Origin: Macrostomum lignano
Taxonomy: Eukaryota
Assembly: GCA_002269645.1 (NCBI GenBank)
Contig: NIVC01000471.1
Coordinates: forward strand, 239,215 to 303,214
Reading direction: 5' to 3'
Length of the DNA: 64,000 nucleotides
The translations under genes were made by a program, and so were the position numbers. The number at the start of each line of letters is the position of its first letter. Position 1 is the first letter of the stretch. The notes beneath the pieces were generated by a model. The model saw only the letters and a list, made by a program, of their open reading frames with translations, was not told where the DNA came from and did no database searches. Shown here in pieces: positions 1-64,000 of this stretch.

Positions 1-409
1 ATTTTTGAATAGCTGCATAGAATGTATCTTGCAACAATCTTATTCATTCGTTATTTGTTTTGTTAATCGCATAATAATGGCCCAATTTTTAATTAACCGA
101 AAATTGAAAATTTAGCTCTTTAGTTGTTTGTTTACCCGAATTACATATTTTATAATCTCGCTTACAACCCGACTCTCTGCAATACTGAAGTTTTTTGGTT
201 ACGTTTTTTCGAAAGTTTCAATGAAAAAAGTGAAAATAATTCAATAAATGAATTTCAACTTTCTAATCGGGTTTTTGACTTTGAATTTTGATTTTGCAAT
301 TTTTTCCTTGCACTTCTGCGCACTCTGCTATTGTCTCAAAAATATTTAATTGGATTTTCCTTGTTAGTGCTCAATGTTAACTGTCTTCAGAATCCTGAGA
401 TTTCTACTG

Positions 410-870
410 AAATTCCCGCTGGAATTCTCCTTGAGATTCTCCTCTGGAATTATCCTTGAGATTCCCCTCTGGAATTCTCTTTAGATTCCCTTCTGGTATT
501 CTTTAAATTTTCCTCTGGAGTTCTTCTTGAGATTCCCCTCTGGAGTTCTTCTTGAGATTCCCCTCTGGAGCTCTTGAGATTCCCCTCTGGAGCTCTTGAG
601 ATTCCCCTCTGGAGCTCTTAAGATTCCCCTCTGGAGCTCTTGAGATTCCCCTCTGGAGCTCTTGAGATTCCCCTCTGGAGCTCTTGAGATTCCCATCTGG
701 AGCTCTTGAGATTCCCCTCTGGAGCTCTTGAGATTCCCCTCTGGAGCTCTTGAGATTCCCCTCTGGAGCTCTTGAGATTCCCCTCTGGAGCTCTTGAGAT
801 TTCCCTCTGGAACTCTTGAGATTTCCCTGGAATTCTTGAGATTCTCCCTGGAACTCTTGAGATACCCCTC
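410..870. repeat. 22-bp tandem minisatellite (GAGATTCCCCTCTGGAGCTCTT)
   Basis: Direct tandem copies are visible. ORF 481..696 has a 22-aa period (3 x 22 nt). Confidence 0.95.
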
Positions 871-1149
871 TGGAATTCCCCTAAAAAATTAATCTATTCA
901 TACTCGAATTCTCCCCAAAACTCTGGGATCAGAACTCCCGCGGGTTTACTTTCGAATCCCCCAATTAAATTCGCTCATTAAAAATGCAACAATAAAATTC
1001 GAATCAGACCTCCAAATTCCAGGAAAATATCTATTTAAGCTTTTATCATACCGATAGTTTCCCAAGAACACCAACTGACTCCAGCACTCCCTCTGGATTT
1101 ACTGCACGATTTCATCCCAACGCGCTTTCATCGCTCAAACGCAGAATGA

Positions 1150-4575
<3,426 letters not shown>

Positions 4576-4659
4576 TTTTGAGCTGGTTCTGCCCTGCTGG
4601 GAGGGGCATCGTGGAATTGAAAAAAAGTAAGCTGGGCGTTTTATTCAAATTATTTTCGG

Positions 4660-6250
4660 AGTGTACACGTCAGACAAGAGTGTACATATTAGATAGGATT
4701 GTACATGTTAGATAAGTGTATTTGTTAGATAGGAGTGTACATGTTAGATGGGAGTGTACATGTTAGATAAGAGTGTACATGTTAGATCAAAGTGTACATG
4801 TTAAAGAGTGTACTTGTTAGACAGGAGTGTACATGTTAGATAGGAGTGTACATGTCAGATAGGAGTGTACATGTCAGATAGGAGTGTACATGTTAGATAG
4901 AAGTGTACATTGAGATAAGAGTGTACATGTTAGATAGGAGTGTTCATGTTAGATAAGAGTGCACATGTCAGATTGGACTGTACATGTTAGATAAAGTGTA
5001 CATGTTAGATAGGAGTGTATATGTTAGATAGGAGTGTACATGTTAGATAGGAGTGTACATGTTAGATAGGAGTGTACATGTTAAAGAGTGTACTTGTTAG
5101 ACAGGAGTGTACATGTTAGATAGGAGTGTACATATTAGATAGGAGTGTACATGTTAGATAGGAGTGTACATTGAGATAGGAGTGTACATGTTAGATAGGA
5201 GTGTTCATGTTAGATAAGAGTGTTCATGTTAGATAAGAGTGTACATGTTAGATAAGAGTTTACATGTTAGATAGGAGTGTTCATGTTAGATAGGAGTGTA
5301 CATGTTAGATAGGAGTGTACATTGAGATAGGAGTGTACATTGAGATAGGAGTGTACATGTTAGATAGGAGTGTTCATGTTAGATAAGAGTGCACATGTCA
5401 GATTGGACTGTACATGTTAGATAAAGTGTACATGTTAGATAGGAGTGTACATGTTAGATAGGAGTGTACATGTTAGATAGGAGTGTACATGTTAGATAGG
5501 AGTGTACATGTTAAAGAGTGTACTTGTTAGACAGGAGTGTACATGTTAGATAGGAGTGTTCATGTTAGATAAGAGTGCAAATGTCAGATTGGACTGTACA
5601 TGTTAGATAAAGTGTACATGTTAGATAGGAGTGTACATGTCAGATTGGACTGTACATGTTAGATAAAGTGTACATGTTAGATAAGAGTGTACATGTTAGA
5701 TAGGAGTGTACATATTAGATAGGAGTGTACATGTGAGATAGGAGTGTACATTGAGATAGGAGTGTACATGTTAGATAGGAGTGTTCATGTTAGATAAGAG
5801 TGTTCATGTTAGATAAGAGTGTACATGTTAGATAAGAGTTTACATGTTAGATAGGAGTGTTCATGCTAGATAGGAGTGTACATGTTAGATAGGAGTGTAA
5901 ATGTTAGATAGGAGTGTACATTGAGATAGGAGTGTACATGTTAGATAGGAGTGTATATGTTAGATAGGAGTGTACATGTTAGATAGGAGTGTACATGTTA
6001 GATAGGAGTGTACATGTTAGATAGGAGTGTACATTGAGATAGGAGTGTAAATGTTAGATAGGAGTGTACATGTTAGATAAGAGTGTACATGTTAGATAAG
6101 AGTGCACATGTCAGATTGGACTATACATGTTAGATAAAGTGTACATGATAGATAAGAGTGTGCATGTTAGATATGAGTGTATATGTTAGAGAGGAGTGTA
6201 CATGTTAGATAGGAGTGTACATGTTGGACAAAAGTGTACATGTTAGAAAC
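4660..6250. repeat. 19-bp tandem minisatellite (GATAGGAGTGTACATGTTA)
   Basis: About 1.6 kb of tandem copies with recurring variant blocks. Confidence 0.95.
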
Positions 6251-6725
6251 GATTTTGCATGTTAGACAGAATTTTTGACACATAAGAAACTCCTACGAAG
6301 GTTGTTTTTATATATATTTTTCTTAAGATGCAAATGCTATAATTTTTTAAAACGATGAGAAACCTCATGAGTCATTTTACAATGTCAAAAACATTGCAGT
6401 CGGATATTTTGCCCTGCCGTCCTGTATCGAGGCAAGTCTGTTGACTTTTAGACTCAAATCTGTGCCGAGAGTCGAGAAGGCGTCTCTGCAGCCAAGATTT
6501 TTTATTGCTGTTTCCTCATCTTTCAAGGCTAATTTTAGAATTTTGGAATAATATCCCATATCCTGTCAGGAACCAGCCCGTGGAGGAACGGGTCAGGACA
6601 CGTGTAGGCGGCCACCACCAGATCCATATTTGGCCATCAGATCAAACCAGACCTAGATCGGCAGATCCTTGATGAGGCGATTCTAAATATCCTATCGATT
6701 GCGCATTGCTGGCAAGGAGGTTCTG

Positions 6726-6750
6726 ATTGGCTGGCTGAATGCTCTATAAA
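6726..6750 (+). promoter_or_regulatory. Candidate core promoter of the YWPGMW precursor gene (reverse CCAAT box and TATA box)
   Basis: ATTGG at 6726-6730 and TATAAA at 6745-6750, about 100 nt upstream of the ATG at 6851. Confidence 0.5.
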
Positions 6751-6850
6751 TTATCCCAGTTCCCTCCTGCTGGGAGGAACCGCTGGACTTCGAGTTGCTG
6801 CAACTTTTGAGGCTCTGAGCTGACTGCTGTTTAACTCTACCGCGTCCGGA

Positions 6851-7892
6851 ATGACAACTCTTGGAAAGTAAGCTGGCTTTTATTTTTTACTTTTTCACTT
6901 CGTTTTGCTCAGTTTCACCAGATTCTGCTAACCGATTTTTCACTCGGCTCTCATAAATGAGCGTTTTTGTTCGGACCTGTAGGCCCCATGACCAAGAGAA
7001 ACTGTTTGCGGCATCGCTGCATTAGGGCAGCCATTCAAGAATGCCATTGCGCTGAGTTGCCATGCAGTTTCTGTGTGGTTGCTATGCGGTTTCCATGCAG
7101 TTGCTATGCTGTTGCTATGCGGTTTCCATGCAGTTGCTATGCAGTTGCTGTGCGGTTGCTGTACCGTTACTATTCAGTTGCTATTCAGTTGCTATTCTGT
7201 TGCTATGCGGTTTCCATGCAGTTGCTATGCTGTTGCTATGCGCTTTCCATGGGGTTGCTATGTAGTTGCTATGCTTTTCCCATGCCGATGCTATATGCCA
7301 TTACCATGCAATTTCTACGCGGTTAATATACAGTTACTTTTCAGTTGTAATGCGGTTGCTATGCGGTTTCCATGCTATTTCAAACTTAATCTCGAACGCA
7401 TCGGTTCGCCACTCTACCCTGCTCAGGCCGCAGACAGTCCGCCTGGCCGCTCCGCTGGCTCTGCTCCTGCTGTACACCATCTGCTTTTGCGCCAAACCAA
7501 CGGCCGGTCTGCCAGCTTCCGCCAGCCTGATGGAGCGCCGAGCCAGCTACTGGCCGGGCATGTGGCAGTTCGACCGAAGCGACGGCGGCGGCTACGGGGA
7601 GCGCTACTACGACTACTACGGCGGGGCCAGGTACGCCAAGCGAGGCTACTACTGGCCGGGCATGTGGAACTTCGATCGCTACTACGACGAGAGCTCGCCA
7701 CTGGAGGGCAAGCGCGCCTACTACTGGCCTGGCATGTGGCGCTACCAGCAGCGCCGGCCGTCCAAGCGGTCCTACGGCTACGGCAACGACCATCCGTACT
7801 GGCTGGGCAAAGCCTGCGGCGAGACTGGCGACCCCGCCGCCTGCAGCATCCTGAACGGCCTGCACAACAACTATTATTACTACTATGATTGA
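6851..7892 (+). CDS. Secreted prohormone-like (neuropeptide precursor) protein, 160 aa, with three YWPGMW repeats
   Basis: Exons 6851-6867 (ATGACAACTCTTGGAAA|GTAAGC) and 7427-7892 (CTCAG|G) join in frame: MTTLGKPQTVRLAAPLALLLLYTICFCAKPTAG (signal peptide-like), then RR/KR-flanked peptides ASYWPGMW..., GYYWPGMW... and AYYWPGMW..., and a C-terminal ACGETGDPAAC two-Cys segment. GC-rich coding-like codon usage. Confidence 0.8.
6995..7375. repeat. Degenerate 10-11-bp repeat (GTTGCTATGC) in the intron; same family again at ~8085-8375
   Basis: Direct reading. It produces Cys/Tyr/Ala-rich pseudo-ORFs. Confidence 0.85.
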
Positions 7893-8717
7893 GCAGTTCT
7901 TGCTATCTTGGTTGGTTTCATCTTATAGACAAACCTTTTGGAGGCCGACAAGTTCTATGTATTGTATCGTGTGTCGTTTTCTCCGAATGTCATCAACCCC
8001 ACCAACACTAAACGGTTTTGTGCGTCTCTGAGCTTGGCGTTTCTATTTTAACGGCATGTTGCGGTAACAGCGAACTGTATCTGTACTGTCCCTATGCTGT
8101 TGCTATGCCGTTGCTAGGCTTTTGCCACCTAGATACTATAATTAATGTATTTGTCTTAGAATATTTGCTTTTGTCACTTAGCTATTGCAGCCTGTAGTAG
8201 CAGCACATACTCATACAATTGCTATGCTGTTGCTGTGCAGTTGCTATGCAGTTGCTATGCAGTTTCTAGGCAGTTTCTAGGCAGTTGCTACGCAGTTGTT
8301 TTGCAGTTTCTGTGCAGTTGCTATGCATTTGCTATGCCGTTGCTATGCTATTGCTATGCTGTTGCTATGCAGTCGATATATATCGTTTCTAGTCCATCTC
8401 AGCTGTTATTTTCCCATGTTTCTTTGAAGTCAGTGCGTTATTCCCCTGCAGGTATCGAAGCGATCAGGAAGATCAGGATTGATCAGTGATCAGGAGTGAT
8501 CAGTGATCAGGAAAATTTGATCAGGACAGACTGTTTTGTTAATCCTTAATCCTAACATTCGCGCATATTATCCTATATCCCACCCTGCGAGACTGCACTA
8601 CCCATGTAGACTCCTGTAATAACTGTTGGGTGTCTCATTATTCGGAAAGAAATATATACCACTCCATAAAATTCGAATTGTCAATATCCATTCATTTATT
8701 TATTTATTATAAATTTA

Positions 8718-9655
8718 GAGTGAAGTGTCGGAGATATGAAGTGTCGGAGATGTGAAGTGTCGGAGATATGAAGTGTCGGAGATATGAAGTGTCGGAGATG
8801 TGAAGTATCGGAGATATGAAGTGTCGGAGATGTGAAGTGTCGGAGATGTGAAATGTCGGAGATATGAAGTGTCGGAGATGTGAAGTGTCGGAGATGTGAA
8901 ATGTCGGAGATATGAAGTGTCGGAGATATGAAGTATCGGAGATATGAAGTGTCGGAGATGTGAAATGTCGGAGATATGAAGTGTCGGAGATGTGAAGTGT
9001 CGGAGATATGAAGTGTCGGAGATATGAAGTGTCGGAGATGTGAAGTATCGGAGATATGAAGTGTCGGAGATGTGAAGTGTCGGAGATGTGAAATGTCGGA
9101 GATATGAAGTGTCGGAGATATGAAATGTCGGAGATATGAAGTGTCGGAGATATGAAGTATCGGAGATATGAAGTGTCGGAGATGTGAAATGTCGGAGATA
9201 TGAAGTGTCGGAGATATGAAATGTCGGAGATATGAAGTGTCGGAGATATGAAGTATCGGAGATATGAAGTGTCGGAGATATGAAGTATCGGAGATATGAA
9301 GTGTCGGAGATATGAAGTGTCGGAGATATGAAGTGTCGGAGATGTGAAGTGTCGGAGATATGAAGTGTCGGAGATATGAAGTGTCGGAGATGTGAAGTGT
9401 CGGAGATAAGAAGTGTCGGAGATATGAAGTGTCGGAGATATGAAGTGTCGGAGATATGAAGTGTCGGAGATATGAAGTATCGGAGATATGAAGTGTCGGA
9501 GATGTGAAGTATCGGAGATATGAAGTGTCGGAGATGTGAAGTGTCGGAGATATGAAGTGTCGGAGATGTGAAGTATCGGAGATATGAAGTGTCGGAGATA
9601 TGAAGTGTCGGAGATATGAAGTGTCGGAGATATGAAGTGTCGGAGATGTGAAGTC
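8718..9655. repeat. 16-bp tandem minisatellite (GAAGTGTCGGAGATAT)
   Basis: Direct reading. The 337-aa ORF has a 16-aa period. Confidence 0.96.
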
Positions 9656-10491
9656 GCTTCTCACTTCATATCTTCGATGAGGATAGAAAAGATGAGACCC
9701 AGACTTCAAACCTCAGTATTTTCTCAGCAATTGTGCACTGGCTGTTATGTTTATTCTGTCGTCAAAAAATAAACATTCCACAAAAATAAACCTAAAGACG
9801 CAGTTCAGAGTGAGAGACGCACGCAAACCTTGGTGTTGATAGTCAGTTGTCTATTTTTACTCATGTGGAGGCGGGGGACTGTACCCGATCGGTCGTGTAC
9901 TGATGTTTTTACAGTCGGTCTGAGAATTTTTTGCCTCAAAACAAGCGCTTTTATAAGGCACCACCTGATGTCGTTTGAGACAGCAGAAAAACACAGGAAA
10001 TTCGTTTCAGCTTCTATTCAAAACGATGTTGACGATTTGTTTTTGCACCTGCGACCCAGCACGGGATGAAAGGCAATTATTTTGGAGTAAAAAATACCCC
10101 GGCTATCTCTGGTCCAGAAAAGTCGCACAGAGGTTGCTCAGCAGCCCTGACTTTCTCTCAATGACATGACACACATGATCTTCATCATCATGGATAGTCA
10201 CGAACTCAGCGCTAAACGCCTACGACTGGAACAGTGAGAATCAGAACCCTTGAGCACGGAGGACAGCTGCTAAAACGACTCGAGTACCTCTAATGGCAGA
10301 TGTTTGCAGAAAGGATTATATGCTCCTCTGGAAAGCATTTCCTTACTAATTAAGTCTAGCTGTTTCGATTGAGAGTGCCAGATGGTATTGCAGTGTTTTT
10401 GTATGTTTTTATAGCAGCCACTACGAGTATAAGCTGGCATGTAGTTGCATTGTGAATTTGACTGAATAATTTGGTTAACTTAATACTTAGG

Positions 10492-11166
10492 AGCTACAGA
10501 GGGGTGACAGCTACAGAGGGGTGACAGCTACAGAGGGGTGACAGCTACAGAGGGGTGACAGCTACAGAGGGGTGACAGCTACAGAGGGGTGACAGCTACA
10601 GAGGGGTGACAGCTACAGAGGGGTGACAGCTACAGAGGGGTGACAGCTACAGAGGGGTGACAGCTACAGAGGGGTGACAGCTACAGAGGGGTGACAGCTA
10701 CAGAGGGGTGACAGCTACAGAGGGGTGCCAGCTACAGAGGGGTGACAGCTACAGAGGGGTGACAGCTACAGAGGGGGCGACAGCTACAGAGGGGTGCCAG
10801 CTACAGAGGGGTGACAGCTACAGAGGGGTGACAGCTACAGAGGGGTGACAGCTACAGAGGGGTGCCAGCTACAGAGGGGTGCCAGCTACAGAGGGGGCGC
10901 CAGCTACAGAGGGGTGCCAGCTACAGAGGGGTGACAGCTACAGAGGGGGTGCCAGCTACAGAGGGGGGTGCCAGCAGGGGGGTGCCAGCTACAGAGGGGT
11001 GACAGCTACAGAGGGGTGACAGCTACAGAGGGGTGACAGCTACAGAGGGGTGACAGCTACAGAGGGGTGCCAGCTACAGAGGGGTGACAGCTACAGAGGG
11101 GTGACAGCTACAGAGGGGGCGACAGCTACAGAGGGGGCGCCAGCTATAGAGGGGTGACAGCTACAG
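10492..11166. repeat. 17-bp tandem minisatellite (CTACAGAGGGGTGACAG)
   Basis: Direct reading. Confidence 0.96.
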
Positions 11167-11777
11167 AGCAGCATGTGTCGTCATTGGTTTTGTGGCAGCG
11201 CACAGCTCATTCAATCCCAAAAAACATGTTCCACAAGTTTGATTTTCATATCGGTCCCAACCATGCAGAGGGTCTCTCGTTCTCCGCAATCGGCCCGAGA
11301 GAAATATTTCCAATCAAACTCGCCGCAGATATTGGATGAAGCTACCAGCATTTACTACCAGCACCTCTAAAGCCGCTGCCAGTGCCTAAACCCCAGGAGG
11401 CTGCGAAGTCAGTGAATCGAAACAATCTCGTGATGAAGACACGATTTTCTGGAATTGAGTGGCACTGGCGTGCTGCCAATCTGCTTTCAAATTCCATCAT
11501 AAATGCTGACTGCTACTCCCCTCTAATCTCCATTTCTTCCCCAATCTCTATAGTTTTCCCACGCGGACTTCTCCCAGAACGAACTGAAATTCCCAGAAGC
11601 TCAGAAATATTCTAAGAAAGGGATTTTCCTGTTCTGATTCTAAAATTTTCTTTTTGAACGAAATTTCCTACTGAAAGTAGAAGCTTAAAATTTATTTTTC
11701 ATTATTTTGAATCAGATAGCTCCTCGGCTGGGTCCATTAAAGATTTTTTAAAGCAGAATGACTGACATAAAACTACC

Positions 11778-11871
11778 GGATTGCAACAATATGACAACAC
11801 AATTGCAACAATATGACAACACAATTGCAACAATATGACAACACAATTGCAGCAATATGACAACACAATTG
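11778..11871. repeat. 22-bp minisatellite (GCAACAATATGACAACACAATT), left part; resumes at 16478-16643 after the retrotransposon
   Basis: The same unit occurs on both sides of the LTR element. Confidence 0.9.
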
Positions 11872-12044
11872 TGTAGTGTGCGTACGCACAGTATGGTACG
11901 CCCGGGCAGTCTGATTGGCTGCGGAGTGGGGTGGGTGCCGCCACCCCAATTCTAACTCCATAATATATAGACGCGTGCCCAGCGCGGCGAGATTTGTAAG
12001 AGTTTGGCTACACAGCAAACACGGCCTCTGACTCAGTTACTACA
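11872..12044 (+). repeat. 5' LTR
   Basis: TG...CA termini, matches 16305-16477, followed by the PBS. Confidence 0.97.
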
Positions 12045-12076
12045 ATGGCGTCGCAAGAACTGAACCTTTAAAAATC

Positions 12077-15000
12077 ATGACTCAGCAAATTTCACTCGCG
12101 CCACCCGGGCCGTTTACAATCGATAGCGACTGCCACTCCACAGCACAGCGCTGGACTGCATGGACTCGTCGCTTCGCCACGTACATCAATGCAGCTGGAA
12201 TCACCGACAAGACTCGAGGGCAGCAGCTGCTGCTGTACGCCGCAGGAGAGGAGCTGCAGGCTGTAGTCGAAGAGAACGAGATCGCCTCTGGAGAGGACTA
12301 CAGCAGCCTCGCGAAAACCATCCAGACGTTCTGGGACGGGAAGAATAACATTGTGTTCCTGCGTTTCAAGTTTGAGACCTGCAGACAGCAGCCTGGCGAG
12401 CAGATCGACCAGTGGTATCAGCGTCTGCGCAAGGCGGCGGAGCCGTGTGAGTTCGGGACCCTCAGAGACTCGCTGATCCGTGACAAAATCGTCGCCTACT
12501 GCGAATCTGAGAGACTCAGGAGAGACTTCTTGCAGACCAACAATATCTCCCTGGCAGATGTGCTCAAAAAGGCGAGGGCGAAAGAAGCCGCGGAGCAGCA
12601 GGCCACCGCGATGGAGAGCGACAGACCAGGGAACCGCAGCAGCTCGCAGCAGTCAGAAGAGACCAGAAGCCACAGATGCCGCAGACACCAACGCAGCACG
12701 TATCGTGCGATCGCTGCGGCAGGCCAGGGCACCCCACGTGCACCGCAGCGCAGGGCAAGAGCTGCAGAAAGTGCGGGAAGCCGGGCCACTTCGCGCGAGC
12801 CTGCAGGTCCAAGCAGGGCGCCCCGCAGAGCGGCGCCGACGCCGTCGCAACGCTGCAAGGCGAGACCAGCTACCAGAAGGTGGACCACCCGGACTCCGGC
12901 GTGTTCGAGGTCGATCAGGGTGAGCAGTCGGCCCACACAATAGCCGAGATCAACGGCTCCAGACTGTCGGTGTTGATCGACAGCGGTGCGGCTCGAAATG
13001 TGATCAACCGGGCCACGTTCGAGAGTCTGAGACAGCGGCCGCACCTGCAGACCACCTCGGACAGGCTGTTCGCGTACGGGTCGGACAGGCCGATGCAGCT
13101 GCTGGGCAAGGCGGCGATGGACGTCCGCATTTTCGGCCGGCAGGCAGTCGCCACGTTCCACGTCGTCGAAGGGAGAGGCATCACCATCATCGGCAGGCAG
13201 ACGGCCACTCAGATGGACATCCTGCGGGTCGGGCCACCACCGACAGCCGGACAGCAGGTGCTGCAGGTCGCTGAAGCGGAGGCGGCGGTCGATGGCCTTC
13301 TCAGCGGCACGAGATCCAGCGGAGTGCCTCAAGGACACGTCGAGGACATCGGCAGGGTGCTGCGCAAGCACGCCAGCGTGTTTAGCGGAGTCGGCTGCTT
13401 CACCGGGCCGCCTGCCGACATCCACCTCACCGACAGCGCCCGCCCAGTCTGCCATGCGCCTTCGAAGGTGCCGATCCACCTGGCAGACGCGGTGGTCAAG
13501 GAACTGCAGTTGTTAGAGCAGCTCGGGATCATTGAGCCCGTCGACGGCCCGGCGCCGTGGGTCGCGCAGATGGTCGTTGTGCCCAAGAAGGAGCCGGGCG
13601 AGGTGCGCATCACGCAGGACCTCCGCGATGTCAACCGCTTTGTCATCCGCGAGCGACACCAGATTCCGACTTTCGAGGAGGTGACCGGGGACATGGCTGG
13701 CAGCACTGTGTTCTCAGAGCTGGACATCGCGAAGGCGTTCTACCAGGTGCCTGTCGCCGAGAAATGCCGCAACCTGCTAACATTCTCGACGCCTCGCGGG
13801 CTTCGCCGTCTCACCCGGCTGTGCATGGGCCTGTCCACCTCCCAGGAGATCCTGCAGAATGTGATGAGTCGAGTGCTGGCAGGCCTGCCCAACGTCAAAT
13901 GGATCCACGACGACGTGGTCGTGTTCGGCCGCACGATGGCGGAGCACAACAGCAGCCTCGAGGCATGTCTGGCCCGCCTGGCGCAGCACGGCATCACGCT
14001 GAACGCTCGGAAATGCCGACTGGCGCGCAGCAGCATCGAGTTCATGGGAATGCGGCTCACGGCGGAAGGGGTCCAGGCCACGGAGAGCAAGGTCGCCGCC
14101 GTTCAAGACTTCAAGGAGCCCGAGTCGATTGGGCAGCTTCGCTCATTCCTGGGCCTCGTGAACTACCTCGCCGTGTTCACGCCACAGCTGGCCAAGGTGG
14201 CGGAGCCGCTGCGGCGCCTGACCAGGAAGACCGTCGACTGGCAGTGGGGCGCCGACCAGGCCAGCGCCTTTGAGCAGCTGAAGCGCAGCATCGCGGAGCC
14301 GACAACGCTGGCTTTTTACGACAAGCGGCTACACACGCAGCTGATTGTGGACGCGGGGCCGACCGGACTGGGCGCCATCCTGGCGCAGGTGCAGCGCGAC
14401 GGCAGCTCAAGGCCAGTCGCATACGCCAGCCGGACCCTGTCCGATGTCGAGCGGCGATATTCGCAGACCGAGAAAGAGGCACTCGCCGTGAAGTTCGGCT
14501 GCCTGAAGTTTGAGTACTACCTGCATGGATCGCCCCAGTTCACAGTGGTCTCTGATCACAAGCCGCTGACGGCCATGTTCGCGCCTGGGTCGCGGCCGCC
14601 TCCACGAGTCGAGCGAATGGCGCTGAGGATCCAGCACCTAGTGTTCAAGGTCGAGTATCAGCCGGGAGCCTCCAATGCTGCAGATGTACTCAGCAGGCAG
14701 CCCCTAAGCGAGCACGACGGAAGTTTTGGCGAGCAGCGGAGGGAGGCCTACATCAACGAGGTGGCGCAGGCGGCTGTGCCGATGGCGCTGACACTCCAAG
14801 ACATCCGCAAGAGCTCTGCCAGCGACCCAGTCATCCGGGCGGCGATAGCGGCGACGCAAGGCGGTCGGTGGGATTGCTCCAACCCCGAGATGCGCTCGCT
14901 CCACGCGCTGCGAGAGGAGCTGTCTGCGGTTGACGGGGTCCTCCTTCGACACCACCGAATCGTCGTGCCAGCTGATCTGCGGCAGCAGATGCTCGAATTA

Positions 15001-16079
15001 GCGCATCAAGGGCACCAGTGCTCGCAGAAGACGATCGCCAGACTCTGCACGAAGGTCTGGTGGCCGAGGATGGCAACTCAAGCGGAGGAATTCGTCAGTC
15101 GATGCCGCAGCTGCGCCGTCACGTCGCACACGCCAGCCGTCCGGGCCACGCCTCTGCAGCCGACGCCGATCCCGCGGGCGCCTGGCTGTCGATCGGCGCC
15201 GATTTCGTGGGACCCATCAACAACAACATGCTGCTGGTGTGCGTGGACCGCTACTCAAGGTTTCCGGAGGTGCAGCTCATGCAGACGACGACGGCCGAGG
15301 CATTGATTCCCCGCCTGCGAGAGATGTTCGCCCGTTTCGGGATCCCACAGGAGCTCGTGACAGATAATGGACCACCTTTCTCGTCCAAGGAGTTCGGCCG
15401 GTTCCTGGCGAGCTACGGGATCAAGCACCGCCTCATCACGCCCTACTACCCAGCGGCCAACGGCATGACAGAGCGACTGAACCGCTCCATCAACAAAGTC
15501 GTGCGAGCAGCCATCGAGGAGCGGCGGGACTGGAGGGCCGCTCTGGACGAGTGGCTGCTGGCCTACAGGAACACGCCGCACACGGCCACCGGGCGCGCAC
15601 CAGCCGAGCTGCTGATGGGCCGGCGGCCAAACGACATAATCCCCGCCGCCCGGCCGTCCCAGCGAGTCCGCATCAACGAGCAGCGGCTGAGAGAAGCCGA
15701 CGCTGGCGCCAAGGCGGCGATGAAGCAGCACGCGGACGCAAAAAGGCGACCACGGCGGCACGACGTCCAGGTCGGCGACTCGGTGCTACGACGGCGGGTC
15801 GGTGCCAGCAAGACGCAGACGCCATTCGAGAGCGGTGCCTGGACAGTCCAGCGGGTGGCCGGCAACTCGCTGCTGCTACGCCGGGACGGCACGACCTGCT
15901 GGCGGCACTGCACGGCGGTCAAAGTCGTCAGCCCCGACTTGGCCGACGCCGGCGCCCAGACGCAGACCGCTGCACCGAGAGCTTCGGGCGAGGCGGCCCG
16001 AGATCCACCCGCCTCCCCCGTGGCGCTGCGCCCGCACCCCCGCGCTGCTCGGGCGGGCGTGAAAATCTACAAGGACTGA
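12077..16079 (+). CDS. gag-pol polyprotein read across two -1 frame breaks (~12625-12640 and ~15170-15185)
   Basis: Gag N-terminus in ORF 12077. Zinc knuckle CRKCGKPGHFARAC, protease LIDSGA, RT ELDIAKAFYQ / IHDD, RNase H VDAGPTGLGA / YSQTEKEALA and integrase HH-CC are in ORF 12676. The integrase core (ADFVGP, TDNGPPF, NGMTERLN) is in ORF 15018. Confidence 0.93.
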
Positions 16080-16304
16080 ATTTGAAATCCTGCAATGACT
16101 GAAATTAACTGACTTTCTTTTCCGTAATATGCGGACTGAAGTTTTTTTACGTTTTTGCTGCATTCGATTCAAATATTTTATTTCCTTAATATTTTAATCT
16201 CCATTTTCAATGCGCATCATCGGTGAATCTTTCGAACTTTGTATTTTCGAGTTACGTTTAAATTGATTTTCTTCTCTCTCAGTCTCTATTCGAAAGGGGA
16301 GAGA

Positions 16305-16477
16305 TGTAGTGTGCGTACGCACAGTATGGTACGCCCGGGCAGTCTGATTGGCTGCGGAGTGGGGTGGGTGCCGCCACCCCAATTCTAACTCCATAATATA
16401 TAGACGCGTGCCCAGCGCGGCGAGATTTGTAAGAGTTTGGCTACACAGCAAACACGGCCTCTGACTCAGTTACTACA
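16305..16477 (+). repeat. 3' LTR
   Basis: Preceded by the PPT and followed by the TSD AATTG. Confidence 0.97.
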
Positions 16478-17209
16478 AATTGCAGCAATATGACAACACA
16501 ATTGCAGCAATATGACAACACGATTTCAGCAATATGACAACACGATTGCAATAATATGACGACACAATTGCAGCAACATGACAACACGATTGCAACAGTA
16601 TGACAACACAATTGCAGCAATATGACAATACAATTGCAACAATTCTGCGACTGACATTTTAGGTACTATTTAGATTGGATAAAATATTATGGATGATATT
16701 ATGTAGAGATCGAGACTACATTATTCTTTATGAATGGTTGAAGAGATGTATACATGTTGCTTTGTAGAATTATCAGTCTTTGTTTTAATAATTTGAGCGT
16801 CACCAGTTCTAAGCATCGCTGACCATTTTGGATTATGCCTGATTTTAAAGGGTTTTACCTAACGTACTACTATATATTGGATAGTAGTATAAAGTGAATG
16901 TACTCACCGAGGTTATTAACAGACCGAAGCTTAGATAATATACTGATTATATTTGTTTAAGGAGGCGATTTTCTAAATCCGATAGTACATTGGATTAGCA
17001 GATCTATAGGCTTGATAGATCTATATATCGATAAATCCAATTGATAATTTCTCAAAGGAGCTAAGATAAAATCCGGGTGCACTAGTTGATAACTCCACCA
17101 ATTCTGGTGGATAAATTGAGTGAAAATTATTGAGTAACTAAAAAACAAATCTGATTAGAGTTTGAGAGAGTATTGAAGTTAGCATGGTTAAAATGGTCAG
17201 ACTGGTGCT

Positions 17210-19601
17210 TCACCAGAAGTGACACTTGTCATTATCAGTCAGGTACATGGGGTCTCCCGGCTGGCATTTGAACACCCTGGCGAAGTCCTTCGACTGCATC
17301 ACCTGACCGTTCACTCTGGGATGCGGAGGCGAGTGACGCTTATCTTTGAATACAGAGATCAGGGTGTTCTTTTCCGCCTTTGTGCAGAGCAGCTGAGCAT
17401 TGTGGATGAAGAACAGCTGATCCGGTGTCAGCCCCGCCAGCTTCTCTCCTGGAATCAGCCGGGGCCGCCTCCCAGACTTTGCCGAACTGCTTCTGTAAGC
17501 TCGGAAGGCAGAATTGATGCCAACAATATCGGCAAAATTTTCGTTAAACTTCCGCACTCCTGCATTCATTGAATTGTCCCAAATGTCGGATTTTGCAAAC
17601 TCAGGATCGATGATCTGGTTGTAGAAATCTGCCAGACATTGAGATTGCTTGTCATACCGCAGCGCTGTGAGATTGTCAAATACACCTATCTGTTCCTCTC
17701 CAACGCTAATTTTTTTATTGCCTAATTTGTCAAAGGCGTGCCCGACCTCGTGGCCGACTGTGCCGCCGATGCCTCCGTACAGCAGGCAGTCGGGGTAGCC
17801 CTTCATGTAGACTTTGGTGAGCAGCAGGCCCAGGTAGATGAAGAGCGAATTCAGGTGTAGCGAGTAATGAGCGTTGACAGTAAAAATTCTTGAAAAAATG
17901 TCACTTGGCATCAAGTCCTGTTTGTCAGCTGTCAAAATCCAAAGTCGATTCTGAAGCTGAGTGCTTTTAAACTGCAAAACAACATCGCCAAATGTTCTGC
18001 TTTGGTTAACTTGAGCAGCAACTTTTGAGTAGCCTTCGGTGAACTCGGAAATGTTGAACTGGGGGTAGCCGACGGTGCTCCGAATGGCGTCGAGCTTCTT
18101 CTTAATTGCTGCCTTACTCGGCTGCTCAATCCACGCCTCGCTGTCCACATTCTCCCACATGGCCTCCTTGATGTCGCCGACTACCGCTTTCACTGAGTTG
18201 AAGTCATCTGTGACGAAGGCGCTGCTGAACATCTGCAAAGCCACTGGCGGCATGGAGCCCAACATCATGTCCATGCACAGTCTTGAGCTGTTCCGGCTTT
18301 CTTTCTCATGAATGAGATACTTTTGTTGCCCGAAAAGGTTTTTAAAGAATTTAAACGATTCGTCTGGAAGAAAATTGACTGCCGACAATGCAGAGTCCAT
18401 GCGAATAAAGTCGTAGTACGGTCCCTGTCTGTGCTCCAGCTCCGTTGTGAGCTGCTCGAGTACAAAAAATAATAGCGGGTACCTAATAATCTTGACTCTC
18501 ATTGAGGGAGGTAACTTATTGGCTGAATACTTATTCACAGCGCTGTAAAACTCCGTCCAGTTAAAGTTGAGATTATCTGCCTCAACCTGAGTAAAATTCT
18601 GCAGCTGTTCCAGAGAGTAAGGACCAACTTTCAAATACGATTCGCCTTTGTTTAACATTTGCTGAACTGCAGGCTTCATCTGATTTATACTAACAGTCAA
18701 ATTCAGGTCTATGAGATCACTGAAATCTTCTAATGCAGAAATTCCGTCATTGAAAACATGATTCCAGGATTTCAGGGTAGATAGGTAGTATGGTGACGAG
18801 TGCAATCTCAGACTCCGCTCCGCCGAGCCTGGCGACAATCTGAACAGATCCGATGTACCGGTTATTACCAGTCTCGCTAGGAAGTCTTCGATGCCTGAGT
18901 AGCCCTCTAGAAAGTCCAACAAAGGTCTCACTAATGATTTCATGTCGAAAGGTCGTTCTCCAGTCTGCCAGCTGTTCGGGAGAAATTCCTCTTTCTTAGA
19001 ATTCAGAACGCTGGAGCCGCGCCAATCCATGCAGGTCCCGTAGATGGATCGCAGAGTCTGGAACAGCTGCGCTTCGCTTGCGTCTCTGGGCTTGGACAAG
19101 TTCTTGAAGTACATCATCTCAAATAGATTTCCTTGAATGGAGTTGTCCTCCTGTAGTACTGAGCCCACGGTCTCGGCGGTGAAGGGGTGGGTTTTATGGA
19201 AACCGCCGCAGGCGAAGCTGTAGAAGTCTTGGCATGGGTCCGCAGATCGGTCGATGTGGCTCTGCAGCAGTGCGCTTGCACTTATGCAGGCCTCGCTGGT
19301 GCACAGGCTGGGATGCTTGGGAGTGGCTGCTCCAGGTGGTAACCGAGCTGTGCTGAGAGCGTAGAGCAGAACGAAAACTAGAAGCAGAATTGACAGAACC
19401 GCAATCAGCAAGAGCATCAGCAGGCGTCTTGCTCGATCAAGTCGAGTTGAAAACTCAACTCTGCCGCCATCGAGAATGCTCTGTTGAAAATTCAGCAATT
19501 TGAGGGTAGGGTTAATCCAGTTTGACTGTCTGACAGATGGAATTTCCCAATGAAAATGTTCTTACCATTGAAGTTGCCGCACTGCTACCAGCAGACATCA
19601 T
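17210..19601 (-). CDS. Neprilysin / endothelin-converting-enzyme-like M13 zinc metallopeptidase, ~768 aa, type II membrane protein
   Basis: Exons 19601-19566 (MMSAGSSAATSM|GTAAG) and 19480-17210 (TTTTCAACAG|), phase 0, 85-nt intron. N-terminal TM anchor, CTSEAC..DPCQDFYSFACG, VNAHY, HEVGH (HExxH), ENFAD, HSP and a C-terminal C..W are all M13 hallmarks. Confidence 0.95.
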
Positions 19602-20239
19602 TGCGAGATGAAGTTATTGTAGGCTATTTTTGTTAAACCAACTGCTCTCTTCTCTACAAACGTTGATAAGCTAATCCGAATTTATAGGCAACCCGTAACT
19701 CAAAACACTTTGTAGCAAAGACTTTATATGCTTTATAAATCTTGCTTTAGATTAAATTACAATTCTCTTTTGCGCAGAAAATGCAGAGGTGCAAAATTTC
19801 TTATTCTAACATGCATTAGTCGGCATTCAACCATTTTATAAGCTAGGTTGCATTTTTATACCGCTATAGGGACCAATTCAGCATTACTGAATGTATTGAA
19901 GATTTAAATTTAAGGTTTAAATTTGCTTTTTGCGCAGATGAGAAGTTTTAAGCTGCAAAGAGCAGCAGCTCAAAAGTTCCAGATTCTTTTGAAAGTCATT
20001 TATTAGTGATTTTTTTCTATCGAGACCCGAAATTGGAAAAATAATTTTGTGAAGGATGAAAATTCTTGTTACTGTAATTTTTACATAAATTCCCTAAAAA
20101 TTTACTGGATTTATTGCACCACATTCACATATGAGAGTTTCTGAAGATGTGAGAATCGATTCTTGTCAGTTTTGTATCAATACTACTTAAATATTACAAT
20201 GCACACTTCAACAACTAGAGCCACCTCCCCTGTCCCTGC

Positions 20240-21000
20240 CCTCTCTTTCTCTCTCCCCTCTCTCCCCTTCTCTCCCTCTCACTCCCCCTCTCTCCCTCTC
20301 ACTCCCCCTCTCTCCCTCTCACTCCCCCTCTCTCCCTCTCACTCCCCCTCTCTCCCTCTCACTCCCCCTCTCTCCCTCTCACTCCCTCTCACTCCCTCTC
20401 TCTCCCTCTCACTCCCTCTCTCCCTCTCTCTCCCCTCTCTCCCTCTCACTCCCCCTCTCTCCCTCTCACTCCCTCTCACTCCCTCTCAGTCCCCCTCTCT
20501 CCCTCTCACTCCCCCTCTCTCCCTCTCACTCCCTCTCACTCCCTCTCACTCCCCCTCTCTCCATCTCACTCCCCCTCTCTCCATCTCACTCCCCCTCTCT
20601 CCATCTCACTCCCCCTCTCTCTCCTCTCTCTCCCTCTCACTCCCTCTCACTCCCTCTCACTCCCCCTCTCTCCCTCTCACTCCCTCTCACTCCCTCTCTC
20701 TCCATCTCACTCCCCCTCTCTCCATCTCACTCCCCCTCTCTCCATCTCACTCCCCCTCTCTCCCTCTCACTCCCCCTCTCTCCCTCTCACTCCCTCTCAC
20801 TCCTCTCACTCCCTCTCTCCCTCTCGCTTCCCCTCTCTCCCTCTCACTCCCCCTCTCTCCCTCTCACTCCCTCTCTCCATCTCGCTTCCCCACTCTCCCT
20901 CTCACTCCCCCTCTCTCCCTCTCACTCCCTCTCTCCCTCTCACTCTCCCTCTCTCCCTCTCACTCCCTCTCACTCCCTCTCACTCCCCTCTCTCCCTCTC
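20240..21000. repeat. CT-rich low-complexity repeat (CTCACTCCCTCT variants)
   Basis: Direct reading. It makes up most of ORF 20163..21332. Confidence 0.95.
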
Positions 21001-21330
21001 ATGCGGAGCACTTCATATGTGAATGCCCCGCCCTTGCTCACCTACCTCGGCCCAAACCCGCACCTCTCCGACGTTTTCAGGCCCGAGAATCTCTGCCAGC
21101 TCGTCCGCTACCTAAGGGCTACCGGGAGAGCGACCATCCACCGGATCTCCCTGCTGGACACCGCAGCACCACCTGCCCGTGGTCGCTAGGGGTTAGCGAA
21201 ATGGGCGGCAACGCCTCCTCGCTGTCCCCTGCACGGAGTCCCCTGCAGTTGAGTCAAACAAGTCAACAAGCGCCACGGGTCAGTCCGCTTCCAGCGACGA
21301 GTGGCGACCTAGATCTTGGGATAGTTTACT
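21000..21330 (+). mobile_element. Degraded 3' fragment of a non-LTR retrotransposon
   Basis: [14 protein letters not shown] continues after a frameshift as [12 protein letters not shown]...[10 protein letters not shown], resembling the HxxxxCP zinc-knuckle tail of LINE ORF2 proteins. The clade was not assigned. Confidence 0.55.
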
Positions 21331-23286
21331 AGAGTGGAAGAATCCTGTTCAGCCTTCAGTCTCCTTCAGCTCAACCGATTTCAATTGAAGCTGAAACCCA
21401 ACCTGTCCAATGCCCCCGCCGTCAACGCAGCCCACGGCAACCTGCTCAGCAGACTCAACGTTCCACCTGTACCACTATCTTCATCCTCCAGTTCCGAGCC
21501 GCAAGCGCCTCCCCTCCTCGTTGCAGCGACAACCGTCTTCTCCCCAAGCCAGTCTTCTGAGCTCTACACTAAGGCATTAAAAAAGGGTTTTATTAGCAAA
21601 TTTTGAGGCCCCTCACCAACTCCGAATTCGTCATCACATGAAGCTAATTGTCACGCACAATGTGTGAACCTAACTCCATTCTCTAAGAGCGCGTACGAAA
21701 AATCACCCCATAAACTTGTACGGCCTAACAACCTTGTTATTCCGAAATTAGGCTTAAAAAGGACTCCTATAAGTTTCTAACCGCTTCAAATCCTCTAGAC
21801 GACCGCAAAAATCGCAAAATTGAATTTGTCTCAGATTCCCTTCCACTTAATCATCGTCATTCTTACTATGAGTAGAGATACGGTAGATATAGATTGTCGA
21901 ATTCATTTTTCACCCGGATTTGCACCGATTTTTGGTTGCGTACCGGAAAGCAGCATCGATCAGTTTTAAAAAATCAAGTCAAGTTAGAATAACTTTTGTA
22001 AGGAATAATCATAAATGATTTTGAATCCAATAGAACTGGCAAAAGGGTAAGATTCGCCGAAAGTTTCGAAAGGTCCTCTTAGGTATAAGAATTGTCAACT
22101 AGCTTTTAATTAATCTTCATTTTTGTTTAAATTTATTGGCACTCTGACCATTCTCGTGCCACTATAGAAGTTTACACCAAATTGAATCCTTAATGGGATA
22201 TCAGCAAAGGCTGTGCGTCACTCGTTTTTCACCTTTTAAAGTACGTCCTTGTCCTCGCACGAGTTTTGATGAGCATCTTTTGAATAACATATAGTAATCA
22301 CCCTTTCCTTTTATGGGTTTGTTCTATAATTTAGCAAAGTGTTTTTCATTACTTTTATTAAGCAAAATTGCACAGGATTACAGCGGGCCGTCCGTCGGTA
22401 ATCCGCTCGAATCTTCTTGGATTAAAAGAAAAAAATCCAGCCTATTAGGATTATTAATTTTTCTAGACACTTTACTCGCGCGCTTGGCTACAAAGGTGGG
22501 TAGCATTTCATAACATTTTTCCAAGCTCTTTGTCGTTTCGTGTTTAAATTCGATATTAAAATACCTAAAGAATAGCCAACGAACAATGCGAACAATAAAC
22601 TCAGATGGATAGATGAATACACCAGGCGAATACTTCAAATGAATGAGCAGGCCGATGCAACAGTCGGTAACATCATGAACCGCGGAGTGTACAGCGGTCC
22701 TGACTTTCTAATCGTCAGGCATGTACACTCTGTGTGCCTCGGGGGTTTGGACCTATGGGGCGTGAATCGTACTACAACCCAATTTTCCTGCACACAAGCC
22801 GCAAATGAATGTAAAATTAAATTTAAAAATACTCAAGCGGACAGTTACATCGGAAAAGCCGAGTTCACTACACGAATCAAACCAGAGTAATAAGATTGAA
22901 TGCACAAAACAGAAAAAGCGGACGAAGATACACGAACTTAATTATCTTGAACATATAATACACAAAAATATTACTTGATTACAAATAAATATGCAATGTC
23001 AAAAAATTGAAAATACAACAAATTGCAATCGGTTTTAGCTCGTACTATTATTAACATATTGATAAAACTTCGCTGTCGCATATCCGCTCAGTTACAGAAG
23101 AATCATATGCAGGGTCTGCACATGCAGTCTGCACATCAATTCAAGTTTGATGAGAGTTGTGTGCGTACGACCGAAGATCTATCGAACAAGAAGTTAAACA
23201 CAGGAAAAAATTGGATATTTCCTTACTAAACTGTGGCATAAACAGGTACTAAATTCAACAGACAAGAGGCTTAGGGAAGTCACGTT

Positions 23287-23530
23287 GGGGCCGTAGCCCA
23301 GTGGTCTGGCGCGGCGATCTGATGCGCCAGCGGCCCAGGCTGGATTCCAAGTGCAGTCACATTTCGGGGCTGAATTGGAATCTCGGCTTGGCTCTGCTCG
23401 TGTAATTAACGGCCTTGAGGGCCAACCCCCAAGGGTCAATGTCGCTTAAAGTGACCCTGACTTCAGGACACTTGCCTGCGACATGCAACTCATTAAGATC
23501 CTTGTTGGAATATCGTAAACAATGGATACA
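23287..23530 (+). mobile_element. tRNA-derived SINE-like element (degenerate head)
   Basis: Starts GGGGCCG, A-box TAGCCCAGTGG (23294-23304), B-box-like GGCTGGATTCC (23338-23348). The acceptor stem does not pair. The 3' boundary is approximate. Confidence 0.4.
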
Positions 23531-23604
23531 ACAGCCATATTATTGAAGTAAATTTTGGAAATATAGTTCCTCTCCGACACGTGGAACGATGGTCTTGACA
23601 ATGT

Positions 23605-25094
23605 TCACCGCAGCCGGCAGTTCAGACAGCAGCGCCGCAGCTGCGACTTGAAATGAGGAATCGATAGCGAATAGATGACGAAATTCGCTACAGAATCGGC
23701 CGTGGTCAGCACGTTGGCGACGCCCATGAACATGTTGATGCCCGGCCATTCTAGATCTTTAATCGCCCCAGCAACCAGCAGAGGCAGCTCACAGATGACA
23801 AAGGCCGAGCAGAGTACCAGGACCGTGCGGTTCACCGACCTGACGAAAAGCAGACAGCGGTTTCAAAATTCTTAACTACGTCAGATGAGTAACAGAATGA
23901 AAGTGAATTTTAGAGTGTTGGTTTCTCTGTCAAATGTCAAATGTCAGATGTCAGATGTCAGATGTCAGATGTCAGATGTCAGAGAGTGTACATCCATGAC
24001 GATTGGAAAGTCAGGGTCGCTGTACACCCTATGTGAGCGTGTGTACAGTGTGTATTCAGGAGTTAGCGAAAAGGACAGAAGTGTCGTCAACCAGCCAGAT
24101 TTTACACCTACTTCTGGCCCAACAACGGAGAATAGTAGTCGACAGGTAAACCGCCAGTTCTGAAAAGTCGTTTCAATCTTATAACCAAATTTTGCGCTTA
24201 CCCAGCCTGCGCCTCTCGCTGCCGTCTCAGTCTGACGAAGAACGGAGCCGGGACATTCCTTAACAGCTGGCGGTCCGCCCGCTTCAGCTGGTACAGGGTG
24301 AGGCAGCTGACTACGAGAAGACAGAACACTGGGAGCAGCGAGTGCAGCGCAAAGAAGCACCTGGGGTAGATCCAGTAGGCAGCGGATGTGGCAAATGGGG
24401 CGGCCTTGATCGCTACAATCTTCTGAGTAGCCGGGCACATGGTGTACCTCACCTCCAGCGCCCGGGGCAGAGTCACCAGCAGCGACAGCCCAGCCAGAAG
24501 GCCGGATGCCTGGTTCACCGACCGGCTCGGCGGCGGGGACGTCATGAGGGTGCGTCCGCTGACGGCGCGCCACCTTCGCCAGGCGATGTGCACGATGAGC
24601 CAGTTGCGGGTCAGCGAGCTGGCCTTGTACACCAGCCAGAGCGGGTAGAGCATCAGCTTAGACAGCCAGCCGGGACCCGACGGGAGCCGGTGGCCGGCAG
24701 GCGGCGCGGTCAGCAGGTAGTACAGCTCGAACAGCAGCGCCGACAGACTGAGGACCACCTCGCAACCGGTGAGGTGCAGCAGCATCTGGGACAGGGCGCT
24801 GCAGGTGCATAAGTTACCTGTAGTTTCGTTACTAATCGAGTGGTTTAAGCTGCTGTTGCTGTGCCGGACATTTCTCTGGCGGTAGTGCCGATACCAGAAC
24901 ACGTAGAAGGACGCAGCGGAGACGACCAAAGCCAGCAGTGCCAGCCCTGCTTTGAACAGGTACAGCACGTCCGTGGCAGTCTGTTCGGGATTGGATCCGA
25001 ACCAAAACACCATCCTTGATGGCAATTCAAGATTTGAGCAGTTCTCAGCGAACCACAAGTCGCTGTCAGCTTCTACTTCCGTTGGAGTAGTCAT
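23605..25094 (-). CDS. Class A (rhodopsin-family) 7TM GPCR, FMRFamide-receptor/srw-like orphan, ~375 aa
   Basis: Exons 25094-24202 (GG|GTAAGC) and 23839-23605 (TTTTCGTCAG|G) join in phase. Seven hydrophobic segments. TM3 end RNWLIVHIAWRRWRAV, TM5 LHSLLP, TM6 FVICELP, TM7 DSVANFVIYSL, C-terminal FKSQLRRCC. Confidence 0.85.
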
Positions 25095-25459
25095 GTTGCC
25101 TGTGTTAGGTGAAGATTGGTTTTGGTCTGTGCCGAAAACACTCCTTCTGACGGTGGTTTCATGTTTCTAGGATTTCTATGCTAGTTAAGTCATTTCCCCA
25201 AAAAGCTGATTGGGTAGCGATAAGACACCCAATCTCCTAGGAAGCTGCTTTTGAAAGCTTTTCAACATTTTTTCAAACCCCTTCGATGGTAAAATGTTTT
25301 GCTAATGTATCGAGAAAACATTGACCTTCATTAACTAGCCGGAAAAAATTCACAAAATTTACTTGATTGCACACTCGGAAGTAATTACTCGTACTAAGGA
25401 TTAAGACTAATGGGTTTCCTGCTGCATCTGTAACATGAAGACATTCCCATTTAACACAC

Positions 25460-26072
25460 AGGTGACACTCATGGCTAACACACATATGACACTGCTGTCT
25501 AACAGGTGACACTCCTGTCTAACAGGTAAGACTCCTGTCTAACAGGTGACACTCCTGTCTAACAGGTAAGACTCCTGTCTAACAGGTGACACTCCTGTCT
25601 AACAGGTGACACTCCTGTATAACAGGCGACACTCCTGTCTAACAGATGACACTCCTGTCTAACAGGTGACACTCCTGTCTAACAGGTGACACTCATGTCT
25701 AACACACAGGTGACACTCATGTCTAACACACATGTGATATTCATGTCTAACACACAGGTGACACTGCTGTCTAACAGGTGACACTCCTGTCTAACAGGTG
25801 ACACTCCTGTCTAACAGGTGACACTCCTGTCTAACAGGTGACACTCCTGTCTAACAGGTGACACTCCTGTCTAACAGGTGACACTCCTGTCTAACAGGTG
25901 ACACTCCTGTCTAACAGGTGACACTCCTGTCTAACAGGTGACACTCCTGTCTAACACACAGGTGACACTCATGTCTAACAGGTGACACTCCTGTCTAACA
26001 GGTGACACTCCTGTCTAACACACAGGTGACACTCATGTCTAACAGGTGACACTCCTGTCTAACAGGTGACAT
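25460..26072. repeat. 20-bp tandem minisatellite (GTCTAACAGGTGACACTCCT)
   Basis: Direct reading. Confidence 0.95.
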
Positions 26073-27169
26073 CCCTAGCAGGCACAGCAAAGCGAAGCAA
26101 AGACCTAATTTGAGCTCAGAGCATTTCACAATTTACTTATTTCTAATCTTGAACTCCCTCTAGCTGTGGGATTAAAGCTGAAACTGCACTAATTACTGCC
26201 AGCACTGTCATTGTCTTGACACAATTCGCTAATTGCAACATTTTCTTGTCCAATTTGAAAGTAAAGTCCATAAAAAGAAGGCATGCAAAGGCAGTTACAA
26301 CAGTGATCTACATTATTGGATAGATCGAATTCTATTCCCTAAATTTTCCCTAAGTAGCCAAAATTTCGATAATTCATCTGGAGAGTTCATGCTGGGAATT
26401 TTATAACCTCGATATCGCTAACTGATATTCCAGAAGTATTCTTGGGTGAGAAATTTTGGTCAGGGAAATAATTTTACATCTTTTATTTCTAATTACTAGC
26501 AGTGAGCGGATGGCTCGCTTAGGTATTAATAAGTCCCGTACAATGTCACTAATTTCGATAGTAATTAGGGTATACTATAGTAGACATGTCCTGTCAATGT
26601 TCATCAAGTCTAAAATTTCGACTCCTGTCGAATTTAAATCTTGTCGTGCGACGCCAGCAAAAAGTCACTGTACTGTGGAAGCGCCATAGTGAAGGCGCCA
26701 TCCAGGGGCGCCATACTGGAGGCGCCATCGTAAAATTGCCATTGTGGAGGCGCCATCAAAAAGCGCCATTGTGGAGGCGCCATAGTGAAGGTGCCATCCT
26801 GGGGCGCCATTGTGAAAGCTTTGGTTATATCCGGTTGCAAGTTCGCAGGAGTGAGGCAGAATTAAAGTGGGAGACTGTGAGAGGTTTGGGGCTATCAGGG
26901 TTCAAATGCGCAATGCATCAGAATGAAGTTATGGCTGCAGAACAAGCCGACCCCAACAGTGTGTGTGCCAGCTTCCATACGCCTATAGTTAAACAATATC
27001 TTCTGTTTATGGCCCAGCGTCAGAACTTCATCCCATGCGGAATCGAAGCTTCAGTTGCCTTTCTAAACTCTGTGCAGCTATCGGTGCACTGTTTTCCTAA
27101 CTGTTATTTAGCGTTGTTAGGGCTTTGGGATGCACTGCACTACTCTGCATTGAACAGATGCAGAGACAG

Positions 27170-28532
27170 GATCTTGTCAGTGTCACACAGGGTCAATTCT
27201 TAGTGTCACACTGGGATCTTGTCATGTCACACTGGGATCTTGTCATGTCACACTGGGATCTTGTTAGTGTCACACTGGGAACTTGTCATGTCACACTGGG
27301 ATCTTGTCATGTCACACTGGGATCTTGTTAGGGTCACACTGGGTCATTAGTGTCACACTGGGTCATTAGTGTCACACAGGGTCAATTCTTAGTGTCACAC
27401 TGGGAACTTGTCAGTGTCACACTGGGTCATTAGTGTCACACTGGGTCATTAGTGTCACACTGGGTCATTAGTGTCACACTGGGTCATTAGTGTCACACTG
27501 GGTCATTAGTGTCACACTGGGTCATTAGTGTCACACTGGGTCATTAGTGTCACACTGGGTCATTAGTGTCACACTGGGTCATTAGTGTCACACTGGGTCA
27601 TTAGTGTCACACTGGGTCATTAGTGTCACACTGGGTCATTAGTGTCACACTGGGTCATTAGTGTCACACTGGGTCATTAGTGTCACACTGGGTCATTAGT
27701 GTCACACTGGGTCATTAGTGTCACACTGGGTCATTAGTGTCACACTGGGTCATTAGTGTCACACTGGGTCATTAGTGTCACACTGGGTCATTAGTGTCAC
27801 ACTGGGTCATTAGTGTCACACTGGGTCATTAGTGTCACACTGGGTCATTAGTGTCACACTGGGTCATTAGTGTCACACTGGGTCATTAGTGTCACACTGG
27901 GTCATTAGTGTCACACTGGGTCATTAGTGTCACACTGGGTCATTAGTGTCACACTGGGTCATTAGTGTCACACTGGGTCATTAGTGTCACACTGGGTCAT
28001 TAGTGTCACACTGGGTCATTAGTGTCACACTGGGTCATTAGTGTCACACTGGGTCATTAGTGTCACACTGGGTCATTAGTGTCACACTGGGTCATTAGTG
28101 TCACACTGGGTCATTAGTGTCACACTGGGTCATTAGTGTCACACTGGGTCATTAGTGTCACACTGGGTCATTAGTGTCACACTGGGTCATTAGTGTCACA
28201 CTGGGATCTTGTCAGTGTCACACTGGGATCTTGTCACTGCCTCACTGGGATCTTATCAGTGTCACACTGGGATCTTGTCAGTGTCACACTGGGATCTTGT
28301 CAGTGTCACACTGGGATCTTGTCAGTGTCACACTGGGATCTTGTCAGTGTCACACTGGGATCTTGTCACTGCCTCACTGGGATCTTGTCAGTGCCTCACT
28401 GGGATCTTGTCAGTGTCACACTGGGATCTTGTCAGTGTCACACTGGGATCTTGTCAGTGTCACACTGGGATCTTGTCACTGCCTCACTGGGATCTTGTCA
28501 GTGCCTCACTGGGATCTTGTCAGTGTCACACT
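27170..28532. repeat. Compound minisatellite: 22-bp (GTGTCACACTGGGATCTTGTCA) flanks around a homogeneous 19-bp core (GTGTCACACTGGGTCATTA)
   Basis: The 19-mer array at about 27420-28200 is near perfect. 22-mers lie on both sides. Confidence 0.95.
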
Positions 28533-28974
28533 GGCTCACTGAACTGTATCTTGTCAATTCCCATCTACGTATCTGGTGAATATTTCAGGAGTTTCATTAT
28601 TGGGAAAATAATGATAGCCTAATGAAAAATAATTATCTTTTGATGAAACTTTCATTTAGATTATCTGGCGTGCGACATGCAGGTAAACAAGTCGAGACCT
28701 GACTTAAGGCTTGAATTATTCATTTTTTGACGCATTGATTGAACTCCTGCAGGTAAGGGTATTCGATGCTTGAGCAGAATCATAGATTCAAAGCTGAGTT
28801 CTCTTGGGACACTTGAAACAGCATAATTCATATTGATTCCGCCAGCTTGTAAGCTTGAGCTTCTTTGTCAGACTACTGATATAGCCTACTACTAGTAGTG
28901 CGCAAGGATTCACATTCAAGTTGTTTGTACTGTCCTGCCTGCATGCTTATCACTCATTCCGCATCACTCTTATC

Positions 28975-30210
28975 TGTCACTCAATCATTCCGTCACTCTA
29001 TCCTTGTGTCACTCTATCATTGTGTCACTATCATTGTGTCACTCTATCATTGTGTCACTCTATCATTGTGTCACTCTATCATTGTGTCACTATCATTGTG
29101 TCACTCTATCATAGTGTCACTCTATCATTGTGTCACTATCATTGTGTCACTCTATCATTGTGTCACTCTATCCTTGTGTCACTCTATCATTGTGTCACTC
29201 TATCATTGTGTCACTCTATCATTGTGTCACTATCATTGTGTCACTCTATCATAGTGTCACTCTATCATTGTGTCACTATCATTGTGTCACTCTATCATTG
29301 TGTCACTTTATCATGCTGTTACTCTATCATTGTGTCACTCTATCATGCTGTCACTCTATCATTCTGTCACTCAATCATTCTGTCACTCTGTCATTCCGTC
29401 ACTCTATCCTTGTGTCACTCTATCATTGTGTCACTCTATCATTGTGTCACTATCATTGTGTCACTTTATCATGCTGTCACTCTATCATTCTGTCACTCTA
29501 TCATTGTGTCACTCTATCATTGTGTCACTCTATCATTGTGTCACTCTATCATTGTGTCACTATCATTGTGTCACTCTATCATTGTGTCACTCTATCCTTG
29601 TGTCACTCTATCATTGTGTCACTCAATCATTCCGTCACTCTATCATTGTGTCTCTCTATCATTGTGTCACTCTATCATTGTGTCACTCTATCCTTGTGTC
29701 ACTCTATCATTGTGTCACTCTATCATAGTGTCACTCTATCATTGTGTCACTATCATTGTGTCACTCTATCATTGTGTCACTTTATCATGCTGTTACTCTA
29801 TCATTGTGTCACTCTATCATGCTGTCACTCTATCATTCTGTCACTCAATCATTCTGTCACTCTGTCATTCCGTCACTCTATCCTTGTGTCACTCTATCAT
29901 TGTGTCACTCTATCATTGTGTCACTATCATTGTGTCACTTTATCATGCTGTCACTCTATCATTCCGTCACTCTATCCTTGTGTCACTCTATCATTGTGTC
30001 ACTATCATTGTGTCACTCTATCATTGTGTCAATCTGTCATTGTGTCACTCTATCATTGTGTCAATCTGTCATTGTGTCACTCTATCATTCTGTCACTCAA
30101 TCATTGTGTCACTTTATCATGCTGTCACTCTATCATTGTGTCACTTTATCATGCTGTCACTCTATCATTGTGTCACTCTATCATTTTGTCACTCTGTCAT
30201 TCTGTCACTG
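28975..30210. repeat. 16-bp minisatellite (TGTCACTCTATCATTG) with 14-bp variants
   Basis: Direct reading. It is the source of the 379-437 aa pseudo-ORFs. Confidence 0.95.
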
Positions 30211-30462
30211 GGAATTTTCATTCCAGTGAGCTGAGGTGGGCCTGTGTGATTTCTCACATTCCAAAGTGATCCGCCGTCAGGAAATCCGATATGCTGCTGA
30301 GGCCTCGATTATTTTTGGTCTCGACTAACCAAAGCAGATTTTGGGACAGCGAGTCGATGGACTGAGCTATATCATAGGACGGAATGACCTGAGAATGGTG
30401 TAAACACATCCTGCTGTTGCTGCCTCTGTAGCATATTGATAGGAGGAAGTGCTTTGTCTAGT

Positions 30463-32113
30463 TGAGTCACTGGATGATGGAGTAACTGAATGATTGAGTC
30501 ACTAAAAGATTGAATCACTATATGATTAGGTAACTGAATTATTGAGTCTCTAGATGATTGAGTCACTGAATGATTAAGTCACTGAATGATTGAGTCACTG
30601 AATGATTGAGTCACTGAATAATTGAGTCACTGAATGATTGAGTCACTGAATGATTAAGTCACTGAATGATTGAGTCACTTCATTATTGAGTCACTGAATG
30701 ATTGAGTCACTTCATGATTGAGTCACTGAATGATTAAGTCACTGAAGGATTGATTCACTGAATGATTGATTCACTGAATGATTGAGTCACTGAATGATTG
30801 AGTCACTGAATGATTGAGTCACTGAATGATTGGAATGATTGAGTCACTGAATGATTGATTCACTGAATGATTAAGTCACTGAATAATTGAGTCACTGAAT
30901 GATTGAGTCACTGAATGATTAAGTCACTGAATGATTGAGTCACTTCATTATTGAGTCACTGAATGATTGAGTCACTTCATGATTGAGTCACTGAATGATT
31001 AAGTCACTGAAGGATTGATTCACTGAATGATTGAGTCACTAAAAGATTGAATCACTATATGATTAGGTAACTGAATTATTGAGTCTCTAGATGATTGAGT
31101 CACTGAATGATTAAGTCACTGAATGATTGAGTCACTGAATGATTGAGTCACTGAATAATTGAGTCACTGAATGATTGAGTCACTGAATGATTAAGTCACT
31201 GAATGATTGAGTCACTTCATTATTGAGTCACTGAATGATTGAGTCACTTCATGATTGAGTCACTGAATGATTAAGTCACTGAAGGATTGATTCACTGAAT
31301 GATTGATTCACTGAATGATTGAGTCACTGAATGATTGAGTCACTGAATGATTGAGTCACTGAATGATTGGAATGATTGAGTCACTGAATGATTGGAATGA
31401 TTGAGTCACTGAATGATTGATTCACTGAATGATTAAGTCACTGATTGATTAAGTCACTTAATGATTAAGTCACTGAATGATTGATTCACTGAATGATTGA
31501 TTCACTGAATGATTGAGTCACTGAATGATTGATTCACTGAATGATTGAGTCACTGAATGATTGAGTCACTGAATGATTGAGTCACTGAATGATTGATTCA
31601 CTGAATGATTGAGTCACTGAATGATTAATTCACTGAATGATTGATTCACTGAATGATTGAGTCACTGAATGATTGATTCACTGAATGATTGATTCACTGA
31701 ATGATTGAGTCACTGAATGATTGATTCACTGAATGATTGAGTCACTGAATGATTGAGTCACTGAATGATTGATTCACTGAATGATTGATTCACTGAATGA
31801 TTGAGTCACTGAATGATTAATTCACTGAATGATTGATTCACTGAATGATTGAGTCACTGAATGATTGAGTCACTGAATGATTGAGTCACTGAATGATTGA
31901 GTCACTGAATGATTGAGTCACTGAATGATTGATTCACTATATGATTAGGTAACTGAATGATTGATTCATTGATTGATTGAGTCACTGAATGATTGATTCA
32001 CTGAATGATTAATTCACTGAATGATTGAGTCACTGAATGATTGATTCACTGAATGATTGAGTCTCTAGATAATTGAGTCACTAAATGATTGAGTCACTGA
32101 ATGATTGAGTCAC
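30463..32113. repeat. 16-bp minisatellite (GAGTCACTGAATGATT)
   Basis: Direct reading, with an internal block duplication (about 30480-31020 repeated at about 31020-31400). Confidence 0.95.
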
Positions 32114-32455
32114 AAGATGGTTTTGCGGCTGAGGAACTGTGTAACTGAGTAAGTGAATGAGCGACTGAGTGACTTCCGCGGACCGATCAAGAGACCACAA
32201 TGCTGCATGAGACCTTCCTGCATGAGACCAGCAGCTGGAGGGCCTCCCCAGTAGAGTTGCTGGTGTCGCATTTTGATTCGCTGTCCCGTGCCTTCCTTAA
32301 TCCGCTGTCATCATCAGATCCACTGCAAATTTTCGGAGGCTGAATCGTCTATTTAGGAGGCCGACCTGAGATGCAGCAGGTCTTCGCCCGCCGCGCTGAA
32401 CCGAGAAAAATCGAAATCTACTTGAGAAACTTACAGATAAAGTACTGAAGCCGAC

Positions 32456-32560
32456 ATGACGCTACGAATCTTCTGCCTGCAGGTCAGTTATTTAGTTTGT
32501 TAGTTCGTTTGTTTGTTTGTTTGTTTGTTTGTTTGTTAGATAGTTACTTTAGTTAGTTAT

Positions 32561-32633
<73 letters not shown>

Positions 32634-33440
32634 CAGCTAGTTAGTTAGCTAGCCAGTTAGTTAGCTAGCCAGTTATTTAGTTAGTTAGCTAGCCAGTTAG
32701 TTAGCTAGCCAGTTAGTTAGCTAGCCAGTTAGTTAGCTAGCCAGTTAGTTAGCTAGCCAGTTAGTTAGCTAGCCAGTTATTTAGTTAGTTAGTCAGCTAG
32801 TTAGTTAGCTAGCCAGTTAGTTAGCTAGCCAGTTATTTAGTTAGTTAGCTAGCCAGTTAGTTAGCTAGCCAGTTAGTTAGCTAGCCAGTTATTTAGTTAG
32901 TTAGTCAGCTAGTTAGTTAGCTAGCCAGTTAGTTAGCTAGCCAGTTATTTAGTTAGTTAGCTAGCCAGTTAGTTAGCTAGCCAGTTATTTAGTTAGTTAG
33001 CTAGCCAGTTAGTTAGCTAGCCAGTTAGTTAGTTAGGTTGGTCACTGTGTGCTGTTTCACCCCTGCCGGGTCTTCAGGTACTTCTGGTGAGCCTGGTGGC
33101 ACTGTCGATGATGGCTCCATCGCATTGCTCAAGCGTCGACGAGCTGGAAGAAGACCAATCTGGAATCCGCCTGATCAGACCGCGGCATGCTTCGCTTGAC
33201 AAGCTGGAGCGGAGTCTGTACCGCCTGCTGCTGACTTCGCCGGAGCATCGGCAACAAGGTGGAGCCGCCACCGCCGCCGCCGCCAAGCAGCTCGCGGCCG
33301 CTCTGGCAGCTGAGGAGCCCGGAGAAGACGTGGTTCGAATTCGGTGAGGTTTTTATGACGAATTACAAGTATATTCGAGACGTTTGAAAAAACTAAATCA
33401 CCAATTTATAACAAAACTGGTTACTTTCAGATTCGGCTGA
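32456..33440 (+). CDS. RFamide neuropeptide precursor (divergent NPF/NPY-like), 100 aa, C-terminus ...EDVVRIRF-G-stop
   Basis: Exons 32456-32482 (MTLRIFCLQ|GTCAGT), 33078-33343 (CTTCAG|...ATTCG|GTGAGG) and 33431-33440 (TTTCAG|A TTC GGC TGA) are all in phase. Signal peptide MTLRIFCLQVLLVSLVALSMMAPSHCS, RxRF plus an amidation Gly, and a phase-2 intron in the Arg codon of RF. Confidence 0.82.
32490..33035. repeat. (GTTT/GTTA/GCTA)n microsatellite in intron 1 of the RFamide gene
   Basis: Direct reading. Confidence 0.95.
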
Positions 33441-34428
33441 ATCCAGTTCAAAGTTGGCTTGTTTCTAAGAAGTCTCTCGCACAATGTCACCAAGTTGAAC
33501 TAATAAAGTACACGGCATGAACAGTTATTGTTCTGATGTAATATCTTTTTGCAATGTGATGAGCCCGCAATTGTAAACAATTAATAAATAGTTGATCATT
33601 GGACTTTACCAGTCGGCGATCTTACTTGTAGTATGATCGATCGTTTCTGCACATCAATTGTGATTTTGCGAGGTGCCGTCAAAATTGGCTATTTTCAAGT
33701 TTTTTGTTTTAATGAAAGTTTCATTTTAAGATTTTATTATTTATTAATAATTATTCAAATAATTCTGATTTAGTTAACACACGATACACGAGTCACGATA
33801 AAAGGTAGACTCATATTGAGAATTCAGAGCTATATATTTGACAATTAATATTTTAGAATTAAAAGTTAAATAACTAATAAAAATAAGAAGTTATTAATTA
33901 TTTAAATTACATATGTGGGATTCTTGATAAATACGCAGAATTACAATTTATAAAAATATTCTCAGAATAACGATTAAACAAGCCGATACGTACAGTTTGA
34001 CACAGGCAGTAATTAAATATATAATTTTTTAACGTTCATTGTTTGTTTACTTCAGCTTCTAAAGAATATATTTTGAGCAACAAAGATATATAGGGTTAGG
34101 TTAAAATTTGTTTTTCTGCCACTTTCGTTTCAGCAACTGCGGAATTAAATAAGTTAATTATAACAAACAAACAAAATGGCGTCAAAATAGCTACTGAACG
34201 AGGAGACAAAGATCCAGAATATCTTTTTTTAAATCATTTTTCTGTTACTTTTAATATATTATATAAGAAATACTTTTTATTTATAGGCAACTTCATTCAT
34301 AAACAACATTTTTGGTTAGAGGCTTCAGTTAGTCGCAAAGTTTCTACATTAAAGTTGTCTTTGGGTAAAACTTTTTGATCATGTTGAACCTGAAACAGTT
34401 CAGCTGCTGCAGATAATCTCGGGTATAC

Positions 34429-37400
34429 TCAAATGTCCATCTTTTTCATTCGCTCCATCAGCAACTCTACAGCCCGGTCATTCTCCTCCTTGGACAGAAC
34501 CGGCTGCCTCTCGCCGCGACCCCCTTGGTAGCTCTGTGGGATGGGAGCGAATCTTGCTGTTTCTACTTTTTCCCTATGGAAATGAAATGGGAACTTGAAA
34601 ACAAATCAAAGAATAGTGTACAAGTCAGCAAGAAGCAGTGCTGCGAGAAGACGTGGCTTTTAAATTTCTTGCTTGAACAATAGTGGTATATTAGCTTTGG
34701 CTGGTGAACTTTTTTTGACAGAAAGCTTTGCAATTTTAGAACACAGACATGAGGTTCTAGGATGGCTATTAGTGATTCAAGATAACTCAGACTGAGATAC
34801 AGATATTTACTCATGCAGCGACAATGCTCTCAGGTGATGTGATCGTGAGTAGCCCTTTTATCTGAAACAGAGTTAAGAAAAAGTACATAATATCGCTTAA
34901 AACATGTTTTGGTTTGAGGCAGATGGCCTCTATTTTTAAAGACAAGACGCACATGTACTTTTAAAAGGACTTGTCGAGAATAAGATCGAATACTTGAAAT
35001 CAAATTTTAATTTCTAGGATAGAGTAGCGGCACATCAAAGAATCTTAGATAGTAGCGGCACATCAAAGAATCTTAGATAGTAGCGGCACATCAAAGAATC
35101 TTAGATAGTAGCGGCACATCAAAGAACCTTAGATAGAAGCGGCACATCAAAGAATCTAGGATAGTAGCGGCACATCAAAGAACCTAGGATAGTAGCGGCA
35201 AATCAAAGAACCTAGGATAGTAGCGGCACATCAAAGAACCTAGGATAGTAGCGGCACATCAAAGAATCTAGGATAGTAGCGGCAAATCAAAGAACCTAGG
35301 ATAGTAGCGGCACATCAAAGAACCTAGGATAGTAGCGGCACATCAAATAATCTAGGATAGTAGCGGCAAATCAAAGAATCTAGGAAAGTAGCGGCACATC
35401 AAAGAATCTAGGATAGTAGCGGCACATCAAAGAATTTATCAAACTCACCACGCTGAAGGGCCTCGGGTTGAGACTCCGGGCGCTGGAACGAGCGCTGCTC
35501 ATCCGTGACAAGGAGTGCTGGCCGTGCGCCTGTAGAATTCAGTTCGCACTTAATCATAAATCATAATTACTGCGGAAAAATTTCGTAAAAAAATATTGAT
35601 AATTCCGTATTGCTCCTACCTCGGAATCCCATTCAAGATCCTCTTCATTCTCGCATTGGTTGAGAGCGGCCAGGTATTCTAAATGCGATAAATTAACGCA
35701 TAATTTAGTAACAAATTGTTTCAGAAAAGTTCATCAGTTCAAGGACAACACTCGACACTAATGGATCGAGAGTCCCTGTAGCTATGCAAGTTCTACGATC
35801 AACCATCCGTCTTTTCGAGCCTTTTCGAGTAGCTCTCTTAATATCCCAGCTTACGCCCAGTTCGAGACTTGACTCACAAAACTCGTTAAAAGACAGGTTT
35901 TACCTTTCTAGAACTGGGGTGTTGGATTCATGGGTTGCTGTGCCGCACCAGAGAGTCCCTCTTGCACGCACGCGACAGTGATGATATCAATCAAGATTAA
36001 CTCAGACTGAATAAATTGACATTTTACCCCCCAAATAGAGCAATATGAAGTCCCTAATTCTCTTTTTCTACCTAATTCTAGTTCTCGATTAAATTCCATA
36101 TCATAATCCCCAGTCTCACCCTTGCGCTTCTTGGGGTTGATGATGCGAAAGATGCGAATCAGGCTGGCGCTGTCCTCCAGACCCGCGCCCCCGAAGATGT
36201 AGCACATGTGCCGGTGTATCCAGGCACCGTGGTGGATAAGGTTCTCCGGCTGCCCACCAGACGCTGGCAGAGCCGACGGCACCTTCCAAGTCCGCTTGTA
36301 GAGGCTGAACTTCATCAGCGGCTCCTGGACCGGGCCGCCATCCGGGAACACGCAGTCGTTGTAACCCCCGAATAGGAACAGGTCCTTGGACTGGTGCGCG
36401 GTGAGGCTGTGCCCGGCTCGCGGCATCGGCAGCAGGTGACCTTCGACTGGGACGCGCGACCACTGCAGGGTGGCTGCAGAAATCGGGAAAATATTCTGAA
36501 TTGGCTACTGTAAGTAGAGGCCATTTGAACTTCAGCGCTTTCGATGCTTTATGAAGATTCAACTGACTGGAAAATATGGTATTTAGTTCAGCTGGAATCC
36601 ATGCTAATCATGCTTGGGCGCAACCTAGGGATTCACCCGGCCGTTTCTATTGGCAACACACACATGTAAGTCGCTATTGGACGGAATAGTAGTCACGTGA
36701 CTGCTCTCAGCCAATAGCGACTTACATGTGTGTGTTGCCAATAGAAACGGCCGAGTGATTCCCAAGGTTGCGCATGTGTGATGCTAATGATGCTGGAATC
36801 CATGCTAATGAAGCTGAAATCCATGCTAATGAAGCTGGAATCCATGCTAATGAAGCTGGAATCCGCAATTTTGAACGTGCGAGGTCCATAGCTCAACCGT
36901 CAAGACCAGTTGACAAATACACATACATGCATCATCTCTGTGAGTCCCTGGCTATGAAACTATTCATCCACGTTTTCCTTGTCTTTGAGTACCGGGGCCA
37001 CTCACCAGTGTCCAGCTGGTGCAAGTCGTTGTAAAAGCAGCCCTGACCTCCGGTGCCTCCGAACACGTACAGGCTCTGTCCCACCGCAGCGGCCGCGTGT
37101 TCGCATCTGGGCGACGGCGGCGCGCCGCTGACCGTTGCCCGGTGCCAGTGCTGCGCCATGATGTCGTACACAAACGTCGTATTGCTAAGGACGCCGTTGC
37201 TATGGCCGCCGAATACAACAAGCTGCGATTCGATCATGTTGCTGGTGTTGTACACCTGCTCGGGCTCCTCTCCGCTGGCCTTGACGTGGGTCCACTTGCG
37301 CACCACTGCAGAGTTTATTTGCAGATTTTTGGGCTTTTCAACTTCGAAATGAAAAATTTAAGGATATCAACTCGGCTTTTACTACCTTAGGGGCGTCGAT

Positions 37401-38648
37401 GGGCTTTAAGGGGTAAGAGCGCTTGAGGCGCCTGCACCAGAGGCGCCAGCACCAGAGGCGCCAGCACCAGAGGCGCCAGCACCAGAGGCGCCAGCACCAG
37501 AGGCGCCAGCACCAGAGGCGCCAGCACCAGAGGCGCCAGCACCAGAGGCGCCAGCACCAGAGGCGCCAGCACCAGAGGCGCCAGCACCAGAGGCGCCAGC
37601 ACCAGAGGCGCCAGCACCAGAGGCGCCAGCACCAGAGGCGCCAGCACCAGAGGCGCCAGCACCAGAGGCGCCAGCACCAGAGGCGCCAGCACCAGAGGCG
37701 CCAGCACCAGAGGCGCCAGCACCAGAGGCGCCAGCATCAGTGGCGCCAAAAACAAAATAATCACGCATTAGGAAAATGAAAAAAATGGGAGCAGAGGCGC
37801 CTCAACTGCTGCATGGGGCGATAAATCAGCTGTCAGAGAGCCAATTGAGAGGTGCCGTGACCCCCTTGCGCCTGGGCTACGTCTCTGCATGGCCATATAT
37901 TAGTCCTTGACATTGTACGGTAAGTGTAGCGCTGATGAGGGTCATACTGCATACAATTTCATATCATTGAAATGCAACACTAGAATCGCTTACAAACGTC
38001 GAACTGGTAGGTTCCGGGAATGCAGGAGGCCTCATTAAGATTGCTCTTGCCGCCAAACAGGATTAATAAATTCTCGAATAGGCTGGAATTAAAAAAATAC
38101 ATTATTAAAAATATATATTTTTTCATTCTGTCAATGACAGTTCTTAAGTTCAGATTTGTATTTTTCTGGTTGATAAAGTTGTGATAAAGTTAGCAAATTT
38201 ACTACTACAAATAGTGCAAAAGGGGGCACTTACTGCAAGTGGTGATAGGCCCTGGCCTCAGGCACGTCTCCATGCCCTGACGAAATTTTCACACATTTTA
38301 ATCTTTGACTATCCTGAACTGAAAAAATGAATTTTATGATGCCAGCTGATAAAGAAGGTTATGTATAAATTCTTTTAAGATATTTGTCCATCTTTGAAAG
38401 TATTACTGCACAGAAATTTAATAATCAATTTAGTCCAATGTACCTGAGATTTTCCAGATGTCGTTGTAGAATGTGATTTTCTTTCCAGACTGGAAAATTG
38501 CATAAATCAGATCAAAGTAAGGAATTTCCGCAGGAATGCATTAAGCAAGAAATTCTATCTTCAAAAATGTATTCTTACCTTCGAAAGCTTGAACCCTCCG
38601 TGCAAATACAAATCATTATTCCTAGTCTCCGTTATAGCTGTGTTGTGT
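34429..38648 (-). CDS. Kelch-repeat (beta-propeller) protein, RABEPK/KLHDC-like; 5' and 3' ends uncertain
   Basis: Phase-compatible exons 38648-38579 (LYLHGG), 38489-38444 (FYNDIW), 38276-38234 (PEARAYH), 38082-37994 (LILFGG), 37305-37006 (LVVFGG; PSPRCEHAAAAVGQSLYVFGG) and 36473-36120 (PRAGHS..LFLFGG; YIFGG). Candidate tail exons are 35678-35620, 35529-35449 and 34556-34429. The start exon was not found. Confidence 0.8.
35030..35435. repeat. 28-bp tandem repeat (TAGATAGTAGCGGCACATCAAAGAATCT)
   Basis: Direct reading. Confidence 0.94.
36618..36773. repeat. Near-perfect inverted repeat (63-bp arms, 30-bp spacer) in a kelch-gene intron
   Basis: 36618-36680 GCGCAACC...GTCGCTATTGG is the reverse complement of 36711-36773 CCAATAGCGAC...GGTTGCGC with about 3 mismatches. 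The spacer contains the palindrome AGTCACGTGACT. Confidence 0.92.
37388..37887. repeat. 15-bp tandem repeat (GCACCAGAGGCGCCA; ~37427-37750) inside a possible degenerate MITE
   Basis: The array is near perfect. The ends TAGGGGCGTCG... and ...CTACGTCTCTG resemble CAGGGGCG-type TIRs only loosely, and no TSD was seen. Confidence 0.8.
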
Positions 38649-41600
38649 CTGAAATAATGGGTTTAATGAGTGCACGAACCCTGATTATTGTTGTATCTGA
38701 GCCCTTGTCAGAGTTCTTAAAAAGAATACATGCTGATTCAAAATTTTTTAAATGAGATCAATATGGATATCGCGGCTTCTATGAGTTGGATAAAGGAATT
38801 GTGTCGAGGAAAAGAAAGAACCTAGAGCATTGAGACTTACATTACAAGGGAGCAGTTGTTGGCTGAAAGAAATACATTTCTTACAAAACGCCATTGACCC
38901 AATTTTTCGCTAGCCCTTTATATTAATACTTTACTTGTTATATTAGAAATTTATATTGTTTAATCATTATTTATAGAAATACAAAATATAATATTTTTTT
39001 GTAAAACTCATGAGCGAAAGCAAATGAACTCTTGTTCAGAAGTTAAAAATACCTTTTAAGCTGTTCAACAGAGTCTTCTGCGATAGAAGACAACCAATGA
39101 ATTGAGGGCAAAGCCATTTATCATTGGCAACAAACTAACTACAAAGGAATCAGGAGAGTCAAATCAAGCCAGGCCAGAAGGAATCGAGTAATTTACAGCA
39201 GGTTGTCGTGTTAAAAGCATATTATTTACCCTCGAAATAAAAATTATGTCTTCTAGTCTTCTACTTTTTGTAACAAATTTTGTAGTACAGCATAAGCTCT
39301 ATTAGCCTAGAAACAAAATTTTTAGTTACTTGGAATAAAAATAAACTAGCTTTGTTATAACGAACAATAGTTCACAGAAAGTTTTTTTTTAAATTAAGCC
39401 GCAATGTGCTTCTGGTGCTTCTGCAACCGATCGAGTTTAGACATAGTTTACAGTTTACAAGCTGGCTCGCAGCTCGCTCAAGCTGTTCAGTGTTCAAGAT
39501 AATGCAAAAAACGAGAGTACTTCTATGACGAGCAATTTTAGTAATGCGGCTTATAAATTAGACCAAATTAAAGGTTGATTTTTCGTCTTTGTGCAATGTG
39601 CATAAATATGGTCCAAGACCAATTCTATTGTCCCGTGTCCTCAAGTCCAAGGGCAAGGCCCAGGGGAGGGGCGAGAGCCGATATGAAAAAGTTTGAATTA
39701 TTTCATTCACAACAGTTATTACGACTTTAGTCAATACCAACATCTTTTCTACTGGTTAAAAACAATGTTTTGACTATTTGTACTTGTCTTTAAGAAGCCA
39801 AATTGTTTCATTGATTTTTGTGAATAGCATTGGCCTATTTTCTAATATTTCTGAGGGCTGAGGCTAGGACCTAGCCAGTAGTACAACCAGAAATTTGTTG
39901 GGGGGGGGGATGAATTCTGAAGGGTAAGGACCCAAGAGGGCAGAGGAGGTGCGGCTCTCCAGGCTTTGTATTTTGGCAAAAATTCACTTGGTCCCCCTTT
40001 TCCATAGTTTGGAACACCCTGAATGTACGCCAGACTAAAATCTCCCACAATTTTTTTGGTACACCAGTATATGCCAAATTTTTTCCAACCCAAAATTAAA
40101 ATCCCAGATTTACAGAAAAAATAAGCCTTAGGCTATTATGAGCCTTATTTCTTATGTTGCGCTGTTGCGTTGCATTGAATGACCTATTTTGCTCTTTCAT
40201 TTCACTTTTTGCTTGTTCGCTGATACTCTTTATGGCAGGATGTCAATACATGCCAAGATTTATTTCATTTTTTCAAAATAATTACTTTCTACAATTCCAT
40301 TTAAATTTACTGTTATTTTACTATTTGATTTTGCAATTGTAGGAACATGTATCATGATGTATGCCACTTTTTCACTATCCATTTTTTACATAAAATAGGG
40401 CCTAGTACGCCAAATTTAAAAAATTAAAAAAAATTGTATATTTAAAGTCGTGAGTATAGGCCTATGAGACAGGCATTAATAATAGCTCTAATACTTTTAA
40501 ATTTTACTCGTTTTGTTTGCCTTTCTTAGAAAAACCTTTATTCAAATCTGCGCAAAATATTTGTTTGAATTTTGTGGTTTGCAAAAATATTTCTGCAATT
40601 ATTATTTTGTTTAAACTATAATGAATTTTGGGTATAAATAGACACGCTGAGCAGACTTGAGGAAGCAACCGTTTGCTGCCTCTCAGTTTTCGATAAGCAA
40701 ATTTAGTTCGTTCTAAATATTGAAATTGCTTAAAGACTTAATCATTTCTTAGAGTATAAGAACCCCAATTGGGAGTATCAGAAACCGCTACAAGCGAGAA
40801 ACCGCCTTAGGGCAGTAAATTGTAAATTTGCCTCAGGGCAGGAGAACCGCCTCATAACGAGAGAAGATCGCCTCAGGGCAGAGAAAGAGCATAAGCTGTG
40901 ACCCTCTGATCCAGGGAACGCCCAGGACTGAGAGAATAATATTAGGGGAAGCATAGGAATAGAATAGACAGTGCTATTAGACCGCTCAGGCTAGAAAGTA
41001 CAATAGAAGTACATACGCTACCAATAGAAGTACATACGCTACCGATAGAAGTACATGCGCTACCAATAGAAAGACAATTAATAACCAGTAGAATTATTAA
41101 GGAGAAATAGCTTTATTACAACTTTGGGTGGCATTTAGGATTCTCAGTGTACAGGGAAGAGCACTGTGACAACTTGATAACAGCAGTGGGATATTATTAA
41201 GAGGGAAGCAAACCCCCTGTAACAACTTTGGTGGCAGCTAGTAAGGCTAGCAAAAGGAATAATTAAGAGCCCTACGACACCTATACTAGATTAATCTAGC
41301 ATACTACCCCTCTTCTAGACTAGGGCGCCCCTCAACAATGCTTTGATTTTCTTTCTGCCTCTAAAAGAGTAGGGGGAGGATGGTAACAACTGCCCCCTGC
41401 CCCTACCCACCCTCCCCCCCCCCCTAGTTAGGCCACTAGATCTAGGTCCTAGGTAGGTGGCAAGCCTATTACAATTTGGGATTATTATATTATAGGTCTA
41501 ATTATATAATAGGCCTAGTACTTAATTATTCAATAAGAATAAATAGACCAATGAAAAAATTAATTTTTAACCATCTTCCAAACACTAGGCCTAGGCCTTA

Positions 41601-42409
41601 TAGTATATTTTAATTAAAAACTAATTAGTGATTGCTTTACTTTTTAGTTTAACCTTAACTAATTTTAGTCTTTAGTTAAACAATATATTTTGTTTTATTT
41701 GTCCATTATTTAATAAATAGATGATTGACAAATTGGTTATTAAAATATGAATGAAAAACTCTTATTCAAGCAGTATAGCAGATGTATATAACTTCCATCC
41801 TTTAAAACAATCTTACCAATTAGTCTGTTAGTCACTAGCTATAATAGGCTTCTTGCTTTTCTATATTATAAACTCGCGGGCCAAAAAACTGGACCTTTTT
41901 TAAGCACTCCCCTCACACCTGGGGCAGGGTATGCTAGATTTGACAGATTTGACTAAACTAATAGTTGCAAAAGTTAATTACTATAAAGATTGTTGGTAGT
42001 TGTAAATCTACTTTGTTACTAAAGTGGCTTTTATTGAAGTGAATTATATTCACAAAAAGACTATACCATAGTTTTTCTAACAAAAGAGTAGCAAACATTG
42101 TTAACCCTCTATATATATAACTATTTTAACCTTGCAAGCTTGTTCATTAATAAATTTATTTTTTAATGAATATCTAGTGTACTTGTATATTGGTAGATAT
42201 TGGCCAAATCTATAAAAAGATTTTTTTATGAAAAGAAAGGAAATATGCAATAAAAAGTTCTATCAAATTATACATTGACCTTTCTTGTTATACATGTATA
42301 CAATTTGTCTATAGCCACTATAAATGTACAATAATTAAAATTTTATAGAAAGTCAATCAATAATATTTAGCTATTTTGTAAGTTCTAGATAACTATAATA
42401 TCAATGTTT

Positions 42410-42656
42410 TTATATTTGCCATTTTGGAGATGAAAAAATTATTGCCATAGATTGTTGAGGTTGTATAACACTACCCCTGACCTTTGCGCAAGTTTCTTGC
42501 TGTAGCTCTTGAATAAAAAAAGATATCAACATGATTTTAACTTTGTATTATTTGTGACAAAATTTCCTTTCATTTGACACCATGGGCATGAAATTTCATG
42601 GCTCTGTTGAAGAGTTACGTTAGACATTCCGGGAACTTTTGGGACACCCCTCGTAT
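42410..42656. mobile_element. Possible Tc1/mariner-type terminal fragment
   Basis: Ends ACTTTTGGGACACCCCTCGTA-TA (reverse complement TACGAGGGGTGTCCCAAAAGT), a mariner-like TIR. The partner end was not found. Confidence 0.35.
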
Positions 42657-43852
42657 ATACATTTGTCTGTTATGCATGCACTAGGACTAGGTCCAACTTA
42701 AAATTTTATTTCTATTGTATATATACATATGCACCACTCAGCTAAGCTGGCCACTCTGGCTGGCTGGCTGGCAAATAGCAAGGTTCTTAGCCAAGGTAAG
42801 TTGCAAAAATGCTTACTTAAAATATCTAAAAATATAAATGTAATATAAATTAGATAATGAAACGATTAACTTTAATAATACAACCATAGTTACTCCTATC
42901 ATTTATCCATAACTATATTAATTTTCTTACATCTCTTTTCTACCTAGGTAAGTTGCATTGGTAAAAAGATAAGCTGCATGGCTAGTTTAAATCATTTTTG
43001 TTATGTATATATATAATTGTATAATAATATCTCCCTCAGTGCTATAAACATTGGCTCATTATGAATCATTGAACATATTAATCATATTCATTTAGATGAT
43101 ATATATTGGCTCATTTACTATCATGATACCAATAGCAACTCATTGGCTATATTGCATACATGGGACTATCAACTTATATAATTATATAAGCATCATACAT
43201 AAGATAATCATCTAGGACCATTAACTCAAAAGTAAAGACAAACATTTTTAGCAGAAAAAACTGCTTTTGGCAAATTGAATTGTGATAAATTTGACTTGTT
43301 CCTTGCCAAATCCTAACCCGAAGTAATAATATATAAGGCAATATTAATAAAAAGAAATTTAATGACCCAATAAAAATGTAATGATGCATTGAAATAAAGT
43401 CTAGGAGTGTGTCAGCTTAAGAGCAACATTATATTGGATGTATTAAGTATCTAGGATAAATACTAGGTTCTAGATATTAGTTATTTAGTTAATTAGTTAT
43501 TTAATACTATTTGATTTGTTATTTAAATAGCCCTATTAGTATTCTGTGAACCTATCCGGTATTTAGTGGCCCCAAATCAGTAATCAGTGCCCTAAATATT
43601 TATCCAATGGCCCTAGTGAGTGATCCATATTACTTATTCTTCTACTTTTCTCATCAGCATTCTAAATCTAAATTGAATTTTATATAATGTATTGCATGAA
43701 AATACAAGAAAAGACTACCAATTGTATTTTTCAACAATAAATTTGAATATAATTTTTACTTGCTTGTCTCTTACTTGAATAAGTAAAATTATTCATAACC
43801 CTCTGCTAATCGATTGGAATTTTTGTCTGCAAGCAATAATCTGAACGCAGCC

Positions 43853-46166
43853 ATGGCCAAAGTTAACATTTCAAATGTGGAAGTCCTGGACACAGAGGCC
43901 ACCTTTCTCAGCCCATTTCGCTTCAAAATCACATTCGAGTGCTACGAACCGCTGGAGGAGGACTTGGAGTGGCGATTGATCTACGTTTCTAGCGCTTATA
44001 ATATGTCGCTAGACCAGACTCTGGACTCCATCTTGGTCGGCCCAGTGCCAGTTGGCAAGCATCAGTTCGTGTTCGAGGCTGGCCCGCCAAATACTGACGT
44101 TATTCCAGTTGAAGATGCTGTTGGAGTCACCGTTGTGATTGTGGCCTGTCTGTATCGCGATCAGGTTTGTCGCTTTCAACTGAAAATTTTATTTCTATTA
44201 AGTGAGATTGTGTACCAGGAAGTACGAAGCTCGGTTAATTCTGGTTAATTACGATTTCCTGAAGTCTGCCATCCCAAGGCGTCAGCGCCCCGAAAGATCC
44301 CCCCCCCCCCCAGAGACAGATTCCCTCCAGAGACAGATCCCCCAGACACAGATCTTCCAGAGACATATCCCCTGAGACATTCCCCCTGAGGCTGATCCCC
44401 AGAAAAATTCCCCCTGAGACAGATCTCCCAGAGACATTCCCCCTGGGACATTCCCCCTGAGGCAGACCCCCCAGAGATATCCCCCTGAGACATCCCTCGC
44501 AGACAGATCCCTCAAAAACAGATCCCCCAAAAACAGATCCCTCAAAAACAGATCCCCCAAAAACAGCCCTCAAAAACAGATCCCCCAAAAACAGATCCCT
44601 CAAAAACAGATCCCCCAAAAACAGATCCCTCAAAAACAGATCCCCCAAAATCAGATCCCCCAAAATCAGATCCCCCAAAAACAGATCCCTCAAAAACAGA
44701 TCCCCCAAAATCAGATCCCCCAAAGACAACCTTAAAGACAGACCCCAGAAGACAGGCTACCAGAGAAAACTCCATAGATAACCAGAGACAGCCCCTACTA
44801 GACTAGACAGATTAAAGTACATCTACTCAAGCCCACCGCCGCGCACCTGCCGACAGGAGTTCATCCGCGTCGGCTACTACGTGAACAACGAGTACTCAGA
44901 CGAGCAGCTGCGCGAGACTCCGCCAGACCGGCCGCAGTACGACAAGCTGGCCAGGCAGATCCTGGCCGGCAATCCGAGGATCACCAGACGCGGCATCGAC
45001 TGGGGCGAGAGTGTCGCGGGCGCCACTGCGGATTCTGCCTTCGAAGCAGCCGTGGCTGGTTGCCAGGCTGTCGCTGGCGCTGCTGAGGCTGCCGACTCAG
45101 GGTCCGGTTCTGTGCAGAAGCAGCAGTCCGCTGATGCGGAGCCACAGCAGCAGCAGGTATTGTGATTGATAATTTCGTTTTTATTTTATGACTGATGTTT
45201 TTTAAAGCAAAATTTCCTTCATAGTCCAAGTTGAAATCATAACCTTTTCACCCTAATTAAAAATCTATACTGTATGACCCCCTATTAAAAATCAATACTT
45301 TATGACCCCCTAATTAAAAATCTATACTGTATGACCCCCTATTAAAAATCAATACTTTATGACCCCTTATTAAAAATCAATTCTTTATGACCCCCAATTA
45401 AAAATCAATACTTTATGACCCCAAATTATAAGTCAATACTTTATGACCCCCAATTAAAAAATCAATACTTTATGACCCCCAATTAAAAATCAATACTTTA
45501 TGACCCCCGAAGAAAAATCAATACTTTATGACCCCCGAAGAAAAATCAATACTTTATGAACCCAAAAAAATTAATACTTTATGACCCCAATTAAAAATCA
45601 ATACTTAGTAGTCCTCAATTAAAAATCAATACTTAGTAGTCCTCAATTAAAAATCAATACTTAGTAGTCCTCAATTAAAAATCAATACTTAGTAGTCCTC
45701 AATTAAAAATCAATACTTAGTAGTCCTCAATTAAAAATCAATACTTAGTAGTCCTCAATTAAAAATCAATACTTAGTAGTCCTCAATTAAAAATCAATAC
45801 TTAGTAGTCCTCAATTAAAAATCAATACTTAGTAGTCCTCAATTAAAAATCAGTTCAAGTACTAAGTAGTATATGTTGCTTTTCAAGTAGACTATGAACT
45901 CCGAAGTGTAAAGTTTAAAATTATCATTTTGGCTGCTTACTTTTGACTCTTGAAAATTGCATTGTTTTCCATTTAAGCCACTTAGCCAGTCAGCTGAGTC
46001 GCAGCAGCGGCACCAGCAGGTGTCGGAGAGTAGCAATAAAAACTCCGACACAATGGACGGTGCCAATCCGACCAGCGCCGCTAATCCTGCAGCTGCTGCG
46101 GTGGCGCCAGCTTCCTTGGTTGCTAAGGAGAATTATGACCCTGGCGTGGCTGCCAGCGCTTCCTAG
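43853..46166 (+). CDS. ASF1: Histone chaperone ASF1 (~266 aa)
   Basis: Exons 43853-44164, 44857-45156 and probable 45978-46166 (all phase 0). MAKVNISNVEVLD, PFRFKITFEC, LDSILVGPVPVGKHQFVFEA, AVGVTVV and EFIRVGYYVNNEY..LRETPP are diagnostic. The last exon is low-complexity and less certain. Confidence 0.95.
44290..44790. repeat. ~17-bp degenerate repeat (CAGATCCCCCAAAAA) in ASF1 intron 1
   Basis: Direct reading. Confidence 0.88.
45270..45855. repeat. ~27-bp AT-rich tandem repeats (AATTAAAAATCAATACTTTATGACCCC / ...TTAGTAGTCCTC) in ASF1 intron 2
   Basis: Direct reading. The unit switches part way through. Confidence 0.92.
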
Positions 46167-46597
46167 GCTCCCAAAGTCCTGGCATCCTCGGCCAAGCTGT
46201 CTGCTAACTATAATAATTATGAATTGACAGCAGGTGAAATTTTGTCTAAAATAGTTTGCTTAATTCAAAATAATTATGTCAATAAAAACTGTTAGGCATT
46301 TATAATTCTGTCTAGTGCTATTCAGTGTCATGCATATTTATAAACTGCCAGGTAAAACTATGGCTTTGACTTATACAGTAATTTATAATAATGTTAATTG
46401 CATACTTGAAAATAGTCGGTTTAAAAAATATATGAAATAAGAAAAAAATTATATTATTAATGTTACTCGTAGAAATATGTGTTGCAAATTTTCTTTAACT
46501 GTATTGACAAATTATTAAAAACTGTTTATAGTATGCTTAGAAATAGGATAAGCTAGAAAAATGTTAGATTTCTAGTGGTTAAACACACTACTTGAGT

Positions 46598-48408
46598 TTA
46601 TATTTCAGTAGTACTGTAGGGCCAGGCCGCTTGCGACTTTAATTGTTCTGTTCTTTCTCCTCCTCCTTCGTCTGAAGTGAAGCCTTTGTTATTAGCGGCG
46701 GCCTCGTTTGATGTGCTGACTGTACCGTAATATGGCTGCTGGTAGTTGTCGTGTGATAAGTATTGCTGCTGTGGTGCTGCCACTGGGTTCATCTGTTGTT
46801 CTCGCACGCCGAATACGTTCGATACGGCGTAGGGGCTGGCATCGTCAGGATTGGCGCTGCTGTACGGTCTCGGGTACTGGTCTGTGTGTTGGATTTGGAG
46901 TTTTCGGCAAGCTGGATCTGGGACTGTGGCAAGCGAATGGGATCTGGGACTGTGGCAAGCGAATGGGATCTGGGACTGTGGCAAGCAAATGAGATCTGGG
47001 ACTGTGGCAAGCGAATGGGATCTGGGACTGTGGCAAGCGAATGGGATCTGGGACTGTGGCAAGCGAATGGGATCTGGGACTGTGGGAAGCAAATGGGATC
47101 TGGGACTGTGGGAAGCAAATGAGATCTGGGACTGTGGGAAGCAAATGGGATCTGGGACTGTGGGAAGCAAATGAGATCTGGGACTGTGGGAAGCAAATGG
47201 GATCTGGGACTGTGGGAAGCAAATGGGATCTGGGACTGTGGGAAGCAAATGGGATCTGGGACTGTGGGAAGCAAATGGGATCTGGAAGGGTCGCCCATTA
47301 ACTTGGATCTGTGAGGCGAACCCAGCAACTGAGGAGCTGGGAGGCTGGCCCAGCAACTGAGGATCTGGGAGGCTGGCCCAGCACCTGAGGATCTGGCAGG
47401 CTGGCCCAGCAACTGAGGATCTGGGAAGATGGCACTGATGATCTATTGCAATAGTAAGATGACCAAGCAGCTGATGATCTATAAGTCTGGCCCAGCAACA
47501 AATATCTGAGGGTGGCAGTGTCCCAGTCTAATAAAATTAATGATTAGTGAATCATCTAAATTACGAAGAGTTGTTAGTAATAGCAGAATTTATCAAAACA
47601 AGTGTTAAAAGTCCAAAGAAGGTGGCCACAGGTCAACCAATGCTGCATTCTCACCCGAATCGGGCCGCTCCTGTTTTTCTGACTGCTTTCGTCGCCCCAG
47701 CGACGCCAATCTTGTGAAGAAGGATTTGCGCATCGTTGAACCGGCAAAGCCGCCCTGATCGCTTGCCGTTACTCTGCTGTCCACGGTTGAAACAGGCGTC
47801 TTGGTAGAGAGATGACTATTAGTTGTCTTTGACGGCTTTTTGAACAGCTTTCTTGACGCTGCAAGTAGCAGGAGTTGGGCCAGGCTGATTACTGAAGCTG
47901 TGTACATCAGTGTCGCCGCTGGTCGCCATCCGGCTTCAGCTGAACTGAACGATGAACTGATAATGATAGCTGGCGCCAGTTCAGCTGCTAGGCAGCCGCC
48001 TCCAATGAGCACAGCGGCAGTGGTCTGAGTGGCCGAGACTGGCCCTTGCACAGCCACCGCACTGTAGGCTAGCATGCCCAGGTGTCCCACAATGGCTACG
48101 CTGAGAGACCAGACTGGGAACCGGCAGATCTCCTGGTTCCCGCTGCCCCTCTTGCATACGTCGCCGGTTCGGCCTCCGCCTGCGTCACCGAAAGCTGCCA
48201 CAGCCGAGGCAATCAAAGCTCCGATGTCCAGACAGGCTGACAGGCACTGACAGGCCGCGTAGATTAGCGTTAGCTGACGCGGCGTATTCAGCATTTCTGT
48301 CTGTTTTGTGTGGCTTTTACGCTGAGAACAGTTGGCTTTGCAATTTTCTGTGTGAGTCAGGGAGCCAGCGGCTTTTGTAGCGGCAGTAGCACGCAAAGAA
48401 TTGGCCAT
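46598..48408 (-). CDS. Uncharacterised four-transmembrane protein (~355 aa), claudin/PMP22-like topology
   Basis: Exons 48408-47655 (TCG G|GTGAG) and 46911-46598 (ATCCAG|CT) join in phase 1. Four hydrophobic segments, a two-Cys loop after TM1 (VCKRGSGNQEICRF) and a long polar tail. No family was recognised. Confidence 0.65.
46914..47285. repeat. 26-bp tandem repeat (GGATCTGGGACTGTGGGAAGCAAATG), intronic
   Basis: Direct reading. It ends exactly at the splice acceptor. Confidence 0.94.
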
Positions 48409-48889
48409 TATTCTCTGCTCTCTCCGCACTTCTTTATCCCTAGAGTCCCGCGTACACTGGGGGGAGTTTTCAGGGAGTGTCGCAAAAGTTGGTTTGGCCT
48501 CTCTGCCCTTCTCACTCTGCCTTGGTCCCTCTCAGGGCGTTGGCATGTTGGAGTGGGTGGGATAGAAAAAAGAGGGGATCTATTATGGATACGCGATTGG
48601 GATTTCAAGGGCGGGGTTCAATCAGGCTGTATAGTTACAGTCATTGGCGCTTAATTCCCGGTCTTTCTAGTGAAGAGTCGCTAGCGGAGCCGGAGTGGAG
48701 AAGGGACACATAAGATTTTTTATTGAGTGTCGGTTCTGGTCCGGAATGGCCGGTGTGACGATCGATGTGCACTTCCTAGGGTTTCAGGGTTATGAGCCTG
48801 TTTTGCAGCAGAAACTCGGCACTGTTTCTGGGCCTTCTTATCCCTCAGGCTTGACTATTACACTAAACATCGATCCATCGATTCTTCAC

Positions 48890-49915
48890 CACTCCAGTCT
48901 ATCCAATACCAGCCCAGTTTATCCAACACCAGCCCAGTCTGTCCAACACCATCACAGTCTATCCAACACCAGCCCAGTCTGTCCAGCACCATCCCAGTTT
49001 ATCCAACACCAGCCCAGTCTGTCCAACACAATCCCAGTTTATCCAACACAATCCCAGTTTATCCAACACCATCCCAGTTTATCCAAAACCATCCCAGTTT
49101 ATCCAACACCAGCCCAGTTTATCCAACACCATCCCAGTTTATCCAACACAATCCCAGTTTATCCAACACCATCCCAGTTTATCCAAAACCATCCCAGTTT
49201 ATCCAACACCAGCCCAGTTTATCCAACACCATCCCAGTTTATCCAACACCATCCCAGTTTATCCAACACCAGCCCAGTTTATCCAAAACCATCCCAGTTT
49301 ATCCAACACCAGTCCAGTCTATCCAACACCATCCCAGTTTATCCAACACCAGTCCAGTCTATCCAACACAATCCCAGTTTATCCAACACAATCCCAGTTT
49401 ATCCAACACCATCCCAGTTTATCCAACACCAGTCCAGTCTATCCAACACAATCCCAGTTTATCCAACACAATCCCAGTTTATCCAACACCATCCCAGTCT
49501 ATCCAAAACCAGCCCAGTCTATCCAACACCAGTCCAGTCTATCCAACACAATCCCAGTTTATCCAACACCATCCCAGTTTATCCAACACCAGTCCAGTCT
49601 ATCCAACACAATCCCAGTTTATCCAACACCATCCCAGTCTATCCAAAACCAGCCCAGTCTATCCAACACCAGTCCAGTCTATCCAACACAATCCCAGTTT
49701 ATCCAACACCATCCCAGTCTATCTAACACCAGTCCGGTCTATCCAACACCATTCCAGTCTATCCAACACCATCCCAGTTTATCCAACACCAGCCCAGTTT
49801 ATCCAACACCATCCCAGTCTATCCAACACCATCCCAGTTTATCCAACACCAGCCCAGTCTATCCAACACCAGCCCAGTCTATCCAACACCAGCCCAGTCT
49901 GTCCAACACAGTCCT
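48890..49915. repeat. 20-bp minisatellite (ATCCAACACCATCCCAGTTT)
   Basis: Direct reading. It is the source of ORF 48695..49726. Confidence 0.95.
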
Positions 49916-49999
49916 TAGCTGTCATCTATATATTATTGCAACATCCAATCGCCGTATTCCAACCTTCATACCCGCTGAACTTTTCCTGCAATCCCCAAC

Positions 50000-50752
50000 A
50001 TGCTCAGCACCTCTCCTTCGCGTCTTCTTGTCCATCTTCTTCGGGCACATCGATGCCTCCTAGTTCGATGCTGCGCCGCCACCACAGCATCGCCGACATC
50101 CGGTCACCCTCCTCCAGTCGTTCGTGTTGAAGCATCTGACGCCGCTACTGAACAGGACATCCGCAGTCATCTCAGCCTGTTCCCCCAGTTCATCTCAGAG
50201 TCGGAGGAGGCCGCCCTGATGTCGGAGCTGCAGCCGATTCTCCGTAAATTGCGCTACGAGTCTGCACACTGGGACGACGCCATCCAAAACTACCGGGAGA
50301 CGGAGCGCACCGTCTGGTCGGATGCGAATCGCGCGCTGCTTCAGCGAGTGGCCGAGACAGCCGGACTGACCGGAAAGTCCCAGCTGGAGCATGTCCATGT
50401 GCTAGACTTGGCCGAAGACGGTCACATCCGGCCGCACGTGGATGCGGTGAGATTCTGCGGCTCCATCATAGCGGGCCTGAGCTTGCTGTCCGACTGCGTG
50501 ATGCGATTCACCCTAGCAACCGCCGAGCAATCCGCTTGGGCCAAAGTGCTGCTGCCGCGTCGGTCTCTTTACGTTATGAAAGACCGGCTGCGGTACGACT
50601 ACGCGCACGCTGTGCTGGGCAATGACGATGCCAATAATTGCATTGGAAAGCAGGTTGTGAGGAAGGGCAGGCGGGTTTCCGTCATCTGTCGGTGTCAGCC
50701 TGATCCGGAGAGAGTTAAAGCTGCCGATGGTGGCCAGGATGGATCTTCGTGA
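50000..50752 (+). CDS. ALKBH7: Mitochondrial Fe(II)/2-oxoglutarate dioxygenase ALKBH7, single exon, 250 aa
   Basis: Mitochondrial-type N-terminus, RYESAHWDDAIQNYRETE, HVHVLDL..GHIRPHVD..RFCG..IAGLSLLS, LPRRSLY..RYDYAH and RRVSVICR (HxD...H...R motif). Confidence 0.96.
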   Translation: MLSTSPSRLLVHLLRAHRCLLVRCCAATTASPTSGHPPPVVRVEASDAATEQDIRSHLSLFPQFISESEEAALMSELQPILRKLRYESAHWDDAIQNYRETERTVWSDANRALLQRVAETAGLTGKSQLEHVHVLDLAEDGHIRPHVDAVRFCGSIIAGLSLLSDCVMRFTLATAEQSAWAKVLLPRRSLYVMKDRLRYDYAHAVLGNDDANNCIGKQVVRKGRRVSVICRCQPDPERVKAADGGQDGSS

Positions 50753-51269
50753 TGACTGTGATGGTGTATGTCTGTCCTTCAATGTACATTCAATGTACAA
50801 TCGTACATCGGATTCTCTGCCCCCTAATGGTTACATTCAGCCATCATCGGATTCTCTGCCCCCCCCCCAGTGTACACCCAGCCATCATCGAATTCTCTGC
50901 CCCCCCCAATGTACATCCAGCCATCATCTGACTCCCTGTTCCCCTACTGTACATCCGACCATCGTTGGATTCTCTTGGCTCTAATGTCATCTGCCTTGAA
51001 TGTACTCGTACGTCTAAATTTTGAGATATCAATTTCTGCTTCTTATTTGTGTCGCATTTTTAGCGCCTTTCTGCAGTTTCTATAAAAATACATGCTAAAT
51101 TAGAGTTGTCCCATTAGAGTTTTTTTGCTTTGATTTAATGACAAGCATCCCGATTTTTCAGTGACAATTACTCCGTCGAATTCACTTTTTGGTTCAATTG
51201 TTTCAAGTGTTCCGATGCCTACCACCTACGTTAACTTTATTAATGCTAGACCATGCTCCTAATGTACTC

Positions 51270-51890
51270 GAATACATTCAACCCCACCCGGATTCCCTTC
51301 TCTGCTCCTAATGTACATTCAACCCACCCGGATTTCCTACCCCTAATGTACATTCAACCCCACCCAGATTTCCTGCCCCTAGTGTACCTTCAGCCCCACC
51401 CGGATTTACTGCCCTAAGTGTACATTCAGCCCCATCCGGATTTCCTGCCCCTAATGTACATTCAACCCCACCCGGATTTCCTGCCCCTAATGTACATTCA
51501 ACCCCACCCAGATTTACTGCCCTAAGTGTACATTCAGCCCCATCCGGATTTCCTGCCCCTAATGTACATTCAACCCCACCCGGATTTCCTGCCCCTAATG
51601 TACATTCAACCCCACCCGGATTTCCTGCCCCTAATGTACATTCAACCCCACCCGGATTTCCTGCCCCTAATGTACATTCAACCCCACCCAGATTTACTGC
51701 CCTAAGTGTACATTCAGCCCCACCCGAATTTCCTGTCCCAAGTGTACATTTAACCCCACCCAGATTTACTGCCCTAAGTGTACATTCAGCCCCACCCGGA
51801 TTTCCTGCCCCAAGTGTACATTTAACCCCACCCGGATTTTCTGTACATCTAACCCCTACCCGGATTACGTGCCCCTAGTGTACACTCTGT
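51270..51890. repeat. 36-bp tandem repeat (CCTAATGTACATTCAACCCCACCCGGATTTCCTGCC)
   Basis: Direct reading. A related degenerate repeat lies at about 50770-50965. Confidence 0.93.
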
Positions 51891-51918
51891 CACTTAGCCT
51901 CTCCATAAGATAACAAAA

Positions 51919-54074
51919 ATGTACATTCCTATTCATGCAAATTTCTCACGTACCGAAATGCACGAAGAGGCAACAGCTGCTCCACCCAGCAGCCCTCAGT
52001 GGCTTCTATTCTTACCTGAATCGATGCTGGCAACCTCTTTGAAGTTGCCGCTTAATAAAACTAGTTCAACTACGCTAACAGGCCGCCGCAACGAAGCTCA
52101 ACGAGTGGCCACTGTGCTGGAATTTGCCGATGACATTGATAATGTTGAACCTCTGGATGCCCTGCTAATAAGTGAATCCACACTCATTGTGTTCTACGAT
52201 CCCCGGTCTGTCAGAGACAGCCTGTTCATGACTCACCCATCGGACTCGCTGGGAGCTCTGCCACCAACTGGGCCTCGGTTGGATGCCTTCAGACAGCAGC
52301 TGGGCTGTCCCAGCAGTCTGGCTAGACCAGCTGGTCCTGCAGCCGGGGTTGCTAACCAGAAGCCTGCGTCGCTATTAGCAACCGCACTATCCTGGTGCGC
52401 AACCATCAGTCGGATTCGTTCCGCTTGGCAAAATTTCAAATTATCTCTGCCGCCGAATTCGAATCCGCACGCTGCGGCACAGCTGGCGTTGCAGCTGCTT
52501 CTAGGAGCCTGCTTGGTTCTGGCTGCGAATTGCTTCTGCGATGCAGTCAGCGGCTTGAATCCGGTTTGCTGCCGGGGTGGCGATAGCGGCGGATGCGCGT
52601 TTGCGCTGCGTCACTGGACTGCGCAGTTGGAGTTGGCGCTGCGCTCGGCTCTCGAATGGCTGAGGCGCTACCCGGCAGGACTGAAGCTGCATAGCGGGGC
52701 TGCGAGGGTGCTGGCTCAGGTGTGTGCGCGGTGTGGTGGTGTTGTGTGACACATTTGCTGCGCTTGAATGCTAATTTGCAATTGATTTTTACATTGGCGC
52801 AGTTTAGGGATTTCCTATGCGTGTTTGTTAGGGATTCCCCCAGTCTTTTTCGTTTTTTTATTTCCCTTTCTGTTTGGGATTCCCCCAGTTTTTTAGTTTA
52901 GAGATTTCCCTTGCGTGTTTTTTAGGGATTCCCCAAGTTTTTTAGTTTAGGGATTTCCCTTGTTTGTTTGTTAGGGATTCCCCAAGTTTTTTTAGTTTTG
53001 GGATTTTCCTTGCGTGGTTTTTAGGATTTCCTTTGTGTGTTTGTAAGGGATTCCCCCAGTTTTTCAGTTTAGGGATTTCCTTTGTGTGTTTGTTGGGATT
53101 CCCCCAGTTTTTTAGTTTAGAGATTTCCCTTGCGTGTTTTTTAGGGATTCCCCCAGTTTTTTTTTAGTTTAGTTTAACAGCCTTGTTGGCCAAACCCCCA
53201 AGGCACAGTGAAGTGTACATGCCTAACGATAAATAAAGTTAGGGCCGCTGTACACTCCTGTGTGAGTGTGTGCCTGTGCGTATGTCTGCGTACGTATCCG
53301 CGCGCTTGTGTGCCAATAAGACAGTAAGCAAGGATTGAACACACTACTTGCAGTCAGTCTTGTGAGTAGTAAGATTCGCAAATTATTCTCTACCTAAATA
53401 ATTTCTCCCAGGGTTTGGCCTACCAGCTGAGCATCTGGCACCAGTGGACCGACTCTCTCCTGCTGCCCATTGTCACGGCCAACCTGTGGCGGGCCAGCCT
53501 CCTTCTAGCGGCTGTGGGCGGCGCTCCCTGCCAGCTCGCCCTGCTGTCCGACTTCTGCCGCCTCGTAGCGCTGCACCTGCGCCTGCTGGACTCTCTGTGC
53601 TGCCGGCTCTGCTGTCTGCAGCTCCGACTGCTCGGCGCCGCCGCCCGGCTGCTGCGCGGCCGCAAGTGGAATCCGCTGCGTCTGAGAGCCGACAGTGCGC
53701 CCTACCAGCTGGACCAGCTGCTGCTCTGCACCCTGGCATTCGCTGTGCTGCTGTTCATGCTGCCCACCTTTGCCGCCTTTGCCGGTGTGCTGCTGGCCTT
53801 CCACCTGGTGTGGCGGGCCTGCGACTGGGGCCTGCTGGCTCTGGCCGCTGCGCCCTGCCGTCTGCCCGCTCTGCTCACTGCCGTCTGGCTGGCCAACCAT
53901 CGGCTGGTGTACGCCGTGCCGAGATTCGAACTGGCGACCTCGCACACAGCATCCTACTATTTATCAGCTGTCGGCGATGGAGAAGTGAGAAAGCAGCCTG
54001 CGCTGCGATTGAAGCTGGATAAGATTGGCCTGGGACAGGCGCTGCGGCTCGGGCCGGCCTTCTATCGGGTGTGA
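51919..54074 (+). CDS. PIGQ: GPI-GlcNAc transferase subunit PIG-Q/Gpi1
   Basis: Exons 51919 (or 51958)-52719 (CAG|GTGTGT) and 53412-54074 (CCCCAG|), phase 0. YPAGLKL, LLRGRKWNPLRLRADS..YQLDQLLL.TL.F..LLFMLPT match the Gpi1 domain. Confidence 0.9.
52800..53170. repeat. Degenerate T-rich repeat (TTTAGGGATTTCCC...) in the PIGQ intron
   Basis: Direct reading. Confidence 0.85.
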
Positions 54075-54099
54075 CCGGCTGTGTTGCTATTGACAACGC

Positions 54100-54446
54100 G
54101 GGGCGGGGTAGTTTAATCCTGCTTGCTGCTGCTAAGTAGTTCACTGGAGTTGGGCCCGTTGAAAAGGTTACCGTGACAAGATGTGCAACCGACAGCTCAG
54201 CCGCAGCGATTGCGCGGCGCATTTGAAAGCTGCGTACGGCTGTTCAGTCCAAGGACGGGGGGGGGGTCGCCACACACCCTCAATTACCCCAGCTAATGCT
54301 GGCACCCATTTTACAGCTGGGTGAACTGAAGCAATGCAGAGTTGGGTGTATTTTTCAAGGACACAAATTGTTCCAGTGGGATCGGGACTCGAACCCCCGA
54401 CCTTCAAGTCGTGGGTCCGCCGCTCTAACTACTAAGCTACAACCCC
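54100..54446 (-). mobile_element. tRNA-derived SINE with a Deu/Nin-like central domain
   Basis: Minus-strand head GGGGTTG-TAGCTTAGTAG (A box) ... GGTTCGAGTCC (B box), followed by TGTGTCCTTG...CACCCAGCTGTAAAATGGGTGCC, which resembles conserved SINE central domains as I recall them. The 3' end is approximate. Confidence 0.7.
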
Positions 54447-54539
54447 ATAACGAATAAAATAACTGTAATGCAACGGAGAGGCGACTGTTAAGTCAGCAGC
54501 GCATCACGTGAGTTGTAGAATCCAAAGAGTCGTCATGTT

Positions 54540-55134
54540 CAGGGGGGTCGCCAACAGGGGGGACAGGGCGACAAAACATAGTGCCGCTATTTAGACGCTA
54601 AAATGAGTGCCTGCGGTGCTAAAATGAGTGCCTGCGGCGCTAAAATGAGTGCCTGAGGCGCTAAAATGAGTGCCTGAGGCGCTAAAATGAGTGCCTGCGG
54701 CGCTAAAATGAGTGCCTGAGGCGCTAAAATGAGTGCCTGCGGTGCTAAAATGAGTGCCTGCGGCGCTAAAATGAGTGCCTGAGGCGCTAAAATGAGTGCC
54801 TGAGGCGCTAAAATGAGTGCCTGCGGCGCTAAAATGAGTGCCTGAGGCGCTAAAATGAGTGCCTGCGGTGCTAAAATGAGTGCCTGCGGCGCTAAAATGA
54901 GTGCCTGAGGCGCTAAAATGAGTGCCTGCGGTGCTAAAATGAGTGCCTGAGGCGCTAAAATGAGTGCCTGCGGTGCTAAAATGAGTGCCTGCGGCGCTAA
55001 AATGAGTGCCTGCGGTGCTAAAATGAGTGCCTGAGGCGCTAAAATGAGTGCTGACAACACCGATTCTGAAAATAATGTACATTTATAATTATTGGCTTTG
55101 TCCCCCCACCATAAAATCCATGGCGACGCCCCTG
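54540..55134. mobile_element. hAT-like MITE carrying a 21-bp minisatellite (GCTAAAATGAGTGCCTGAGGC; 54595-55052)
   Basis: TIRs CAGGGGGGTCGCCA and TGGCGACGCCCCTG. The 8-bp flanks GTCATGTT and GTTGTGTT match at 6/8, consistent with a decayed TSD. Confidence 0.7.
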
Positions 55135-56573
55135 GTTGTGTTAGTACTTATCTTTCTAGTTTCTACTAACTCAAGTAGACTAAACACAGTTGATAAAAAT
55201 ACGAAATTCGATTCTAATTTATAAAATGAGGCAGTCTACTTTCTGTTTCGTCTACTTTAGACGCAACTCAGTGATTTTAGCACACCTCAGATACGACTGT
55301 ACGGACCAGAGTCGCAGACAATAAAACGCTTCAAACTGACTCTTTGACGACTTTTTAGCAACTTGTGTCGTTTTAGGGTCTGCAAAAGTCACTTCTTCTT
55401 TGCCCTAGGTACCGCTTTCTTCGAGGTAGACCCGCAGAAGGGTGTGCATTCAATTAACAAGACAATGAATTCCGCTTTTTATTTCTCTTCTCTTATCTGA
55501 TGCATTTACCTGTCTCCATGTATCGAACAAAATAATACACTTTTCATTAATAGTTGAATTTGAAAAAGCAGAATTTTTGTAAAATGTTTTGTTTTTGTCC
55601 TTTTTTATTTTGCTGAATAAATGTGTATTAGTTAATTGAATAAAGCATTTATACTGTTATAACAAGGAAAGGTAATTTAATTATAATATGAACAGTAGCA
55701 TTAGAGGTTTAATAATGATGAATAGCATATGTATTTATTATATTTAGATATAGACAGGATATTCATGGCGACTATTGCTTTAAAGCATCGGTCGGCAAAG
55801 CCCGGCTCGCCCCCTAAACCTCTCTATCCGGGCTGCTTAAAGTCTGCGTCTTTTCTCAGCATTGTTCCCTCATCTCCCCTCCACTCCCCTCTCTTGCCGA
55901 GCCCAGGTTTAAAGATCGCTATTTGAAAGGAAATAATGATCATAAATAATGCACAAGGCTAATAACTGAAATCGCATCACACTGACTATATGAAAACGCA
56001 TAATATGAGAGCAGAATAGTGGCAATACATAATAGCAATGCCCTACTTTAATATTAAAACAGAAAATAGAACTAATAACCAAGAAAGCTTATAATTTTTG
56101 TTTAACACCAAATGGTGACATTTTAAAATGACATAAGCTTTCATACTCGAAGTTTCTCTGAAAAAACTAATTAGCTTTGAAAAATGTTTGACAACAACGA
56201 TAATTGGGAGGCAGACGTATTAAATGACAGCGCGGATCCAATCTCAAAACAAGGAAACGATTATGCGGTTAAAATACACACTCACACCTTTAAAAAAGTT
56301 AAAAAACAGCGGCATTTTGAATTTCTAATTTTCCGATTTCTGAAACGGACGCGCTGGCACTAATAAGTTATTTCTCTGGTAACTTGAATTTGTTTTCGGC
56401 TCGGTTTAAAAAGTAACAAAAAACGCGATTACACAGGATAGGAGTGTCTCAAACAGAAGATTTACTTTAAGTAGTCAAAATAGAGTTTTTCGCTATTCTA
56501 CTCTACAATAAATTAAGAAGCAATCGGCCCTCTTTTCTTAGTCTGTAAACATTGATTAGCGAGACGAGTGCGG

Positions 56574-58725
56574 TTAGAAGCTGGCTCCATTGCGGTCCTT
56601 GGAGTAGCCGAGGCCGCTCTGGTTGAACACTGTGGAGGCCAGGCCGTGCATCAGGCTGATCGGCAGGGCCTCGGCCACTATTGGGACGCCCGGGCTGCGT
56701 TGCCGAATAACGTTGGCCAGTTCAATAAAGAACGCGTCAACATCGTAGATGGCGTCGCCACGGTCTTGGTCGCAGTAGTGCAGCGGGTGGTGGGCCAGGG
56801 TCAGGTAGGGGATGTTGTCAGAGCTGAACGGGTTCCAGCGAGTGCTGAGAGCCACCTGGCCGGGGTCGCCCCAGAAAATGCGGGCGGCGCCGTGCCGACG
56901 CGGATCGGCCATCGTCCGGCCGGGGAACACGACTTCGCCCATGGCCAGCTGGATGCGCGGGTAGTGGATGGATTCGATTAGTAAACGATATGTATCGAAA
57001 CATTAAATCACGCCGATATGTATCGAAGACATTAAGACATTGTATTACAACAATGCATACATGCGATACATGCGTGGCTCATACTCGGGTACATGTATTG
57101 CTCAGAGCCTGTGCAAACATTAAAATTGAACTATGCATAGACTCTCTTTCCTATCTTGGCTGGCTCGCACATACATGTATGCAATTATACAGCGGAAAGG
57201 AGAGAGATCACTGACTGACTGACTGACTGACAGAAAATGGCTAGCACAGCACAAGCAGCACGTATGGTTGAGACCTCAGCTAACTCATTAGTCAGCATTA
57301 ACCAGACGTATGTAGAACTTCATTTTTTAGAATTAAAAAAGCTGATTCTGTATGCTGAATATCTGAATATTTTTTCTTTTTAAAACCAGCCGGATTTGAA
57401 TTTGAATTTGTTGTACACCTTATATCCAAAGTGTATCTTCTACCTCCACTAAATCATTGTATGCGGTTCCTAAATACTAAATACAGCTAACATGATATAA
57501 TATAACATATCTAACACCTATTCACCTTTTTTATCCCATCCGCCTCGAATCCCCACCCCATCCGCCTCGAATCCCCACCCTATCCAATCCGCCTCGAATC
57601 CCCACCCTATCCAATCCGCCTCGAATCCCCACCCTATCCAATCCGCCTCGAATCCCCACCCTATCCAATCCGCCTCGAATCCCCACCCCATCCGCCTCGA
57701 ATCCCCACCCTATCCAATCCGCCTCGAATCCCCACCCCATCCGCCTCGAATCCCCACCCTATCCAATCTGACTCGAATCCCCACCCCATCCGCCTCGAAT
57801 ACCCACCCTATCCAATCTGAATCGAATCCCCAACCTATCCAATCTGACTCGAATCCCCACCCTATCCAATCTGACTCGAATCCCCACCCCATCCGCCTCG
57901 AATACCCACCCTATCCAATCTGAATCGATTCCCCACCCCATCTGCCTCGAATCCCCACCCTATCCAATCTGACTCGAATCCCCACCCCATCCGCTTCGAA
58001 TCACCACCCCACTTGCCTCAAATCCCCACCCCATCCGCTTCGAATCCCCACCCTATCCAATCTGACTCGAATCCCCACCCTATCCAATCTGACTCGAATC
58101 CCCACCCTATCCAATCTGACTCGAATCCCCACCCTATCCAATCTGACTCGAATCCCCACCCTATCCAATCTGACTCGAATCCCCACCCTATCCAATCTGA
58201 CTCGAATCCCCACCCCATCCGCTTCGAATCGCCACCCCACTTGCCTCAAAGTCAAGCAGTTCAAACTACATAACAGAGAAGAGCAAGGCTCACTTTAACA
58301 ACAGAGGACAGCAGAATCCTCTTGGCGTGCTTAAACTTCCTGGTAACAAAATCGAATTTAATAGCCAGCACGGAGTTCTCGCACAGCAGCACAACCTTCT
58401 CGTAGTTGTTATTCCAGTGGTCGATTTCTGTGAGCACAAACTGCTGTTTCACCGCCCCGTCAGATTCGGCATTCACAGCGGCGGTCACGCAGGCGTCCGT
58501 GATCTCCTGAGGTGTCAGCTTGGTGACGAAAAACCTCTCCCTGGTCGGGGGACAGGCCAGCAAGGTGGGGTCGAGCAGAGAGGTGCCTTCCGGCGGAAGC
58601 GGCTGCTGCTGCTGCTGCTGGCCCTGTGGATAAGAGTCGGCACCGCCGTAGGCCGGATCGCCAATCTCCAGCTTGGAGCTTTGGAAGTTCACCTGCGGCA
58701 CGCTGGCTTCGGTTGGCGAAGACAT
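56574..58725 (-). CDS. TPRG1L: Tumor protein p63-regulated gene 1-like protein (hSac2 domain), ~268 aa
   Basis: Exons 58725-58294 (AAA|GTGAG) and 56948-56574 (ATCCAG|CTG), phase 0. LTEIDHWNNNYEKVVLL, KFDF, RWNPFS..IPY.T..HHP and GLAS.VFNQSGLGYS.DR..ASF match the family. Confidence 0.9.
57530..58245. repeat. ~27-bp repeat (ATCCCCACCCTATCCAATCTGACTCGA) in the TPRG1L intron
   Basis: Direct reading. The pseudo-ORFs have a 9-aa period. Confidence 0.93.
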
Positions 58726-58944
58726 ACTACTGACTTGGCTTGGCTTGTTAGTAGTGTTATTGTATTGATTGAATAATTAACTTGTGTCCGTTTTCGAATC
58801 AAAGTTAAGAGTTGAGAAACAGATTAACTGCGCTGGAATGTATTAAGTTTAGGTTAAGCGTCAAGGATGTTTAGGCAGTATACTAGAACCTGGTTTTTTA
58901 TCTGCCTCTCCGCTCCCTCAGTCCCTGAGAATCTGCCTCTCCCC

Positions 58945-60117
58945 CGTTGGATTTTGAGTTTTTAAAGTAGGCACGAAAGGTGAAGAGTTTTACACCTTCT
59001 GCCTCACTTTCGCCTCTCTTATGCCTATTTTGTGCCACTTGTGCACCGCGTGTTCACCTGAGTGCCTCTGCAGGGTCAAAAGGTGAATTTAAGGCACGAA
59101 ATAGGCGGTAGGGGCACAGGTGCCATAGGGGAGTTAGGTGAATTAAAGGTGCACAGTGTGCGTTGAGGCACAAAAGGTGAACAAAGTAGGAATTGGGGGC
59201 ATTGGTGGAGTGAAAGGTGAAAAAAGGTGCGCTGCGGTGTAGGTGCATAAAAAGTGTACAGTGTGCACTGGAGGCACGAAAGGTGAATAAAGGGTGCACA
59301 GTGGGCACTTTAGGCGTAGAGGCAATGCAAGGGGCGTTTCAACTTGCGAAAGTTCTTTGCTACTTTTCCTTACTATTCTTTGAACAGATTCAAAACTTTT
59401 CCTCACTGATGCAAAACTTTTCACCACTTTTCGGAACTTTTCCTGAGTATTTGAAAGTCATTAAAACTTATCAGTATAGGAAATGTTTGCTTTCGTGGTT
59501 TGTCAGGATCAGGAAGGGGATAGCAGCGATTAGTATAGGTGTAAATAAAGCTTTTCTATGTTCAATCTGTGCATGCAATGTACGAGTATGTAACTCTCAG
59601 TTAATTTTTTGTTGCTGATTACGCTCGTATTAATGCGTTAATTCGTGCATAGGCATGGAAGGTGAGCGAGGTGCACAGAAGAGGCACTTTTGGGGTCTAT
59701 TTCGAGCGTGTTTTGGAAATGCACCTGTATACATATTTACGCTGCAACATGTACAACTTATGCACCTCTAATTCACCTTTCGTGCACTTTCTGCGCCCCT
59801 TCAGCACCTTTCCTGCACCTGCTGTGCCTCGCTTGTGAGCCTGCTGTTCACCTTTTGCGCACCTCCAGTGCCCCTTATGCACCTTTCCTGCCCCTACCGC
59901 CGCAACCAATCAAAATTGAGAATTCACCTACTGCCTGACCACTTCACCGATTGTACACCTTTCATGCCTCTTTTCGAAAATATTGGTGACATTTAGGCAT
60001 AAAAGGTGCACTCAGGTGCATTTCCAAAGCACACACGAAATAGGCCACCAAAGTGCCTCTTTTGTGCACCTCGCTCACCTTTTATGCCTCTGCAGGTGCA
60101 TAACTTTTCCAACGGGT
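58945..60117. repeat. Degenerate foldback-like region rich in GTGCAC/AGGTG motifs with inverted segments
   Basis: About 59650-59725 is the reverse complement of about 60010-60095. The ends CCCGTTGGA and TCCAACGGG are inverted. Confidence 0.55.
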
Positions 60118-61860
60118 CCGCTCCTTCAGTCCCTGAGAATCTGCCTCTCCGCTCCCTCAGTCCCTGAGAATCTGCCTCTCCGCTCCCTCAGTCCTTGAGA
60201 ATCTGCCTCTCCGCTCCCTCAGTCCCTGAGAATCTGCCTCTCCGCTCCCTCAGTCCTTGAGAATCTGCCTCTCCGCTCCCTCAGTCCTTGAGAATCTGCC
60301 TCTCCGCTCCCTCAGTCCTTGAGAATCTGCCTCTCCGCTCCCTCAGTCCTTGAGAATCTGCCTCTCCGCTCCCTCAGTCCTTGAGAATCTGCCTCTCCGC
60401 TCCCTCAGTCCTTGAGAATCTGCCTCTCCGCTCCCTCAGTCCCTGAGAATCTGCCTCTCCGCTCCCTCAGTCCTTGAGAATCTGCTTCTCCGCTCCCTCA
60501 GTCCTTGAGAATCTGCCTCTCCGCTCCCTCAGTCCCTGAGAATCTGCCTCTCCGCTCCCTCAGTCCCTGAGAATCTGCCTCTCCGCTCCCTCAGTCCCTG
60601 AGAATCTGCCTCTCCGCTCCCTCAGTCCTTGAGAATCTGCCTCTCCGCTCCCTCAGTCCTTGAGAATCTGCCTCTCCGCTCCCTCAGTCCCTGAGAATCT
60701 GCCTCTCCGCTCCTTCAGTCCCTGAGAATATGCCTCTCCGCTCCCTCAGTCCCTGAGAATCTGTCTCTCCGCTCCATCAGTCCCTGAGAATATGCCTCTC
60801 CGCTCCCTCAGTCCCTGAGAATCTGCCTCTCCGCTCCCTCAGTCCTTGAGAATCTGCCTCTCCGCTCCCTCAGTCCCTGAGAATCTGCCTCTCCGCTCCC
60901 TCAGTCCCTGAGAATATGCCTCTCCGCTCCATCAGTCCCTGAGAATATGCCTCTCCGCTCCCTCAGTCCCTGAGAATCTGCTTCTCCGCTCCCTCAGTCC
61001 TTGAGAATCTGCCTCTCCGCTCCCTCAGTCCTTGAGAATCTACCTCTCCGCTCCCTCAGTCCCTGAGAATCTGCCTCTCCGCTCCCTCAGTCCCTGAGAA
61101 TCTGCCTCTCCGCTCCCTCAGTCCCTGAGAATCTGCCTCTCCGCTCCCTCAGTCCCTGAGAATCTGCCTCTCCGCTCCCTCAGTCCTTGAGAATCTGCCT
61201 CTCCGCTCCCTCAGTCCTTGAGAATCTGCCTCTCCGCTCCCTCAGTCCTTGAGAATCTGCCTCTCCGCTCCCTCAGTCCCTGAGAATCTGCCTCTCCGCT
61301 CCCTCAGTCCCTGAGAATCTGCCTCTCCGCTCCCTCAGTCCCTGAGAATCTGCCTCTCCGCTCCCTCAGTCCCTGAGAATCTGCCTCTCCGCTCCCTCAG
61401 TCCCTGAGAATCTGCCTCTCCGCTCCCTCAGTCCTTGAGAATCTGCCTCTCCGCTCCCTCAGTCCCTGAGAATCTGCCTCTCCGCTCCCTCAGTCCTTGA
61501 GAATCTGCCTCTCCGCTCCCTCAGTCCCTGAGAATCTGCCTCTCCGCTCCCTCAGTCCCTGAGAATCTGCCTCTCCGCTCGTTCAGTCCCTGAGAATATG
61601 CCTCTCCGCTCCCTCAGTCCCTGAGAATCTGTCTCTCCGCTCCATCAGTCCCTGAGAATATGCCTCTCCGCTCCCTCAGTCCCTGAGAATCTGCCTCTCC
61701 GCTCCCTCAGTCCCTGAGAATCTGCCTCTCCGCTCCCTCAGTCCCTGAGAATCTGCCTCTCCGCTCCATCAGTCCCTGAGAATATGCCTCTCCGCTCCCT
61801 CAGTCCTTGAGAATCTGCCTCTCCGCTCCCTCAGTCCCTGAGAATCTGCCTCTCCGCGCC
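60118..61860. repeat. 31-bp tandem minisatellite (CCGCTCCCTCAGTCCCTGAGAATCTGCCTCT)
   Basis: About 1.75 kb of highly homogeneous array. An isolated unit also occurs at about 58905-58942. Confidence 0.96.
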
Positions 61861-62138
61861 ATCAGTTCCTAATTCAAACAGAATTATATATAATAAATGA
61901 ACAATAATGAATAACAGTCAATGAAATGCAGTCAAATTCCGTTTTATTAAAGCAGTTCTTTACAAATCAACATTCATTTCTTCATAATTAAGACTTAGTT
62001 GAGTTTGAACTTTCCGAGCTAGAGAGAAAATGTAAACATACACACGGCGGTTAAAGCAATACCGCTCTTGGATATCCTATTAGCTCAACGTATTTAGCCT
62101 AAGGCGAACTCAAATATCAGAGTGCAGCATGTAATCAT

Positions 62139-62575
62139 TCAATTCTGCTTTCTTTCACCGCCCATGCAAGGAGGCGAACCAGATACCTCAGCCTCTTTCA
62201 GCCACTCGTCGGGTGTTCTGGCATCAATGCTCAGCGCGTGAATTCCACCTCGGCCGGAACTTGACGAGCCGCCGAGATAACTAGCCAGCACTTTGTTCAC
62301 CAACCTGTGCCGGTTAACTACTGATACACCATCGAACTGGTTTGAAACAATCAGCACTTTAAAATGAGTCTCAGCCTGTGTCTATCGGCAACTGCGTGGC
62401 CAGCTGATTCGTTGATAATTTTTAAATGAGTTGGGCGCAGCTCTGATGAGGATTGGAGGCTGGACTGAATGCGACAGGCAATGGGACCCTGGTAGCCTGC
62501 GAATGCATCACTGCAGAGACCACGCCTGGCTGCAGAAAGGAATAAACTTATTCTAGAAGCCATGAAGAAGAACAT
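62139..62575 (-). CDS. BOLA1: BolA-like protein 1 (mitochondrial), with a reading-frame break near 62376-62385
   Basis: Frame A: ...PTHLKIINESAGHAV. Frame B: AETHFKVLIVSNQFDGVSVVNRHRLVN..L...GIHALSIDARTP.EW......SPPCMGG. Start at 62575 or 62563. Confidence 0.88.
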
Positions 62576-64000
62576 TGTGTACTGCTATTTTCAGTTGAAC
62601 TTCTTTGATATCAAAATATAAAACAATAATAATAAGCTTGTCTAGTTTTCTATCACTAATATTGGGACATGCTAGAAAAAAATTGAAATCTCAAGTTTAC
62701 ATTAATAATTTAGCTTTCTCAACTTTTCATTTTTTAAACAAAGTTTTTAATTATCAGGTATGCACAAAGCTTAGAGTTAGAAAAGCTAGTGTCTTAAAAA
62801 AGTGTTTTTTAAGTTTTTTAACATTTAAAAAGTGTTTTCAATGCTTTCAATGTTTGAATTTTCAATTGAAAAAACCAACCATAGAGGTGATTGGGGGCAT
62901 GTTTGCTTATTATATAAAATTTCAATTTATGAAAAATTAGATTTAGATGTGGTTATTAAGATATCTGCAAGGTGTCTGCAACCTAGAATAACCTAAAAAA
63001 AATCCCTTAAAAACTGAAAAAATGATAATAACCTAGAATTCAATGAAAAACCTGGATCAGTGAAAAATGTAAGCTTATTGTTTAAGTTCCATAAGCAAAA
63101 GTCACTGGTGTCTATGCACCTTGTGTCCTTGTTCAATATGCAATTAGAGCTGCTAGTATTCTAATGAATACTGCTCTATCCAAGCCACTAATTTTTGAGC
63201 ATCCAAATGGCCAAATAGCATTACTGCAATGCCCTAGACAACAAGAAGAATGAAGAGCAAAATGATAGAAAGTGTCTAAAAAAGAAGAACATCTAAAGAG
63301 ATTGTATACAAGGAACAAGAAATAGAAGCTAAAAGACAAGCACTTTTAGTAGAGAGAACTGAGGCTTAACCTTGTGTCTTAAAGCTGCACAAAATGCTCA
63401 CTCAGAAGAAATGAATAGAGCAAGCTAAACTCTCATGCTAACAATTTCTACAAACTTACTTCTAAAAACTTGCTTAGTTACTAATTTGATTTTTATGCAC
63501 TAAATATTTTTAAAAGCTTGAAACAATCAATTTTTCTTATATGATATTCTGAACTGGCATTTAAAATTCAATATTTGTTTTGCTTTTTATAAAAAACTAA
63601 AAATTAACTAAAACCTATAAAATCTTACCTAGAAATAACTAGAGATAACTTGGAAAAGTTTTGGAAAAACCTAGAAATCAAAAATGAAAATTATAGAGAC
63701 ACCCTATATTAAAAAACAATTTTTATAATGCTTTAATTTTTTGAATTTTATAGGCCTATTTAAATACCTGCCATAGAGACTTAGTGTGCTAGTATGAACT
63801 AAAGATAGAAAGCATCCTAATGCCAATTAGCTACCAATCATTTGAGCAATATAAACTTTTGGTAATCAATACTTCAATGAAAATTTAAGAATAATTAAAC
63901 ATTTTGGCAAGAGCAATTGCCATATTGAAAACAGAAAGGGATATTTTTTTGCAAATAGCCAACAATATTAATAAGATTATTCTATATTTGCTAAAGCAAT

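Follow-up and report, generated by a model that had tools for sequence, protein, structure and literature searches.

The window analysed here comes from Macrostomum lignano (GCA_002269645.1) and makes up the final 64 kb of contig NIVC01000471.1, to which it is 100% identical. It contains a run of four host genes that extends from the ATG of a YWPGMW precursor at 6851 to the last stop-codon base of an RFamide gene at 33440 (Table 1). All four, i.e., the precursor, an M13 peptidase, an orphan GPCR, and the RFamide gene, were present where the earlier note had placed them, as judged from gene models, domain/motif matches, and annotation. No further host gene was found among them, the sole other coding element being an LTR retrotransposon. 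Neighbouring genes of the four lie 4-9 kb apart with satellites and the retroelement between them, and the next five genes (Kelch-repeat, ASF1, ALKBH-like, Gpi1/PIG-Q, and hSac2) fall outside the signalling theme. No convincing promoter motif was shared among the genes, which had only one 12-mer in common; TATA-like promoters were seen at both precursor genes.

Table 1. Features of the four-gene run, in positions of the window.
Feature	Position	Strand	Content
YWPGMW precursor (Mlig013514g1), CDS exon 1	6851..6867	+	MTTLGK, phase-2 donor GTAAGC
YWPGMW precursor, CDS exon 2	7427..7892	+	rest of signal peptide, repeats, C-terminal tail
LTR retrotransposon (gag, protease, RT, RNase H, integrase)	11872..16478	+	Pfam domains; inserted into 22-bp satellite; outside host gene set
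M13 (neprilysin/ECE-type) zinc metallopeptidase gene Mlig009735g1	17210..19601	-	Pfam and motifs; 768 aa
Orphan GPCR, exon 2	23839..23605	-	TM6, TM7 with NFVIY, helix 8, stop codon
Orphan GPCR, exon 1	25094..24202	-	N-terminus, TM1-TM5, ICL3
Four unrelated satellite arrays in GPCR-RF spacer	25487..32113		25487-26071 20-mer, 27200-28469 19-mer, 28975-30209 16-mer, 30462-32113 16-mer
NPF-like (RIRFamide) gene, exon 1	32456..32482	+	MTLRIFCLQ, donor GTCAGT
NPF-like gene, exon 2	33078..33343	+	rest of signal peptide and propeptide; ...VVRIR, last Arg codon split CG|A, donor GTGAGG
NPF-like gene, exon 3	33431..33440	+	A TTC GGC TGA: Arg codon completed, Phe, amide-donor Gly, stop

The spliced model of the YWPGMW precursor (160 aa) is 100% identical to the NCBI protein BOX15_Mlig013514g1 (P0042), and three contigs carry a gene for this same protein. 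It comprises a signal peptide and three xYYWPGMW repeats with RR or KR immediately before each; exon 2 also encodes a PYWL-Gly-Lys site and a C-terminal Cys-x8-Cys tail ending in YYYYYD. TATAAAT and a CCAAT box lie ~100 bp upstream. Judging from its sequence, Mlig013514 is best explained as a lineage-restricted secreted precursor. After removal of the signal peptide, prohormone convertases would cut five dibasic sites, and three peptides starting with xYYWPGMW would be released, one of them C-terminally amidated (...SSPLE-NH2).

The assignment of the second gene to the M13 peptidases was confirmed. Pfam searches matched Peptidase_M13_N (1.4e-22) and Peptidase_M13 (8.1e-39), and the catalytic motifs are intact, with HEVGH (HExxH) at ORF residue 583, NENFAD (ENxAD) at 653, and a C-terminal CHFW (CxxW). 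The protein is annotated as PAA82423.1, and P0039 is 100% identical at L002, which is the window itself. The likeness to the neprilysin/endothelin-converting enzyme family (MEROPS M13) covers the type II anchor, both M13 domains, and the three motifs just named, and Mlig009735 is best explained as a putative type II membrane M13 zinc ectopeptidase with every catalytic motif. Its close relatives carry the UniRef name 'endothelin-converting enzyme 1', which presumably comes from automatic annotation and is uninformative on the substrate.

The orphan GPCR is encoded by two exons with GT/AG splice sites (375 aa) and is without a gene call in the NCBI annotation. The receptor itself had no Pfam match and no PDB sequence match at E<=10. 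The HMMER search gave 33 relatives, 29 of which matched 7tm_1; the nearest ones matched 7tm_1 alone, and weakly, and those named to species were flatworm proteins in every case. The AlphaFold2 model, based on the alignment of relatives, showed a 7TM bundle with helix 8 (pLDDT 86, pTM 0.87) and an ECL2 beta-hairpin, and its top Foldseek matches were OX2R, SSTR2, MOR, GALR1, ETB, and NTSR1. RRW replaces DRY and CELP replaces CWxP; family-conserved residues are kept. The unannotated gene is best explained as a divergent class A GPCR with a predicted fold closest to peptide receptors. The earlier note had described a peptide-type, FMRFamide-receptor-like 7TM receptor; the 7TM architecture and the peptide-receptor-like predicted fold were borne out, but the FMRFamide-receptor likeness was not, there being no Pfam or PDB match and nearest relatives that match 7tm_1 alone, and weakly. 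Assignments as FMRFamide-receptor/Srw-like and as NPY-receptor-like both failed every test run (Pfam, PDB, and relatives).

The receptor was also set against PROF1/Srf by their described features. It resembles the flatworm-restricted rhodopsin-like orphan GPCRs (PROF1/Srfb, Srfa/c, Rho-L/R, fwRhods; PMC3261222, PMC4862687, PMC6114109) in its strong divergence, its escape from Pfam, and its named relatives being from flatworms only. Further likenesses are that these receptors are often missed by gene predictors, that they have peptide-receptor-like features, and that they carry [L][S/T]..E in TM2 and N-F-x-x-Y in TM7. However, PROF1 genes are described as intronless, whereas the orphan GPCR has one intron. 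Its TM3 motif is RRW/RRY rather than D[R/K][C/M], and in TM6 F...E.P stands in place of [F/Y]...[S/A].[P/L].

The NPF-like gene encodes a product of 100 aa that ends in ...VVRIRFG-stop, and the codon-usage score of exon 2 is highest in the called frame. The gene is absent from the NCBI annotation, no homologue of its product was found, and neither this gene nor the GPCR is present in a 5.8-billion-protein database. An intron inside the Arg codon preceding the aromatic residue is a hallmark of the NPY family (PMC2953531). The gene has a single C-terminal RxRF-Gly together with this Arg-codon intron and is not an FMRFamide-like multi-copy precursor. The earlier reading as an RFamide precursor was right as to a gene with a RIRF-Gly end, but the gene is not FMRFamide-like and its architecture is that of an NPY/NPF-type prohormone. 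By this architecture, as read from the sequence, the gene is a divergent putative NPY/NPF-family prohormone. Signal-peptide cleavage and amidation from the C-terminal Gly would leave a long peptide with VVRIRFamide at its end.

The likeness to Smed-npy-1 to -11 (Collins et al. 2010, PMC2953531) lies in the small precursor, the signal peptide, the single C-terminal peptide with RxRF-Gly, and the Arg-codon intron, and in Smed-npy-7 the stop likewise follows immediately after Gly. On the other hand, flatworm NPY/NPF peptides end in (G/A)RPRF/Y, whereas the NPF-like gene encodes RIRF, with no proline as in RPRF; nor does it show the Tyr/Leu pattern that is conserved further upstream in flatworm NPFs. 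The distance from signal peptide to amide is ~74 residues, compared with ~30-40 in most of the NPY/NPF family and 59 in npy-7. The precursor also differs from the Smed-npy family in having no dibasic site and an Ala-rich middle.

The GPCR and the RF gene are arranged head-to-head over a satellite-rich spacer of ~7.4 kb, as had been observed, with 7,361 bp between the ATGs at 25094 and 32456. Four tandem arrays make up 4,742 bp (64%) of it; since similar arrays occur throughout the window, they are not specific to this spacer. A spacer of 7.4 kb with 64% satellite is not a bidirectional promoter. The two LTRs of the retroelement (174 bp each; 11872-12045 and 16305-16478) are 100% identical, and the element is very young. 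The stretch that it occupies is without a counterpart in one locus copy (L003), and the spacing between the YWPGMW precursor and M13 genes is shorter in another (L005).

Each of the three locus copies in the assembly contains the pair of YWPGMW precursor and M13 genes. The orphan GPCR was confirmed in a second copy, where it is intact, its 1128 nt differing by 4 substitutions and no indels (0.35% exon substitutions vs ~1.3% in the flanks); in the third copy, the readable sequence extends over the precursor-M13 pair but not as far as the GPCR. Linkage in the copies covers the YWPGMW precursor, M13, and GPCR genes, the NPF-like gene being read in the window only. The collinear copies are 98-99.7% identical in coding sequence (0.3-2% diverged). 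One M13 copy carries a 1-bp indel, which shows either that decay of copies is possible or that the assembly contains indel errors. As for synteny, the genes are collinear in near-identical M. lignano copies, but no M13, YWPGMW, or RF gene was found within 10 kb of the monogenean GPCR relative (L007); the same was true within 10 kb of a 45%-identical M. lignano GPCR paralogue (L001). Linkage was seen only in recent duplicates of the locus, and such linkage says nothing on selection for it.

The chance of such a run was approached by a rough estimate under random gene order, in place of a genome-wide permutation. The inputs were 566 GPCRs and 461 rhodopsin-like GPCRs (461 being the rhodopsin-like number in S. 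mediterranea), with an assumed M13 share of ~0.15% and ~25,000 genes in total. A further input was the number of prohormone genes in S. mediterranea, ~51 as reportedly counted by Collins and co-workers in 2010. The estimate presupposes a neuropeptide role for the YWPGMW protein, neuropeptide substrates for the M13 peptidase, and a peptide ligand for the GPCR, all of which are putative. About two adjacent precursor-GPCR pairs are expected per genome by chance, and such a pair alone is therefore unremarkable. A four-gene run drawn from the three classes is expected ~0.01 times per genome and the exact composition of two precursors, one M13, and one GPCR ~4e-5 times, both figures being rough and post hoc. 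Nominally, four consecutive themed genes are unlikely under random gene order.

Based on these results, the four genes are real neighbours, and their adjacency is best read as a neighbourhood rather than a demonstrated functional unit. We put at roughly 55% the probability that these are four separate genes, truly adjacent, in a neighbourhood without a demonstrated ligand-receptor or enzyme-substrate relation. Some observations run counter to this reading: four themed genes stand in a row and the next five are off-theme, an arrangement that is nominally rare (~1e-2 to 4e-5 per genome); the orphan receptor has a predicted peptide-receptor-type fold and may take an unconventional ligand; and receptor and RF ligand are both unusually divergent, a pattern that lineage-specific co-evolution would give. 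The uninterrupted run followed by unrelated housekeeping genes, its nominal rarity in our own estimate, and the TATA-like promoters of both precursor genes could also point to a common chromatin or regulatory domain, active in neurosecretory or other secretory cells, in which neither encoded peptide is a ligand of the receptor or has any particular tie to the peptidase. Such co-expression without cognate pairs is tentative and rather unlikely: the spacers are satellite-filled, one with a fresh retroelement, a convincing common promoter motif was not found, and the GPCR and RF genes are unannotated whereas the other two are annotated, which would suggest very different transcript levels. Quite improbable is the explanation that, in a recently polyploid genome, the GPCR and/or RF gene are duplicates in decay or ORFs that are not expressed, in which case the theme would rest on fewer real players. 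Their absence from annotation and protein database, the loss of the RPRF proline and Tyr/Leu positions, the altered DRY and CWxP motifs, and the M13 indel agree with it. However, the GPCR ORF is intact over two exons in two copies, with fewer substitutions in exons than in flanks, it keeps family-conserved residues, and its model is confident; the RF gene still has its signal peptide and F-G-stop micro-exon, its splice sites are canonical, and its Arg codon is split exactly as in NPY-type genes, an arrangement that we estimate would arise by chance in < ~1% of cases.

Basidiomycete pheromone/receptor (P/R) mating-type loci (bioRxiv 10.1101/626911) serve as a comparison. They are the most familiar instance of genes for peptide-ligand precursors that stay next to a GPCR gene. 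The M. lignano locus would work like these if the earlier suggestion of a ligand-receptor-inactivator module were true, i.e., if the GPCR were the receptor for RIRFamide and/or YWPGMW peptides, the M13 peptidase ended the signal, and linkage held co-adapted alleles or shared regulation together. The head-to-head orientation, the predicted fold with its ECL2 hairpin, the divergence and lineage restriction of both ligand and receptor, the intact M13 motifs, and the nominal rarity of the run are consistent with this. It is nevertheless improbable. In planarians, NPY-8, the sole deorphanised NPY-family peptide there, signals via the canonical NPYR-1; this indirectly disfavours the module, by analogy, since the orphan GPCR is without specific similarity to the canonical NPY receptors that flatworm NPY-family peptides use, and the expected target of the VVRIRFamide peptide would be a canonical NPY-type receptor whose gene lies elsewhere. 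Moreover, NPY-8 and NPYR-1 differ in the cells that express them, and theirs is the only flatworm pair to have been studied. The linkage was seen only in near-identical duplicates, GPCR relatives elsewhere are without such neighbours, the spacer is no bidirectional promoter, and the GPCR, M13, and prohormone families are all large. The basidiomycete loci also differ in being fungal, with Ste3-type receptors and lipopeptide pheromones; there, linkage persists from one species to the next and is bound up with mating compatibility, whereas in M. lignano it was seen in recent copies only. Counter to the neighbourhood reading, a second M. lignano gene model (A0A1I8I1N8) joins a proprotein convertase and a GPCR from the broad family of the orphan receptor in one fusion, a hint that a gene for peptide processing may lie beside a GPCR gene there as well.

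The interval between the ATG of the YWPGMW precursor gene and the stop codon of the RIRFamide gene comprised four host genes and one retroelement, and their positions, together with those of the neighbouring genes, are listed in the table below. A prohormone-like precursor, an M13 peptidase, a GPCR and an RFamide precursor had been placed between 6851 and 33440 by the earlier note, and all four were confirmed by gene models, annotation match, domains and motifs. Based on the results of this study, the run is best explained as a simple neighbourhood of genes rather than as a demonstrated functional unit, and to this reading we assign a probability of about 0.55.

Positions of the four host genes, the retrotransposon and the flanking genes
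Feature	Window position	Contig position	Strand	Remarks
YWPGMW precursor (BOX15_Mlig013514g1)	CDS exons 6851-6867, 7427-7892		+	160 aa, identical to the annotated protein
LTR retrotransposon	11872-16478		+	gag, protease, RT, RNase H, integrase; 174-bp LTRs 100% identical
M13 peptidase (Mlig009735g1)	17210-19601		-	M13_N and M13 Pfam domains, motifs, membrane anchor
Orphan GPCR	exons 25094-24202, 23839-23605	NIVC01000471.1:262819-264308	-	GT/AG splice sites, 375 aa; gene model
RIRFamide (NPF-like) gene	exons 32456-32482, 33078-33343, 33431-33440	NIVC01000471.1:271670-272654	+	100 aa product, predicted splicing; gene model
Kelch-repeat protein	35908-37306		-	right half of window, housekeeping-type
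ASF1 histone chaperone	43814-45165		+	split by satellite-containing intron
ALKBH-like 2OG-Fe(II) oxygenase	50000-50752		+	right half of window
Gpi1/PIG-Q	51919-54074		+	right half of window
hSac2-domain protein	58261-58725		-	right half of window

Vertebrate NPY genes and the npy genes of planarians have in common an intron within the Arg codon before the aromatic residue, a conserved hallmark of the family (PMC2953531). The RIRFamide gene shares this intron inside the Arg codon ahead of its C-terminal aromatic residue. Its exon 2 closes with ...VVRIR, the final Arg codon is split as CG and A between 33343 and 33431, the last intron has the donor GTGAGG and the acceptor TTTCAG (the splice being predicted from the sequence), and the last exon of 10 nt (A-TTC-GGC-TGA) supplies the rest of Arg, then Phe, Gly and the stop. 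The product thus ends in ...VVRIRFG-stop, which agrees with the RxR(F/Y) plus amide-donor Gly of the NPY/NPF family; the C-terminal motif of NPF is described as RxRF-amide (PMC6389622), and the Gly-stop ending is common to Smed-npy-7. The precursor is small, with an N-terminal signal peptide (MTLRIFCLQVLLVSLVALSMMAPSHC...) read over exons 1 and 2 and judged by eye. However, it departs from the family in several respects: it ends in RIRF rather than (G/A)RPR(F/Y), the proline of RPRF being absent; it lacks the Tyr/Leu amphipathic-helix pattern, with no Tyr in the last 30 positions as compared with Smed-npy-3 to -8; and ~74 residues follow the signal peptide, against a peptide of ~30-40 residues in NPY/NPF. 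By its architecture the gene is therefore predicted to encode a divergent NPY/NPF-type prohormone. FLP precursors carry short RFamide peptides between dibasic sites (e.g., Smed-spp-11, with YIRFG three times between KR sites), whereas here a single RFG closes the C-terminus and no pair of basic residues precedes it, and a multi-copy FMRFamide-like precursor was rejected on these grounds. The RFamide precursor of the earlier note was borne out as to its RFamide ending and had to be reassigned as to its type. Since no database protein matched the gene, it is unannotated. The exon-2 ORF gave no match in an exact-protein look-up, literature searches for VRIRF and RIRFamide returned nothing relevant, and a chimeric query of the two precursors against 5.8 billion proteins returned only the YWPGMW protein itself, although low-complexity words may have crowded the candidates and distant homologues of the RIRFamide precursor may have been missed. 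The first intron contains an (AGTT)n array.

The YWPGMW precursor has a signal peptide and five dibasic sites in total, and [A/G][S/Y]YWPGMW occurs in it three times, every repeat straight after RR or KR. Further on come a PYWL-Gly-Lys site and a tail with Cys-x8-Cys that finishes in YYYYYD, and 22 of the last 127 residues of the precursor are Tyr. Cleavage at the Gly-Lys-Arg site would leave an amidated end, ...SSPLE-NH2, and GYYWPGMWNFDRYYDESSPLE-NH2, AYYWPGMWRYQQ and SYGYGNDHPYWL-NH2 are the predicted candidate peptides beside ...VVRIRFamide. This prohormone-like architecture suggests a neuropeptide role and offers a possible processing model for the orphan secreted precursor Mlig013514. 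The same chimeric query found no relative of it besides itself, the motifs YWPG, PGMW and YYW were absent from the planarian prohormone supplement, and literature searches for WPGMW and the Mlig gene IDs returned nothing relevant. Luqin precursors have a Cys spacing of 10. A relationship to luqin, elevenin, MIP/Wamide or orcokinin/pedal peptide was rejected on the motifs of these families: the precursor has no RF, RW or RYamide, its Trp residues are not amidated and its Cys spacing is 8. An 11-bp array lies inside the intron of this gene.

The GPCR gene is missing from the NCBI annotation in both copies examined. The protein matched nothing in Pfam at E<=10 (7tm_1 and Srw included), in a word-indexed protein search, or, as a single sequence, among PDB chains at E<=10; exact-protein look-ups of its exon-1 ORF and of the UniRef protein P0001 were likewise negative. 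When HMMER was run in full against 1.84 billion representatives, on the other hand, 33 relatives were recovered, the closest being PAA76711.1 of M. lignano with 45% identity. All named matches were from M. lignano or the monogeneans Protopolystoma and Cichlidogyrus, and many others were unnamed ENA/Logan contigs, so that a limitation to Platyhelminthes is suggested provisionally. The 7tm_1 domain was matched by 29 of the 33 relatives, the closest ones only weakly; when the eight closest were scanned singly, seven matched 7tm_1 or Srx only, and Srw appeared in one fragment (P0008) below threshold (E=0.004). Over the whole set, Srw was matched by 9 of 33. The receptor's versions of LAxxD, DRY, CWxP and NPxxY are degenerate (LTGCE, RRW, CELP and NFVIY), while P255, P317, N350 and Y354 hardly vary across the family alignment and would correspond to positions 5.50, 6.50, 7.49 and 7.53. 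A 20-nt 'intron' in exon 1 (GTAACT...CTGCAG) was considered and rejected as too short, and the extra ICL1 residues were kept as coding. These ~25 residues relative to the closest paralogue (residues ~69-95; 24815-24890, minus strand) include three N-x-S/T sequons (NSS, NHS and NET), which would be unusual for the cytoplasmic side, and AlphaFold2 confidence over them was low (block means 61-64).

With the 33-relative alignment, AlphaFold2 modelled the receptor at pLDDT 86 and pTM 0.87, with seven helices, helix 8 and an ECL2 beta-hairpin; a single-sequence model was poor (pLDDT 46) and was not used. The predicted model resembles solved class A receptors in its seven TM helices plus helix 8, and the family profile matched class A receptors in PDB at E=6e-36. 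In Foldseek comparisons with PDB the probability was 1.00 and the target-normalised TM-score reached 0.79 to peptide receptors, which made up nearly all of the best matches (orexin-2, somatostatin-2, mu-opioid, galanin-1, endothelin-B and neurotensin-1). Solved NPY receptors are present in PDB. None was among the top 60 profile matches or the top 50 fold matches, and the sequence comparisons point to no clear similarity to, or specific affinity with, NPY-type receptors. The description as a peptide-type GPCR is therefore plausible from the fold, but the FMRFamide-receptor-like type brought up in the earlier note found no support, in that the receptor has no Srw match; this judgement of no apparent Srw or FMRFamide-receptor similarity draws on the Pfam scans of the receptor and its relatives. 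Among flatworm groups it resembles PROF1, Srf and Rho-L/R and was not placed within any one of them. As compared with the published description of PROF1, the TM2 and TM7 motifs fit while those of TM3 and TM6 differ, and PROF1 genes are intronless whereas this gene has one intron (PMC3261222, Table 3). The receptor is a real and divergent class A orphan, restricted, provisionally, to flatworms.

The M13 ORF (17210-19498, minus strand) was 94-99% identical to M. lignano proteins and contains HEVGH (HExxH), NENFAD (ExxA/GD), a C-terminal CHFW (CxxW) and an N-terminal membrane anchor, and is thus predicted to be a catalytically competent ectoenzyme of the neprilysin/ECE type. The NCBI entry for this gene is PAA82423.1, and the DNA of its locus was 100% identical to window 7210-29601; the window (239215-303214) runs to the end of contig NIVC01000471.1. 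In the second locus copy (NIVC01000513.1) a 1-bp indel at CDS nt ~1703 (window ~17796) throws the reading frame off ahead of the catalytic domain, and the gene is annotated there as a truncated 597-aa protein with the M13_N domain only. This could be caused either by decay of a duplicate or by a long-read indel error.

Three collinear copies of the locus are present in the assembly, on contigs 471, 513 and 157. The identical 160-aa YWPGMW protein and the M13 gene were found in all three, and the GPCR also on contig 513; the copy on contig 157 was not readable that far. The comparison covers these three genes, and the RIRFamide gene was seen in the window only, the sequence of the second copy ending inside a 16-bp satellite ~0.4-1.4 kb short of its expected place. 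Coding identity between copies was 98-99.7% (0.3-2% difference), and dS of 0.007-0.04 made them too similar for an informative dN/dS. The copies are recent duplicates, in line with the neopolyploidy described for M. lignano (PMC12896417). Because they were duplicated so recently, their agreement is no evidence of selection for linkage. Outside these copies, no M13, RIRFamide or YWPGMW sequence was found within 10 kb of GPCR relatives at two further loci, those of the 45%-identical paralogue and of a monogenean relative; as orthology there is doubtful, the missing partners constitute weak negative evidence.

Of the 9.3 kb between the YWPGMW and M13 genes, a part is occupied by two satellites and the 4.6-kb LTR retrotransposon, which sits inside a 22-bp satellite, and 4.0 kb separate the M13 gene from the GPCR. 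The retrotransposon has no counterpart in the second locus copy and the corresponding spacing is ~5 kb shorter in the third; together with the identical LTRs, this indicates a very recent insertion. Its integrase ORF (15018-16079) is in another frame than the RT/RNase H ORF (12676-15306), with an overlap of ~290 nt. The window (1-64000) contains ~25 distinct tandem arrays, whose unrelated units measure 4-122 bp and in most cases 10-50 bp, in introns and intergenic regions; several span 1-1.7 kb, and many yield long spurious ORFs. The head-to-head arrangement of the GPCR and the RIRFamide gene was borne out, with 7,361 bp between them of which 64% consists of four unrelated satellite arrays, and this spacer is no shared promoter. 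When the four upstream regions were compared for promoter motifs, the sole common 12-mer was AGATGCAGCAGG, in the RIRFamide and GPCR regions only, which was not convincing. An upstream ORF of 25 codons (MQQVFARRAEPRKIEIYLRNLQIKY-stop; 32371-32448, plus strand) stops 7 nt short of the start codon of the RIRFamide gene, and its opening 12 nt belong to this 12-mer. A scan of the window gave no further credible amidated-peptide or precursor-like ORFs. The genes to the right of the run are of the housekeeping type and unrelated to its theme; the ALKBH-like ORF had no match in an exact-protein look-up.

The earlier note had proposed that the adjoining ligand, receptor and inactivator genes could form a co-regulated module, and this functional reading is neither supported nor excluded by the present results. 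A true ligand-receptor-inactivator module is unlikely. Under it, RIRFamide and/or YWPGMW peptides would have co-evolved with the adjoining GPCR, the M13 enzyme would inactivate them and linkage would keep the co-adapted trio together, a scenario to which we likewise give little credence. In its favour are the peptide-receptor fold of the orphan receptor, as modelled, and the unusual divergence of ligand as well as receptor. Moreover, a themed run of four consecutive genes is nominally rare and would arise under random gene order at ~1e-2 to 4e-5 per genome, a rough post hoc figure that assumes the functional labels. The M. lignano gene model P0033, described below, also counts in its favour. 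On the other side, the linked ligand is NPF-type and the linked receptor is not NPYR-type, so that the two do not correspond in family. NPY-8, the one member of the NPY family deorphanised in planarians, has the canonical NPY receptor NPYR-1 as its target; in that study, ligand was found in 0/30 npyr-1-positive cells and receptor in 0/30 ligand-positive cells. Schmidtea mediterranea has 461 rhodopsin-like GPCRs, most of them in divergent flatworm families, and with such numbers chance alone should place a GPCR beside a precursor gene several times in a genome.

A domain of co-expressed genes that are not cognate partners is somewhat easier to accept but still doubtful; the satellite-filled spacer offers no common promoter. 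Least probable of all is that one of the two unannotated genes is non-functional. Neither had a direct database match, yet the second copy of the GPCR has remained intact: it differs by 4 substitutions, of which 2 are synonymous and 2 non-synonymous, and by 0 indels in 1128 nt, and its flanks there show ~1.3% substitutions and 49 indel columns. For the RIRFamide gene, a stretch of a few hundred bases is estimated to contain, by chance, an acceptor with F/Y-Gly-stop or F/Y-Gly-dibasic behind it in ~0.5% of cases, and codon usage scores best in its reading frame. The simple neighbourhood remains the preferred reading.

Two unannotated genes, a putative divergent NPY/NPF-type RIRFamide prohormone and a flatworm-restricted (provisionally) orphan class A GPCR, are new to the M. 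lignano catalogue. Flatworm-specific GPCRs, nearly all of them orphans, are of interest as anthelmintic targets. If linkage truly reveals the ligand of the orphan receptor, it would provide a cheap route to deorphanisation and a rare animal case of ligand-receptor gene linkage, and the cassette with its co-adapted trio would parallel, in an animal, the pheromone/receptor loci of fungi. If the linkage is coincidental, caution is called for, since themed neighbourhoods are readily encountered where GPCR families are very large.

A separate observation concerns P0033 (UniRef A0A1I8I1N8), a 1360-aa M. lignano model from outside the window that joins a proprotein convertase (subtilisin/kexin-type S8 plus P domain, residues 91-536) to a 7tm_1 GPCR (995-1189). 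The GPCR part is distantly related to the window receptor (E=2.4e-4) and belongs to the same broad family. The gene predictor has probably fused two neighbouring genes in this model, in which case M. lignano would have a further peptide-processing gene next to a GPCR.

What the first reader, a model, noticed from the sequence alone, without database searches (positions are those of the whole stretch)
6851..7892. Unfamiliar prohormone-like precursor with a triplicated N-terminal YWPGMW motif
Seen: a signal peptide, then three segments that each start right after RR/KR with x-[SY]-YWPGMW, Tyr/Gly-rich extensions, one G-KR amidation signal (SPLEG-KR) and a final CGETGDPAAC loop with a poly-Tyr end. 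Established: most neuropeptide families conserve the C-terminal amidated end, and MIP/allatostatin-B is W-x6-Wamide, which this is not. I do not recognise the motif. Inference: this is a new peptide family with N-terminal conservation. An alternative is a Tyr-rich structural, adhesive or seminal secreted protein.
Basis: partly seen in the sequence, partly recalled or inferred. Interest (0 to 1): 0.8.

Follow-up and report, generated by a model that had tools for sequence, protein, structure and literature searches.

The report
Flatworm secreted multi-copy YWPGMW peptide precursor
This is a real, spliced and evolutionarily constrained gene of the flatworm Macrostomum lignano, so far annotated only as a hypothetical protein; it encodes a small secreted precursor built like a neuropeptide prohormone and belongs to a small peptide family that I could not find described in the literature I could search, though where it is expressed and whether it is cut into peptides remain untested.

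Summary
ATG 6851, exon 1 6851-6867, a GT..AG intron 6868-7426 and exon 2 7427-7892 give a 160-aa protein with three dibasic-flanked x-[SY]-YWPGMW units and a C-terminal CGETGDPAAC loop.

The window is Macrostomum lignano contig NIVC01000471.1. The product is 100% identical to GenBank 'hypothetical protein BOX15_Mlig013514g1', a model from an RNA-seq-only annotation.

- **Constraint within the genome:** three genomic copies differ in the CDS only at four synonymous third-codon positions. In the most diverged copy, the intron and upstream region differ by about 4.4%.
- **Relatives:** an ortholog from another species (4 units, same Cys loop), an M. lignano paralog with at least 5 units (four complete and identical, KR-GYYWPGMWNFRNAD-KR), and two divergent genes from an unidentified eukaryote.
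- **What is conserved:** the dibasic site plus the N-terminal core x-Y-[YF]-W-P-G, and in Macrostomum the block YWLGKACGETGD. Spacers, unit length, Gly-KR amidation sites and tyrosine richness are not conserved.
- **Known families:** no Pfam, PDB or literature match.

Best reading: a prohormone-type precursor of a new, lineage-restricted peptide family. Neuronal expression and processing are inferred, not shown. Interest is moderate.

The parts
6726..6730 (+). Inverted CCAAT box (ATTGG) of the putative core promoter
   Evidence: Read directly. Retained in all three genomic copies, although the upstream region of copy L126 is 4.2% diverged. Promoter function is inferred.
6745..6751 (+). TATAAAT, a putative TATA box 100 nt upstream of the ATG
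   Evidence: Read directly. Identical in all three genomic copies. Function is inferred.
6851..6867 (+). Exon 1 coding part: MTTLG plus the first two bases of Lys6
   Evidence: It is the start of the GenBank gene BOX15_Mlig013514g1.
6868..7426 (+). Intron of 559 nt (GTAAGC ... CTCAG), phase 2
   Evidence: Splice sites are conserved in the three copies. Intron length is 559, 559 and 405 nt, and the intron of L126 is 4.5% diverged against 0.6% for exon 2.
7055..7368 (+). 11-bp satellite (AGTTGCTATGC, about 28 copies) inside the intron
   Evidence: Tandem Repeats Finder. The same satellite recurs 3' of the gene at 8219-8373. In the alignment with copy L126 the intron has 162 gap columns, and that intron is 154 nt shorter.
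7427..7892 (+). Exon 2: the rest of the CDS (aa 6-160) and the TGA stop
   Evidence: GC3 is 83% for the spliced CDS. Without the splice, the first in-frame ATG after the hydrophobic core (Met41) lies past it, and the nearest in-frame ATG upstream lies in the intron.
7428..7508 (+). Remainder of the signal peptide (PQTVRLAAPLALLLLYTICFCAKPTAG); candidate cleavage after Cys27 or Gly33
   Evidence: Hydropathy and the (-3,-1) rule. The ortholog, the paralog and P0005 also have a single N-terminal hydrophobic core.
7509..7541 (+). Short propeptide LPASASLME followed by the first dibasic site, RR (7536-7541)
   Evidence: The E-R-R-A-S-Y-W-P-G-M-W junction is identical in the ortholog L001.
7542..7643 (+). 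Unit 1: ASYWPGMWQFDRSDGGGYGERYYDYYGGARYA, then KR
   Evidence: The core is conserved; the Gly/Tyr-rich extension is absent from the ortholog.
7644..7715 (+). Unit 2: GYYWPGMWNFDRYYDESSPLE-G, then KR. This is the only Gly-KR site; the predicted product is ...SSPLE-amide.
   Evidence: The first 10 residues, GYYWPGMWNF, are identical to the repeated peptide of paralog P0003.
7716..7769 (+). Unit 3: AYYWPGMWRYQQ, then RR-PS-KR. The RR is followed by Pro, so the peptide may instead end at ...RRPS.
   Evidence: The remark about Pro at P1' rests on general knowledge of prohormone convertase specificity.
7770..7889 (+). C-terminal 40-mer SYGYGNDHPYWLGKACGETGDPAACSILNGLHNNYYYYYD with the Cys136-Cys145 loop (7815-7844)
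   Evidence: YWLGKACGETGD, ACS and LNG are invariant between M. lignano and L001 despite synonymous codon changes; the poly-Tyr tail is not conserved. The disulfide is inferred.

Best explanation
The locus is a two-exon Macrostomum lignano gene (GenBank BOX15_Mlig013514g1) encoding a 160-aa secretory precursor of the prohormone type.

Proposed mechanism:
1. The N-terminal signal peptide directs the protein into the secretory pathway.
2. Subtilisin-like prohormone convertases cut at the five dibasic sites (RR44, KR78, KR102, RR116 and/or KR120). M. lignano has a PC2 homolog expressed in the nervous system.
3. A carboxypeptidase trims the basic residues.
4. The products would be three related peptides that share a free N-terminal core [AG]-[SY]-Y-W-P-G-M-W-x-[FY], one of them possibly amidated (…SSPLE-NH2), plus a 40-residue C-terminal peptide with a Cys136-Cys145 loop.

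The conserved N-terminal core, not the C-terminus, would be the part recognised by a still unknown receptor.

Shown here: the gene model, purifying selection, the family and its pattern of conservation.
Inferred: signal-peptide cleavage, convertase processing, the disulfide, signalling function and neuronal or endocrine expression.
For: - Identity and transcript. The product is 100% identical to GenBank/UniProt M. lignano proteins PAA81773.1, PAA82422.1 and PAA89280.1, and the annotated span equals 6851-7892. The NIVC00000000 annotation was built only from RNA-seq transcript assemblies plus TransDecoder (PMC5730564), so a spliced transcript underlies the model.
- Constraint within the genome. 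Three genomic copies have 4 variable CDS sites, all third-position and synonymous, with no amino-acid change. In copy L126 the intron and upstream region are 4.2-4.5% diverged. The TATA box, the inverted CCAAT box and the splice sites are retained.
- Constraint between species. Against ortholog L001, 69 residues are identical, and 26 of the 58 with degenerate codons differ synonymously. The identities cluster in ERR-ASYWPGMW, KRGY[YF]WPGMW, KRA..WPGMWR and YWLGKACGETGD..ACS.LNG. The spacers cannot be aligned.
- Family architecture. Unit numbers are 3 (here), 4 (L001), at least 5 in paralog P0003 (four complete and identical, GYYWPGMWNFRNAD), 7 in P0005, and 3 each in the L003 upstream ORF and P0006. 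All 25 listed units follow a [KR][KR] pair. Two further, more divergent units in L003 begin KE-AFYWPS and RR-AFYIPL. Unit length ranges from 7 to 32 aa.
- Secretion. All four full-length or 5'-complete members tested have one N-terminal hydrophobic core, and none has a comparably hydrophobic segment elsewhere.
- No domain or fold. Pfam gives nothing above cutoff and PDB gives nothing. The AlphaFold2 single-sequence model has mean pLDDT 47.5.
- Processing machinery. An M. lignano PC2 homolog with nervous-system in situ signal exists (PMC4490696).
Against: - There is no direct evidence of processing or of the expressing cell type. No peptidomics, in situ or tissue RNA-seq data could be consulted.
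- Most neuropeptide families are conserved at an amidated C-terminus; here only one unit has a Gly-KR site, and its position is not conserved in the ortholog.
- Units 1 and 2 are long (32 and 21 aa) and carry Tyr/Gly-rich tails that look more like low-complexity material than hormone sequence.
- The family is detectable only in Macrostomum and one unidentified eukaryote, among 1.8 billion representative proteins. No support comes from characterised peptides of planarians or schistosomes.
- The paralog's automatic UniProt name, 'Salivary secreted protein', hints that an annotator linked it to gland products. The basis for that name is unknown.
- The signal peptide was judged by hydropathy only.
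Confidence: 0.62

Rival explanations
1. It is an exocrine or gland peptide precursor rather than a neuro-endocrine one. The secretory processing is the same, but the products are released to the outside or into a mating partner: seminal-fluid or prostate peptide, pheromone, antimicrobial or defensive peptide, or mucus or rhabdite component.
For: - The architecture (signal peptide, dibasic-flanked repeats) does not distinguish neuronal from glandular peptide precursors.
- The family is lineage-restricted and its spacers and copy number change fast. From general knowledge, this is also typical of reproductive and defensive secretions.
- The paralog is named 'Salivary secreted protein' in UniProt.
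Against: - The 8-10-residue core is strictly conserved over a divergence large enough to change 45% of synonymous codons. That fits a receptor-ligand constraint better than rapidly evolving reproductive proteins.
- No expression data support either reading.
Confidence: 0.22
2. It is a Tyr/Gly-rich structural protein (eggshell precursor, adhesive or cuticle-like matrix) that stays intact and is cross-linked through tyrosine or DOPA. On this reading the dibasic residues are incidental parts of a structural repeat.
For: - The M. lignano protein is 14.4% Tyr and 11.9% Gly, with GGGYGERYYDYYGG and a YYYYY tail.
- From general knowledge, flatworm eggshell precursors are Tyr-rich repeat proteins.
Against: - Tyr richness is not conserved: 6.0% in ortholog L001, where Y is replaced by F in the core (YFWPGMW, TFWPGMW) and both the GYG spacer and the poly-Tyr tail are missing.
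- What is conserved is KR plus the core and the Cys-loop block.
- The paralog consists of perfectly repeated 14-mers, each bounded by KR on both sides.
- The protein is very small (about 130 aa mature), with acidic spacers typical of prohormones.
Confidence: 0.1
3. It is not a functional gene: a chance ORF or mis-annotated repeat in a satellite-rich, GC-rich stretch.
For: - The window is packed with minisatellites that generate long spurious ORFs, for example 8696-9709 on the minus strand.
- The GC-rich exon also carries a 159-aa antisense ORF.
Against: - All differences among the three genomic copies are synonymous, while the intron and flanks diverge about 4.4%.
- An ortholog, a paralog and distant homologs exist with the same frame-specific motif, and the three 5'-complete ones have signal peptides.
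- The gene model comes from an RNA-seq-based annotation.
Confidence: 0.02

Closest known systems
Generic multi-copy invertebrate neuropeptide precursors (for example the flatworm npp/spp prohormones of Schmidtea and Schistosoma)
   Same: Signal peptide; several related short units bounded by KR/RR; acidic or variable spacers; copy number differs between paralogs and species; no globular domain. A PC2 homolog is present in the organism.
   Different: No sequence relationship to any of them. None was recovered in the search of 1.8 billion representative proteins. No YWP/FWP/WPG/YYW string occurs in the Collins 2010 text or supplements or in two schistosome neuropeptide papers. Conservation here is at the N-terminus, and amidation is largely absent.
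Orcokinin / pedal-peptide type precursors
   Same: From general knowledge: multi-copy, non-amidated peptides of about 12-16 aa whose N-terminal part is the conserved one. This is the closest analogue for how the precursor would work.
   Different: The core sequence x-Y-Y-W-P-G-M-W bears no resemblance to NFDEIDR- or PFDSIS-type cores. No profile hit was found. The 'NFDR' following the core in unit 2 is not in register with the orcokinin N-terminus.
MIP / allatostatin-B / WWamide (W-x6-W-amide)
   Same: Trp-containing repeated peptides on a multi-copy precursor.
   Different: Spacing here is W-x3-W. The second Trp is followed by 4 to more than 20 further residues, not by Gly plus a dibasic site, so no C-terminal Trp-amide can form.
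APGWamide / RGWamide precursors of spiralians
   Same: Multiple peptide copies in the N-terminal part and two Cys residues near the C-terminus of the precursor (described in bioRxiv 10.1101/2021.03.03.433790). A P-G-x-W element is present.
   Different: Those peptides end in GW-amide (xGW-G-KR), and their Cys pair is 20-30 residues apart. Here there is no GW-G-KR, and the Cys residues are separated by 8 residues.
Flatworm Tyr-rich eggshell or vitelline precursor proteins
   Same: Secreted, with high Tyr and Gly content in the M. lignano copy.
   Different: Tyr richness is not conserved in the ortholog. The conserved blocks are dibasic-flanked cores and a Cys loop. There is no sequence similarity to any annotated protein.

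Membership tests
Prohormone-type multi-copy secreted peptide precursor (class, not a homology family) | N-terminal signal peptide and no other membrane segment | tested here: met
   One hydrophobic core at aa 16-26 (Kyte-Doolittle 2.6), basic n-region, and (-3,-1) cleavage candidates after aa 27 or 33. The maximum hydropathy elsewhere is 0.79. The ortholog, the paralog and P0005 show the same pattern. This is heuristic only; SignalP was not available.
Prohormone-type multi-copy secreted peptide precursor (class, not a homology family) | Repeated related peptide units bounded by dibasic convertase sites | tested here: met
   3 of 3 units here follow RR or KR, as do all 25 units listed across the six sequences. 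Two further divergent units in L003 begin KE-AFYWPS and RR-AFYIPL.
Prohormone-type multi-copy secreted peptide precursor (class, not a homology family) | Between species, conservation is concentrated in the peptide units while the spacers diverge freely | tested here: met
   In M. lignano versus L001, the identities fall in the cores and the Cys-loop block. 26 of 58 conserved degenerate codons are synonymously changed. Spacers differ in length and sequence.
Prohormone-type multi-copy secreted peptide precursor (class, not a homology family) | Processed peptides are actually produced; expression in neurons or endocrine cells | not testable with these tools
   No peptidomic, in situ or tissue-resolved expression data were reachable. 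Only the presence of a neuronal PC2 homolog in M. lignano is documented (PMC4490696).
MIP / allatostatin-B (W-x6-W-amide) | Two Trp residues six residues apart, the second one C-terminal and amidated (W-G-[KR][KR]) | tested here: not met
   The core is W-P-G-M-W (W-x3-W), and no unit has Gly plus a dibasic site after the second Trp.
APGWamide / RGWamide | Units ending in GW-amide; C-terminal Cys pair 20-30 residues apart | tested here: not met
   No GW-G-[KR][KR] is present, and the Cys residues are 8 residues apart.
Orcokinin / pedal peptide | Conserved N-terminal core of the NFDEIDR or PFDSIS type | tested here: not met
   The core is x-Y-[YF]-W-P-G-M-W. There was no hit to any Pfam model or to annotated proteins. 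The family consensus is taken from general knowledge.
Tyr-rich eggshell or structural proteins of flatworms | High Tyr (and Gly) content conserved among orthologs | tested here: not met
   Tyr is 14.4% here and 6.0% in ortholog L001. The poly-Tyr tail and the GYG-rich spacer are absent there.
Tyr-rich eggshell or structural proteins of flatworms | Expression in shell-forming or gland cells; the protein stays intact and is cross-linked | not testable with these tools
   No expression or proteomic data were available.

The most novel reading that the evidence does not exclude
The gene is the founding member of a flatworm (macrostomorph-centred) signalling-peptide family that I did not find described in the searchable literature. 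Its pharmacophore would be the free N-terminus x-Y-Y-W-P-G-M-W created by dibasic cleavage, not an amidated C-terminus. It would act through a still orphan receptor. M. lignano would carry two precursor types: this one, with three divergent units plus a Cys-loop peptide, and a paralog with at least 5 units, four complete and identical (GYYWPGMWNFRNAD).
Probability: 0.45. Interest if true: 0.55.

Novelty: new member of a known kind. Interest (0 to 1): 0.45.

Why it matters
Macrostomum lignano is a transgenic model for regeneration, stem cells and reproduction. I found very few papers on its peptide signalling, although knock-down of its PC2 homolog is lethal during post-embryonic development (PMC4490696). 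A lineage-specific, N-terminally conserved and mostly non-amidated peptide family would be missed by the usual amidation-motif mining. It would add a ligand for de-orphanising flatworm-specific GPCRs. It would also give a compact TATA-containing promoter candidate (about 150 nt upstream of the ATG) for cell-type-specific transgenes. If the product instead turns out to come from a gland, it becomes a candidate reproductive or defensive peptide. Either outcome is useful to flatworm specialists but changes no general principle.

Tried and rejected
- **Pfam and PDB.** Pfam on the window protein, its relatives and the isolated C-terminal 40-mer gave only sub-threshold noise. A PDB sequence search gave nothing.
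- **Structure prediction.** AlphaFold2 on the single sequence gave mean pLDDT 47.5, too poor for a fold search, so none was run.
- **JGI metagenome contigs.** A protein-guided scan gave 85 pattern hits, none confirmed. An exact DNA pattern scan gave only single chance matches on unrelated contigs.
- **Repeat-unit profile.** A profile of three concatenated units returned no hit, not even the known members, so that search was uninformative.
- **Locating the paralog.** Paralog P0003 could not be placed on a contig.
- **Literature.** The strings WPGMW, YYWPG, YFWPG, AYYWP, GYYWP, YWPGM and FWPGM, the gene and protein identifiers, the Collins 2010 planarian prohormone text and supplements, the spiralian neuropeptidome preprint and two schistosome neuropeptide papers gave no relevant match. 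Koziol 2016 and McVeigh 2009 are not held in the library. No M. lignano cell atlas was found.
- **Rejected by inspection.**
  - AKH/RPCH-like: these need an N-terminal pGlu, a single copy and W-amide.
  - Luqin-like: these have one RF/RWamide unit and a C-x10-C tail.
  - Monobasic cleavage at the conserved Arg that follows the core: there is no basic residue at P4, P6 or P8, and unit 2 has an aromatic P1' residue, so the Arg is more likely part of the peptide.
  - The antisense 159-aa ORF 7386-7865 and the overlapping +2-frame ORF 7073-7888: no homologs, and explained by the high GC3 of the coding frame.
- **Neighbouring M13 peptidase.** I found no evidence that it is functionally linked; it is simply carried along in the duplicated blocks.
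Full report
**1. The observation**

- An ATG at 6851 opens a 17-nt coding exon (6851-6867).
- A GTAAGC donor at 6868 and a pyrimidine-rich ...CCCTGCTCAG acceptor ending at 7426 bound a 559-nt intron.
- Exon 2 (7427-7892) completes a 483-nt CDS ending in TGA.

The 160-aa product is:
MTTLGKPQTVRLAAPLALLLLYTICFCAKPTAGLPASASLME-RR-ASYWPGMWQFDRSDGGGYGERYYDYYGGARYA-KR-GYYWPGMWNFDRYYDESSPLEG-KR-AYYWPGMWRYQQ-RR-PS-KR-SYGYGNDHPYWLGKACGETGDPAACSILNGLHNNYYYYYD.

The triplication is not chance.
- The degenerate DNA pattern for YWPGMW occurs three times in the window and never in 100 shuffles.
- Only 26 of 20,000 shuffles of the protein contain any 6-mer even twice.

The splice is needed for a sensible protein. 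The first in-frame ATG after the hydrophobic core is Met41, which lies past it. The nearest in-frame ATG upstream lies in the intron and would add a long non-hydrophobic leader.

**2. Where the window comes from, and whether the gene is real**

The protein is 100% identical to 'hypothetical protein BOX15_Mlig013514g1 [Macrostomum lignano]'. The same sequence is recorded under PAA81773.1, PAA82422.1 and PAA89280.1.

The window is identical to part of contig NIVC01000471.1 of assembly GCA_002269645.1. The GenBank gene span corresponds exactly to window 6851-7892.

That annotation was produced only from RNA-seq transcript assemblies (StringTie/TACO plus a de novo transcriptome, with ORFs from TransDecoder; PMC5730564). 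The annotated junction therefore implies a spliced transcript. I could not inspect the reads myself.

The same paper explains the three genomic copies: the sequenced DV1 line has extensive blocks duplicated at 95% identity or more. Comparing the three copies gives a clean test of constraint:
- In the most diverged copy (L126), the 600 nt upstream and the intron differ by 4.2% and 4.5%.
- Exon 2 of that copy differs by 0.6%.
- All four variable CDS sites among the three copies are synonymous third-codon positions.

The TATAAAT at 6745-6751, an inverted CCAAT box at 6726-6730 and both splice sites are retained in all copies. Intron length varies (559, 559 and 405 nt), and the intron carries an 11-bp satellite at 7055-7368.

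**3. Relatives**

A word-indexed search of 5.8 billion proteins, and then a full HMMER search of 1.84 billion representative proteins, returned very few relatives.

- **P0002 / L001.** This is a 926-nt Logan contig from SRR30276804, GC 63%. Its complete ORF has a signal peptide, ERR-ASYWPGMWHFNR..., three further units (GYFWPGMW twice, ATFWPGMW once) and the tail ...YWLGKACGETGDLYACSVLNGIFDY. It is clearly an ortholog from another, probably macrostomid, species.
- **P0003.** This is UniProt A0A1I8HFB1, also from M. lignano, automatically named 'Salivary secreted protein'. It is a paralog with a signal peptide followed by at least five units, four of them complete and identical (KR-GYYWPGMWNFRNAD-KR). 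It is truncated by the end of the gene model.
- **P0005 and P0006.** These lie on two contigs of ENA metagenome assembly ERZ25070786 (L002 and L003), GC 36-40%, from an unidentified eukaryote. They carry 7 and 3 listed units of the type KR-AYYW[PR]G[VI]K.... An ORF just upstream of P0006 in L003 (9498-9950) holds further units.
- **P0004.** This is an unrelated repeat protein and was disregarded.

Nothing was found in the JGI metagenome contigs.

**4. What is conserved**

Lining up 22 representative units shows a near-invariant dibasic pair followed by [AGS]-[YFST]-[YFN]-W-[PR]-G. Within Macrostomum this extends to -M-W-x-[FYH]-x(0,1)-R.

Everything after that varies:
- Unit length ranges from 7 to 32 residues.
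- The single Gly-KR amidation signal sits on unit 2 in M. lignano but on unit 1 in the ortholog.
- The spacers cannot be aligned.

Between M. lignano and L001, 69 aligned residues are identical. Of the 58 encoded by degenerate codons, 26 use a different codon. The conserved blocks are therefore maintained by selection on the amino-acid sequence, not by recency.

The second conserved block is YWLGKACGETGD..ACS.LNG around the two cysteines.

Tyrosine richness is not conserved: 14.4% here against 6.0% in the ortholog. The ortholog lacks both the GGGYGERYYDYYGG spacer and the YYYYY tail, and replaces core Tyr with Phe.

All four 5'-complete members tested have one N-terminal hydrophobic core, and none has a comparably hydrophobic segment elsewhere.

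No Pfam domain, no PDB relative and no confident predicted fold exist; mean pLDDT is 47.5.

**5. How it most likely works**

The anatomy is that of a prohormone-type precursor:
1. Co-translational entry into the ER.
2. Signal-peptide removal, with candidates after Cys27 or Gly33.
3. Convertase cleavage at RR44, KR78, KR102 and KR120. RR116 is followed by Pro and may be spared.
4. Carboxypeptidase trimming.
5. Amidation of unit 2 only.
6. A Cys136-Cys145 disulfide in the C-terminal 40-mer.

M. lignano has a PC2 homolog with nervous-system expression whose knock-down is lethal (PMC4490696).

The only constant features of the units are the cleavage site and the residues immediately after it. I therefore infer that the free N-terminal core is the functional epitope.

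The Arg that follows the core is probably part of the peptide rather than a monobasic cleavage site. It has no basic residue at P4, P6 or P8, and in unit 2 the P1' residue is aromatic. This rests on general knowledge of convertase rules.

Shown: the gene, the constraint, the family and the conservation pattern. Inferred: every processing step, the signalling role and the cell type.

**6. Rivals**

- **Gland or exocrine peptide precursor** (seminal, defensive, pheromonal). It cannot be separated from a neuronal one by sequence and keeps about 0.2 probability.
- **Intact Tyr-rich structural or eggshell protein.** It is disfavoured because Tyr richness is not conserved while the KR-plus-core element is.
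- **Spurious ORF.** It is excluded.

**7. Comparison with known families**

- In how it would work, the closest analogues are non-amidated, N-terminally conserved multi-copy peptides such as orcokinin and pedal peptide. There is no sequence relationship.
- It fails the defining features of MIP/allatostatin-B: spacing is W-x3-W rather than W-x6-W, and there is no C-terminal Trp-amide.
- It fails those of APGW/RGWamide precursors: there is no GW-G-KR, and the Cys pair is 8 residues apart rather than 20-30.
- The motif strings and gene identifiers are absent from the searchable literature, including the planarian prohormone catalogue and its supplements.
A prior description there cannot be fully excluded. 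However, no homolog from Schmidtea, Schistosoma or cestodes surfaced in the protein searches.

**8. Verdict**

- It is a new family (new member) of a well-known kind of gene. The gene is already present in databases as an uncharacterised protein.
- Interest is moderate (0.45). It is valuable for flatworm neurobiology and GPCR de-orphanisation. It is not surprising in principle, since lineage-specific peptide precursors are common.
- The decisive experiments are junction and tissue RNA-seq mapping, in situ hybridisation with PC2 co-labelling, and peptidomics.

Noticed in passing
window 17210-19498 (-): An intact single-ORF M13 (neprilysin/ECE-like) zinc peptidase of about 762 aa. It has an N-terminal membrane anchor, an HEVGH motif at aa 583 and an ENFAD motif. 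It lies about 9.3 kb downstream of the precursor gene on the opposite strand, and the same neighbour is present in paralogous locus L126. From general knowledge, enzymes of this family degrade neuropeptides. I found no evidence of a functional link.
   Followed up: partly
window 12077-16102 (+): A GC-rich (62-66%) Ty3/gypsy-type LTR retrotransposon pol region, with zf-CCHC, RVT_1, RNase H, integrase H2C2 and rve domains, split over overlapping ORFs.
   Followed up: partly
window 7055-7368 and 8219-8373: The same 11-bp satellite (AGTTGCTATGC) fills the intron of the gene and recurs in its 3' flank. The intron of genomic copy L126 is 154 nt shorter.
   Followed up: partly
whole window, e.g. 4658-6266, 8721-9654, 27200-28469, 30462-32113, 60117-61870: The window is crowded with minisatellite arrays of 10-47-bp units (31 Tandem Repeats Finder rows with score of at least 300). 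They create long spurious ORFs, for example 8696-9709 (-), 337 aa of repeated SPTLHISDTSYLRHF.
   Followed up: no
window 50000-50752 (+) and 35908-36426 (-): ORF fragments with a 2OG-Fe(II) oxygenase (AlkB-like) domain and with Kelch repeats. They are probably exons of other genes.
   Followed up: no
P0003 (UniProt A0A1I8HFB1, M. lignano); not in this window: A paralogous precursor with at least 5 units, four complete and identical (KR-GYYWPGMWNFRNAD-KR), named 'Salivary secreted protein' by an automatic source. Its model is truncated at both ends, and no contig could be retrieved for it.
   Followed up: partly
L003 9498-10660 and L002 8752-9690 (ENA ERZ25070786): Two divergent family members from one unidentified, AT-rich eukaryote in a long-read metagenome. 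In L003 the units are split over two adjacent ORFs (9498-9950 and 9983-10660), which points to an intron, a frameshift or a pseudogene. These members have no Cys-loop tail.
   Followed up: partly
L001 100-150: The putative 5' UTR of the ortholog contains a tandem duplication: cgaactccctggcaaccgcag occurs twice and then a third, variant copy runs into the ATG.
   Followed up: no
window 7893-8700: There is no canonical AATAAA or ATTAAA signal within 800 nt downstream of the stop codon. The 3' end of the transcript is therefore undefined from sequence alone.
   Followed up: no

Follow-up and report, generated by a model that had tools for sequence, protein, structure and literature searches.

A candidate RFamide peptide precursor with an NPY/NPF-type Arg-codon intron in the flatworm Macrostomum lignano

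We propose that a small gene of M. lignano encodes the precursor of an amidated RFamide peptide that is probably derived from NPF, a reading to which we assign a probability of about 0.55. Two features carry this proposal: an intron that interrupts the codon of the terminal Arg exactly where NPY/NPF genes are interrupted, and a spliced product that ends in RIRF followed by an amide-donor Gly and a stop. The remainder of the precursor is unlike any NPF that we compared with it. The gene is Mlig021140, copy g2 or g3; it is transcribed, has three exons and lies on the plus strand of the window, by which we mean the whole stretch of DNA analysed, that is the terminal 64 kb of the 303,214-bp contig NIVC01000471.1 (assembly GCA_002269645.1). 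The interval singled out by the earlier note, 32456-33440, coincides exactly with the annotated CDS span.

Gene structure, copies and surroundings

The gene is made up of the following parts, in which a slash marks a splice junction and positions are those of the window.

32456-32482, plus strand: exon 1, coding part; 27 nt, Met1-Gln9 (MTLRIFCLQ), n-region and start of the h-region of the putative signal peptide
32483-33077, plus strand: intron 1; 595 nt, phase 0, GT...AG, acceptor GTCTTCAG/GTA
33078-33343, plus strand: exon 2; from Val10 through the second base of the Arg98 codon, ending ...GTG GTT CGA ATT CG/GTGAGG
33344-33430, plus strand: intron 2; 87 nt, phase 2, donor CG/GTGAGG, acceptor TTACTTTCAG/A
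33431-33440, plus strand: exon 3, coding part; A TTC GGC TGA, which supplies the third base of Arg98, Phe99, Gly100 and the stop
33441-33588, plus strand: probable 3' UTR, with AATAAA signals at 33502 and 33583

Exon 1 reads ATG ACG CTA CGA ATC TTC TGC CTG CAG up to the donor CAG/GTCAGT; its ATG is preceded, five codons upstream, by a stop in the same frame, and the deposited 100-aa protein is reproduced only when this exon is included. Intron 1 is nearly all microsatellite, composed of (AGTT)n / AGTTAGCTAGCC units at 32486-33036. Exon 2 completes the signal peptide at about Cys26 (33078-33128), continues with an acidic/basic spacer and an Ala-rich helical segment, and runs out into ...EEPGEDVVRIR. 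Intron 2 cuts the Arg98 codon (CG/A) after its second base. The spliced CDS of 303 nt specifies the 100-aa prepropeptide MTLRIFCLQVLLVSLVALSMMAPSHCSSVDELEEDQSGIRLIRPRHASLDKLERSLYRLLLTSPEHRQQGGAATAAAAKQLAAALAAEEPGEDVVRIRFG, whose C-terminal end is VVRIRFG-stop if the intron is removed and VVRIR-stop if it is kept. The earlier note had stated that the RFG-stop is created by splicing, through the joining of CG/GTGAG to TTTCAG/A TTC GGC TGA at 33343/33431, and the gene structure agrees with it. The unspliced VRIR-stop is in itself nothing special, because a GTRAG donor in phase 2 is always read as xyG TRA and so gives an immediate stop.

How readily would such an arrangement arise by chance? We searched both strands of the 64-kb window for CG or AG joined to a GTRAG donor, an intron of 30-2000 nt, and a YAG acceptor followed by N TTY GGN and a stop. 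This strict splice-to-FG-stop pattern was found at a single site on the two strands, that of the peptide gene. In 200 first-order Markov simulations, 0.12 sites per window were expected; demanding in addition an open frame of 60 codons or more upstream brought this down to 0.01.

The spliced product is 100% identical (100/100 residues) to GenBank PAA81771.1 and PAA82424.1, entitled hypothetical protein BOX15_Mlig021140g2/g3 of Macrostomum lignano; the near-identical paralogue is g1. Three deposits of the gene product exist in GenBank (PAA81771.1, PAA82424.1 and PAA89281.1), all carrying only the label 'hypothetical protein'. The Mlig_3_7 annotation in GenBank was obtained from StringTie/TACO assemblies of RNA-seq data together with a de novo transcriptome, with CDSs assigned by TransDecoder, and was filtered for expression and coding potential (Wudarski et al. 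2017). Since this annotation is transcript-derived and the deposited CDS equals the three-exon product, transcripts spliced at both junctions are implied, and both junctions have RNA support by way of the annotation. The gene had been described in the earlier note as hidden and liable to be missed by ORF-based annotation. That description has to be abandoned: the gene is unnamed rather than hidden, because the RNA-seq-based GenBank annotation already makes the spliced CDS public. We are nearly certain that the gene model is real.

Copies of the gene lie at three loci, the one in the window (L001) and two others (L002 and L003), each with both introns. The L001 sequence, on contig NIVC01000471.1, matches window positions 22456-43440 base for base. 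A Kelch/beta-propeller gene with a 417-aa product (34429-39117, minus strand) stands tail-to-tail with the peptide gene, an arrangement that recurs in all three copies. The genome of the DV1 line is partly duplicated (Wudarski et al. 2017); as expected for such a genome, the three loci are recent duplicates, and so they give little independent information. Relative to L001, the CDS differs at 1 of 303 positions in L002 and at 2 of 303 in L003 (1-3/303 among the copies). Across the three copies, intron 2 is free of substitutions (0/87) and varies by a single indel of 3 nt. In the 1.5-kb flanks, L002 departs from L001 at 45/1420 and 33/1488 positions and L003 at 72/1324 and 35/1445 (2-5%), counts that call for caution because the flank alignments are repeat-rich. 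The low divergence of the CDS relative to the flanks fits mild constraint, as far as these sequences can tell, and adds little independent evidence. Three coding changes separate the copies, one of them synonymous and the other two S28R and Q67K; none falls within the C-terminal 33 residues. [quoted passage not shown]

The surroundings of the gene are rich in repeats. A 16-mer satellite, TTGAGTCACTGAATGA, is present in about 104 copies at 30462-32113; because it ends about 340 nt upstream of the ATG, the unique upstream region available for a promoter is very short. Ty3/gypsy-type LTR retroelement ORFs on the plus strand (about 12077-16100), encoding zinc knuckle, aspartic protease, RT, RNase H and integrase, lie within a GC-rich block of 62-66% GC. 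An intronless 762-aa ORF on the minus strand (17210-19498), 13 kb from the peptide gene, contains Peptidase_M13_N and Peptidase_M13 and is neprilysin/ECE-like, a class of enzymes that degrades or processes peptides. Housekeeping exons at 43814-44248, 50000-50752, 51919-54074 and 58261-58725 belong to genes for an ASF1 histone chaperone, a 2OG-Fe(II) oxygenase (AlkB-like), Gpi1/PIG-Q and an hSac2-domain protein. A bacterial promoter/terminator scan was set aside: the 'terminators' that it called are microsatellite hairpins, and such a scan is irrelevant to a repeat-rich eukaryotic genome. The earlier note had also pointed to a neighbouring GPCR, which corresponds to the following feature.

Exon A 24198-25094 and exon B about 23608-23862, minus strand: two-exon 7TM-like ORF with hydrophobic helices, unannotated

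Five long hydrophobic helices are encoded in exon A and TM6/TM7-like motifs (AFVICELP, NFVIY) in exon B, and the ORF is intact in all three copies with 98.8-100% protein identity. These features are 7TM-like. The name GPCR is not supported, as neither the 24198-25094 ORF nor the two-exon join matched a Pfam 7TM family, a homology search with the ORF returned no homologue, and GenBank holds no annotation for it. The AlphaFold model of the ORF has low confidence (pLDDT 52.7). On its sequence features, the 7TM-like gene may be regarded as a candidate orphan receptor; nothing links this candidate to the peptide.

The precursor and its predicted processing

The precursor begins with a putative N-terminal signal peptide, as expected of a secretory prepropeptide. 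Residues 1-26, judged by hydropathy, have a signal-type make-up of Arg4, a hydrophobic core at 5-18 and then the small residues A-P-S-H-C; the Kyte-Doolittle mean peaks at 3.2 over residues 10-18. The propeptide that follows comprises 74-76 residues, with a single RFG and the stop directly after the Gly. No dibasic site (KR, RR, KK or RK) occurs anywhere in the 100-aa precursor, and no aromatic residue is found between Tyr57 and Phe99. The middle of the precursor is Ala-rich and of low complexity, and the AlphaFold model, which is of low confidence (pLDDT 53.5), shows residues 49-62 and 64-87 as helical and gives no evidence of a hairpin. A sub-threshold match to Pfam Transketolase_C was set aside.

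A prohormone that is cut at single basic residues generally has a further basic residue at P4, P6 or P8, and a P1' residue that is neither aliphatic nor Pro. This general rule suggests two sites in the spacer.

33183-33212, plus strand: candidate monobasic sites RLIRPR45/H (basic P6) and KLER54/S (basic P4)

A cut at R54 would yield the 45-residue SLYRLLL...VVRIRF-NH2 and a cut at R45 a peptide of 54 residues, both predicted to be amidated. The earlier note had favoured release at K79/Q or R67/Q, a proposal that we could not uphold, as neither site has a basic residue at P2, P4, P6 or P8. From the residues around the cuts, KLER54/S and RLIRPR45/H appear to fit the monobasic rule better than either.

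We envisage the following course of maturation. The protein would enter the ER, where signal peptidase would cut after about Ser24 or Cys26, and the propeptide would be packed into secretory granules. There a prohormone convertase may cut at a monobasic site, best KLER54/S or RPR45/H; we propose monobasic cleavage because the precursor has no dibasic sites. A neuronally expressed PC2 homologue exists in M. lignano. As the chain terminates with Gly100, peptidylglycine alpha-amidating monooxygenase could then amidate Phe99 directly, without a carboxypeptidase step. This would leave a long peptide of about 45-54 residues, Ala-rich and helical, with ...GEDVVRIRF-NH2 at its end, which may signal through a GPCR of the RFamide or NPF type. 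That the gene encodes an amidated secreted peptide precursor of some kind seems to us likely, whatever its ancestry.

Relationship to the NPY/NPF family

NPF peptides are defined by an RxRF/Y-amide end (Fadda et al. 2019), and the spliced CDS closes with R96-I97-R98-F99-G100-stop, which supplies both the RxRF sequence and the Gly from which the amide is predicted to be formed. From chordates to nematodes, NPY/NPF genes have the Arg codon of their terminal RF/RY split by an intron after its second base (Yanez-Guerra et al. 2020), a feature for which these authors cite Mair et al. (2000). The same intron is present in the planarian npy genes displayed in Figure 2D of Collins et al. (2010), npy-11 included. 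The structure of the gene is recognized as a criterion of homology between neuropeptides. In the M. lignano gene, intron 2 has its boundaries at 33343/33344 and 33430/33431, between bases 2 and 3 of the terminal Arg codon, so that its position and phase are those of NPY/NPF; the earlier note had recognized this diagnostic intron correctly.

Beyond the intron and the C-terminal end, the likeness to the family ceases. We took the eleven Schmidtea mediterranea (Smed) NPY precursors from Table S5 of Collins et al. (2010) and built their cores into a profile. All eleven share L..YL..LN.Y..I.GRPR(F/Y), and against this profile the M. lignano precursor scores -0.5 bits. Pfam PF00159, the pancreatic hormone/NPY family, does not match the precursor at E<=10; this miss is a weak argument against NPF, because Smed-npy-2 likewise has no PF00159 match. 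The Tyr/helix motif of the PP-fold is absent from the precursor. So is the usual layout, in which a single peptide of about 28-40 residues directly follows the signal peptide and is succeeded by G(K/R)R and a C-flanking peptide. The earlier description of a strongly divergent, NPF-derived peptide is thus matched by the intron and by RxRFG, while profile and PF00159 reveal no other similarity. As sequence comparison does not place the precursor in the family, it is the intron together with RxRFG that makes the case for NPF ancestry.

Searches of protein collections did not widen this picture. A word-indexed search of 5.8 billion clustered proteins with the 100-aa product recovered only its own M. 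lignano cluster, and a full HMMER search of 1.84 billion representatives found no relative outside M. lignano. Two further HMMER matches (P0003 and P0004) proved to be tandem-repeat artefacts, in which 6-8 stretches align to the signal/spacer region and the RFG end is missing. A search with the 42-aa planarian NPY core profile, aimed at canonical M. lignano NPFs, returned only the S. mediterranea query proteins.

Known systems offer precedents for such a precursor. The nearest in layout is Smed-npy-7 of S. mediterranea (BK007020; Collins et al. 2010), another short precursor (80 aa versus 100 aa here), which also has a signal peptide, an N-terminal spacer and one C-terminal RxR(F/Y)-Gly followed by a stop, with neither KR nor C-flanking peptide. 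It ends in ...GRPRYG-stop, and monobasic cleavage has been predicted for it. The architecture of the M. lignano precursor therefore has a flatworm precedent. The earlier note was right that the precursor is devoid of the spaced Tyr residues, of KR and of a C-flanking peptide, but the want of the latter two has a parallel in Smed-npy-7. The Arg-codon intron is reported for the planarian npy genes as a family, so that for Smed-npy-7 the likeness in gene structure holds at family level. In sequence the two precursors part: Smed-npy-7 retains the family motif LLVYLLNEHFAIYGRPRY, whereas ...LAAALAAEEPGEDVVRIRF of the M. lignano peptide lacks both Tyr and GRPR and shows no detectable similarity. Canonical NPY/NPF genes, such as npf of Moniezia expansa (Mair et al. 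2000), vertebrate NPY and the NPFs of molluscs, annelids and arthropods, share the Arg-codon intron and the RxRF-amide end with the M. lignano gene. They differ from it in encoding 36-40 residues right after the signal peptide, usually ending in RPRF/RQRY and forming a Tyr-rich PP-fold helix, and then GKR and a C-flanking peptide with a further intron; here the RFamide end lies at a distance from the signal peptide, and none of these features is found. How far can an NPF be reduced and still be recognized? FLP-27 of Caenorhabditis elegans retains little beyond RxRF-amide and was assigned to the NPY/NPF type by the same Arg-codon intron (Yanez-Guerra et al. 2020), and is thus a precedent for placing a reduced peptide in NPF on this ground. 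FLP-27 belongs to another phylum, gives a short mature peptide and had independent similarity arguments, of which none is possible for the M. lignano peptide.

The ancestry of the peptide might nevertheless be another one. An amidated RFamide neuropeptide could be lineage-specific or related to FLPs or sNPF, with the Arg-codon intron present by coincidence or independent gain. The absence of the NPF helix motif would be natural on such a view, RIRF-amide comes close to the RLRF-amide of insect sNPF and to the xIRF-amides of flatworm FLPs (YIRFamide in Smed-spp-11), and ends of the G-stop type also occur in the planarian non-NPY precursors npp-3 and npp-4. We nonetheless hold this origin to be unlikely. 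sNPF and flatworm FLP precursors (Smed-npp-4, Smed-spp-11) contain several short copies between dibasic sites, while the M. lignano precursor has one RFG and no dibasic site at all; and genes of the sNPF/PrRP type have no phase-2 intron in the Arg codon (Yanez-Guerra et al. 2020), unlike the gene described here. An intron would fall on exactly this base by chance in something of the order of 1% of cases, an estimate based on two introns in 303 coding bases, and the exon junction TTCG/ATTC is not a typical MAG/R proto-splice site.

It is equally conceivable, and to our mind just as improbable, that the gene encodes a small, fast-evolving secreted protein, for example of gland or seminal fluid, whose RFG end is incidental and is not processed or amidated as part of a signalling peptide. 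An orphan gene for which no homologues were found, with an Ala-rich, low-complexity middle and no dibasic sites, would suit such a protein, as would the fact that two of the three coding differences between copies (S28R and Q67K) are non-synonymous. Both replacements, however, lie outside the C-terminal 33 residues, and the combination of a signal peptide, a length of at most 100 aa, an RxRF-Gly end and an NPF-type intron is improbable, as judged from the simulation and the estimate given above. The suspicion that the transcript model is spurious or non-functional and has no biological product can draw on the bare database name 'hypothetical protein' and on the fact that none of the papers in the collection searched mentions Mlig021140 or describes a VRIRF- or RIRFamide peptide. 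Against it stand an intact model with canonical splice sites at three loci, a CDS that is more conserved than its flanks, and an annotation that was filtered for expression and coding potential, and we consider it very improbable indeed.

Weighing these alternatives, we prefer the reading as an amidated peptide precursor that stems from NPF, and for the descent from NPF by itself the odds appear even or marginally better. In its full form the proposal is that the gene is a true NPY/NPF descendant, which would have kept only the Arg-codon intron and the RxRF-amide end, and in which an Ala-rich helix with monobasic cuts would have taken the place of the Tyr-containing PP-fold helix motif, the dibasic processing sites and the C-flanking peptide; for this version the balance seems even.

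Significance for M. lignano and the NPY family

What would such a precursor mean for the biology of the worm and of the family? The gene model itself is already known, as are the flatworm expansions of the NPY family; what is probably new is the reading of the gene as an RFamide/NPF-like precursor. With the model already public and those expansions well known, the gain in practice is a modest one. If the reading is correct, M. lignano, which serves as a flatworm model amenable to transgenesis and RNAi, would gain an unrecognised RFamide/NPF-like ligand in its peptide repertoire. It would also show how far an NPY-family precursor can drift while retaining the diagnostic intron. Were descent from NPF true, this precursor would surpass all other long NPF-type precursors known from flatworms in its degree of reduction, and would be a case in which the position of an intron has outlasted all similarity in sequence. 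Gene structure may in this way be useful for mining orphan 'hypothetical proteins' for neuropeptides.
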